40,703 nucleotides of DNA from Candidatus Iainarchaeum sp. (GTDB taxonomy: Archaea; Iainarchaeota; Iainarchaeia; Iainarchaeales; JAAZKV01), in assembly GCA_018691995.1 (NCBI GenBank), contig JABHJM010000075.1, positions 1-40,703 of the forward strand, given 5' to 3'. Under the pieces are notes generated by a model that did no database searches, had not been told where the DNA came from, and saw only the letters and a list, made by a program, of their open reading frames with translations. The first letter of the stretch is position 1. Each line of letters starts with the position of its first letter. Of the stretch, positions 1-40,703 are shown piece after piece. Both the position numbers and the translations under genes were made by a program.

Positions 1-1071
1 TATTTAATAAAAGACAATTATAATCAAGCATTATTAACTGACTTTTTAAAATACTATGAATCAAGTTTCTTAAATGCAGGAACTACTTTTAATAAAGTAA
101 AAAAATATATTGAAAATGACAAAATTAAATTTAAAGTAAATAGAGAAAATAATACAATCCTTCCCTTTGGTGGACTCTTCCGAGTTGAAATTGAAATTAT
201 TAGAACTAATGAAAATTTATACAGTTTATTTAATGGTTTAGAACTTAATTCAGAAATAATAGTTCATCTAATTCCAATAAGAAAAGCTCCAAATTATAAT
301 CCATTTTATGAATTACCATTTGATGGGGAAGTTGGAAGTGAAAGAGGTGGATATGGAGTTGGAGCTAATAGTTTATTAAAACTCAGGGAAGATGTTTTTG
401 CAAAAGAAGCAAACAATGCACTTAAGAAAATAAATTATTTTTCTTCAACAAACCCAGCTGTAACAGATACTGGAATTGTTCTTGAATATGATACTAGTAC
501 AAATGATTTTGTATTAGTTCCTTCACAACCAACACCTGTTGAAATGACTGTTACAAGAGATAATGATCGAGCACAATTACAATATAGTGTTTCTGGAACT
601 AGTGCAAATAATGTTCCAACAAAAACTTGGGCACTTAGAACTTCAACAATTGGAGATTCAAAATGTCATGATTTTGAAGACCAAGACAAACAAACATTTA
701 CTGAAACAAAAACTGGGAACAATCATAAAATTTCTTGGCAAAGACTAAAAAATGGGACTCTTGGATTAACTACAACATTTTTTAGTTCAAAAAATTCCGA
801 CCAACCACTAATATTGACTCCGATTGATGAAGAAACAAATATACTAAATAGCTATTCAATTGTCAAACAAAACACAAGTGTGTTTTTGAAAAATTATGAT
901 AATAGAGGAATAACAAATTATGACACACTTAATGGACTTTTCAACTTAATAAAAGAAGAAAAACTTGCAATAAATTTAACTGAAAATAATGTAAAAATAT
1001 TTTGGAATCCTGAGTATTTAGCTGAACTTGAAGATGAAGTAATAAGTGATTCAGGTTATTCTTGTAACTAA
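1..1071 (+). CDS. 3' part of a large hypothetical, probably surface or secreted, protein; 5' end lies outside the window
   Basis: Frame 1 has no stop from base 1 to the TAA at 1069-1071. The track ORF 544..1071 is only the portion after an internal Met. No catalytic motif recognised. Confidence 0.6.
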   Translation, partial: YLIKDNYNQALLTDFLKYYESSFLNAGTTFNKVKKYIENDKIKFKVNRENNTILPFGGLFRVEIEIIRTNENLYSLFNGLELNSEIIVHLIPIRKAPNYNPFYELPFDGEVGSERGGYGVGANSLLKLREDVFAKEANNALKKINYFSSTNPAVTDTGIVLEYDTSTNDFVLVPSQPTPVEMTVTRDNDRAQLQYSVSGTSANNVPTKTWALRTSTIGDSKCHDFEDQDKQTFTETKTGNNHKISWQRLKNGTLGLTTTFFSSKNSDQPLILTPIDEETNILNSYSIVKQNTSVFLKNYDNRGITNYDTLNGLFNLIKEEKLAINLTENNVKIFWNPEYLAELEDEVISDSGYSCN

Positions 1072-1119
1072 AAAAATTAAGTATATAAAGCAGAAACCCC
1101 TTATTTTTCTTGAGCTAAA

Positions 1120-4100
1120 ATGACTTATGACTATCCAGAGGAAGAAAATGACGAGTATGATGAAAACTCGTTCATGGGGAAAATAACTTCTATTGATAAG
1201 AAAAAACTCTTGATTATTTTAGTTGTTTTAATTTTATTAATTGGAGGAGGATTAGTTGCTACTGGCATAATTTCTCCAGGAGAACTATTTCCAAATAAAG
1301 ACGATATTTCTTTTACTGATGAAGATGGAGTAAAATTATCTGTTCGAGGAAGCACTACTAGTGAAGGAGATGTTGAAACTTTTAACACAGATGGGACAAA
1401 TTTGAACCTTTCAATGAATCCAGAAGAAACAGCAAGAGTTTCAATACAAACAAGAGGAATCCCAAAAGGACTTGGAGTTGGAAGTGTTACTGTTATTGGT
1501 CAAAACGGAACAATAATTTCAACAACAACTGGAAATGCAACATATGATGCAAATGGACAATTAATTATTATAATTGATCCAAATGCAGATCTTGGTTTAA
1601 CTGGAGATCCATCAGATTATGAAGGAGATGAATATGAATATATTTTTCAAGTAGTTTTAGTGGATGCAAATACTGGCGAAGAAGTTATTTTTGAGATTCC
1701 AGCAATAATTGGTTTTGCAGAATTTGTTGGAACTGGATGTATTGTTCTAAATAGAAGTAGTGTTAGTGAAACAACACATTATGGAGAACTTTTACTTGAA
1801 GCAAAATTAAGAGTACTTTGTAGTAATAGTGATGATTTACTTGCAAGTGTTGATTGGAGTTCAAACACAATGGGTCCTGTTGAAGTTCTTTTTGATAAAA
1901 GTTATAGTGCTGGGACTAGTCTTGTAGATGATTATCAATTAATTGAAAGTTCTCCACAAACTGGAGAATATAAAATAAAAATATTTTTTGTTCCTTCAAA
2001 TGATTATGCGGGAGATCGTGCAAAGTTTGATGTTGATTTTAAACTTGGAAATGCGATTCAAACAATCAAATTTGATGTTGCAGTAGAAAATTTAGAACAA
2101 TGTGTTTCTGTAACAAGTGATGACCCAATAATTACTCATGATGGGGATGAAGCGAACATATTAATTGATGCAAAAAATTGTAAATCAAGCAAAATAAATT
2201 TTTATTTATGTGATGGAGATTATGGTTGTGGAGGAGGAACTGATGAGGGAGAAATTTCTTTAGACAATGGTTACTTTGCTCTTAAGGGTGGAAAAAGTAA
2301 ATCAGTTAAGGTAACTCGTGGAGAAATTGCAGGAGTTTATGGTGTCACGGTGCACGCAAGTATTCCAGGAATGGAAAAAACATTTATTGATGAAAAAGAA
2401 ATAACAGTATTACCAACTGCTGAATATGTTTATCCAGAAAAATTTGTTGTTTCTTTGCTTGAGGTTGGAACAAAAGATAGTGTTCGAATTAGAAATAATT
2501 TATTAGCAGAGGATGTTGGAGTTGATGCAAGTATTTGTGACCTTTATAGCAGTTCAATTGGAGAATCTGATGGACAGTCTTGGTTATACAAAATGTATGG
2601 AAATTATGATTATTATGCTGGAGAAGGACTTTATATTGCAGGTTTTACCCAATCAATTGGTGAACTGGATGCCGCAATGTTCTCTGCAAAAAGTTTATCA
2701 TACGCAGAAAATGTTTTGATAAAAGATGCTTACACAAATACAGAAGATGTTATGGATGATGCAACCGATCTTTTAGAAGACTCTGCACTTTCACTTGGTG
2801 CTGCAGAAGATTTACAAGACGAAATTGACGGATTAGTTTCACAAGGAGATGCAAGCATGGCAAGCGATATTATTTCTTTAGTTACAACAACTACTGGTTT
2901 AGTAGCAACTGCACAAACACTAACAACTGAAATTGGCACAACCCAGTCAACTCTTAGCGGAGTAACTTGTAGCCTCGCTACTGCTGACACAAAGGCTGCA
3001 ATCAGTTCTTTAAAAAAAGCAGCTACGGGTAGCAGCCAATGGTATCGAAACCTTGGGCAAATTTTGATAAGTGCAAATGACTTATACTCTCTTTGGACTC
3101 AAATAGAATCACTTACTGCAGAAAATCAAACAATTGAAGCTGAGACTGCTGTTGAAAATGCAGAGGATGCACATGAACAAATCCAAATTTTAAAAGATGA
3201 ATCAGAGGATGCATTTGATTATATGGAATCTGCTCTTGAAGCAGCTGCAATTGATGCCCTAACTTCAGCATCAGATGATGATCTTGATGCTAAACAATAT
3301 ATTGAACTTGCAAAAACAAAAATGGATGCAATTAAAGATGCTAGTGATGCGGCTGAATTATATCAACTAGCTGCATACGATGGTATTACTACTGCGCTAG
3401 CCGATGAAGAAGATACTACTGAATTAACAATTCAAGCAGTAAGTTTAATACTCACTTTAATTGGGTCATGGACTGATTCACTAACTACAGCTTCAACAAT
3501 ACAATCTAATTTATCCGCTGCACAAGCAAGTTTAACAAAAGCGTCTACAGGTGCTACACAGGGTATATCTAATAAAGAAGCTGCTTGTGTATCATCTCTT
3601 ACTTTAATTACTACAGCTCAAGGAGAAGTATCCTCAATGCAAGGCCTTTCAGGAGGAGCAATTGGAACAATGACCACCTGGGCAGGACGATTAAATTCTC
3701 TCTACCAATTATTTGAACTTTACGAAACAATGACTAGTGATCTTGGAGATCTCTTAACTGAGGCTAGTAGCCAGTTTAGCACACTCACAACAAATATTCA
3801 AAATATGAGAACCCTTGCTTATCTTACAGATATTGATATTGACAATGCAATTGAAGCAGCACAACAACTAGTAACATATGAAACACAGTCAAGTGATGCC
3901 GCAACTTATCTTTTTGATAATCTTGTAGGAGGAGATTTTAAAGAAAAAAGAAGAATGCAAGGACTTGTTGGTTCAATTATTAGTACTGGTTTTGTTGATG
4001 GAGCAAAATACGGTGGAGTTTACTCAACAAGTGACACTTTGTTTGCTGCTGATTGTGAAAATAGAGTAACAATGACTTTGCCAGATTTCCAAATTAATTT

Positions 4101-6048
4101 ATTAAAAGATGCATCAAGTCCAACTGTTTACAATAATGATATTATTGCACAATGGGATTTTAGTGAACCAATGGTATATGATTTTTTTGACGAACAAGAA
4201 GTTGCACTTAAATTTTCTGATAATGGATTAAAAGAAAATAGTTATGCAATTGTAGAGCTTCCAGTGAAAAAACATTCTCATTCGCCAACAACTCTTGTAA
4301 ATGGAAGCTTTGGACCATTCAATATTCCTGATTCAAAAGCAGAAGATTTAACTTACAAATATCATTTCAAATTTAATATGGAAGAGAGGAAAAGCGCAAA
4401 CCCCACAAGAAGTGCTATTTGTGAAAAAGGAATTTTATTTGGAGAAACAGGAGAAGATGCAGGAGCACAAATGCTTCTTTCTTGGGATTGGAATGCAATT
4501 AATAGTACTACAATAAAGGACAAATATATTGATGCTACTCAACTTTCAATTTTAATTGCAAAAAAACTTTCAGTAATAGATAATTTTTTGAAAAGAATAA
4601 GTATTTCTTGTCCAAATAATTATGCATTTGATATTGCAAAGGGAGTTGTTCCAACTGACATTGAATTAACCGAATCCGGAGATTGTTACCTTCCACTTTC
4701 AACAAAATATTATGAAGGAAAACCTTCTTTATACCATCAACTTGATTATGTTGTCGATGTGAGCAGTTATCCTGCTGGTTATGATGCATTTTTTGATGAA
4801 CCAATTATAAGTGATGCAGAACAATTTTTAGAAGTAGTTGATTTTAATGTTAATTTAATGCTTGATGGATTTGGAACAAATTTCCAAGATGACTTTTCAA
4901 ACGAATATACTACAACTCTTCTCAAATCAAATCCAGGATTTACTGACCCAAATATTGGAGGATACAAATATTTTGACAATGACAACATTTTCTTTTATTC
5001 TTCAAAAGCAAAAAGCTACTATAAAGATAGTGACTTTGTAGTTCCTGATGCTGGAAAATATAGAGTAAGATTATTAATTGAATTTGATGGGGCTTCTCCA
5101 CAATTATTCTCAGCCGGGGCAACAAAAGCAAAAGTAGTAGTTGACCTTGAATTAATTGAATCAATAAATAATGATTTTAGTCCACTTTATTATACTCCAT
5201 TTGATGGATCAACTGGTTTGAAAATAAATAATAATAGAAAAGATTATGGAAGTGCACTATCAAGCGGAAGTAGTTTTGACATTGTAAAAAAAGAAGGAAT
5301 TCTTTTAACAACTGATCAAAAAGATGCACTTGCAAAATTAAAAAACACTAAATTACAAAGTTTTACTTGGTTAAATTCTCTTGCATCAAGAAGAGCAAAA
5401 ATACTTGACTATTCTTACTCAGTAACAAACGATGCAAACATTATTTTTTCTCCAACAACAGCAACACCAATGTTAATGAAAATAAATGGTGTTCTTGGAA
5501 CAATCCCATACCTTGCATATGAAGTAAATAAAGACAAGGATAAAATTGCTGCTAACTCAAACAGTTTATTCTTATGGACTGGAATTGACGGATGTCGTGA
5601 TTTTTATGGAGGCAATTTAAATCAACTTATAAATAATACTCCTGATTACAAAGCAGATGATGTATATGGAATGTTCTTTTCAAACCCTAACGATCCAGGA
5701 GCAATTTATCTAAAAACAATTGCTTACACTCCAACAGAAAATGCTTATGGACTAGGTTACGCAGGAGATGGAGAGATAATTACAACAAACTACCTAATTC
5801 CAACTGATGGCGTAATACAATTAGACGGAATTAGCGGAATGCCCTACAATGACCTGCCTAATAACGCAAAAATAAGCAGTTTGCTTGACATTTTTAATGC
5901 AGTTGATGATGGGGCAGTTTGTGTTTCTCAACTAGGCGGACGAGAAATATATTGGTGGCCAGAAGATTACTTGTTTGAAAAAGATAATGCAAATGGAGAA
6001 AATATGCTAGATCGTGAAATAGCTGCCAAAGGCGAATGTATTAGATAA
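1120..6048 (+). CDS. giant (1642 aa) membrane-anchored surface protein, function unknown
   Basis: Single uninterrupted ORF. It has an acidic N-terminus and then one hydrophobic segment (LLIILVVLILLIGGGLVATGII). A long ectodomain follows, with an Ala/Thr/Ser/Asp/Glu-rich low-complexity central region (about aa 520-900) and scattered Cys pairs. Confidence 0.85.
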   Translation: MTYDYPEEENDEYDENSFMGKITSIDKKKLLIILVVLILLIGGGLVATGIISPGELFPNKDDISFTDEDGVKLSVRGSTTSEGDVETFNTDGTNLNLSMNPEETARVSIQTRGIPKGLGVGSVTVIGQNGTIISTTTGNATYDANGQLIIIIDPNADLGLTGDPSDYEGDEYEYIFQVVLVDANTGEEVIFEIPAIIGFAEFVGTGCIVLNRSSVSETTHYGELLLEAKLRVLCSNSDDLLASVDWSSNTMGPVEVLFDKSYSAGTSLVDDYQLIESSPQTGEYKIKIFFVPSNDYAGDRAKFDVDFKLGNAIQTIKFDVAVENLEQCVSVTSDDPIITHDGDEANILIDAKNCKSSKINFYLCDGDYGCGGGTDEGEISLDNGYFALKGGKSKSVKVTRGEIAGVYGVTVHASIPGMEKTFIDEKEITVLPTAEYVYPEKFVVSLLEVGTKDSVRIRNNLLAEDVGVDASICDLYSSSIGESDGQSWLYKMYGNYDYYAGEGLYIAGFTQSIGELDAAMFSAKSLSYAENVLIKDAYTNTEDVMDDATDLLEDSALSLGAAEDLQDEIDGLVSQGDASMASDIISLVTTTTGLVATAQTLTTEIGTTQSTLSGVTCSLATADTKAAISSLKKAATGSSQWYRNLGQILISANDLYSLWTQIESLTAENQTIEAETAVENAEDAHEQIQILKDESEDAFDYMESALEAAAIDALTSASDDDLDAKQYIELAKTKMDAIKDASDAAELYQLAAYDGITTALADEEDTTELTIQAVSLILTLIGSWTDSLTTASTIQSNLSAAQASLTKASTGATQGISNKEAACVSSLTLITTAQGEVSSMQGLSGGAIGTMTTWAGRLNSLYQLFELYETMTSDLGDLLTEASSQFSTLTTNIQNMRTLAYLTDIDIDNAIEAAQQLVTYETQSSDAATYLFDNLVGGDFKEKRRMQGLVGSIISTGFVDGAKYGGVYSTSDTLFAADCENRVTMTLPDFQINLLKDASSPTVYNNDIIAQWDFSEPMVYDFFDEQEVALKFSDNGLKENSYAIVELPVKKHSHSPTTLVNGSFGPFNIPDSKAEDLTYKYHFKFNMEERKSANPTRSAICEKGILFGETGEDAGAQMLLSWDWNAINSTTIKDKYIDATQLSILIAKKLSVIDNFLKRISISCPNNYAFDIAKGVVPTDIELTESGDCYLPLSTKYYEGKPSLYHQLDYVVDVSSYPAGYDAFFDEPIISDAEQFLEVVDFNVNLMLDGFGTNFQDDFSNEYTTTLLKSNPGFTDPNIGGYKYFDNDNIFFYSSKAKSYYKDSDFVVPDAGKYRVRLLIEFDGASPQLFSAGATKAKVVVDLELIESINNDFSPLYYTPFDGSTGLKINNNRKDYGSALSSGSSFDIVKKEGILLTTDQKDALAKLKNTKLQSFTWLNSLASRRAKILDYSYSVTNDANIIFSPTTATPMLMKINGVLGTIPYLAYEVNKDKDKIAANSNSLFLWTGIDGCRDFYGGNLNQLINNTPDYKADDVYGMFFSNPNDPGAIYLKTIAYTPTENAYGLGYAGDGEIITTNYLIPTDGVIQLDGISGMPYNDLPNNAKISSLLDIFNAVDDGAVCVSQLGGREIYWWPEDYLFEKDNANGENMLDREIAAKGECIR

Positions 6049-7017
6049 TTAACGATCAATTATTTTTGTTTTATATTTAGATTTTTTATTTTTAAAAAGT
6101 AAAATTCTTGAAATTTCTTTTTGATTTTCAAGCTTATAAGAAGGCATTAATTTGAGTAATTTTTTTGTTGTACTTTTAGTGTATGCAAAAGAAGGCATAT
6201 TTTCTTCAACAAGTCTTTTTCTTGACATTCCAATCCACATATAAGCTTTTATTTCAACAAAATCTGCTGCAACGGTTTCAAGAACTTCTGCTAATTGTCC
6301 GAGTGTTTTTTCACCATCATTTTTTCCTTTAATTAAAGTAAATCTAATTACTGTTCTTGTAGGGAGAAGTTTTAGCATTGCTAAAGATTTTAAATATTTT
6401 TTCCAACCATTTTTTTCTTTATTTTTTGTAATGCTCTTGTATAATTTTTCTTCTGGTGCAACCATTGAAATATATAATTGGGTTGGAAGAGATTTTGTTT
6501 CTTTCAATTTTAAGAGCATTTTTGGATTTTGTCCATTACTAACTAAAAAAACTGTTTCTGTTCCCTTTCTTTTTTTTAAATAAGAAATTAATTCAGGGAG
6601 TTGTTTGTATAAAGTAGGTTCACCACTTAACGAAATTGCCCAGTGTCTTTGTTCTAAAGCTTTATCAAAAGTACTCAGCTTTACTTTTTCATTACCCTTA
6701 AATCCACTCAAAAGTTTTGCTCTTTTTTTAATTAATTCTTCAATCATTTCTTTTGGTTTTGGAAGAGTTGGTGGTTTTGAACCCATATATTCTTTTGGTC
6801 TCCAACAAAAAACACATGCATTATTACACCAAAAAGTAGTTGGTGCAATTTGATGACAACTAGTTGTATCTGCTCCGTAAAAATCTTGTTTGTAACAATG
6901 TTCTTTCCCATTTGTTCTAATAGCATCTCTATTCCATTCACAAACTTGTATAGAAGCCTCTTTTGCAAAACCATATTTCTTTTTTTCAAAATCTTGCACC
7001 AATTCTTTTACTTTCAT
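6049..7017 (-). CDS. taw1: tRNA 4-demethylwyosine synthase (Taw1/TYW1-type radical SAM enzyme)
   Basis: Radical SAM motif CNNACVFCWRP plus upstream Cys residues (VCEW..HCYK..SCHQ), typical of Taw1. Start set at MKVKELV (ATG complement at 7015-7017). The 101 leucine/glutamine-rich codons upstream in the track ORF look non-coding. Confidence 0.8.
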   Translation of the reverse strand: MKVKELVQDFEKKKYGFAKEASIQVCEWNRDAIRTNGKEHCYKQDFYGADTTSCHQIAPTTFWCNNACVFCWRPKEYMGSKPPTLPKPKEMIEELIKKRAKLLSGFKGNEKVKLSTFDKALEQRHWAISLSGEPTLYKQLPELISYLKKRKGTETVFLVSNGQNPKMLLKLKETKSLPTQLYISMVAPEEKLYKSITKNKEKNGWKKYLKSLAMLKLLPTRTVIRFTLIKGKNDGEKTLGQLAEVLETVAADFVEIKAYMWIGMSRKRLVEENMPSFAYTKSTTKKLLKLMPSYKLENQKEISRILLFKNKKSKYKTKIIDR

Positions 7018-7091
7018 AAAAAAGCAACCTAAGAGAATATTTATAAATAAATCAAAAGTAATAGTATATAACAAATAAAGGTGATTTTTGA

Positions 7092-7532
7092 ATGGAAGAA
7101 CAAATACAATTAGTAGCAAATTATGAAGATTGGAAAGCAATAAAAAAAATAACAATAACAAATGAAACTGCTCCGCTTGCAATAGCCGAATTTTTAGCAA
7201 GCCTAACTTATAGTACTGATGAAAAAATTGAAGATAATTTAAGAAAAACTGTTGAACTTGATAAAGTCGATGCTGCTTTAGGGGAACTAGGGCTTGGAAA
7301 GGGAGATGCTGGTGAAGCAATTAAAGAAGTTAACACTAGAATTGTTAGTAAAGTTATAAATGAAATTTGTAAGTTGGATAAATTTAATGGACCAACTCAA
7401 AAAGAATTAATTGCACTTTGTAAAATCTATGCAACAAAAAAAGCACTAAAAGCATGTGGAGTAATGGTTGAATATAGTCAAGCAGAAATCCCAAGTTTGA
7501 AAAGAGCTAAAAAAGCTAAAGCAAAGAAGTAA
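7092..7532 (+). CDS. hypothetical protein with a Lys-rich C-terminal tail
   Basis: ORF preceded by AGGTGAT (7079-7085) 6 nt from the ATG. No motif recognised. Confidence 0.6.
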   Translation: MEEQIQLVANYEDWKAIKKITITNETAPLAIAEFLASLTYSTDEKIEDNLRKTVELDKVDAALGELGLGKGDAGEAIKEVNTRIVSKVINEICKLDKFNGPTQKELIALCKIYATKKALKACGVMVEYSQAEIPSLKRAKKAKAKK

Positions 7533-7537
7533 TTTTT

Positions 7538-7927
7538 ATGGCTAAAAAAAGAAATATAATTAACCCTGGAACAAAAGGACAAAGAATTCCAGGCCTAAAG
7601 ATACGCTTGCCTCTTGGTGCAAGTAAAAAGGCTGTTGAAGTTGCACATAAACTTGGTGAAGCTGAGTTGGCTGGAAAAGGAAAAGTTATTCGAAGACCAA
7701 AAAAACCACTTGTTGCAAAACTTGAATGGCAAATTGCTGAAACAATTGGAAAACGAACTTTTGAAGTTGGACCAGAAGCACATCGTTCAACAAAATATTT
7801 TATCACAGGAAATGGAAGACATTTAACAATTACAAAAGGAACCAATAGAGGAAGAAAAACAACAGTTACAAACTTGGAAGAATTTGCAAGTGTTATTAAA
7901 CAAGCTGCTAGAAAAATGGGGATGTAA
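7538..7927 (+). CDS. hypothetical basic protein (129 aa)
   Basis: ORF tightly packed after the previous gene. Very Lys/Arg-rich, so possibly nucleic-acid binding. No motif recognised. Confidence 0.55.
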   Translation: MAKKRNIINPGTKGQRIPGLKIRLPLGASKKAVEVAHKLGEAELAGKGKVIRRPKKPLVAKLEWQIAETIGKRTFEVGPEAHRSTKYFITGNGRHLTITKGTNRGRKTTVTNLEEFASVIKQAARKMGM

Positions 7928-7930
7928 AAA

Positions 7931-8446
7931 ATGCCCTGTAGTAGTTTAGTCAAAAAAAGAGGAAACAAAAGGTATACTTTGAGTGTTTCGTGCCCAACTT
8001 GTTACGCTGGAATTGAAAAAAAAGTTTTTAAAGAAGGCAATGGAAAAGTTGCAGGATGTATGAAATGGGCACTTCCAAAAGTAGGTCCAAAGGGACGAAG
8101 CACCCCTATTCAAAGAGCTCAATATTATGGTTGGCATTTAATACTTGAAGCAAACCTAAAACATAATAATGTCCCGCAAAAAACAATCACTATTTTAAAT
8201 AAAGTATTTTATAAAACAAGAAAACCATCAAGATATCAATACAAAGCTCTTGTTGAAAGTTTTTCAAAACAATCAAAAAGACCCAAATTGTTAGTTAGAA
8301 CTTTACTTTCACAAATGATTAAAGATACGGCTACTGTAAAAAAATATTCCAAAGAAGCAGGTTTTTCTCCACGTGCACAAAAATTATTTGCATTACATTG
8401 TGATGAATTCACAAGACAAATAAAAGAATTACAAAAATTTGAATGA
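7931..8446 (+). CDS. hypothetical basic protein (171 aa) with an N-terminal CxxC pair
   Basis: ORF 3 nt after the previous stop. SCPTCYAG motif. Function unknown. Confidence 0.55.
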   Translation: MPCSSLVKKRGNKRYTLSVSCPTCYAGIEKKVFKEGNGKVAGCMKWALPKVGPKGRSTPIQRAQYYGWHLILEANLKHNNVPQKTITILNKVFYKTRKPSRYQYKALVESFSKQSKRPKLLVRTLLSQMIKDTATVKKYSKEAGFSPRAQKLFALHCDEFTRQIKELQKFE

Positions 8447-9276
8447 TTATTATGGTTTCCGAAATAATTGTTAATGAATTTTTACAGAGTTTTTCTACTC
8501 CACTTTTAGATCTTTTTTTTGGAATAATTACTTTTTTTGGACACCCTTTACCTTGGATTATTGTTGCAGCCTGGTTATTTTGGTTAGGGTATGAAAAAAG
8601 AAGCTTTATGCTAATGTCAATAATACTTGTTTCTAGTTTATTTGCTGGTTTTTTTAAAATACTAATTGGAAGGGTTCGCCCAGAAGGAATTCTTGTTCTT
8701 GAAAATCAAGCAGGAACATACTCAATGCCTTCAGGACATGCAACACTAGCTGGATCAATTTATTCGTTTTATGAAAAAAAAATTAAATTAAAAACTAAAT
8801 ATGTTGCAATTATCCTTGTAATATTAGTTTTAATTTCAAGAGTTTATCTTGGAGTTCACTTTGTAAGTGATGTATTAGCAGGACTATTGCTTGGATATAT
8901 CTTAGGAAAAGCTCTTTGTAAACTTGAAAGAAAAGTTAAAAAATCCCACTTAAAAGTTAGTAAATTTAGTGAAGAAAAATTATTACTAATTATTTTTGTT
9001 ATAATGATTGTGACCGTATTTGTTTTGCCCGAAACATTTTATTTAGGATATTTGTTATTTGGTTATTATTTTGGTTTTGTAATTTATCGTGATTCAAAAT
9101 GGAAAATCAAAACAGAAAATAAAAAATTAAATATTATTTTTGGAACAATTATTCTTGGAATACTTGGATATATTTCTTTTAACTCGAGCGGATATTTTGG
9201 AATTGTTGGTTTTTTCATCACTGGTTTATACATAACTCTTGGTTGGCCATTCATTTTAAACAAAACCAAACTTTAA
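8443..9276 (+). CDS. PAP2-family (type 2 phosphatidic acid / polyprenyl-diphosphate) phosphatase, integral membrane
   Basis: All three PAP2 motifs are present: KILIGRVRP, PSGH and SRVYLGVHFVSDV. Multiple TM segments. The start overlaps the previous stop (ATGA). Confidence 0.85.
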   Translation: MIIMVSEIIVNEFLQSFSTPLLDLFFGIITFFGHPLPWIIVAAWLFWLGYEKRSFMLMSIILVSSLFAGFFKILIGRVRPEGILVLENQAGTYSMPSGHATLAGSIYSFYEKKIKLKTKYVAIILVILVLISRVYLGVHFVSDVLAGLLLGYILGKALCKLERKVKKSHLKVSKFSEEKLLLIIFVIMIVTVFVLPETFYLGYLLFGYYFGFVIYRDSKWKIKTENKKLNIIFGTIILGILGYISFNSSGYFGIVGFFITGLYITLGWPFILNKTKL

Positions 9277-9335
9277 AAATACTCCTTCTTTCAATTCATA
9301 TAGTGGTGAGCTAGGACTCATTACTGATCAAAGAT

Positions 9336-9445
9336 CCCCCCTTAGTTTAGTAGCTAGAACGCTTGGCTGTAGATATCTATTATATCAGGGAAACCTGACG
9401 CAAGCTGAAACCGAGAGATCCCCGGTGCAACTCTGGGAGGGGGGA
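9336..9445 (+). tRNA. tRNA-Tyr(GUA): tRNA-Tyr (anticodon GTA) with a roughly 37 nt intron at the canonical 37/38 position; atypical D-loop and T-loop
   Basis: Hand-folded cloverleaf. Acceptor is CCCCCCT (9336-9342) / AGGGGGG (9438-9444) with C1:G72 and A73. D-stem is GTTT/GAAC. Anticodon stem is CTTGG (9362-9366) / CCGAG (9411-9415) with loop CTGTAG..A. The intron at 9373-9409 contains a TCAGG-GAAA-CCTGA hairpin. T-stem is CCCGG/CTGGG. T-loop is TGCAACT (G at position 55) and the D-loop lacks the GG pair. Confidence 0.75.
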
Positions 9446-9510
9446 TTGTACCGCAAGTTAGTAGTAAGGAGTCAGTAGTTATTGGCTCCACTAATTTGCC
9501 TAGTTCTAAC

Positions 9511-10500
9511 ATGAACAAAAAGCTTGATGATATCTATTCATCAGAAAAACGCTTTCAAAGTGCACTAAAAACACTTGAAACTTGTGGAATTTGTGAAGAA
9601 AACAAGCAACATATACAAAAATTTGTACAATCAAAAAGAGCTTGTGGAGTAAAACCAATCAGATTGAAAAAACAAGTTGCAGTACTCCGCACATTCTCAC
9701 AAATAGTTGCAAAAGACTTGGAAAATGTTACAAAAGAAGATATTGAATTATATCTTTGTGAACTTGAAAAACACAATTATTCAAGCTGGACAAAAATAGA
9801 TTACAAAGTTGTAATAAAATCTTTTTACAAATGGTTACTTGGAGAAGATGAGGTAACACCAAAACTTGTTAGTTGGATAAAAAACAAAGAACCAAGAGAT
9901 TGCATAATGCCAGAAGAACTCTTAACAGAACAAGATGTACTTAGTGCAATTAGTGTATGCCAGTTTGTAAGAGATAAAGCATTCATTCACTTACTTTATG
10001 AAAGTGGAGTAAGAATTGGAGAATTACTAACTCTTAAAATAAAACACATTACTTTTGCTGAACCAATTTCTTCAATTCTAGTTAATGGCAAAACAGGACA
10101 AAGAAGAGTGCCAATAATCAAAAGTGTTACTCCGCTCAAAAAATGGATTGAACAACACCCATACAAAGATAATCCTGAATCACTTGTTTGGATAAAAACA
10201 AATGAAAGAATAAGTAACTTAAGAGTTCAAGGAAATAGATTACCAAATTCTGTTTTGTGTTACTCCGCAGTAAAAAAATTGATTTCAGTAAACTTTAAAA
10301 TTGCAAAAGTAACAAAGAAAGTAAATCCCCACATGTTCCGCCATAGCAGAGCAACCTTTCTTGCAAAGCATCTTACTGAGGCCCAATTAAAACAATTCTT
10401 TGGATGGACCCAATCAAGTGATATGGCCGCAAGATATGTACATTTAAGTGGAAGAGATTTGGATTCAATCATGCTTCAGATTAATTCAGCATACCATTAA
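9511..10500 (+). CDS. tyrosine recombinase / site-specific integrase
   Basis: N-terminal SAM-like domain. Catalytic signatures are ESGVRIGEL (Arg), HMFRHSRAT (HxxR), GWTQ and ARYVHL (Tyr nucleophile). ATG at 9511 is preferred over the TTG at 9496 used by the track. Lies 66 nt downstream of tRNA-Tyr on the same strand. Confidence 0.9.
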   Translation: MNKKLDDIYSSEKRFQSALKTLETCGICEENKQHIQKFVQSKRACGVKPIRLKKQVAVLRTFSQIVAKDLENVTKEDIELYLCELEKHNYSSWTKIDYKVVIKSFYKWLLGEDEVTPKLVSWIKNKEPRDCIMPEELLTEQDVLSAISVCQFVRDKAFIHLLYESGVRIGELLTLKIKHITFAEPISSILVNGKTGQRRVPIIKSVTPLKKWIEQHPYKDNPESLVWIKTNERISNLRVQGNRLPNSVLCYSAVKKLISVNFKIAKVTKKVNPHMFRHSRATFLAKHLTEAQLKQFFGWTQSSDMAARYVHLSGRDLDSIMLQINSAYH

Positions 10501-10570
10501 AAAATTAGAAAGATTCTGATAGAAGTAAACTAACTTAAGCAAGTCAACTTTTTGAAATACTAGCTAGTTA

Positions 10571-10921
10571 TTATCTTAATTTCTTTATCAAACTTGTCAA
10601 CATTTTTCCAATTTTTTCATACCTCTGTGAAATTTCACCTAATTGAACACCATTAACATACCCCAAATCATTTGAAATTATTAGAAAGTTTTCTACTTCT
10701 TTGTTTGAACCATTTGCAATTACTAAAAATCTTCTAAATTCTTTTTGTGTTGCTTTCCCACAACCTTCTGCAATATTTGCTGAGATTGAAGTTACTGCTC
10801 TTCTCATTTGTGAAGTTATTCCATACTGTTCATTCATTGGAAACTTTTCTGTTATTTTGTAGATTTCTTTTACAAGTTCTCTTGATTCTTGCCACACTTT
10901 TAATTTTTTGAAGTCTTGCAT
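10571..10921 (-). CDS. four-helix-bundle protein (23S rRNA intervening-sequence protein / Avd-like family)
   Basis: The N-terminus FKKLKVWQESRELVKEIY and the central ISANIAEG motif are characteristic of this family. Confidence 0.75.
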   Translation of the reverse strand: MQDFKKLKVWQESRELVKEIYKITEKFPMNEQYGITSQMRRAVTSISANIAEGCGKATQKEFRRFLVIANGSNKEVENFLIISNDLGYVNGVQLGEISQRYEKIGKMLTSLIKKLR

Positions 10922-11196
10922 GTTTTTTCCTCCAGTTTAAACAGTGGTTTTATTTCTTCCCAGTATTCGTTCGCTCTTTTACTAAATATTTTTTCTCTTT
11001 CTTCAGATTTACTTCCAAACATACATATTGAGCGATTAATATAGGCCATCCAGATATTAGTGAAACCTTTTTCTCTCCCATAAACTTGTACTTCAAATCT
11101 TTTCTCAATATAACAATCTTCGCCAGGAACAAAGAGTTCACACCTTGCTCGCACGTTGCAAGAGTTACATTGTTTCAATCTTTCTATCATTCTCAC
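10900..11196 (-). CDS. hypothetical Cys-containing small protein
   Basis: ORF in the same operon-like minus-strand block. Overlaps its neighbours by about 20-30 nt. No motif recognised. Confidence 0.45.
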   Translation of the reverse strand: MRMIERLKQCNSCNVRARCELFVPGEDCYIEKRFEVQVYGREKGFTNIWMAYINRSICMFGSKSEEREKIFSKRANEYWEEIKPLFKLEEKTCKTSKN

Positions 11197-11563
11197 ACCA
11201 CCTATTTTTCATTAAAAAAAGAGATTGTAATTCTTGCCTTATCTCAGCAGAAATTTTGCTAAGCTCAATATGATAAGGTTCTTGATTTAATTGTTCAACT
11301 GCTCTATTTAATCGCACTATATTCAATCTGATTAACATTTCCATTGTTTTCACTACATCTAACTCTTCTTTCATTAACTCTTCAAATTGTTCTTTGTCTA
11401 ATTTACAAATTCCTCCTTGTTCAAAATCCGCACAACTATCTCTGTGAATGCAAAGATTACAAGGAAAAAATTCACACAAGTTAAAATATAATCCATGCTT
11501 TACTGCATTAATTTTTGAAACACTTTTGCCAACATCAGTTATTGGCCCTGTTTTTCCACTCAT
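11165..11563 (-). CDS. hypothetical Cys-rich protein (132 aa)
   Basis: ORF with a cysteine cluster (CEFFPCNLCIHRDSC..GGIC). No family recognised. Confidence 0.5.
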   Translation of the reverse strand: MSGKTGPITDVGKSVSKINAVKHGLYFNLCEFFPCNLCIHRDSCADFEQGGICKLDKEQFEELMKEELDVVKTMEMLIRLNIVRLNRAVEQLNQEPYHIELSKISAEIRQELQSLFLMKNRWCENDRKIETM

Positions 11564-11593
11564 TCAAACACCTCCCAGTTCGTTTTTGAAAAA

Positions 11594-13111
11594 TTAAACA
11601 TAATTATGCAACCCCTTTAACTCTTCTGCACACTTGTCACAATAATTTTTACCAGGATAACCAACAACTGAATACTTTACAAATTGTCTTTCCTTACAGT
11701 GGAAGCAAGAGTCAAGTATTGGTTGGTCTAATTCTTTTATTTTGTCTCCATTAGATAGTGTAGTTAGTGTAGTTAGTGTATTCTCTATAGGATACCCGGT
11801 TCTTTCCATGTATTCTTGAACAAGTTCTTGACTTAGCAAGTATTCTACTCCGCTTCCAACTCTTCTTTTTTTGAATAATGGTATTTTTGATATGGTTTTT
11901 CCAATCCATCTTCTAAGACTTGCTTCTTTTTCAATACCTATCTTACCTACACAAAGTTCACTAAGTTCACCAACTGAGTAAAATCTTTTTTCACTAATAT
12001 TTTCAAATAAAGAGGAAAACAATATGTATTCCCAGTTAGTTGATATATCTTCCAAGTCTCTATCTTCAAAGCATTCTTTTAGAAAAGGTACTAAGTCGGC
12101 GTATAGTTTTTCATTAATTGTTTTTGCAACTGCTAAAGGCCCGCGCACAAGTTCTAGTTGTCTATTTTTAAAATCTTTAATTTCACAATCCAAATAAGAT
12201 TCGCTTATTTTTTTCCAATTGTTTAAAACAAAATTATAACAAGAATCTCTAATTTCTTGCCAGGTTTGATCATTTTCATTAGGTTCTCTTGAGCCTTTGG
12301 TTGTTTTTGTTCTAAGCATTCTCAGAACGATGCATCTGCTAACAGTAATGCTATCTAATCCAGTTGTATTTGTAATTACTTTTGGACAGTAAACATCAAA
12401 CTTTTTTGGAACAAAACTTTGTCCCACTTTTTCATTTCTTATTGTTTGACCAGATCGTTTGTAACCCACCTTTAGCAACTGGTTTAAGACTGCTTGTTTT
12501 TCTTTTTCTAAATTCTCAAAATCATCAATCAAAAGCGTTGGCTGTAAACTATTTGTTATTCTAAATAGAGAAGATTCTGAAGGATTAGTTGCATTTATTG
12601 GATTAAAACAAATTAACTCAATTAAGTTCATCAACTTTGTTTTTCCGGATTCTTTTTCTGAATATAAAAACAAATAACCAATTGAATTGAATAAAGAATA
12701 ACAATAAGTTGAAATATCATACACCGTAACAAAGTCAAGAAACCTTTTATCTTGAACATCAATATAATAATCAAGTTTTTCTCTAATTAAATTAAATAAC
12801 TCTTCACCTTCAACTTTTTTTCCTTCTAAAAATTCTGTTATCCCGCTATTACTCCAAGTAGGACAAATTTCTAACAAAGAGTCAACATAGGTAAATCCTT
12901 TTTCTTTTAGTTCACTTGATCCTTTAGGTTTTGAATCAATTTTTATTTGACTTAAATCCACAAGCACATCTTTATTAGATAAAATAATTGCATCAGTCTT
13001 TTGATTGTCAATAATAACTGTTTTTCCAAAATAAAAATTGTTTTTGAATGCACCTTGGTTAATTTTGTATTTTGATTGTTCAACTACTTGAAATAAACTT
13101 TTCTTATCCAT
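11594..13111 (-). CDS. P-loop NTPase with C-terminal zinc ribbon; probable replication (primase/helicase-type) protein of the integrated element
   Basis: Walker A-like SEKESGKTK, Walker B LLIDDFE and a C-terminal CFHC..x17..CDKC motif. Start set at MDKKSLF (ATG complement 13109-13111), preceded by GGTGA. The track ORF extends 13 codons further. Confidence 0.65.
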   Translation of the reverse strand: MDKKSLFQVVEQSKYKINQGAFKNNFYFGKTVIIDNQKTDAIILSNKDVLVDLSQIKIDSKPKGSSELKEKGFTYVDSLLEICPTWSNSGITEFLEGKKVEGEELFNLIREKLDYYIDVQDKRFLDFVTVYDISTYCYSLFNSIGYLFLYSEKESGKTKLMNLIELICFNPINATNPSESSLFRITNSLQPTLLIDDFENLEKEKQAVLNQLLKVGYKRSGQTIRNEKVGQSFVPKKFDVYCPKVITNTTGLDSITVSRCIVLRMLRTKTTKGSREPNENDQTWQEIRDSCYNFVLNNWKKISESYLDCEIKDFKNRQLELVRGPLAVAKTINEKLYADLVPFLKECFEDRDLEDISTNWEYILFSSLFENISEKRFYSVGELSELCVGKIGIEKEASLRRWIGKTISKIPLFKKRRVGSGVEYLLSQELVQEYMERTGYPIENTLTTLTTLSNGDKIKELDQPILDSCFHCKERQFVKYSVVGYPGKNYCDKCAEELKGLHNYV

Positions 13112-13128
13112 CCTTTTCACCTTTTGAG

Positions 13129-13147
13129 TTGGGGGGTTACCCCCCAA
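13129..13147. repeat. perfect GC-rich hairpin TTGGGGGG-TTA-CCCCCCAA
   Basis: 8 bp stem and 3 nt loop read directly from the sequence. Lies between two element genes in an otherwise AT-rich context. Confidence 0.8.
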
Positions 13148-13496
13148 CACACTCGCTTACAACCCATTTGGAATTCTTTGCGTTCCCAATTACTTCATTT
13201 TTGAAGAGAAATTTCTTCCCAATCATCTGTTTGAATACCTCGGTTAAAGCGTCTCCTTCAAGGCCCATAGAATTTAATCTCTGAACCCATTCATGAAGTG
13301 AAGAACCCTTTTGTACTCGCTCTTCATTTGACCCTTTCCCAATAGACACCCACGTTTTGATTGGCTTCCAGTTCTCTTCAGCAGGACTAATTTCAATTTG
13401 AAATTGTTCCTCATAGTCCCCTCGCATTTTTGAAACATTTGTTACTGTCCCAATAAATTTATCGGGCAGTTTTGCTTCCACTACTTCTATACTCAT
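13137..13496 (-). CDS. hypothetical protein (119 aa)
   Basis: ORF whose start overlaps the upstream gene stop (ATGA). Its stop codon sits in the loop of a GC palindrome. Confidence 0.5.
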   Translation of the reverse strand: MSIEVVEAKLPDKFIGTVTNVSKMRGDYEEQFQIEISPAEENWKPIKTWVSIGKGSNEERVQKGSSLHEWVQRLNSMGLEGDALTEVFKQMIGKKFLFKNEVIGNAKNSKWVVSECVGG

Positions 13497-13681
13497 TTAA
13501 TCAACTCCTTTATTTTGATTTTACAAATATGGCGTTTTGGAATCATCAAAGTGTTAAAGTCAGTTTTAATTGTAAAAAATAGCTCATCTTCATTAGTTAT
13601 TTTTCCAAAACAGTTCAATGTTTTTGAACCATCCTTGTAAATTACCAATGCATCTAACCCAATCAATTCCTTACTTACCAT
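13493..13681 (-). CDS. hypothetical small protein (62 aa)
   Basis: ORF translationally coupled to the downstream gene. No motif recognised. Confidence 0.4.
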   Translation of the reverse strand: MVSKELIGLDALVIYKDGSKTLNCFGKITNEDELFFTIKTDFNTLMIPKRHICKIKIKELIK

Positions 13682-13740
13682 AAAACCACCAATTTTGGCT
13701 TATGAGAGTAAGAAAAGTCAGTTTAAGTGTGCCCTTGTGT

Positions 13741-14382
13741 CTACATTCCTTCTTTGAAAAAACGATTGAATTTTCTTAGTGTATTGTACTTTTTTGGAAG
13801 TTGTGAATTTCCTTTTATTCCTTTGAAAAAAAGTTTAAATGCATCAAATTTTGAAGGAGGTACTGGCGCATATCCAAGGAATTTAGCATATTTAATTCCA
13901 TCATTAGCATAATCCCATTTTTTTATTATTTTTTTAAACTCAGATAGATAATCAACCTTATTTTTATTCAAGTCACAAACCAAGTATTCCTGACAATAGC
14001 GATTCCCTTGTTTGTCCCAATAAGGAAAAAACACACTTGGTTCAGTTTGACAAACTAATAACTTTTCTTTTTTGACTTTTTTTCCAACTCTAACACTTTT
14101 CCTAAATATTACACTATTGCCCCTAATTTCTGGTTTAGGTTTTGTAGGCTTTAAGCCATTTTCAACCCAATGAATTAAAGAAACCACTTCCAAATCAACA
14201 TGTTTTAACATATTTTTTTCATCTTTAATTTCCCTTTCAAAAAATTGAATTACATTTAAATCTAGATTTTGTTTTTTTACATCACTTAATCGGCGTTCAA
14301 GATTATCAATTCTGTGTTTATGCCCTTCTTCAAGTTGTTTTAATAAACGATTTTTAAATTTACTTAAATCTTCACTAACCAT
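13741..14382 (-). CDS. hypothetical protein with N-terminal coiled-coil (213 aa)
   Basis: First gene of the minus-strand block. No motif recognised. Confidence 0.55.
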   Translation of the reverse strand: MVSEDLSKFKNRLLKQLEEGHKHRIDNLERRLSDVKKQNLDLNVIQFFEREIKDEKNMLKHVDLEVVSLIHWVENGLKPTKPKPEIRGNSVIFRKSVRVGKKVKKEKLLVCQTEPSVFFPYWDKQGNRYCQEYLVCDLNKNKVDYLSEFKKIIKKWDYANDGIKYAKFLGYAPVPPSKFDAFKLFFKGIKGNSQLPKKYNTLRKFNRFFKEGM

Positions 14383-14480
14383 ATAACTAACCTAACCTTA
14401 AAGTAAAGTAATGATACTCAACCTAAACATTAATAGAAGAAAAAGTTATTTAAGTTGTAATTATCTTCCAAAACTATTTA

Positions 14481-14505
14481 TGCAACTCTTGAAAAGAGAG
14501 AATTT
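14481..14505 (+). repeat. R1: decayed copy of the tRNA-Tyr-derived core (putative attR of the 5 kb element)
   Basis: TGCAACTCTTGAAAAGAGAGAATTT compared with TGCAACTCTGGGAGGGGGGATT; the differences are mostly G to A. Confidence 0.55.
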
Positions 14506-14561
14506 GTTTACAAATCATCACAACCACTAGTTTTAAATAATAAAACAAAGTTCTAATTAAT

Positions 14562-16532
14562 ATGAAAAAAGTTGTTATTCTATTTATTTGCATTTTAACA
14601 TTAACCTTCCTATTAGGCTGTACAGGTATAGAAAGTATGATAAAAGAAAATAAAGAGTTAAAACCATATTTTGAATCCCACCCAAATGCCGAATTAAAAA
14701 ATATAACACAACTAACACAAGAAGAATTTGAAACAGAAAAAACATTTTGGGAAGAAAATTGTGAAAAGCAAATAAACTCTGGAAATTATTACAAAACAAT
14801 ATATGAAGATGAAACCACAAGAGCCCTAATACTATCAGAACCAGGAAACCAAGAAATAATCTGCATAATAGAACAAGAAATAACTTTAAACCAAAACAAT
14901 AACAATTCAAATAACCCACAACCAACTGACATTAACAATTCAGCATGTACTGAAAATTGGAATTGCACAAACTGGTCAAATTGCGACAACAACAACCAAA
15001 CACGAACATGCACAGAACTTAACCAATGTGGAACTGATACAAACAAACCAATAGAAAATCAAACCTGTTTATCTACCCCAGAAACATGTACAGAAAATTG
15101 GACATGTACAAATTGGAGCGAATGTATAAATGAATTACAACAAAGGACTTGTCAAGTTGTAAAAGATTGTCCCGATATAAATAATCAACCAGCAATACAA
15201 CAAAGCTGTTCAACCCCACAGATAAATATTGATGAAGAATGGACCATATTTAAAAATAATTTAACTGCAATGTTAAATCATAATCTTTCATTAGCAAATA
15301 CTTACACTTATGAAGACTATAATCTGGACTCATGTATTGCATCAAGTGGAGAAGATGCTTGTTGGGAAATGGTAGATTCTGTTTACTCTTTATCAAATGA
15401 TTTAGCAAAAGAAGATTTTGAATTTGTGGAAAGAGATTCAAAACAAAGTGTTATCTCAACAAACATTTTTGAACAAGATGGACAAAATTATGTAAGACAA
15501 ATAATTTTTGCTAAAAATAGTCAAAATAATTTAGTAATTGTGAAACTTATTTACCAAAAAAGTTTTGGAACCGACACTGATAAAGATGGTTTACATGATG
15601 AAAGAGAAAATTGCTTGGGAGCATACCAATATGATCCTTCTTGTGAAATAACAAGCATTACTAAAAAAGATACTGATGAAGATGGGTGGTGGGATTCAAC
15701 CGAAGAAGAAGCTGGAACAAACCCCAATGATTCATCCGATTACTTATTTAAAACAACAACACAGGATTGCCAAGAATCATGGTATTGTGAATGGTCAGAT
15801 TGTAATTTAGGAACACAAACAAAAGTTTGTTATGATACAAGCCCAACCAAATGTGGAGATTTTAGCAATGCTCCAACAGGAACCCAAAGTTGCACTTATT
15901 GTGGAGACAATGTTTGTAATGGAAATGAAGACTATGCTTCTTGTTCAAATGATTGTAATAGGCCAAGTAGCTGGGGCATGACAAATTATATTGGAACCGC
16001 CCCATTAACTGTTACTGCAACAGGATATTGTGCTACTAGTGGATGCACTTTGACTTGGGGAGATGGAAATACCGAAACTGTTTCACTAGGAGAATTTACT
16101 AAAACCCACACATATATAACAAATGGATATTATTCATCTGTATTTTCTGATAAACCAGGATATATGGTACTACCTGGGATTGGTGTAACAGTTAATCCAA
16201 ACACTGTGCAAGAACTAGCATGTAATAGCATTAGTGCTAACTCTCAACAAATTTCTTTGGGAGGCTCAGTAACATTTACTTTGAATGTAACCAGAACAAA
16301 TACCGGTTCAGTATATGGAGTAAATCATTGCACAAATTCAACTTATCAATCATATTCATTCAATTGTACTGGAACAATAGATAGACAAGGACAACCCCCT
16401 TCACCAAGAACATGCACATATGTTTGTGAAAACTTTACTCAAAGTGCAACAATTCAACCAAGTGTAAGACAATATTCTGGTTCAACACCAATTGATGCAA
16501 TTTGCTCTGCACTTGACATAAATGTTGCATAA
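14562..16532 (+). CDS. secreted Cys-rich lipoprotein (656 aa) with repeated CxxxWxCxxWxxC modules and Asp-rich calcium-binding-like repeats
   Basis: Signal peptide with lipobox (LTFLLGC). Three copies of the CTENW.CTNWS.C..Q.RTC-type module. DTDKDG / DTDEDG motifs and a YCGDNVCNGNEDYASCSNDC module. Confidence 0.8.
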   Translation: MKKVVILFICILTLTFLLGCTGIESMIKENKELKPYFESHPNAELKNITQLTQEEFETEKTFWEENCEKQINSGNYYKTIYEDETTRALILSEPGNQEIICIIEQEITLNQNNNNSNNPQPTDINNSACTENWNCTNWSNCDNNNQTRTCTELNQCGTDTNKPIENQTCLSTPETCTENWTCTNWSECINELQQRTCQVVKDCPDINNQPAIQQSCSTPQINIDEEWTIFKNNLTAMLNHNLSLANTYTYEDYNLDSCIASSGEDACWEMVDSVYSLSNDLAKEDFEFVERDSKQSVISTNIFEQDGQNYVRQIIFAKNSQNNLVIVKLIYQKSFGTDTDKDGLHDERENCLGAYQYDPSCEITSITKKDTDEDGWWDSTEEEAGTNPNDSSDYLFKTTTQDCQESWYCEWSDCNLGTQTKVCYDTSPTKCGDFSNAPTGTQSCTYCGDNVCNGNEDYASCSNDCNRPSSWGMTNYIGTAPLTVTATGYCATSGCTLTWGDGNTETVSLGEFTKTHTYITNGYYSSVFSDKPGYMVLPGIGVTVNPNTVQELACNSISANSQQISLGGSVTFTLNVTRTNTGSVYGVNHCTNSTYQSYSFNCTGTIDRQGQPPSPRTCTYVCENFTQSATIQPSVRQYSGSTPIDAICSALDINVA

Positions 16533-16537
16533 ATAAA

Positions 16538-16590
16538 TTTTATGGCTAATTAATTAGAACCCACAATAACAACTCTAGATGGAGTATTAA
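16538..16590 (+). repeat. R2: degenerate repeat copy
   Basis: TTTTATGG..AACCCACAA..CAACTCTAGATGGAGTATT aligns with the consensus TTTTATGAACYACAAAC..GCAACTCTGGGAGGGGGGATT, with many substitutions. Confidence 0.5.
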
Positions 16591-16634
16591 ATCCAAACCA
16601 ACTAATTTTTATTTAAATTAAACCTTATCATTAT

Positions 16635-17243
16635 ATGAATTATTTGGAAATTTTTGAAGATTTTAAAAAAGATTATGGAAAGGACAAATCCTTCTTTGAA
16701 AACAAAATAAAACCAATTTCAAGAATATTAATTATAGTAGGAATAATTGGAATAATTCTAACTTATTTTTCACCATTTCTCTCAGGGATTTTTTTCTTAG
16801 GTTTATTATTCCCAATAAGTTACATAAGAACAAAAATTATAGAAACAAATTTAAGAAGGAAAAAATGGCTAAAAAAACTAAACTTCACAAATGCCACTAT
16901 TCAATTAAATAAAGAAATTAACTCAAAATTAAATAAAACCATGTTTTTGGCATTAATTTTTGGATTAGCATTAATCTTTGCATTAGCATTATTTTTATTC
17001 TTCATAAAGGGCCTAGATGGGATGTTCATTGAGCTTGGAAATGTGTTTAGTGGAGTAACTAAAGAAATTCCAGACCCTCTTTTGATAATATCATATTTCA
17101 CAGCATTTATTGTTGGATTTATAACTTTGGGGATAGTGAATAATCTCCATAATGAGTGTTATAAATTTCAAAAAGAAACAAAAACAATAATTCAAGATAT
17201 TAAAAGAAACAAAAAAGAACTTAAAAAAGCAGGATTAATATGA
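16635..17243 (+). CDS. hypothetical multi-pass membrane protein (202 aa)
   Basis: Several hydrophobic segments. The TGA stop is supplied by the ATGA of repeat R3. Confidence 0.65.
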   Translation: MNYLEIFEDFKKDYGKDKSFFENKIKPISRILIIVGIIGIILTYFSPFLSGIFFLGLLFPISYIRTKIIETNLRRKKWLKKLNFTNATIQLNKEINSKLNKTMFLALIFGLALIFALALFLFFIKGLDGMFIELGNVFSGVTKEIPDPLLIISYFTAFIVGFITLGIVNNLHNECYKFQKETKTIIQDIKRNKKELKKAGLI

Positions 17244-17311
17244 ACCACAAACCACTTACTTCTAACCACCTACAATCCAAGACCCCGTGTGCAACTCTGG
17301 GAGGGGGGATT
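17240..17311 (+). repeat. R3: full repeat copy, and the closest match to the tRNA
   Basis: ATGAACCACAAACC..AATCCAAGACCCCGTGTGCAACTCTGGGAGGGGGGATT. The core differs from tRNA positions 9418-9447 by a 1 nt insertion. The right flank CCGACAAG resembles the CCGCAAG found after the tRNA. Confidence 0.9.
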
Positions 17312-17376
17312 CCCGACAAGGGAAGCACCCTGAGAAGAAAGAATAATATTAAATAGAACTAATTCTTATAAATAAT

Positions 17377-18030
17377 ATGAAAAAAACAATTCTTATACTA
17401 AGCTTAATGCTAGTTGGACTATTTCTGTTTGGATGTACTGAAGAAACCAACAACAATCCAAATCCGCAAACAAATGAACCAAAAAGTTTTACGGAATATG
17501 TTAACATGTACAAAACTGTAAATTTTAAAGCAGAATATGAATCAAAATCAATTTTAATAGATGAAAATATTGTTTCCCAATTAAATGTTTATGTTTTAAA
17601 TGATAATTTTAGAATGGACAGAACCCATGATGACCCTGGCAAAAATACAATTCATATTTTTAATGAAGAGCAAGCAATTGGTTGCATCAATACAACAGGA
17701 ACTTTAACTTGTTATGATACAGGAATGTTTTCAAATAAAATTGAACTTTGGGGAGTTACTTTACTTGGTGTAAAAGAAGAAGAGGTTATTATTACCCCGC
17801 CACAAACAATTGCTGGAGAAGAAACCAATTGTTTCACATTAGATTATCCATACAATATAAATACAATTTGTTTTACACAAGATGGAATAATTGCCAAAGT
17901 AAAAAGCATAAGAAAAGAAGAGTATGTTGGAAATTCAAAAGGATTTGAAACAACAGCAATTAGCATTTCAAGAAATGTTTCAGATACCGATTTTATTCCC
18001 CCTGCAACAATACAGGAATCACCATTGTAA
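17377..18030 (+). CDS. lipoprotein (217 aa), function unknown
   Basis: Signal peptide MKKTILILSLMLVGLFLFGC with lipobox, followed by a Asn/Pro-rich linker. Confidence 0.75.
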   Translation: MKKTILILSLMLVGLFLFGCTEETNNNPNPQTNEPKSFTEYVNMYKTVNFKAEYESKSILIDENIVSQLNVYVLNDNFRMDRTHDDPGKNTIHIFNEEQAIGCINTTGTLTCYDTGMFSNKIELWGVTLLGVKEEEVIITPPQTIAGEETNCFTLDYPYNINTICFTQDGIIAKVKSIRKEEYVGNSKGFETTAISISRNVSDTDFIPPATIQESPL

Positions 18031-18047
18031 AATTTAAATTGATAATT

Positions 18048-18530
18048 ATGAAAAAAACAATTTGGATATTAACAATTTTGACAATATTTATTTTATCCTT
18101 TGGTTGCCTTGAAGCACCAACTGATACTTCCAAAGAAGCTAATCAAGCAAGAGCTGAAATTCTTACAAAAATAAATCAACTTGAAAATAATCCCACTTTG
18201 ATTGAATTAAAAAAATGCAATAGTGAATTTAAAAATATGGCAGAAAATAGTTCAACAGAAGAAACATTAATAGAAAAATATAATAAATGCAAACCCTTGT
18301 CTGACCAAGCATTGACTGAAGGCAAAATTGTTGCACAAGAAATTGAATCATATTATGGCACAGTAAGCCAAACATTTGATTATGAAGTACAAACATATCT
18401 GCAACAAGCAGTAATAATTTATTATGACTCAACACTTGAACCTGAAAGCATTGCATTTGATGTTATCCCATGCACAGTAGCTCCAGTTTCTGCAGCGTGT
18501 AAAGCAAAAGCTTTTGAAAGATTAGAATGA
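18048..18530 (+). CDS. lipoprotein (160 aa), function unknown
   Basis: MKKTIWILTILTIFILSFGC lipobox. ATG at 18048 is preferred to the TTG at 18039. Confidence 0.7.
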   Translation: MKKTIWILTILTIFILSFGCLEAPTDTSKEANQARAEILTKINQLENNPTLIELKKCNSEFKNMAENSSTEETLIEKYNKCKPLSDQALTEGKIVAQEIESYYGTVSQTFDYEVQTYLQQAVIIYYDSTLEPESIAFDVIPCTVAPVSAACKAKAFERLE

Positions 18531-18536
18531 ATTTTT

Positions 18537-18602
18537 ATGACCCACAAACCACTTACCTCTAACAACCAACCAGCACAATGTGCAATTCTGGGAGGGGGGA
18601 TT
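18537..18602 (+). repeat. R4: repeat copy
   Basis: ATGACCCACAAACCACTTACC..AATGTGCAATTCTGGGAGGGGGGATT. It has the conserved right flank TATTCAAAAAAATCACTCCGAGCAGAAA. Confidence 0.9.
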
Positions 18603-18637
18603 TATTCAAAAAAATCACTCCGAGCAGAAATGCAAGA

Positions 18638-18645
18638 TTTATATA
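18638..18645 (+). promoter_or_regulatory. TATA box candidate (TTTATATA) for the 18668 cassette gene
   Basis: Ends 22 nt upstream of the ATG. The same spacing is seen at 19884-19891 and 22429-22436, and implies leaderless or near-leaderless mRNAs. Confidence 0.4.
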
Positions 18646-18667
18646 TTAAAAAGAAGTTGAATATAAC

Positions 18668-19264
18668 ATGAAAAAAACAATTCTTGTACTAACACTTCTA
18701 ATAATTGGAATATTCTTGTTTGGGTGCACTGAAAATCCACCCCCTCAACCAGTATGCGGAGATGACCAGTACTATGATTCTGGTTTTTGTGTTTCTTTCT
18801 TGAATATGACTGAGCAAGAATCAAAAAATTATTTAAAAAATGAATCAAATCCTTTTGGAATAATAAACTGGTCTTTTAATGAAAAAAATGAAATGGAAGT
18901 TACAATAAAGAATAAATCTAATGTTTCTTTGAAAGTAGAAGTGTTTGAAATTGGGCTTAAACAATATAACTCAAATGCATTTTATGATTTAACAAATGAA
19001 AATATACAAACTCCTCTTAAAATATATGAAGATGTTTCAGGAATAGGCGTGGCTAAAGTTCTTGAACCAGAAGAAACAACAATTATTATTATTGACAAAA
19101 TACACCTTTATGATGATAATCAAGAATCTTTATTTACTGGCCCGCCAAAAGGAATCTGTTCAGCAATACCAAGATTAGATTTTATACCTCTTATTTCATA
19201 TAAAAATACAGAAGGACAGATACAAGCACAAAAGGAAAAAACACCTTTGATAATTTCTTGTTAA
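18668..19264 (+). CDS. lipoprotein (198 aa), function unknown
   Basis: MKKTILVLTLLIIGIFLFGC lipobox. The signal-peptide DNA is clearly similar by eye to that of the 17377 gene (identity not calculated). Confidence 0.75.
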   Translation: MKKTILVLTLLIIGIFLFGCTENPPPQPVCGDDQYYDSGFCVSFLNMTEQESKNYLKNESNPFGIINWSFNEKNEMEVTIKNKSNVSLKVEVFEIGLKQYNSNAFYDLTNENIQTPLKIYEDVSGIGVAKVLEPEETTIIIIDKIHLYDDNQESLFTGPPKGICSAIPRLDFIPLISYKNTEGQIQAQKEKTPLIISC

Positions 19265-19277
19265 AAAAATTAATTTT

Positions 19278-19339
19278 ATGAGCTACAAACAAAAAACAAC
19301 TAACCATACTTCCCCGTGTGCAATTCTGGAGGAGGGATT
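19278..19339 (+). repeat. R5: repeat copy
   Basis: ATGAGCTACAAAC..CTTCCCCGTGTGCAATTCTGGAGGAGGGATT. Confidence 0.85.
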
Positions 19340-19393
19340 TAAACCCACTCACAGAAAGATAAGTATTAAATAAAACCACCCCTTTATTTTAAA

Positions 19394-19819
19394 ATGAAAA
19401 TAACAAAAATTACTTGGATAATTACAATGATAATTATGACAGGGACCCTAATATTTTCCTTAATTGGCAATTTTTTATTTGGAGCAATGGCTTTAGTTTT
19501 TTTAAAACACCAACCATTAAGTTTCTACACTATTGCCCCCTTTACTAGCCCAATAATGACCTTAATTTTAATAATTGCATTTATTTTATTCTATAAAAAA
19601 AATGTTTTTGGATTTTTTCTCTCAATATTATATGGAGTTTTGGTTTTACTTGCTTGGTTTATCATAGCTATAGACTTACAATATGGAAACACATTGATAG
19701 AAACATTATTTCAAAATGGAATGTATTTCCCATACATAGCAATTCCAATTTTAATTTTTACAATACTTTCAAAAAATATATTTGATTTCAGCAAAATAAA
19801 ACTTGTGATAAAAAAATGA
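19394..19819 (+). CDS. hypothetical 4-TM membrane protein (141 aa)
   Basis: Four hydrophobic segments. The stop TGA lies within the ATGA of R6. Confidence 0.65.
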   Translation: MKITKITWIITMIIMTGTLIFSLIGNFLFGAMALVFLKHQPLSFYTIAPFTSPIMTLILIIAFILFYKKNVFGFFLSILYGVLVLLAWFIIAIDLQYGNTLIETLFQNGMYFPYIAIPILIFTILSKNIFDFSKIKLVIKK

Positions 19820-19878
19820 ACTACAAACTTCTCACTACCAACCATCCTCCCCCGCGTGCAACTCTGGGAGGGAGGATT
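19816..19878 (+). repeat. R6: repeat copy
   Basis: ATGAACTACAAAC..ATCCTCCCCCGCGTGCAACTCTGGGAGGGAGGATT. The arms ATCCTCCC (19844-19851) and GGGAGGAT (19870-19877) are perfectly complementary. Confidence 0.9.
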
Positions 19879-19883
19879 TAACC

Positions 19884-19891
19884 TTTTTATA
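19884..19891 (+). promoter_or_regulatory. TATA box candidate (TTTTTATA) for the 19914 cassette gene
   Basis: Ends 22 nt upstream of the ATG. Confidence 0.4.
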
Positions 19892-19913
19892 GTAGAATAA
19901 CTCTTTTTATAAT

Positions 19914-22337
19914 ATGAAGAAAATAATTTTAGTAATACTAATACTCCTAGTTTTTGGATTACTCTTTGGATGCGATGAACCAATATGCGGAAATGGGCTT
20001 TGTGAAACTGGAGAAACAGAACTAACTTGTTCAATTGATTGCGAACAAGTAGACTATTGTGGAGATGGAATATGTAATGGAAATGAAACAACTAATACAT
20101 GCCAAGAAGATTGTCCTTCTGACTTAATAACTGTTGAAGGAACATACTCTGGATTTTATAATTTTCCAAGAAACTTTTTTGATGAATCTAATTTAACACC
20201 AACAGAGGTTGTAGAAGTTACAGACCAAATTTATTTACTTGAAGTAGAACTTTCAGGAGGAAAAATACTCTTTGATTCATATCTTAAAGTAGAATATATC
20301 CCAGAAGTTTATGGAATGACTACTGAAGATGGTTTTGCATTAGGCGATGCGGCTTTCCCATCAAACAATAATAACCAACATGCATGGGATGTTATTTCCC
20401 ATGAAATAGGACATGCATTTTGGGCCAATAGCAACTTTTATTATACTCTGGCAGTTCCTGGTCCGTTCTTACAAGAAGCAACTGCAGTTTTAACTGCACA
20501 ATATGTTTATGAAAAAATTAAAGAGGAACCAGACAATTTTAATTTATCACAAGATGCAGTAGAAAGCTTAGGCCTGGTTTACACTGATGAAAGAAATTAT
20601 CAAAAATCAAGATATGAAGAATATATTTCTTTAGGGATGCCGTACAGCCAAGATGAATCAGGCCCAAATTACGCGATTCTAACAAGTCAAGCATTAAACT
20701 ACAAATGGTTTTTGATTGGAGATGAATATGGTTGGAAAAAATTTCAAAAATTTTATAATGGATTTTCATACGACTTAAAAGATGACTTTACTTTTTGGGA
20801 AGATGGAGTATCAGATATTGAAGAAACAACATACATGGTTGCTGCACTTAATGTTGCTTTTGAACAAGATTTCAGACAAGACTTTTTAGATTTAAACTTT
20901 CCAATAGATAACACATTATATTCTAAAATTTATCCAATAATATCAGATTATATTAATCCAAACAAACCAATAAATTTAATTATTGAAACAAATAATTTTA
21001 TTGAAAATGGCGAAATTGATATCATACACTTACCTTCAAATTTAGACCCGCTTGAAGTAAAATTTTATTTAGAAAATGACCTTGAAAAACAAAAAATTGA
21101 TTTTAACGATTTAGAAATTAAACTATACCCCCCAATTGACCATAACCCAAGCCCTCTAATTGACCCATATTACCAAGTTGAAATATTATCCAATGGAACA
21201 CTCAAAGCAAGAGGAAATAGTTTTGTTTATTTACAAGCAAATTTAAAATCAACTCCTAGTATCAAATCTGAAAAAACATTAGTTATTATTGGAGAACCTG
21301 AAGAAATAGAGAACGGAGAGGTTCTTACAATACTTCCAAGAAATTACTATCCTGAAGCACCAGACAACCAATGTGAGATAGATATGAATTGTTTTCCAGG
21401 AAATAAAATTTATGATCGATTTGGAGAAATTAATTATCACGAAGTCTGTAATGAACAAGAATGTATTTATGAAACTGGAAAGTATTGTGTTGAAAATAAT
21501 GAAAATACTTTTTGTTCATACAAAGAACAAGGCAGATATCCAATTTATTTTATGTTAGATAATTATGAATTCTCAAATATGATTAACTTGTTTTATAATA
21601 TTGAATCGCAATTATACAATGAATTTGACCCATATCCAAACTCAAAACAAGTTTTAACAGTTCTTGAAATTCCAGGCCATTGTGGAGGAAATAATAATCC
21701 ACTTGAAACCTCAGGAAGCTGTTACATTAATACAAATGATGGATCCCCCCAATACGACATAATAATACATGAAATGGGACATAATTTTGCTGACAAATCA
21801 AAAGGATTGTACACTTTAATGCATTCTAATAATGATTTAGTAAATCAACTTGGTTTTGGAGAATGTGTTGCTTCACTGCCAGTTCAATATATTAGAGCAA
21901 AACTCAGAGATTCTCCAAAAGATTATAATATTAGCTTTGACTCATACGAATCAAAAGTATTTGGAGCAGAACAAACATTTGACGACTCATTAAACAAACA
22001 AAGATTTGAATTGTTTGAACAGAGAATTCTTGACAAAAATATTTCTGGAATTCACGATCTTGGTGGAGATGTTAGTACTATGTGTAGTTTATTTGTAACT
22101 CCCGCAGCATATCCAAACGATTTCAATAATAATTATGGATGGGAATTTTACAAAAGATTTTTAGGATACTTTGGAGATAACCTTTTAGAAAATTTTGAAG
22201 AAACCAAAAGTGAAACATACTTTGCTGCAACTTATAGTGCAGCAATCGGAAGAGATATGAAAAATAAATTCATTTTCTGGGGATTTGAAATTGATGAAAC
22301 TTATTTTGACAAAATTTATAATCAATTAAAAGATTAA
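19914..22337 (+). CDS. secreted lipoprotein with two zincin-type (HExxH) metallopeptidase-like domains (807 aa)
   Basis: Lipobox LLFGC. N-terminal CGNGLCETGE..C..DC and CGDGICNGNE..C..DC modules. Two HExxH motifs: VISHEIGHAF and IIIHEMGHNF. Confidence 0.75.
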   Translation: MKKIILVILILLVFGLLFGCDEPICGNGLCETGETELTCSIDCEQVDYCGDGICNGNETTNTCQEDCPSDLITVEGTYSGFYNFPRNFFDESNLTPTEVVEVTDQIYLLEVELSGGKILFDSYLKVEYIPEVYGMTTEDGFALGDAAFPSNNNNQHAWDVISHEIGHAFWANSNFYYTLAVPGPFLQEATAVLTAQYVYEKIKEEPDNFNLSQDAVESLGLVYTDERNYQKSRYEEYISLGMPYSQDESGPNYAILTSQALNYKWFLIGDEYGWKKFQKFYNGFSYDLKDDFTFWEDGVSDIEETTYMVAALNVAFEQDFRQDFLDLNFPIDNTLYSKIYPIISDYINPNKPINLIIETNNFIENGEIDIIHLPSNLDPLEVKFYLENDLEKQKIDFNDLEIKLYPPIDHNPSPLIDPYYQVEILSNGTLKARGNSFVYLQANLKSTPSIKSEKTLVIIGEPEEIENGEVLTILPRNYYPEAPDNQCEIDMNCFPGNKIYDRFGEINYHEVCNEQECIYETGKYCVENNENTFCSYKEQGRYPIYFMLDNYEFSNMINLFYNIESQLYNEFDPYPNSKQVLTVLEIPGHCGGNNNPLETSGSCYINTNDGSPQYDIIIHEMGHNFADKSKGLYTLMHSNNDLVNQLGFGECVASLPVQYIRAKLRDSPKDYNISFDSYESKVFGAEQTFDDSLNKQRFELFEQRILDKNISGIHDLGGDVSTMCSLFVTPAAYPNDFNNNYGWEFYKRFLGYFGDNLLENFEETKSETYFAATYSAAIGRDMKNKFIFWGFEIDETYFDKIYNQLKD

Positions 22338-22341
22338 GGTT

Positions 22342-22390
22342 ATGAACAAGAGTATGAGAATCCCAATGTGCAACTCTGAGAGGGGGGATT
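22342..22390 (+). repeat. R7: repeat copy with a shortened spacer
   Basis: ATGAACAAGAGTATGAGAATCCCAATGTGCAACTCTGAGAGGGGGGATT. The arms AATCCC / GGGATT are complementary. It has the conserved right flank TTCCAAAAAAAATCACACCGAGCAGAG. Confidence 0.85.
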
Positions 22391-22428
22391 TTCCAAAAAA
22401 AATCACACCGAGCAGAGAATAGAGTAGC

Positions 22429-22436
22429 TTTTTATA
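22429..22436 (+). promoter_or_regulatory. TATA box candidate (TTTTTATA) for the 22459 cassette gene
   Basis: Ends 22 nt upstream of the ATG. The sequence AGTTCTAATTAATATGAA between the box and the start is identical to that upstream of the 14562 gene. Confidence 0.4.
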
Positions 22437-22458
22437 CTAAAACTCAGTTCTAATTAAT

Positions 22459-23193
22459 ATGAAGAAAACAATTGTTATTTTTGGACTAGTTTTACTAGGA
22501 TTATTTTTATTTGGTTGCACTGAACAACCAGTTACTTGTGAAACAGATTCTGGTTGTGGAGTAGCAAGCTTTTCTGAAAACTATTGTAATGGAACAGAAG
22601 TACAAAGAGATTATATTGAACCTAAATGTGTTTTAAATTCAGACAAACAAACCTGTGATGAGATTAGAACTCCAGAAAAAATTAAAGATTGTGGACCAAC
22701 TCCAAAAGGATGTAGAAATGGAGATTGTGCAGAACTAAGTTGTACTGAAATCACTGGAGCTGTTTGGATTGGCGGAGCACCAATATCAAGAGTTTATTTT
22801 GATACTCCAAGACAAAACAAAATCTTAAATGTTGTAGTAATGAATGATACAAACAGCACTTTTAAAATACATATTTTTGATGACAATTCAGGAATGCCTG
22901 GAGATAAATTATTTGAATCTAAAGAATTCAATGACAATGATTTAACTATTGATGGTTGGGCAAAAGTTGATTTGACTGGAATAAGCTCAATGGAATCAGG
23001 ATACTATTTTATTGGAATTGAAAATACTTCAGAAAATATGATGACTTCACATTTCAATGGATGTGTATATGATGACAAAAATCCAGAAACTTATAATCTT
23101 GAAAGAATGTTTATTATTGATGGAGAAATAAGTGAAAAATTTGATAATCCTGAAATAATGCCTGAAAGAGATATTGTTTATATCTTTGAATAA
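22459..23193 (+). CDS. Cys-rich lipoprotein (244 aa), function unknown
   Basis: MKKTIVIFGLVLLGLFLFGC lipobox, followed by a cysteine-rich N-terminal module. Confidence 0.75.
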   Translation: MKKTIVIFGLVLLGLFLFGCTEQPVTCETDSGCGVASFSENYCNGTEVQRDYIEPKCVLNSDKQTCDEIRTPEKIKDCGPTPKGCRNGDCAELSCTEITGAVWIGGAPISRVYFDTPRQNKILNVVVMNDTNSTFKIHIFDDNSGMPGDKLFESKEFNDNDLTIDGWAKVDLTGISSMESGYYFIGIENTSENMMTSHFNGCVYDDKNPETYNLERMFIIDGEISEKFDNPEIMPERDIVYIFE

Positions 23194-23198
23194 ATTTT

Positions 23199-23254
23199 AT
23201 GAACTACAAACTAATAACCATCCTTCCCCGTGTGCAATTCTGGGAGGGGGGATT
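23199..23254 (+). repeat. R8: repeat copy
   Basis: ATGAACTACAAACTAATAACCATCCTTCCCCGTGTGCAATTCTGGGAGGGGGGATT. It has the right flank TTCCAAAGAAAATTCAACCGAGCAGAAT. Confidence 0.9.
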
Positions 23255-23319
23255 TTCCAAAGAAAATTCAACCGAGCAGAATAAACATAATTAAATATAA
23301 CTAAGTTTCTAACAATAAC

Positions 23320-23700
23320 ATGAAAAGAAATTTAGTAATTGTAGTTATTGTAATAATCATTATCTTATTTATTTTAGCTTCAATTTCTCCAATGACAGAT
23401 TATAATTCAGGAACCGCTTGTCCTTACAGAACAATAAGAAGTGACTGTTTAGGCATCAAATTTCCAAGCAGTGCTTTAACACTTGGCGGACCAAGCCAAG
23501 TTTCTTGTTTAGGATTAATTTCAAATACAAAATGTTATATCAATGAATGCCCTTCTAGCTCAAAAATAAGGTATGAAATTCCTTGTGATTCAGTAAAAGG
23601 AGATTTTAGAGAAGTTTGCATGAACAACATTGATGCTTTTTCACAAGATACCAATTCCAAATATCACTGTTGTAACCTAGTCAGAAATTTATGTGATTAG
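23320..23700 (+). CDS. small Cys-rich secreted or membrane-anchored protein (126 aa)
   Basis: N-terminal hydrophobic segment followed by 10 Cys in the ectodomain. Confidence 0.65.
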   Translation: MKRNLVIVVIVIIIILFILASISPMTDYNSGTACPYRTIRSDCLGIKFPSSALTLGGPSQVSCLGLISNTKCYINECPSSSKIRYEIPCDSVKGDFREVCMNNIDAFSQDTNSKYHCCNLVRNLCD

Positions 23701-23702
23701 CA

Positions 23703-23765
23703 ATGAACCACAAACAACACACTACTCACAACTCTTCCACATGTGCAATTCTTTAGCGGCATGAT
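23703..23765 (+). repeat. R9: repeat copy with a decayed 3' G-arm
   Basis: ATGAACCACAAACAACAC..CTCTTCCACATGTGCAATTCTTTAGCGGCATGAT. The left motif and loop are conserved but the G-tract is lost. Confidence 0.65.
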
Positions 23766-23819
23766 ACTCCACAAACATTTAAATACCTTATTTACCTTAT
23801 ATAAGTTAAAGGTGATTTA

Positions 23820-24023
23820 ATGGTAAATATGACTTTAGCAATCCCAAAAGAAGTCCATGAAAAAATGAAAGCTCACAAAGAAATAAAGTGGACAGAAGTT
23901 GCAAGAGAAGCAATACAAAAAAAATTAACAATACTTGAAACAGAAAAAGACCCACTAAGATTATATGCATACAAAAGATGGGCAGAAGAAGGAGAAGACG
24001 CACATGAACTCTTCAAATTTTGA
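23820..24023 (+). CDS. putative antitoxin (67 aa) of a MazF/PemK-type pair
   Basis: Small ORF preceded by GGTGAT that overlaps the toxin start by 20 nt. An alternative start is the ATG at 23829 (MTLAIPKEV). Confidence 0.6.
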
Positions 24024-24369
24024 ACAGGGAGACATAGTAGTAGCACAAGTCCTCTTTTCAGAACAAATTGGGTTAAAGACTAGACCAGCGTTAGTAATAA
24101 GCAACACAAAATACAATAAAAAATCAGAAGATATAATTTTATTAAAAATAACTTCACAGTCCAAACGTACAACTTATGACATTAACCTAAACAATAAAGA
24201 TTTAGAAAATGGAGAACTAACAAAACCAAGCATGATAATGATTGATAACCCAGTAACAACTTACAGAGGAATGATAAGTACAAAAATAGGAAAAATAACA
24301 AACACAAAACTAAAAGAAGTAAAGAAAAAACTTAGTGAACTTTATGAACTGCAAACTAAAAACAACTAA
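24004..24369 (+). CDS. MazF/PemK-family toxin (endoribonuclease-type), 121 aa
   Basis: The N-terminus [28 protein letters not shown] matches the PemK/MazF signature (GDIV...RPalVi). Start at the ATG at 24004 rather than the track start at 23965. Confidence 0.7.
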
Positions 24370-24403
24370 CTCTTCTCCGTGTGCAACTCTGGGAGGGGGG
24401 AGT
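24344..24403 (+). repeat. R10: repeat copy; the left part overlaps the toxin 3' end
   Basis: ATGAACTGCAAACTAAAAACAACTAACTCTTCTCCGTGTGCAACTCTGGGAGGGGGGAGT. The arms ACTCTTCTC (24369-24377) and GGGGGGAGT (24395-24403) are complementary. Confidence 0.85.
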
Positions 24404-24482
24404 AAAACCAACTAATTTTAACCGGCACGTAACTAACGATATATTTATATATCATTTTGATATACTTTATTTAGGTGATTTG

Positions 24483-24749
24483 ATGGCGAGAACATTAATA
24501 GATTTACAAGGACCGCAGGAATTAATACTTGAAAAAGCTTTAGAACTTGGATTATACAAAACAAAAGCAGAAGCTGTGCGTGGCGCAATAAACGATTTAG
24601 GAAAAGAATATAAAATCTTTAAGGATGCTCAAGGACTTGAAGATGAACTAGTTGCAAGAAAAATGCTTCGAGAAGAAAAAGAAATAAAAGCAGGAAAAAG
24701 AAAAATACTAAGTGAACATGAAGTAAAGAAAAAATATGGTTTCAAGTGA
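24483..24749 (+). CDS. putative antitoxin (88 aa) of a RelE/ParE-type pair
   Basis: ATG at 24483 is preceded by AGGTGAT. The track ORF start at 24381 is a GTG inside repeat R10 and is rejected. A toxin gene follows 6 nt downstream. Confidence 0.6.
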   Translation: MARTLIDLQGPQELILEKALELGLYKTKAEAVRGAINDLGKEYKIFKDAQGLEDELVARKMLREEKEIKAGKRKILSEHEVKKKYGFK

Positions 24750-24755
24750 TTACTA

Positions 24756-25016
24756 ATGTATAACCTTGATTTCAAAGAAGATTGGGATAAATATTTCAAA
24801 AAAATGAACAAAGAAATGCAATCAAAAATTTGGAAAAAAATTCAACAATTACAAGAATTAGAATCTGCAAGACATCTAAAAAAAGGACTACCCTTCTTTG
24901 TTGTAGAAACAAACCAATACAGAATAACATTCCGAGAGATTGGAAAAACAAGAACCGTTTGGTTTGCAGGAAACCACAAACAATACGAAAAATGGTATTT
25001 AAGTTTAATGAAGTGA
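24756..25016 (+). CDS. RelE/ParE-family toxin-like protein (86 aa)
   Basis: Size, position after a small partner gene, and the C-terminal YRITFREIGKTRTVWFAGNHKQYEKW all resemble RelE/ParE toxins. Confidence 0.6.
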   Translation: MYNLDFKEDWDKYFKKMNKEMQSKIWKKIQQLQELESARHLKKGLPFFVVETNQYRITFREIGKTRTVWFAGNHKQYEKWYLSLMK

Positions 25017-25020
25017 GATT

Positions 25021-25083
25021 ATGAAAAACTACAAACCAAAAACAACCAACTCTTTCCCGTGTGCAATTCTGGTAAAGGGGATT
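25021..25083 (+). repeat. R11: last, diverged repeat copy and distal boundary of the island
   Basis: ATGAAAAACTACAAACCAAAAACAACCAACTCTTTCCCGTGTGCAATTCTGGTAAAGGGGATT. The arms CTCTTTCCC / GGTAAAGGG remain complementary. Confidence 0.8.
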
Positions 25084-25344
25084 TTTTTAAAACACTTTTC
25101 ATATAAAACACCATTTTTTTTACAAAAGCTTTATATACTACATAACCCTTATTATTGCAAACTGTGTAAAAACACAGTAAAAGTCCAAAGAATTAGGGTT
25201 TTTTGGCTCCTGACACACAAGAGCTAATTGTTAGAAATCTTAATTTTTTATACATAATTGGTTTGCTTTTTAGAAAGTAAAACAATAATAGTGATTTAGG
25301 ACATAATAGGATTGCCTTAGAAATAAATTGGAGGGAATGATAAC

Positions 25345-25704
25345 ATGAGTTTAATAACAATGACATTTGCCAAAAGCGAATCAAAAATAGCAAACTCTAT
25401 CGGCCAAGGTAAAATTAAAGTCCTAAAGACAGATAAATTTTATGGAGATGATGGAATATGTGTTATTGGCAAACTTATAGAAGGAGCAGTATCAAAACAT
25501 ATGAACATTTGCGGCAAAAGCGGACAAGTGACAACAGTTGAATCAAAATACGGAGATCATTCTTGTACTCACCAAGGAGCACAAGTATTATTGATGATTG
25601 ATGGACTTGAAAAAGAAGATTTAAGTGTTGGAGAAGAAATATCTTTTGAAATGGAAAAAATTGCACAACCTATAAGACCACGTGGAAAATTAATAATCGC
25701 ATAA
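25345..25704 (+). CDS. hypothetical protein (119 aa); weak resemblance to an EF-Tu domain-2-like beta-barrel
   Basis: ORF with a GGAGGG upstream. The functional call rests only on a loose sequence impression (GKLIEGAVSKHMNI..GQVTTVES). Confidence 0.5.
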   Translation: MSLITMTFAKSESKIANSIGQGKIKVLKTDKFYGDDGICVIGKLIEGAVSKHMNICGKSGQVTTVESKYGDHSCTHQGAQVLLMIDGLEKEDLSVGEEISFEMEKIAQPIRPRGKLIIA

Positions 25705-25760
25705 GTGAAAAAAAATCTTATACGCGAAGGTTTAAATTAGCTTAAAGCATAAATAGTTGC

Positions 25761-26291
25761 ATGTTTGTTTTAAAAGAAAAATTTTTCTATTTATCAAAAA
25801 ATAATACAACAGATGAATATTTGCGCATTGCTGTTTATGCAACTCTATTATTTTTAATTCCAATATTTCTTGGACACCAATTAATTGTTGGGGTTGTTGT
25901 AAATGCACTACTTATAATGAGTGCTCTTGAACATTCAATTAAAAAAATGGCCATACTTTGTTTATTGCCTTCACTAGCAGTTGTTTCAACCGGATTTTTA
26001 TTTGGGACTCTTACTTCATTCTTATTGCTAATGTTACCTTTCATTTGGATTAGTAATTTTATTATTGCATTTATTAGTAAGAAATTGTTTATTTCCAAAG
26101 GAAAAAATTATTTCCTTTCAATAACTTTTGCTTCAATTGCAAAAACCATTTTTCTTTTTGTAAGTGTTACTATTTTATTTGTACTTGGACTAGTGCCTCT
26201 AATATTTTTAACAGCATTTGGAATATTACAATTAATAACTGCAGAAAGCGGAGCAATAATCGTTGGGTTTTTAAAACTAAGGAAACAGTGA
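25761..26291 (+). CDS. hypothetical polytopic membrane protein (176 aa)
   Basis: Five or six hydrophobic segments. No family assigned with confidence. Confidence 0.6.
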   Translation: MFVLKEKFFYLSKNNTTDEYLRIAVYATLLFLIPIFLGHQLIVGVVVNALLIMSALEHSIKKMAILCLLPSLAVVSTGFLFGTLTSFLLLMLPFIWISNFIIAFISKKLFISKGKNYFLSITFASIAKTIFLFVSVTILFVLGLVPLIFLTAFGILQLITAESGAIIVGFLKLRKQ

Positions 26292-26297
26292 TAGATA

Positions 26298-27038
26298 ATG
26301 ATTCTCGAATTAACATTTTTTCTCATAGTTACTGCATTAGTTTCTCTTGTTGGAGCAATAACAATTAGCATCAAAAGAGAAAAACTTAACAATTACCTTG
26401 ATTTGCTAGTTGCTCTTTCAGTTGGAGCACTATTTGGAGGGGCATTTTTACATTTAATTCCTGAGTTAGCTCACGAAGGGCATTTAGGCGAAGTCGCAAT
26501 TTATATCCTTGGAGGAATAATGCTATTCTTTGTTCTTGAAAAATTTGTTTTCTGGCACCATTGCCATAAAAGTGAACACACGCATTTGTGCTTTTCTTAT
26601 ATGAATCTAGTGGGAGATGGATTCCATAATTTTCTAGATGGAGTATTATTAGCAGCTGCTTTTCTCGTAAGTATTCCGCTTGGAGTTGTAACTGGAATTG
26701 CGATTATCTTACACGAATTACCACAAGAAGTTGGTGATTTTGGAGTTTTACTAGCTGGAGGATTTAGTAGAAAAAAAGCACTAGTAGCTAATCTATTAAT
26801 TTCTTTAACCGCATTTATCGGAGCAGGTGTCGCTTTACTTTTTAATACATTTATTGAAGGAGCTATTCCAATATTGGTTGCAATAACTGCAGGTGGATTT
26901 ATCTACATTGCAGGAACTGATCTTATTCCAGAATTACATAAAAATCCTGAGATGAAAAAATCTATTTTACAATTGATTTTCATCATAATTGGAATTGCTG
27001 CAATGTTTGCATTGTTGTTTTTAGAACATGCCCACTAA
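26298..27038 (+). CDS. ZIP-family divalent metal (zinc/iron) transporter
   Basis: Signature HELPQEVGDFGVL. His-rich loop HHCHKSEHTH. Multiple TM segments. Confidence 0.85.
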   Translation: MILELTFFLIVTALVSLVGAITISIKREKLNNYLDLLVALSVGALFGGAFLHLIPELAHEGHLGEVAIYILGGIMLFFVLEKFVFWHHCHKSEHTHLCFSYMNLVGDGFHNFLDGVLLAAAFLVSIPLGVVTGIAIILHELPQEVGDFGVLLAGGFSRKKALVANLLISLTAFIGAGVALLFNTFIEGAIPILVAITAGGFIYIAGTDLIPELHKNPEMKKSILQLIFIIIGIAAMFALLFLEHAH

Positions 27039-27655
27039 CTAGTCGGTTTTTCAAAAGTAATTCCATTTTTTTCATTATAATCTTTTACTTTTTTATGAAT
27101 TAGGTCCATTGTTTCTTTGCTTGGACGAAGATGTGCATTACTAAGAGCTTTTGCAAGTGTTGCGCTTTTCCCACCATAATTATGTCCCGGCCACACAGGA
27201 ATATCTTGTGGAAGTTCGAATAAAGATTGCAATGATTGTTCTAACTCTTCTTCATTACCACCATATGTTGTTGTGCCTACTCCACTAACAAACAAAGTGT
27301 CTCCAGTAAATAGATTCCCTTCAATTAGAAAGCAAACACTATCAAATGTGTGCCCTGGAGTAAAAATAACCTCTATTTTTAGCCCAATAACGCTAAATTT
27401 GCTCTGCTTTTGGAAGTCACTGAATACTTTTAATGGAACTTTCTTTTTAGCATAGTATTCAACATTTTCAATATGATCTGGATGTGCATGTGTAATAAGT
27501 TGTAACACTGGTTTTAACGAATGTTCTTTTAAGTAAGCATCAATAATTTGCTTTGAACCTGTTGGATCAATCAAAATACATTCTTTATTTTCATTAATTA
27601 TAACATATGTATAATTATTATCAAATCCGCCAACATTAAGTTGTTCTATTTTCAT
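27035..27655 (-). CDS. metallo-beta-lactamase-fold hydrolase (glyoxalase II-like)
   Basis: THAHPDH (HxHxDH) motif plus downstream His/Asp ligands (TPGHT, GDTLF, PGHNYG). Start at MKIEQL (27655); the track ORF begins 6 codons earlier. Confidence 0.8.
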   Translation of the reverse strand: MKIEQLNVGGFDNNYTYVIINENKECILIDPTGSKQIIDAYLKEHSLKPVLQLITHAHPDHIENVEYYAKKKVPLKVFSDFQKQSKFSVIGLKIEVIFTPGHTFDSVCFLIEGNLFTGDTLFVSGVGTTTYGGNEEELEQSLQSLFELPQDIPVWPGHNYGGKSATLAKALSNAHLRPSKETMDLIHKKVKDYNEKNGITFEKPTS

Positions 27656-27737
27656 TACAAAACTAGTGTACAAAAGAAATAAATACTTGTTTTCTACATA
27701 ACAATAGGTTTTTATTTAACAAAATTATAATAAAGTA

Positions 27738-28211
27738 ATGGGACTAAAAATAAAAATTATAATAATTGTAATAATACTAATAATTGGATTTATTGGAGGA
27801 TTATATTATGCTGGAGTATTTGACGAAGGTGGAATAGCAAAACTCATTATTGGTGGAGACGATGTTAGTACTAATTTTTTAAGTGAAGAAGAAAAGAAAG
27901 TAGCAGAAGAGTGTACTGATCCCGCTTGTTTATTTGAAAATTTTAATGATGAATGTGAAGTATCATATGGATTCATCCCAGTAGAAGAACAAGAAATGTT
28001 ACTATACATGGAAATCGCTGGTAAAAAAGAAGAGAAGTGTGTGATGAATATTAGATTAGAAGATGCAAACGGTCCAGCAGCTTTTGCAAAAGGACTTGAT
28101 GCAACTTGTCTTATTGCTCCAGAAGATGTTAATGGGATTGAAGAAAACTTTGACATGGACGCTATGAATTGTGAAGGGCCATTGTACGAAGCAGCAAAAC
28201 TTGCGCAATAA
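27738..28211 (+). CDS. membrane-anchored acidic Cys-containing protein (157 aa), function unknown
   Basis: N-terminal TM segment IKIIIIVIILIIGFIGGLYYAG followed by an acidic ectodomain with 6 Cys. Confidence 0.6.
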   Translation: MGLKIKIIIIVIILIIGFIGGLYYAGVFDEGGIAKLIIGGDDVSTNFLSEEEKKVAEECTDPACLFENFNDECEVSYGFIPVEEQEMLLYMEIAGKKEEKCVMNIRLEDANGPAAFAKGLDATCLIAPEDVNGIEENFDMDAMNCEGPLYEAAKLAQ

Positions 28212-28334
28212 CAAGAGATTTATAAATGCTTTTGATAAAATTTTCTTTATTGGTGAGCAAAAGCAAATCAAATTATTAGGGCTACCAAAGGTGCCCAATT
28301 TTAGTGTAGGTTTTGTCCAAAGACAAAAAGTACT

Positions 28335-28407
28335 GCCTCGATAGTCTAGTGGTTTAGGATTCACCCCTGTCACGGGTGAGACTCGGGTTCAAGTCCCGGT
28401 CGAGGCG
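28335..28407 (+). tRNA. tRNA-Asp(GUC): tRNA-Asp (anticodon GTC), canonical, no intron
   Basis: Hand-folded. Acceptor is GCCTCGA/TCGAGGC. D-loop AGTGGTTTA contains GG. Anticodon stem is CACCC/GGGTG with loop CTGTCAC. T-arm is TCGGG-TTCAAGT-CCCGG. Discriminator is G. Confidence 0.9.
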
Positions 28408-28536
28408 CTTTATTCTTTTAAAAAATTAGAGTTTAAATTAAAAAAAATAATCAAAGTTCAATTATTTTATCAAAGAATTGAACAACTGTTTCAATAAATT
28501 CTTCTTTTGAATGTTTCATTATTAGAAAAACATCGC

Positions 28537-28701
28537 TTATTGTGATGTTTTTGTTTTTTGAGAAAGAGTGTGAATAAATTTTTCAACCGCTTTTTCATTA
28601 TTATAAACTCCAAGAGTTGTTAGGGAATCAAAAATTACAACTGCAACAATTACTTCTAAAGTGAAAGCAAATCCTTTATTTGAAAACTTTAAGAATTGCA
28701 T
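28537..28701 (-). CDS. small class III signal-peptide (archaeal pilin-like) protein, 54 aa; below the ORF-track size cut-off
   Basis: My own translation is MQFLKFSNKGFAFTLEVIVAVVIFDSLTTLGVYNNEKAVEKFIHTLSQKTKTSQ*. The KG-hydrophobic motif matches the three upstream pilin-like genes. It overlaps the previous gene end by 26 nt. Confidence 0.45.
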   Translation of the reverse strand: MQFLKFSNKGFAFTLEVIVAVVIFDSLTTLGVYNNEKAVEKFIHTLSQKTKTSQ

Positions 28702-29158
28702 TTGCTTCACCCCCATAATAAATTACTCTTTCAATTACAATTATTTCTTTATCACTTGGAACATTTACCCCAAAAGAAAAATCTTTTGAATCATCTACTG
28801 AATTAATTGATAAATTAAAATCATATTTATTTAATGCAAGTGCTTCTTTTGCATTATTATAATCTAGTTGTAAAAATTGGATTACTTTTTCTTCATCAAT
28901 AATGTTTGCTCTTTGTGCAAGACCAATTATTTCAACATTGTTAACATCCCAATCAATCGGGTAACCATTTGTTTTTAGAATTGAATCAAATGCTTGCCCA
29001 GAATAAATTCTCATTTCACTATAAGTAAAATCATCTATTGCTACAGCAAGATTACTCATTGGCAATTGTCTTAGAACAACAAACATCAATAAAAAAATTA
29101 TTAATGCAATTAAAACATCGTAACTTGAAACTTGTCCTTTGGAAAATATTTTTTTCAT
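28676..29158 (-). CDS. archaeal type IV pilin-like protein (class III signal peptide)
   Basis: N-terminus MKKIFSKGQVSSYDVLIALIIFLLMFVV, with a KGQ cleavage-type motif followed by a hydrophobic helix. Confidence 0.7.
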   Translation of the reverse strand: MKKIFSKGQVSSYDVLIALIIFLLMFVVLRQLPMSNLAVAIDDFTYSEMRIYSGQAFDSILKTNGYPIDWDVNNVEIIGLAQRANIIDEEKVIQFLQLDYNNAKEALALNKYDFNLSINSVDDSKDFSFGVNVPSDKEIIVIERVIYYGGEANAILKVFK

Positions 29159-29544
29159 TGGAAAAACCTCACAACCCCATTGTTATCAATTACAACTTCG
29201 CCAACAACAAGATTTACATCATTTGTTTTAGCAATAAAATAACAAAATTGTTCATTCACTTTCACAATTTTTTCTGATGCAAAAACACTTGTGTTATAAT
29301 CTAAATAATATGTTGCATGTACTCCTTTTCCTTCGGTGTACACTTGACTTATTAAATGTGAAAATTTTAAACAAGAATTTTTTTCCAAAAAAGTTACTTC
29401 TGCAATCTCTGAAGTAGAATTAATTAAACTTGCTTGAACCAATACTATTCCAAAAAAAACGAGCACTATAAAAATTGCAATAAGTGTTTCCACTGAAACT
29501 TGGCCAGAATTTTTTCTAAATTCAAATAATAAAAACATTAACAT
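29155..29544 (-). CDS. archaeal type IV pilin-like protein (class III signal peptide)
   Basis: N-terminus ..RKNSGQVSVETLIAIFIVLVFFGIVL. Overlaps the downstream gene by 4 nt. Confidence 0.65.
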   Translation of the reverse strand: MLMFLLFEFRKNSGQVSVETLIAIFIVLVFFGIVLVQASLINSTSEIAEVTFLEKNSCLKFSHLISQVYTEGKGVHATYYLDYNTSVFASEKIVKVNEQFCYFIAKTNDVNLVVGEVVIDNNGVVRFFQ

Positions 29545-29923
29545 CCCCGTTAATATTTTTTACAAGCACTTTATGAGTACCAATAACAATAGGAATGTTT
29601 CCAAAAACATTTGTATCCACAAAAACAGTACTCTTACTATCAACTCCAAAAGAATTTATGTGGGTTACTATTTGAGTATTATTAAATTCAATGCTAGTGA
29701 CATTTGATGGAATTACAAAATCAACTGCAATACTATTTCCATTCCCTAAATAATAAACATTGTTTATTGTATCTGCAAGACTTTTTGTAGATGATTTGAA
29801 TTGACTAGATGAAATTGTTTCATTATAAACCATAAATGCATACCCTGAAAGAAATGCAACCAAAGTTAACAACACTCCAATTAATACCATGTATTCAATT
29901 GCAACTTGGCCTCGTTTATTCAT
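29522..29923 (-). CDS. archaeal type IV pilin-like protein (class III signal peptide)
   Basis: N-terminus MNKRGQVAIEYMVLIGVLLTLVAFL, the classic RGQ-hydrophobic pilin/archaellin-type leader. Confidence 0.75.
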   Translation of the reverse strand: MNKRGQVAIEYMVLIGVLLTLVAFLSGYAFMVYNETISSSQFKSSTKSLADTINNVYYLGNGNSIAVDFVIPSNVTSIEFNNTQIVTHINSFGVDSKSTVFVDTNVFGNIPIVIGTHKVLVKNINGDVNVFII

Positions 29924-29989
29924 GCATTTAGTAATGATTTCAAATATTTAATTCTATGTAAATTAATCTTTAGACCTTCTTTTTAGGAA

Positions 29990-30217
29990 TTATTCATTAA
30001 TTAGTTTATGTCTGTGTTGTTCTGATTCAATAGCTTTTATTTTTCTGTGTAAAATACCAAGATCATGAGTTAATTGTTTTATATCAATATTAATATCATG
30101 TTCATATTCTTCATCACAAAGTTTGAGTTTTTTTCTTCGTTCGTAGTTTTTTTCAAGATTATCTTTTTGTCTTTTTAACCTGTCATATTCAAGTTTTAAC
30201 TCACTAAGTTCTTCCAT
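29990..30217 (-). CDS. small coiled-coil protein (75 aa)
   Basis: Start at MEELSELKLEY (ATG complement 30215-30217). The longer track ORF would overlap the divergent gene at 30270. Confidence 0.45.
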   Translation of the reverse strand: MEELSELKLEYDRLKRQKDNLEKNYERRKKLKLCDEEYEHDINIDIKQLTHDLGILHRKIKAIESEQHRHKLINE

Positions 30218-30269
30218 GATAAAGTAAGAATTAGAACTTCTTAAAAATAGAAAGCCTTCCAATCTTACT

Positions 30270-31145
30270 ATGAAACAAACATATTTTCCATTTGAATTTG
30301 TTAGTAAGTACAAAAACTACTGTGGAAAGGAGTGGGGTGACTTTTTTAGTGCAATTAAGGTCAAACAACCCAAATCCTTTTGGATTAATGCAAAAAAATC
30401 TAATCCTAGTGAAATAGAGTCTTTCCTTAAGACAAAGAGTATTCCCTTCAAGAAATATCCTTTTTCCGAGTATGCTTATTTTATTGATTATAAAAGGCCA
30501 GGAGATTTAGTTATTTTTAAAAAAGGAAAGATTAGCATGCAAGCAAAAGCTGCAATGCTTCCTGTTTTAGCACTTAATCCAACTAAAAAAGATTATGTGT
30601 TGGATGCTTGTGCAGCCCCAGGAATGAAAACAATACAACTAAGCAATATGGCAAAAGAAGTTGTGGCGGTCGATGTTAATTCAACAAGAATAAAGAGTTT
30701 GCTACATAACAAGTTTGCTTATGATTTAAAAAATGTTGAAATAAGACGAAACGATGTTCGAAATATAAAAGAAAAATTTGATAAAATAATGCTTGATGCT
30801 CCATGTTCAAGTGAGGGCTTGGTCCGTAAACGTAAAGAAGCTCTTAAAGATTGGAATAAACAATTAGTTCAACGTAAAGCCAAAGCACAAAAAGATTTAA
30901 TTTTATCTTGTTTTGATATGTTAAAACCAAATGGAGAAATGATTTATTCAACTTGTTCATTTGCACAAGAGGAAAATGAAGATATTATAAATTTTTTACT
31001 TGAAAAAAGAGATGCAAAAATATTACCAATACAATTTGAAGGAATCAAAATTCGAGAAAATAGACAATGTCCGGGGTGTGTTCGACTTTGGCCACAAGAC
31101 AATGATACCCAACAATTTTTTATTGCAAAAATAAGAAAACTCTAA
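30270..31145 (+). CDS. NOL1/NOP2/Sun-family RNA cytosine-C5 methyltransferase
   Basis: SAM-binding DACAAPGMKT, and catalytic Cys motifs DAPCSSEG and YSTCSF. Confidence 0.85.
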   Translation: MKQTYFPFEFVSKYKNYCGKEWGDFFSAIKVKQPKSFWINAKKSNPSEIESFLKTKSIPFKKYPFSEYAYFIDYKRPGDLVIFKKGKISMQAKAAMLPVLALNPTKKDYVLDACAAPGMKTIQLSNMAKEVVAVDVNSTRIKSLLHNKFAYDLKNVEIRRNDVRNIKEKFDKIMLDAPCSSEGLVRKRKEALKDWNKQLVQRKAKAQKDLILSCFDMLKPNGEMIYSTCSFAQEENEDIINFLLEKRDAKILPIQFEGIKIRENRQCPGCVRLWPQDNDTQQFFIAKIRKL

Positions 31146-31210
31146 TTTAGTTAGTATTTGACCTAACTAAAAAACAACATATTTATATATGATGAATCTA
31201 ATGTATTTTC

Positions 31211-33454
31211 ATGGAAAGAAAGAACTTTTTAGTATTATTTATCATTTTAATTTTTAGTATTTCATTTGTAATGGCAGTTGATTCTAATAACGATACAAAC
31301 TCAGGAAACACAGTTTGTACTACTCAGTACGATCCTGTTTGTGGACAAATAGTGGATTGTCCAACAACCCCGTGTATTACTAATGTATCAGGAGACACAA
31401 TTTGTGCATCATGTCTTGCCACACAACAAACATTTAGTAATTTATGTGAACTTAATGCTGCAGGAGCAACTTATTTAGATGATGGAGTTTGTGAAGATAC
31501 AACAACTTGCCCAGCAATAGCAATTCCAATGTGTGCACCAGGAACTACCATGGTAACAACAGTAGATTCAGATGGTTGCGTTGAGTATGATTGTGAAGAA
31601 ATAGCTTGTACTGACGATGCAAAAATTTGTCCAGATGGAAGTGCTGTTGGACGCGATCCAAATAATAATTGTGAATTTAAACCATGCCCAATAGGCGCAT
31701 GTACAATGCAATATGATCCTGTTTGTGCTGAAGTAACTACTTGTACTACGGGCGACTGTACTACAACAAGTCCAACAAATAGCGACCCAAATACAGGAAT
31801 AAGTTCAACTTGTGTTGGAGGGGTTTGCTTCACTACACAAAAAACTTATGGAAATGCCTGTCAAGCAAAGGCAGATGGAGCAAAAATTATTTACCGTGGA
31901 GAATGTGATAATGCTAGTTTAATTACTGAAAGTGTAAAATGTGTATTTGATGATTCAACAACTAATCAACAATGTTACTTAGCAAGAGAAAACAACATTG
32001 GGTGTAGCGTAACTGCAAACGAAGAAGCGTGTGTTGTTGATGTGAAAAAAGAAATGGGAAAAATTTTAACATGGAAAAGTACTTGCGGAGGATACGCACA
32101 AACTGTAATGGATGGAATAAATGAACATGTTAAATTTGATTGTACTAATAATGGCGGAGCTGTAAAAGAAACTGTAAAATGTGTTCTTGAGGGAGCAAAA
32201 GGTGGAGAAGAATGTTATTCAAACAAAGGAAAATGTAAAGTTAATGTTTATCACAACCCAACAACAAACAGTAATACTGGCGCAAACCCCAATCCTTCAA
32301 TTAGAAATAGTTATGGGACATGCACGGTTGATGTACGTGGAAATAAAGGAGAAACAGTTACTTGGAAGAGTGATTGTGGAGGATATGCTTATACTATAAT
32401 GGACGGGGACAACGAGTATGCTAAATTTAGATGTAATGGTATAAACCCCCCTGTAGAAGAATTATATCGAAAAGCTAAGTGGACTTGTACTAATGAAATG
32501 GAATTTGAAAAAGAAGATAATTGTCAACCATATTCATTTTGGAAAAAACTTGCAATTAGAACATGTAATCAATACTCTTCAACCTGTGTTAGCCCAATTT
32601 CTTCAACAACAGGAACTGTTGTATCAGTAGTAAATAGTACTTCTGATGGAAATAGCGAAACAGTAACAATAGATGATTCAAATACAGCAGTGGAAGAATG
32701 TATTGGAGATTTAATAACTGTTGAAGATTTTGAAGTTAGTGATAAGTGTGAAAGAACTTGTACTCGCGAAAAAGATTCACAAGGATGTATTGTAACAAAT
32801 TGTGGAGAAGGCCCAAGTATAATTGATTGCCCAGCTCAAAGTTGTAGAATTCAACCAATTGAAGAAATAAGAAAAATTAAAAATGAGTGTTATAATAAAA
32901 ATGGAAAAGTTATTGTTGAAATAAATGAAGGAAATGGATGTAGTCATTACAATTGTGTTTCAATTAATAATAGTAAAGCATGCATAACTGATGCAAACAT
33001 TTCAATTGAAAGAAAACTTAAATGCGAAGATAAAAATGGAGAATTTATAGTTAACACTAATGCGACAGGTTGCATTGATTTCATGAAATGTGTTGGTGGA
33101 GTAGATGATGATAGCAATAAAGTAATTAGCGAAAAAATAATTAACGATAGTACAAAATTACTAGAACTTGCATTAAAACTTGAAAACTTAAAAATTGAAT
33201 TAGAAAAAATTCAAAAGAAAATTGACGCAGTAGCCACTTTCCACACTAGTAATGGAGATACAAATTCTGCAACAAACTTTGAAAATGCTTCTGCACTAAT
33301 TGATGAAGCAATCCAAAAAATTGATGAATTAAAAACTTTCATAAAAGATAATGTTGATGACTTTACAAAAGAAGACGGACAATATGTACGAGGAGTCATT
33401 GGCGAAATTAGAGGAGAGCTAATGAAAGAAATTTTGTTAGCAATACTTGGGTGA
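31211..33454 (+). CDS. secreted Cys-rich modular protein (747 aa) with two Kazal-like modules, two duplicated beta-rich modules and a C-terminal coiled-coil
   Basis: Signal peptide present. CTTQYDPVCG..TFSNLCELNAAGATYLDDGVC and CTMQYDPVCA..KTYGNACQAKADGAKIIYRGEC resemble Kazal cores. There is an internal duplication: VKCVFDD..TWKSTCGGYAQTVMDGINEHVKFDC and VKCVLEG..TWKSDCGGYAYTIMDGDNEYAKFRC. Confidence 0.75.
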   Translation: MERKNFLVLFIILIFSISFVMAVDSNNDTNSGNTVCTTQYDPVCGQIVDCPTTPCITNVSGDTICASCLATQQTFSNLCELNAAGATYLDDGVCEDTTTCPAIAIPMCAPGTTMVTTVDSDGCVEYDCEEIACTDDAKICPDGSAVGRDPNNNCEFKPCPIGACTMQYDPVCAEVTTCTTGDCTTTSPTNSDPNTGISSTCVGGVCFTTQKTYGNACQAKADGAKIIYRGECDNASLITESVKCVFDDSTTNQQCYLARENNIGCSVTANEEACVVDVKKEMGKILTWKSTCGGYAQTVMDGINEHVKFDCTNNGGAVKETVKCVLEGAKGGEECYSNKGKCKVNVYHNPTTNSNTGANPNPSIRNSYGTCTVDVRGNKGETVTWKSDCGGYAYTIMDGDNEYAKFRCNGINPPVEELYRKAKWTCTNEMEFEKEDNCQPYSFWKKLAIRTCNQYSSTCVSPISSTTGTVVSVVNSTSDGNSETVTIDDSNTAVEECIGDLITVEDFEVSDKCERTCTREKDSQGCIVTNCGEGPSIIDCPAQSCRIQPIEEIRKIKNECYNKNGKVIVEINEGNGCSHYNCVSINNSKACITDANISIERKLKCEDKNGEFIVNTNATGCIDFMKCVGGVDDDSNKVISEKIINDSTKLLELALKLENLKIELEKIQKKIDAVATFHTSNGDTNSATNFENASALIDEAIQKIDELKTFIKDNVDDFTKEDGQYVRGVIGEIRGELMKEILLAILG

Positions 33455-33458
33455 TTAA

Positions 33459-33671
33459 ATGAAAAAAATAATAGCAATTTTAATTTTAATATCAGTAGTT
33501 GTTTTAGTAATTGGATGCACTGCGCCAGAAGATACTAACACTCCCACTGATGAAAACTTTACAGTTAACACTGCTGCAGAAGCAAATGACGCAGTTGGTG
33601 ATATTGGAACTGATTTGAGCGGAATCACTGATTCTTTAAGTGAAATTGATGCTACTTTAACTGAAAGTTAG
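33459..33671 (+). CDS. small acidic lipoprotein (70 aa)
   Basis: MKKIIAILILISVVVLVIGC lipobox. Starts 4 nt after the previous stop. Confidence 0.6.
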   Translation: MKKIIAILILISVVVLVIGCTAPEDTNTPTDENFTVNTAAEANDAVGDIGTDLSGITDSLSEIDATLTES

Positions 33672-33723
33672 GGAATAATTTCTGCGCATTAAAATTTTTA
33701 ACAAAAAATTGAGAAAGACGAAA

Positions 33724-34845
33724 TTATGGAATAATTTCTGCGCAATTATATTTTAAAAATTCTAAATCTTTTTTTGAAATAATTTCTTCATCAATTAGTT
33801 TTTGTAGTTGTGGAGTTATTCTTCCCATTTCTCGAAGTAAGTGTTTTATTGTTTCACAAATTTCATTAATTCCTTTTTTTGGCCAACAAGGATACATATT
33901 TGAATAAAGACATCTCCCACCACAAAGAGAATAATCACTACATTCTGTACAAGGCGAACCTATTGCAAGTTCATGTGGCAAAGATTGCGGAGCAGTACTT
34001 TTTATATTTCCTAAAAATTTATCTTCTATTCCTTGCATTATTGGACAAGATACCAATACCCCGTTTGTTTGTACGGTAAAATTTCCAATCCCTGAACCAC
34101 ACCTAATTGAATAGTTCGTTTTAAACAAAAGTGTGTTTAAAACTCCAATGAATGGATATAATCGAAGTAATTTGCCTTTTTTTGCTTCTTTTAGGAACAA
34201 ATCGGCTAATTTTGACACGTCAGAATCGTATTTTTTACTCCAAATTTCAAAGTTTCTTTTCTCATAATCATGCCACATATTTGCATCTAACTGCCAATGA
34301 ATGCTTGTGAATGAAAAATCTTCATTATCAAGAAGATATGTAATGTCTTTGTAAAAGTCTGTTGGTTCTTCAATTGTCATTCTTGCAATTATCTCCCCAC
34401 CAAATCCATTTTTCTTTATTTCTTTTAAATTATTAATTACTTTTTCATACGTTCCTTCACCACGATTTTTATTTGTAGTTTCTTTATTACCATCAATTGA
34501 AATTAAAATTGTGTGAAACTTATTTACATATTTTTTATCAAGTTTATCAAAGAGTGTTCCATTTGTTTGAATTAAAAAATTATCAACTACTTGTTCTATT
34601 TCTTTTGAATCCATTATTTCTTTTATGAATGGAATATTTAGAAGTGGTTCTCCACCATAAAAAATAATACTAACTGGTTTGTCATTATCTTTTGCTAAAA
34701 ACTTTGCTAAATCATTTGCAGAATAAGTTGGGTTCGGTGGAGTTGAAGTGAATTTTATTTCACTTTCTGGTTCGTCAAAACTTTTACCTCCACAATACTC
34801 ACAACAAAGATTGCAATCAGGGTGTGTTACAACATGATAAATCAT
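33724..34845 (-). CDS. radical SAM / SPASM-domain protein (peptide- or protein-modifying maturase-like)
   Basis: CNLCCEYC (CxxxCxxC) near the N-terminus. C-terminal Cys cluster CGSG..SCP..CTECSDYSLCGGRC is typical of SPASM/twitch domains. Confidence 0.8.
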   Translation of the reverse strand: MIYHVVTHPDCNLCCEYCGGKSFDEPESEIKFTSTPPNPTYSANDLAKFLAKDNDKPVSIIFYGGEPLLNIPFIKEIMDSKEIEQVVDNFLIQTNGTLFDKLDKKYVNKFHTILISIDGNKETTNKNRGEGTYEKVINNLKEIKKNGFGGEIIARMTIEEPTDFYKDITYLLDNEDFSFTSIHWQLDANMWHDYEKRNFEIWSKKYDSDVSKLADLFLKEAKKGKLLRLYPFIGVLNTLLFKTNYSIRCGSGIGNFTVQTNGVLVSCPIMQGIEDKFLGNIKSTAPQSLPHELAIGSPCTECSDYSLCGGRCLYSNMYPCWPKKGINEICETIKHLLREMGRITPQLQKLIDEEIISKKDLEFLKYNCAEIIP

Positions 34846-34869
34846 ATTTGAATTTTTTATTAGTTAGGT

Positions 34870-35742
34870 TTAAAACTCTGTGGAAAAATCTAAACCTTCT
34901 GTGTATTTATCAAGACCTTTTCTTTTTCCAATTTTTTCAGTTTTTGCGCCTTTTCGATAACTAAGAATTCTTTTTCTTTTTACAAAAATTGGTTTGTTAC
35001 TAGCAACTCCTGGCCCACCAATACAACCACCATTACAAAATAAAATATCATAAAATTTTTTGTCACTATGTTTATCAAAAAGTTTTTGTAAATTCTTTAC
35101 ACCATCTTTTGCAACCATTTCTTCTTTTGTAAGAATATCTTTTGAATGAAGTGTTGCAGAGAGGCCTCCTGCGAGCGGGTATATTTTTGTATAATCATTA
35201 TAGAAACGATCAAACAAATGTGAACCTTTCAAAGGAGTTGGTTTTTCTTTTGAAACAATATCTTTTAGTTCAGAAAATGTAATTGTTGCATGAATTAAAT
35301 TAGGGTATTTTTTTGCTTCTCTTTTTTTTGCAAAGCATGGGGCTAGGAAAACATTTTTTTGGTTTGGCCAATTTTTATCAATTACTTTTGCCATTGCACT
35401 CATTGGAGAATCAAATGGAAGTAAATATTTTTCCATTTCAGGATATTTTGCTTTAACTAATTCTACACAAGCTGGACACACAGAACAAATAAATTTTTCT
35501 TGATTGTCCTTATTTTCATGAATGTATCTATGATATTCTTGGTTTACTATTTTTGCTCCAAATGTAAGTTCTGTTGTATATTCAAAACCCAGTCCTTTCA
35601 TTAAGGGTACAAAGCTATCATAATCAAAATCAACTACAAATGAAGGGGCCGCCATTAAACAAACTTCTTCATCTCCTTTTAGAAGCGAAAGAACTTTTAG
35701 TTGATCCTCATTATACCCTTTATCTTCAACGAATTTTGACAT
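34870..35742 (-). CDS. [FeFe]-hydrogenase large-subunit H-domain-like protein, unusually short (290 aa)
   Basis: Three H-cluster-type Cys motifs in the correct order: ICSVCPAC (compare TSCCPxW), LAPCFAKKRE (compare MPCxxKxxE) and FCNGGCIGGPG (compare CxxGCxxGGG). No ferredoxin-like N-terminal domain. Confidence 0.65.
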   Translation of the reverse strand: MSKFVEDKGYNEDQLKVLSLLKGDEEVCLMAAPSFVVDFDYDSFVPLMKGLGFEYTTELTFGAKIVNQEYHRYIHENKDNQEKFICSVCPACVELVKAKYPEMEKYLLPFDSPMSAMAKVIDKNWPNQKNVFLAPCFAKKREAKKYPNLIHATITFSELKDIVSKEKPTPLKGSHLFDRFYNDYTKIYPLAGGLSATLHSKDILTKEEMVAKDGVKNLQKLFDKHSDKKFYDILFCNGGCIGGPGVASNKPIFVKRKRILSYRKGAKTEKIGKRKGLDKYTEGLDFSTEF

Positions 35743-35824
35743 AGTATCCTTTTAGGAAAAGGAAATATTTAATGGTTAGCAAAAAAATTAGTAAAAAGAT
35801 TATTTCTTTTGGAAAAAGATTGTT

Positions 35825-36505
35825 CTAAGGTCTTTTTCTTTGTTTTAAGAGTTTTCTCATTTTTACCCAAGTAGAAATCTCATGTGCTCTTGGCGGACCA
35901 AATCTGCGTGTTTTTGGTTTATTTGGAAAACAAGCATTAGAAACTAAACTAACTCTTTCAAAATTCCCCGAACTAATAAGGACTTTGTAAACTCCTCCCG
36001 CACAATTTTTCCCAATTGTTTTGTCAGAAGGGCGCCTATGTGGTGGCAACCATTTCTTTTCATGAGCATAAATTTCTTTACTTCTATGGATTTCGGTTTG
36101 TGACCCTCCAAGTTGAATATGCTTCGCTCCTGCTTCTTTTAATATTTTAACAAAAGTATTTGGAGAACCAATGCCTACAGGTTCTCTTGTTTCTTTTAAA
36201 TTAGATGATGCCTCGTGTGTTGGGAAAGTAAAGATGTTATTTCTGCCCTCAAGCTGTCCATTAAACTGAGATCTTAGTTCTCCGGGGTGGCTTTCTAAAA
36301 CAATAATTGGTAATTTACTCTTTTGAATCAAACCAAAAATAACACTTTTATAAGAATCATAATGTTTTTGATTATAACCTGTTGTCCTCTCAGTAAAAAA
36401 AGGATGAATTATTACAAGTGCCCGCCCATTAGCAGCCCCCACTTGTTTTTTCAATTCGTCGAAATAACTTTTTGGCATTTCATCAAGAGCATAATGATTA
36501 TTCAT
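35825..36505 (-). CDS. hypothetical protein (226 aa) with a basic C-terminus
   Basis: ORF whose start overlaps the stop of the U32 gene by 4 nt (ATGA), so they are probably co-transcribed. No motif recognised. Confidence 0.6.
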   Translation of the reverse strand: MNNHYALDEMPKSYFDELKKQVGAANGRALVIIHPFFTERTTGYNQKHYDSYKSVIFGLIQKSKLPIIVLESHPGELRSQFNGQLEGRNNIFTFPTHEASSNLKETREPVGIGSPNTFVKILKEAGAKHIQLGGSQTEIHRSKEIYAHEKKWLPPHRRPSDKTIGKNCAGGVYKVLISSGNFERVSLVSNACFPNKPKTRRFGPPRAHEISTWVKMRKLLKQRKRP

Positions 36506-37725
36506 TTTTTACCACGTTTTACAACCTTGAAAACAACATCATTAAGCCTAACACGTTCGTTTGTTTTAATTCCAACTAATTCGCCTTTTTCTGCCACCTT
36601 TAAATCTTTATGATTTGACTGCATTGAAGTAAGAGGAAGTTTTAGAAATGTTGTAACTCCTTCAATGATTAAATCATCCCCTACTTTAATCGAATCAAAT
36701 AGTTTTATTTCTGCAACATTTATTTTTGCATAAAACTTTTTTACTTCTCCAACTTGTACTCTTTTTGTGGTTTGATTGCTTCCTTGAATATTTGTAAGAT
36801 CTTTCCCGCTTGGAATACTTTGAAAAAATCCTTTTGAAAATTTTCTATTGTAAACTTTACTTAATTCTTTATTCCATTTCTTTATTTTTGCTTTTGAAAA
36901 AGTTTTTTCATTCACCGCATCAATTCCTTCTCGATAAACTTTAGTCACTGTTGCAACATAATCGCTTGGTTTTGTTCTCCCTTCTATTTTAAGAGAAACA
37001 ACTCCACTCTTAATCACCTCATCCAAAAATTCAATTGTTTTCATATCTCTTGGAGAAATAATTGTGTCCCCTTGAATTAACAAATCTTTTTCTTTATAAT
37101 TTGGTTTATCACCATCAAGGAAAAATGCTCTCCTACATGGTTGTAAACATTCACCACGATTCGCACTTCTTCCAAATAATTCATGTGAAAGATAACATCT
37201 TCCAGAAACACTAATACACATTGCACCATGCACAAAAATTTCTATTTCAACACCAATTTTTTTAGCTTTACTAACAAGTTTTTTTATTTGCACTAATGAA
37301 AGTTCTCGTGCTAAAACAATTCGCTCAACTCCCAGCTTTTTGTACATCATAAGTGCGCCAACATTTGCAACACTACCTTGGGTTGAAAGATGTGGTTCAA
37401 GTTTATGTTTTTTTACAAGTGAAAGCACTCCAAGATCAGAAACAATTACTGCGTCAACTTTCGCTTCTTTTGCTTTTGCAAGAATAGAATCAATTTTTGT
37501 AAGTTCATCATCAAACACTACTGTGTTAAGTGCTAAATACCCTTTTACTTTATTTTCATGTAAATATTCCATTAGTTTTTTCATTTCACTTTTTTTAAAA
37601 TTTGTTCCAAGATCACGCATATTGAATCCTTTTATTCCAAAATACACTGCGTTCACTCCACTCTTTGTTGCAGCAATAGCACTACTAAAACTTCCAACCC
37701 CTACAAGTAATTCAACTCTTTTCAT
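36502..37725 (-). CDS. peptidase U32 family protein
   Basis: U32 signature EIFVHGAMCISVSGRCYLS followed by CLQPCRR. Confidence 0.85.
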   Translation of the reverse strand: MKRVELLVGVGSFSSAIAATKSGVNAVYFGIKGFNMRDLGTNFKKSEMKKLMEYLHENKVKGYLALNTVVFDDELTKIDSILAKAKEAKVDAVIVSDLGVLSLVKKHKLEPHLSTQGSVANVGALMMYKKLGVERIVLARELSLVQIKKLVSKAKKIGVEIEIFVHGAMCISVSGRCYLSHELFGRSANRGECLQPCRRAFFLDGDKPNYKEKDLLIQGDTIISPRDMKTIEFLDEVIKSGVVSLKIEGRTKPSDYVATVTKVYREGIDAVNEKTFSKAKIKKWNKELSKVYNRKFSKGFFQSIPSGKDLTNIQGSNQTTKRVQVGEVKKFYAKINVAEIKLFDSIKVGDDLIIEGVTTFLKLPLTSMQSNHKDLKVAEKGELVGIKTNERVRLNDVVFKVVKRGKK

Positions 37726-37894
37726 AGAAGGATTATTTAGGAAAAGAGTTTAAAAAGAAAATTAACAAAAAAAATGACCAAAGTACGAAAAATTAGATTC
37801 TTCTGCTAAGTATTTACAGCATTTTTTGTTAAAGGTGTAAAAACATCACACCATTCGGATTAACTTTTTAAACTAAACGAATGCAAAAATAATT

Positions 37895-38323
37895 ATGCCA
37901 ATGATTTATTTTTCATTACAAGAAGCAAACGAGCTTATTCAAAGAATTAAGCCAGGTGTTGAAAGAATAATACAACTTCGAGATGAAATTGAATTGCTTG
38001 ATAATACTCAAATTGAATTTGATAATAAAAGTATTGAAAATATGTTGCTTGAAATTGAACTAAACAAAAGTTTCCATGAAAAAAATTTAGAAATGTATTC
38101 GCTTATTGGTGATTTAATTAGAAAAGGTTGCATTATCAAAGAACTTAAGAATATGGAAATTGATTTATACTCAAGACTTAACAAAAAAGAAATTGCTTTT
38201 TGTTGGAAGGTTGGAGATGAAAAAATCTTGTTTTGGCACAATTTAAATCAAAATTGTGAGAAAAGACAGCCCATAAAAATAGTTGAAAGAGACTATATGG
38301 AAGAGCTAAAAAAACTAAGATAG
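37895..38323 (+). CDS. DUF2203-like hypothetical protein (142 aa)
   Basis: The N-terminus FSLQEANELIQRIKP resembles the conserved FTLEEAN..LP start of DUF2203 proteins. Confidence 0.55.
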   Translation: MPMIYFSLQEANELIQRIKPGVERIIQLRDEIELLDNTQIEFDNKSIENMLLEIELNKSFHEKNLEMYSLIGDLIRKGCIIKELKNMEIDLYSRLNKKEIAFCWKVGDEKILFWHNLNQNCEKRQPIKIVERDYMEELKKLR

Positions 38324-38394
38324 CTCTAATAAGGGCTGTTGAGTAGAACGAAACGCCCAAAGCGCCGCCCGATTTTGCGGGCGTGGAAGAGCTA
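38321..38394. other. GC-rich structured insert, candidate small RNA or miniature insertion
   Basis: The terminal helix TAGCTCT / AGAGCTA encloses GGGC..GCCC and the CGCCCG-ATTTTG-CGGGCG hairpin. Local GC content is far above background. It is bracketed by a duplicated gene 3' end. Confidence 0.4.
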
Positions 38395-38593
38395 AAGAAA
38401 TTACGATAAATTCCGTTTTGGGGCAACGCTTTTAAATCTTTACTAATCTAAATTCAGTTACAATAATGGTTTTTTAGCCATTAATGTGCAAAGGGTATTA
38501 TGTGGTTTTTGAGCTTTTGAGCAAATTATTTTTTTGTATCAATTTAGCCATCCGCATAGACACTAAAAAGCACGAATAAAACCTGGTGATGAA

Positions 38594-38821
38594 TTGACAG
38601 AAGAAAGACACTATTTAGTTCCCGAACACGTTTTGATCCGAAAGGAAAAAACACTTGAATTGTTAGAAGAACTTGGTCTTAAGAAAAAAGCACTACCAAA
38701 AATATCACGACTTGACCCGGCAGTAAAACCACTAAAAGCAGAAGCTGGAGATGTTGTAAAAATTATAAGAGATTCTTATACAGCAGGACAAAGTATATAC
38801 TACAGAAGGGTTGTGAAATAA
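38594..38821 (+). CDS. rpoH: DNA-directed RNA polymerase subunit H (Rpo5)
   Basis: HYLVPEHVLI..LPKISRLDPAVKPL.AEAGDVVKIIRDSYTAGQSIYYRRV is the conserved RpoH core. TTG start with GGTGA 5 nt upstream. Confidence 0.85.
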   Translation: MTEERHYLVPEHVLIRKEKTLELLEELGLKKKALPKISRLDPAVKPLKAEAGDVVKIIRDSYTAGQSIYYRRVVK

Positions 38822-40285
38822 ATGGGTTGGGAAATAATTGATTCTTATTTTAAAAGCAAAAACATTGCTCAAATGGAAATTGATTCTTATAACCAATTCG
38901 TTGAAACAAAATTACAAAGTATAGTTGATGAAAGCTCAACTATTGTTCCAAAAATTGAAGAAGTAAAAATTGAACTTAGCACGATAGAAGTTGAAAAACC
39001 AAAAATTATTGAAGCAGATGGTTCTCCAAGAGACCAATTCACTCCAATGGAATCAAGACTTAGAAACAGAACTTACTCTGGACCTATTTATTTAACAATG
39101 AGACTTTACCGTAGAGACGTTGAACAGGATGCTAGAAGAACATTTGTTGGAGATTTACCTGTTATGACAAAATCAAATTTATGTTGGCTTGACGGAAAGA
39201 ACGATAACGAATTAGTTGAAATGGGAGAAGATCCAAAAGACTTTGGAGGATACTTCATCATAAACGGTAGTGAAAAAGCATTAATGACACAAGAAGTACT
39301 AGCAAGTGATAGAGTATTAATTAGTGAAAACGATAAGGGCGTTGTTAGTGAAGTTATTTCAACAAAAGGAGCATTTAAAGGAAGAGTAAGAATTGCAAGA
39401 AGTCCTGAAGGATTAATCTATGTTACATTCCCAACTTCTCCAAGAAAATTATTATTATTTACTTTATTCAAAGCACTTGGACTTAAAACTAAAAAAGAAA
39501 TCTTTGATGCATTCCCTGAAGAAAAAGAAGTACAAAACGATCTTTTACTAAACTGGGAAGAATGTGAAATTAAAAAAGAAGAAGATGCACTGGACAAAAT
39601 TGGAAAATATGTTGCTCCGGGACAAGTAATTGATTATAGATTAAGACGTGCACGAGAAGTAATAGACGGATTTTTACTTCCACACATTGGACAAGAAGAA
39701 GTTTCAAGACTTGCAAAAGCTTACTACTTATCAATGATGGCAACAAAAGCCATTGAAAGAAGTTACGGACTTCGTGGAAAGGACGATAAGGATCACTACG
39801 CAAACAAAAGACTTGAACTTAGTGGAAAATTAATGGAACACTTATTTAGATATTCATTCAAATATTTTGTAAAAGATTTACGATTCCAAATTGATAGAAC
39901 TGTTACAAGACGAAGAAAATTAAATATTTCAACAATTGTTAGACCTGGAGCAGTAAGTGAGCGAATTAGATTTGCAATGAGCACAGGAAACTGGATTGGA
40001 AGAAGTACTGGTGTTGCAAAGTTCATGGACAGAGTTAATTACCTAGCACCATTAACTGATCTTCGAAAAGTAAAATCACAACTTGCAAAAACAAGAGAAC
40101 TTTATGAAGCACGTGACGTACACGGAACACACTGGGGAAGACTTGACCCAATTGAAACACCTGATGGACCACAATGTGGACTAGTAAAAAATTTATGTTT
40201 TATGGCTGAGGTAACAACAGACGGAGCAGAAGCGCCAATTGAAGAATTCTTAAACAAACAAGGAGTAAAATTGAAAAAATTATAG
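38822..40285 (+). CDS. rpoB2: DNA-directed RNA polymerase subunit B'' (N-terminal half of split Rpo2)
   Basis: Conserved RpoB N-terminal blocks (IDSYNQFV, GGYFIINGSEKALMTQE, DDKDHYANKRL, THWGRLDPIETPDGPQCGLVKNL). Starts immediately after the rpoH stop. Confidence 0.95.
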   Translation: MGWEIIDSYFKSKNIAQMEIDSYNQFVETKLQSIVDESSTIVPKIEEVKIELSTIEVEKPKIIEADGSPRDQFTPMESRLRNRTYSGPIYLTMRLYRRDVEQDARRTFVGDLPVMTKSNLCWLDGKNDNELVEMGEDPKDFGGYFIINGSEKALMTQEVLASDRVLISENDKGVVSEVISTKGAFKGRVRIARSPEGLIYVTFPTSPRKLLLFTLFKALGLKTKKEIFDAFPEEKEVQNDLLLNWEECEIKKEEDALDKIGKYVAPGQVIDYRLRRAREVIDGFLLPHIGQEEVSRLAKAYYLSMMATKAIERSYGLRGKDDKDHYANKRLELSGKLMEHLFRYSFKYFVKDLRFQIDRTVTRRRKLNISTIVRPGAVSERIRFAMSTGNWIGRSTGVAKFMDRVNYLAPLTDLRKVKSQLAKTRELYEARDVHGTHWGRLDPIETPDGPQCGLVKNLCFMAEVTTDGAEAPIEEFLNKQGVKLKKL

Positions 40286-40294
40286 GTGAATATT

Positions 40295-40522
40295 ATGGAA
40301 AAATCATGTTATGTATTGGGAACAATTTTGATTGTTGGAATTATTCTAATTGCATTATGGGTGGGTGGAACATACTTACTTCCATGCGGATTTGGTGGAG
40401 GCCCACAAACCTGCATCCCAGCAACCCCTGATTTTTTACATATTGGAATAATTTTAGTAGTAATAGCAAGCATTGGAAAAATTTGGAAAGTAAAAAAGAA
40501 AAAGGGTGTTATAAATGGCTAA
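40295..40522 (+). CDS. small two-TM membrane protein (75 aa) inserted between rpoB'' and rpoB'
   Basis: AGGTGA lies 6 nt upstream of the ATG at 40295. Two hydrophobic segments and a Lys-rich tail. The last 8 nt overlap the rpoB' start. Confidence 0.5.
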   Translation: MEKSCYVLGTILIVGIILIALWVGGTYLLPCGFGGGPQTCIPATPDFLHIGIILVVIASIGKIWKVKKKKGVING

Positions 40523-40703
40523 ACCAGCAAAAGTATATATTAACGGAAGATTAATTGGATTCCACGAGGATGCCCAAGCAATAACTGATAAAATTGTTAA
40601 CGCTAGAAGAAGTGCAAAAATACCAAAAGAAGTTAATATTGCATTCCACAAAGACACTAATGAAGTTTACATAAACACGGATGCTGGAAGATTACAACGT
40701 CCA
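40515..40703 (+). CDS. rpoB1: DNA-directed RNA polymerase subunit B' (C-terminal half of split Rpo2), 5' fragment running off the window
   Basis: My own translation is MAKPAKVYINGRLIGFHEDAQAITDKIVNARRSAKIPKEVNIAFHKDTNEVYINTDAGRLQRP, which matches the conserved start of archaeal B' subunits. The frame is open to the window end. Confidence 0.85.
   Translation, partial: MAKPAKVYINGRLIGFHEDAQAITDKIVNARRSAKIPKEVNIAFHKDTNEVYINTDAGRLQRP

Follow-up and report, generated by a model that had tools for sequence, protein, structure and literature searches.

We analyzed a window of 40.7 kb, the whole stretch of DNA under study, from a tiny Iainarchaeota (DPANN) archaeon. The window contains an integration hotspot whose left flank consists of PAP2 and an intron-containing tRNA-Tyr gene. 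The flanks and the part of the hotspot next to the tRNA contain the following features:

9336–9447, + strand: tRNA-Tyr(GUA) gene with an intron of about 36 nt (Rfam tRNA model, 40.2 bits)
9511–10500, + strand: Xer-like tyrosine integrase, 329 aa, intact, directly beside tRNA-Tyr
10571–14382, – strand: seven-gene block of the integrase-bearing integrative element (Pfam, PHROGs, NCBIfam)
10571–10921, – strand: Avd-like four-helix-bundle protein gene, in the seven-gene block
11594–13150, – strand: 518-aa protein gene with a P-loop-like motif seen by eye, in the seven-gene block
14562–16532, + strand: gene for a 656-aa predicted lipoprotein with Cys-rich repeats, between sites R1 and R2 (open reading frame and translation)
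25345–27038, + strand: right flank of the hotspot, with a 119-aa gene, a 176-aa membrane protein and a ZIP transporter (Pfam Zip)

The Rfam tRNA(GUA) match spans 9336–9445, and the gene was missed by ARAGORN; its intron lies at 9374–9409, with exon boundaries set by comparison with an intron-less homologue (L018). The tRNA gene serves as attB/attL, and the part copied downstream is the T-arm and 3' acceptor strand (9416–9447). Synteny of PAP2 and tRNA-Tyr is kept in 10 loci, and the right-flank genes are syntenic in L014 and L003. The window has 15.9 kb between the tRNA and the right flank, L003 has about 4 kb and L014 has 2.3 kb; the flanks are conserved and the content between them is variable. 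The 656-aa lipoprotein gene has a distant homologue at the same locus in L014.

As the sequence-only reading had claimed, a tyrosine recombinase gene directly adjoins the tRNA. The protein contains Pfam Phage_integrase (2.8e-20) and SAM-like domains, R, HxxR and Y motifs can be recognized by eye along it, and the family N terminus starts at a DIY.SEKRL motif corresponding to the ATG at 9511; no TATA box was found upstream of the gene. It scores 110 bits against the XerA model (cutoff 220). The integrase gene belongs to an integrative element about 5 kb long, whose seven-gene block also contains Cys-rich small proteins. The Avd-like block and the integrase recur in L034 at 77% nucleotide identity, and a 366-kb contig has a similar block; on this second contig the layout of integrase element followed by array is seen again. 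The integrase is 90% identical in amino acids to the L031 copy, while the flanking host proteins are 34–63% identical; judged by this similarity between genomes, far above that of the host genes, the integrase gene is mobile.

Downstream of the element, copies of the tRNA 3' end recur. Searching the window with the 27-mer and up to three mismatches gave only four recurrences (none expected by chance), and a 23-mer with up to five mismatches gave seven copies. A whole-junction profile matched the tRNA-Tyr gene itself (core only, at 9418) and nine copies, R3–R11, all on the + strand, with no further match elsewhere in the window; R1 and R2 went unmatched even at E ≤ 1. The profile matches begin at the starts listed here, except for R7, where a core-only match begins at 22360:

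14481–14505, + strand: R1, degenerate site with an exact TGCAACTCT at 14481–14489 followed by a G-poor stretch (read directly)
16538–16590, + strand: R2, decayed junction-like sequence (read directly)
17237–17313, + strand: R3, left arm, CCCCGTG, T-loop and tRNA 3' end (nhmmer E = 3.4e-19)
18534–18604, + strand: R4 (nhmmer E = 2.4e-17)
19275–19340, + strand: R5, G run with a 1-nt deletion (nhmmer E = 3.6e-17)
19815–19880, + strand: R6 (nhmmer E = 6.1e-18)
22342–22393, + strand: R7, good core and atypical left arm (nhmmer core match E = 9.1e-07)
23196–23256, + strand: R8 (nhmmer E = 1.3e-17)
23703–23752, + strand: R9, hybrid junction with the standard left arm and GTGCAATTCT followed by a different right arm, TTAGCGGCATGATACT (nhmmer match to the left half only)
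24341–24404, + strand: R10 (nhmmer E = 6.6e-18)
25022–25085, + strand: R11, last of the array, G run partly decayed (nhmmer E = 1.8e-14)

Nine of the 11 downstream copies of the 27-mer that had been read from the sequence are thus statistically supported, R1 and R2 being too decayed to score, and the positions that the sequence-only reading gave for the copies mark the start of the left extension rather than of the 27-mer. The left extension, ATGAACYACAAAC, had been described from R2 onward and is present in R3–R6 and R8–R11; the right extension, TTCCAAAAAAAATCACACCGAGCAGA, had been assigned to four copies and is clear in three (R4, R7 and R8), with R3 and R10 matching at only about 61–63%. 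That every copy directly follows a + strand gene or gene pair holds for R3–R11. R2 is plausibly a decayed copy, judged by eye, and R1 is possibly what decay has left of the integrase element's distal end. The contigs of three independent assemblies from other samples start at 25013, near R11.

The junctions delimit the following cassettes:

16635–17243, + strand: 202-aa membrane protein gene, TATA at –27
17377–18530, + strand: two lipoprotein genes (17377–18030 and 18048–18530)
18668–19264, + strand: 198-aa lipoprotein gene, TATA at –30
19394–19819, + strand: 141-aa membrane protein gene
19914–22337, + strand: 807-aa lipoprotein gene with zinc-protease-like motifs (weak Reprolysin matches)
22459–23193, + strand: 244-aa lipoprotein gene
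23320–23700, + strand: gene for a 126-aa Cys-rich secreted or membrane protein
23820–24369, + strand: toxin–antitoxin cassette, MazE-like antitoxin (23820–24023) and MazF/PemK toxin (to 24369)
24483–25016, + strand: probable toxin–antitoxin cassette, upstream gene (to 24749) and RelE/HigB-like gene (24756–25016)

The MazF/PemK toxin is assigned by Pfam PemK (3.9e-15), with NCBIfam in agreement. In the last cassette, the RelE/HigB-like gene has a weak HigB_toxin match below the cutoff, and the gene in the antitoxin position has no family match. The units are 0.5–2.5 kb in size, the smallest about 450–650 nt. The proposed picture was supported: an array restricted to this locus, made up of co-oriented units that have one or two genes, lack an integrase and end in tRNA-Tyr-3'-end sites. 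The integron-like character of the content (lipoproteins, membrane proteins and toxin–antitoxin pairs) was supported as well. The units also have their own TATA boxes, as proposed: in eight of nine first genes (seven cassette genes and the 656-aa gene flanked by R1 and R2) the box lies at –27 to –30 relative to the ATG, implying mostly leaderless mRNAs, and at –39/–42, with a Shine–Dalgarno sequence, in the two toxin–antitoxin cassettes. The lipoprotein cassettes have promoter and signal-peptide sequence in common.

Each unit reads in the order tRNA 3' half (GGGAGGGGGGATT), conserved dyad (right arm), TATA box, gene or genes, T-run, left arm, half-site and T-loop. The left arm contains two AACYACAAAC-type repeats spaced by 21 bp, and the cassette half-site, CCCCGTG, differs from the CCCCGG of the tRNA by one base. 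Nearly all cassette junctions in all genomes have CCCCGTGTGCAA, with an extra base, where the tRNA has CCCCGGTGCAA; this implies that the left half travels with the cassettes and that exchange with the tRNA involves the right half. The core and the right arm form a conserved imperfect dyad, with 88% of cells paired compared with 33–61% in slid controls and some compensatory changes; single-sequence folds of the junctions were no better than shuffles (z-scores +0.7 to –1.7). Varied left and right arms join around an invariant GTGCAAYTC(T), and three unrelated right partners begin at one and the same base after ...TTCT.

Arrays sharing the left arm, core and right arms were found at seven other loci (L003, L004, L007, L011, L012/L018, L019 and L037), with the same flanks and different cassettes, and cassettes 95–100% identical have unlike neighbors, the switch point being the core. 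The comparison with related genomes that the sequence-only reading had put forward as a check is thereby positive. L012 and L019 are 100% identical from the GTGCAATTCT of the core onwards and have unrelated cassettes upstream; cassettes C–D of L012 sit after a different cassette in L037. Toxin–antitoxin cassettes are common to L004 and L007 (86% nucleotide identity), and the MazE-like/MazF cassette of the window to L007 (72–75% amino acid identity), in differing contexts. The different right arm of R9 also occurs once in L004 and twice in L007. L007 contains a 646-nt internal tandem duplication of two cassettes, junctions included, and one left arm has a 20-nt patch replaced inside otherwise identical DNA, which looks like gene conversion. 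Most loci are MAG or metagenome contigs, and assembly errors at the repeats may lie behind some junctions; the identical stretches are found in independent assemblies. The arm combinations and swapped cassette neighbors point to site-specific exchange in the T-loop.

We consider it probable, with some reservation, that the array formed by accretion of att-flanked, integrase-less cassettes at a tRNA-Tyr integration hotspot and that they are moved in trans. An Xer-like tyrosine integrase would target the T-arm of tRNA-Tyr, binding the two T-stem strands as inverted sites and carrying out exchange in the T-loop, (G)TGCAAYTC(T); the exact cleavage positions presumably fall within this loop. A small integrative element bearing the integrase would have inserted at the tRNA, and the at least nine miniature units behind it (0.5–2.5 kb and devoid of a recombinase) would be att-flanked cassettes, or cis-mobilizable elements, that recombination at the T-loop inserts, deletes, duplicates and exchanges between lineages, single cassettes perhaps passing through a circular form. 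Newcomers would insert at the tRNA and displace older units away from it. Catalysis would most likely be supplied in trans by this integrase family whenever one of its elements is present. The integrase of the window is the presumed enzyme acting on the cassette sites, an assignment that is circumstantial since the tRNA-adjacent integrase is missing in most array-bearing loci. Five such loci lack it, no array locus contains an integrase homologue inside the array, and three loci with close integrase homologues have no array within 7–11 kb. The idea of a single recombinase residing on a fixed platform had to be abandoned, the gene belonging to a mobile element of about 5 kb. Other observations also go against accretion in trans. 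Neither a circular cassette nor an empty-site junction was seen. The integrase element would be expected to have its distal site at R1, and this site is badly decayed and lacks a tRNA-like left half-site. The most decayed sites belong to the two units nearest the element, a pattern not expected from simple insertion at the tRNA by itself.

The decay of R1, R2 and R11 would fit an island of fossils, in which each junction is the scar of a complete integrase-bearing element, deletions have left only the cargo and the units are no longer mobile. This corresponds to the "gene capture" or tycheposon-island scenario, for which there are published examples of tandem integrations that include degraded remnants and scattered partial tRNAs (10.1101/2020.12.28.424599; PMC8371274). 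The window has one complete integrase element at its tRNA, and L005 has a 27-aa integrase remnant directly after the tRNA. We nevertheless consider this history unlikely: that remnant lies beside the tRNA and the array loci compared contain no fragments of this integrase, the units all keep to one compact layout, from an arm through a promoter at –30 and a gene to the next arm, down to about 450–650 nt, and the near-identical cassettes with different neighbors indicate that rearrangement is recent. The neighbor swaps could also be produced by homologous recombination between the junction repeats of 25–70 nt. The junctions would then be an old att scar turned into a conserved intergenic module of terminator and promoter, with growth and shuffling by unequal crossing-over and gene conversion and no site-specific enzyme acting today. 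The tandem duplication in L007, the replaced left-arm patch and the shared promoter and signal-peptide sequence all suit such a process, to which we give little credence as hybrid junctions, in at least three independent combinations, bring unrelated arms together at one and the same base by the T-loop, the sites are common to unrelated gene types, and distantly related genomes hold shared cassettes.

It is very improbable that the tRNA-like 3' tail is instead a signal for mRNA processing, stability or termination (for example, a tRNA-like minihelix). In its favor, each copy comes after a gene and has a T-run in front of it, and the dyad is conserved with some compensatory changes; against this, the individual folds do not exceed shuffles, the copies lack the 5' acceptor strand of the tRNA, the motif occurs at a single locus, next to its parent tRNA, and the arms reassort at the DNA level. 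A true IntI/attC integron, suggested by the small co-oriented cassettes with toxin–antitoxin content, has next to no probability and was refuted by membership tests: the recombinase, which had already been read as not an IntI, scores 47.5 and 21.9 bits on integron-integrase models (cutoffs 265 and 435), and both R''/R' boxes of attC were found in none of the nine window junctions. The integrase is moreover mobile and co-oriented with the array, and the cassettes bear their own promoters.

CIMEs, the site-specific accretion of streptococcal ICEs and composite SCC islands are bacterial systems of integrase-less, att-flanked DNA that the integrase of a related element can excise, alone or as a composite; there is usually one unit or a small number of them, each several kilobases long. 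These systems differ from the window in having no long array of promoter-bearing single-gene cassettes. The claim that a tRNA-derived cassette array is undescribed was too strong, since tandem islands bounded by repeated tRNA or tmRNA 3' ends are known, and their described features include a conserved motif adjoining the repeat and units that lack an integrase (PMC3146451; bioRxiv 10.1101/2020.12.28.424599). In the ssrA (tmRNA) islands of Dehalococcoides, as in the window, many direct repeats of a small-RNA 3' end lie downstream of the gene and form the boundaries of tandem islands. Next to the repeat is a further conserved motif that does not belong to the target gene, and the insertion point is placed in the T-loop by inference; some units have no integration module, and it was proposed that they are cis-mobilizable elements accumulated by accretion (PMC3146451). 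These islands are bacterial and use a serine recombinase (DsiB) where the window has an archaeal, Xer-like tyrosine enzyme, and they measure kilobases to tens of kilobases, most with a six-gene integration module (PMC3146451), whereas the window units hold one or two genes in 0.5–2.5 kb and no recombinase gene. Prochlorococcus tycheposons likewise combine tRNA-targeting tyrosine recombinases with tandem elements separated by partial tRNAs; newer ones push older ones into the island, and remnants and partial tRNAs are scattered throughout the flexible-gene islands (bioRxiv 10.1101/2020.12.28.424599). Tycheposons differ in their integration and replication modules and cargo of up to 10 kb or more (bioRxiv 10.1101/2020.12.28.424599), and their partial tRNAs are scattered scars, in contrast to the regular single-gene units with conserved arms seen here.

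In archaea, "gene capture" by SSV-type (partitioned) integrases (She et al. 2001–2004, cited in PMC8371274; PMC7253208) resembles the window in that tRNA genes collect integrated DNA between tRNA fragments. Unlike those integrase genes, the one in the window is unsplit by integration, and no long protein was found to start with the peptide that the left arm and core encode. Chromosomal integrons, which are reported in archaeal MAGs (PMC9668308), have in common with the window co-oriented small cassettes, toxin–antitoxin cassettes, shuffling, duplication and one recombination site per cassette, including its imperfect dyad. The window differs in having no IntI, attC boxes or attI/Pc platform, in cassettes with their own promoters, in a site derived from a tRNA T-arm and in a recombinase that resides on a mobile element and is often absent. 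On our best reading, the array is a miniaturized archaeal variant of the known tandem tRNA/tmRNA islands, an analogue of an integron rather than an integron: it works like one yet is built from ordinary parts of tRNA integration, in a layout known in outline from bacteria.

The Rfam tRNA model placed an intron-containing tRNA-Tyr(GUA) gene at 9336-9445 (40 bits), which ARAGORN did not detect. The final 32 nt of the gene are repeated downstream on the same strand: with at most three mismatches, the 27-mer has four further copies in the window versus none expected by chance, and a 23-mer with at most five mismatches has seven. Using a profile built from 15 junctions (a copy of the tRNA 3' end with its flanking arms), we recovered the tRNA itself (core-only, 9418) and nine copies, all on the + strand, with no other match within the 40.7 kb window.

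Copies of the tRNA-Tyr 3' end supported by the junction profile
17237, + strand, copy R3
18534, + strand, copy R4
19275, + strand, copy R5
19815, + strand, copy R6
22360, + strand, copy R7
23196, + strand, copy R8
23703, + strand, copy R9
24341, + strand, copy R10
25022, + strand, copy R11

The sequence-only reading had counted eleven downstream copies of the 27-mer. Nine (R3-R11) are supported, but R1 and R2 were undetected by the profile; R1 keeps an exact TGCAACTCT at 14481, and R2, read by eye, is apparently a decayed copy. The positions assigned to the copies are not the starts of the 27-mer but mark those of the left extension. The left extension itself was confirmed, as were the adjacency of integrase and tRNA and the placement of every copy directly after one + strand gene or a pair of them; the right extension claimed for four copies is clear in three only. 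The 3' part of the intact tRNA is repeated beyond the adjoining tyrosine integrase, and the far end of the integrase's own element, R1, is decayed. We considered whether R1 could be that element's clean distal att site and set the idea aside, the decay being too advanced to decide.

The T-loop of this tRNA reads UGCAAYU, with G where nearly all tRNAs have U55, both in the window (9426-9432) and in all Iainarchaeota tRNA-Tyr loci (the related loci L002-L015, L031 and L034, mostly on MAG or metagenome contigs). Among relatives with identical exons the intron measures 0 nt, about 36-40 nt or more than 100 nt.

tRNA-Tyr introns
9374-9409, intron of the window
L012 and L034, no intron
L004, L006, L007 and L014, intron of more than 100 nt

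From T-loop to T-loop, a unit consists of the tRNA 3' half (GGGAGGGGGGATT), a right arm, a TATA box, one or two genes, a T-run, a left arm, a half-site (CCCCGTG) and a T-loop (TGCAAYTCT). The left arm starts with ATGAACYACAAAC and has a further AAC-type repeat 21 bp on. These cassettes are co-oriented, hold one to two ORFs and are each terminated by a junction site. The right arm and core form an imperfect dyad, of which there are two sequence classes whose inner-stem changes are compensatory, and 88% of the alignment cells are paired versus 33-61% when the partner columns are slid. We rejected the idea that the junction forms a tRNA-like minihelix or some other RNA structure, as it folds no better than shuffles. 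The claim that each unit brings its own TATA box stood for the cassette first genes examined, although not with a single position: the box is at -27 to -30 relative to the ATG in eight of the nine first genes outside toxin-antitoxin cassettes (seven cassette genes and the 656-aa gene, which lies between R1 and R2), and at -39 or -42, together with a Shine-Dalgarno sequence, in the two toxin-antitoxin cassettes.

The left arm and core can also be read as a short ORF, M-N-H/Y-K-x-x-T-T/S-N...P-C-A-I/T-L-G-G-G. In about 17 of the 21 junctions compared (R3-R11 and those in L004, L007, L012 and L019), the left-arm ATG and the T-loop are separated by 38, 41, 44, 47, 50, 53 or 56 nt, every one of these lengths being 2 mod 3. 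A profile of the peptide, searched against 5.8 billion proteins, found stand-alone ORFs of 37-54 aa only and no longer protein with this N-terminus; codon-position variability of the frame, read by eye from the sequences, is not coding-like. This frame, which also runs uninterrupted from the tRNA on into the integrase gene, had prompted us to consider an SSV-type partitioned integrase, in which attP is located within the integrase ORF and integration divides the gene into Int(N) and Int(C). The candidate was ruled out: members of the integrase family begin at the DIY motif, the extended N-termini annotated for homologues come from read-through into a tRNA exon or intron, and the left-arm peptides stand alone.

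The genes flanking the locus are archaeal (class III signal peptide, split RpoB, wyosine synthase), and the G+C content of the window is about 31%. In an exact-match scan of one genome per species, the core was almost confined to Iainarchaeota/Diapherotrites MAGs. Ten loci show conserved synteny for the PAP2 gene upstream of the tRNA. On the right, synteny of the flanking genes (119 aa, 176 aa, ZIP transporter, metallo-beta-lactamase) extends to L014 and, in part, to L003. Between the tRNA and the 119-aa gene there are 2.3 kb in L014, about 4 kb in L003 and 15.9 kb in the window; given the conserved flanks and these differing distances, 9448-25340 is a variable insert at a conserved hotspot. 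Contigs of other samples that are 100% identical to the window stop inside the tRNA at 9355, 9373 and 9411 (three assemblies), and three assemblies from other samples, equally identical, start at 25013, the left edge of R11. Such ends fit alternative array alleles in those populations; the search for strain-level empty sites of this genome yielded no alternative joins among the other-sample contigs.

Similar arrays lie behind tRNA-Tyr in L003, L004, L007, L011 and L012 (= L018), and L019 and L037 are array fragments on contigs without the tRNA; the shortest units in the related arrays are about 450-650 nt long. The proposed check for cassette presence/absence and reshuffling came out positive: the content between the flanks varies, and cassettes that are 95-100% identical have different neighbors. 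L012 and L019 are 100% identical for hundreds of bases rightwards from GTGCAATTCT of one core, with unrelated cassettes on the left, and two cassettes common to both recur in L037 behind a third, different neighbor. Toxin-antitoxin cassettes are common to L004 and L007 (86% at the nucleotide level) and to the window and L007 (72-75% at the amino acid level), in each case with differing surroundings. In L007, one cassette is duplicated with its junctions, the copy being 94% identical.

The arms reassort around a constant center, the standard left arm meeting varied right partners at GTGCAAYTCT. It leads into the tRNA 3' end in most junctions, into TTAGCGRCAYGAYACT in R9 and L004, into TTAAACCAGTGG in L012, L019 and L037, and into TTGGAGAT in L007, where the TTAGCG arm is preceded by a second left-arm type. 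At the position where the tRNA reads CCCCGGTGCAA, almost all cassette junctions read CCCCGTGTGCAA, so the left half is the cassettes' own and exchange with the tRNA involves the right half alone. Homology breakpoints flank TGCAAYTCT, and the junction patterns are those that would be expected from exchange between att sites with a common short crossover region, which they probably place at the T-loop. Integrative elements that target tRNA genes cross over in the T-loop or the anticodon loop, the stems acting as inverted binding sites. Williams is said to have described the T-loop in 2002 as the usual sublocation for tRNA-targeting tyrosine integrases. One left arm contains a 20-nt replaced patch of gene-conversion-like appearance.

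Some junctions carry a 62-nt insert exactly between GTGCAATTCT and GGGAGGGGGGATT. Within it are two perfect hairpins (GTGGTAC/GTACCAC and GTTCGCC/GGCGAAC) and, at its end, the T-loop-like AACGTCT; when its 3' part is read on into the tRNA end, the two look like a tRNA 3' half that has a long variable arm. Candidate identities for the insert are an empty cassette, a displaced tRNA fragment and a small RNA.

Occurrences of the 62-nt insert
L012, 3516-3577
L019
L037, about 1482-1543 and about 2857-2918
L004, about 4760-4831, related piece

The integrase (9511-10500, + strand; 329 aa) has Phage_integrase and SAM-like domains. Archaeal XerA is the best-scoring model, at 110 bits versus a cutoff of 220, and the integron-integrase models reach 47.5 bits versus 265 (TIGR02249) and 21.9 versus 435 (NF011946); judged by these scores, the protein is nearest to Xer-type recombinases, whose cutoffs it misses by a wide margin, and does not belong to the integron integrases, the IntI clade with its extra domain. 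Its approximately 2100 homologues are mostly from DPANN and other archaea. The family normally begins just before DIY.SEKRL, corresponding to the ATG at 9511, and the gene is therefore intact. No TATA box lies upstream of it (9448-9510), its reading frame continues upstream without a stop into the tRNA 3' exon, and L031 has a conserved spacer; the integrase gene may share a transcript with the tRNA. Gene callers prolong several integrase homologues into the tRNA or its intron. In L010, L015 and L009, a second T-loop-like motif, AGTGCARTTC, is found 10-20 nt past the tRNA 3' end, beside a more distant integrase type (40-47% identical).

The integrase element spans about 5 kb and includes an Avd-like four-helix-bundle gene and a protein with a P-loop-like motif read by eye. 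The integrase copy in L031 is 90% identical, and the host neighbor proteins are 34-63% identical. This is unlike a vertical housekeeping gene and, with the score below the equivalog cutoff, led us to reject a XerA chromosome-dimer resolvase. In L034, the integrase and the Avd-like block are 5.9 kb apart with other genes between them; no array was seen within 7-11 kb in L031, L034 and L036. Five array-bearing loci have no integrase beside the tRNA, and on a 366,784-nt contig (JGI sample 3300072015; another genome from the same sample) the element follows the PheRS genes and is itself followed by an array. As the element is present or absent across loci and the integrase mobile, the latter is a visiting element at the hotspot and not a fixed platform gene. 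Scans of IMG/VR for free viral or plasmid forms gave only one chance match, inside a coding region. Behind a common 37-aa junction ORF, the gene order is 240, 139, 247 and 105 aa on the 366,784-nt contig versus 240 and 105 aa in L037, a difference probably due to a two-cassette insertion or deletion. The Avd-like protein (10571-10921, - strand; '23S rRNA intervening sequence protein' family) accompanies the integrase in the window, L034 and the 366-kb contig. It had prompted the idea of a diversity-generating retroelement, which was rejected as no element ORF has a reverse-transcriptase match in Pfam, PHROGs or NCBIfam.

Six cassette genes, or seven genes with the 656-aa one, encode predicted lipoproteins with near-identical signal peptides (MKKTI..LFGCTE) and unrelated mature parts, and three cassette genes encode membrane or secreted proteins. 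The two toxin-antitoxin-type pairs are a MazEF and a weak RelE/HigB-like match (below cutoff) behind a gene without a family match. The large lipoproteins have short Cys-rich repeats in common (CTENWNCTNW; YCGDxxCNGNE; CGNGLCExGE) and are otherwise unrelated.

Lipoproteins with Cys-rich repeats
14562-16532, + strand, 656-aa gene
19914-22337, cassette gene of the window
L007 (oriented), 6442-7410

We consider the locus to be, with fair probability, an accretion array of integrase-bearing elements and integrase-less, att-flanked cassettes moved via the tRNA-Tyr T-loop. Both kinds would use the T-loop; newcomers would insert at the tRNA and displace older units outwards, and T-loop exchange, with the integrase acting in trans, would delete, duplicate and reorder cassettes and move them between lineages. 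The units are att-flanked and contain neither recombinase nor transfer genes, as is required of cis-mobilizable or accretion elements. The reassortment of cassettes and arms at the core indirectly suggests excision and integration in trans by a helper integrase, for which the Xer-like enzyme is the candidate and putative cassette circles the form. The sequences themselves show how the sites are built, that they are confined to this locus, that its content varies, that arms and cassettes reassort and that the integrase gene is mobile; the enzyme, the circles and the cleavage points are inferred. Three points fit an accretion array poorly: the decay of R1, the fact that the most decayed sites belong to the two units closest to the integrase element, and the gene-conversion-like patch in one arm. 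That the locus is a fossil island of decayed full elements appears unlikely; neither units R3-R11 nor the L003, L004, L007, L011 and L012 arrays yielded an integrase homologue or fragment. Shuffling solely by homologous recombination between the repeats is a still weaker contender, and an RNA-level 3' element is very improbable.

A more ambitious reading, which we put forward tentatively and hold to be doubtful, is that the tRNA-Tyr-anchored cassette system of Iainarchaeota works as a convergently evolved counterpart of integrons. It would have its own site class (T-loop crossover, conserved arms, foldable dyad) and promoter-bearing single-gene cassettes, mainly for surface lipoproteins and toxin-antitoxin pairs, that a Xer-like integrase would individually excise, capture, reorder and pass between lineages in trans. 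DPANN archaea have tiny genomes and a host-attached life, so surface proteins and defence genes likely decide the partners and viruses met. If exchange at this one tRNA gene moves cassettes gene by gene, the array would be a compact engine for varying such functions, and integron-like gene capture could be built from ordinary tRNA-integration parts, with neither IntI nor attC. Searching for a tRNA 3'-end copy with conserved arms could reveal similar arrays at other tRNA genes, and, with a short, well-defined site and a small integrase, the array is tractable for a recombination assay and for a read-level search for cassette circles.

The description as an integron-like platform fits the outcome, co-oriented one-to-two-ORF cassettes each ending in a recombination-type site, but not family membership or a resident integrase. 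In integrons, intI is divergent from the array and is accompanied by attI, Pc and promoterless cassettes, whereas here the integrase is co-oriented, mobile and absent from most arrays, and the cassettes have TATA boxes. The attC R''/R' boxes (RYYYAAC ... GTTRRRY) occur together in none of the nine junctions, which have an unrelated imperfect dyad. With no IntI, no attC boxes and no fixed platform, a true integron is refuted to near certainty. There are reports of classical IntI/attC integrons from archaeal MAGs (PMC9668308). tRNA-targeting integrative elements have their own integrase in each att-bounded unit, unlike the units here. The closest described case is that of the Dehalococcoides ssrA islands, in which the 3' end of the tmRNA recurs as numerous direct repeats, a conserved motif adjoins the repeat, insertion is inferred to occur in the T-loop, and tandem units that lack an integrase were proposed as cis-mobilizable elements (PMC3146451). 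In Prochlorococcus tycheposon islands, older elements are pushed in and partial tRNAs scattered (bioRxiv 10.1101/2020.12.28.424599), and tandem integration at one locus has been noted in archaea (PMC8371274). The literature searched contains no description of such arrays in DPANN archaea, which is not proof of absence. Compared with known tandem islands, the array differs in its single-gene promoter-bearing units, conserved arms, regularity, DPANN host and lipoprotein and toxin-antitoxin content. It is a real feature, integron-like in outcome, and belongs to the known theme of tRNA/tmRNA-anchored tandem islands and cis-mobilizable elements.
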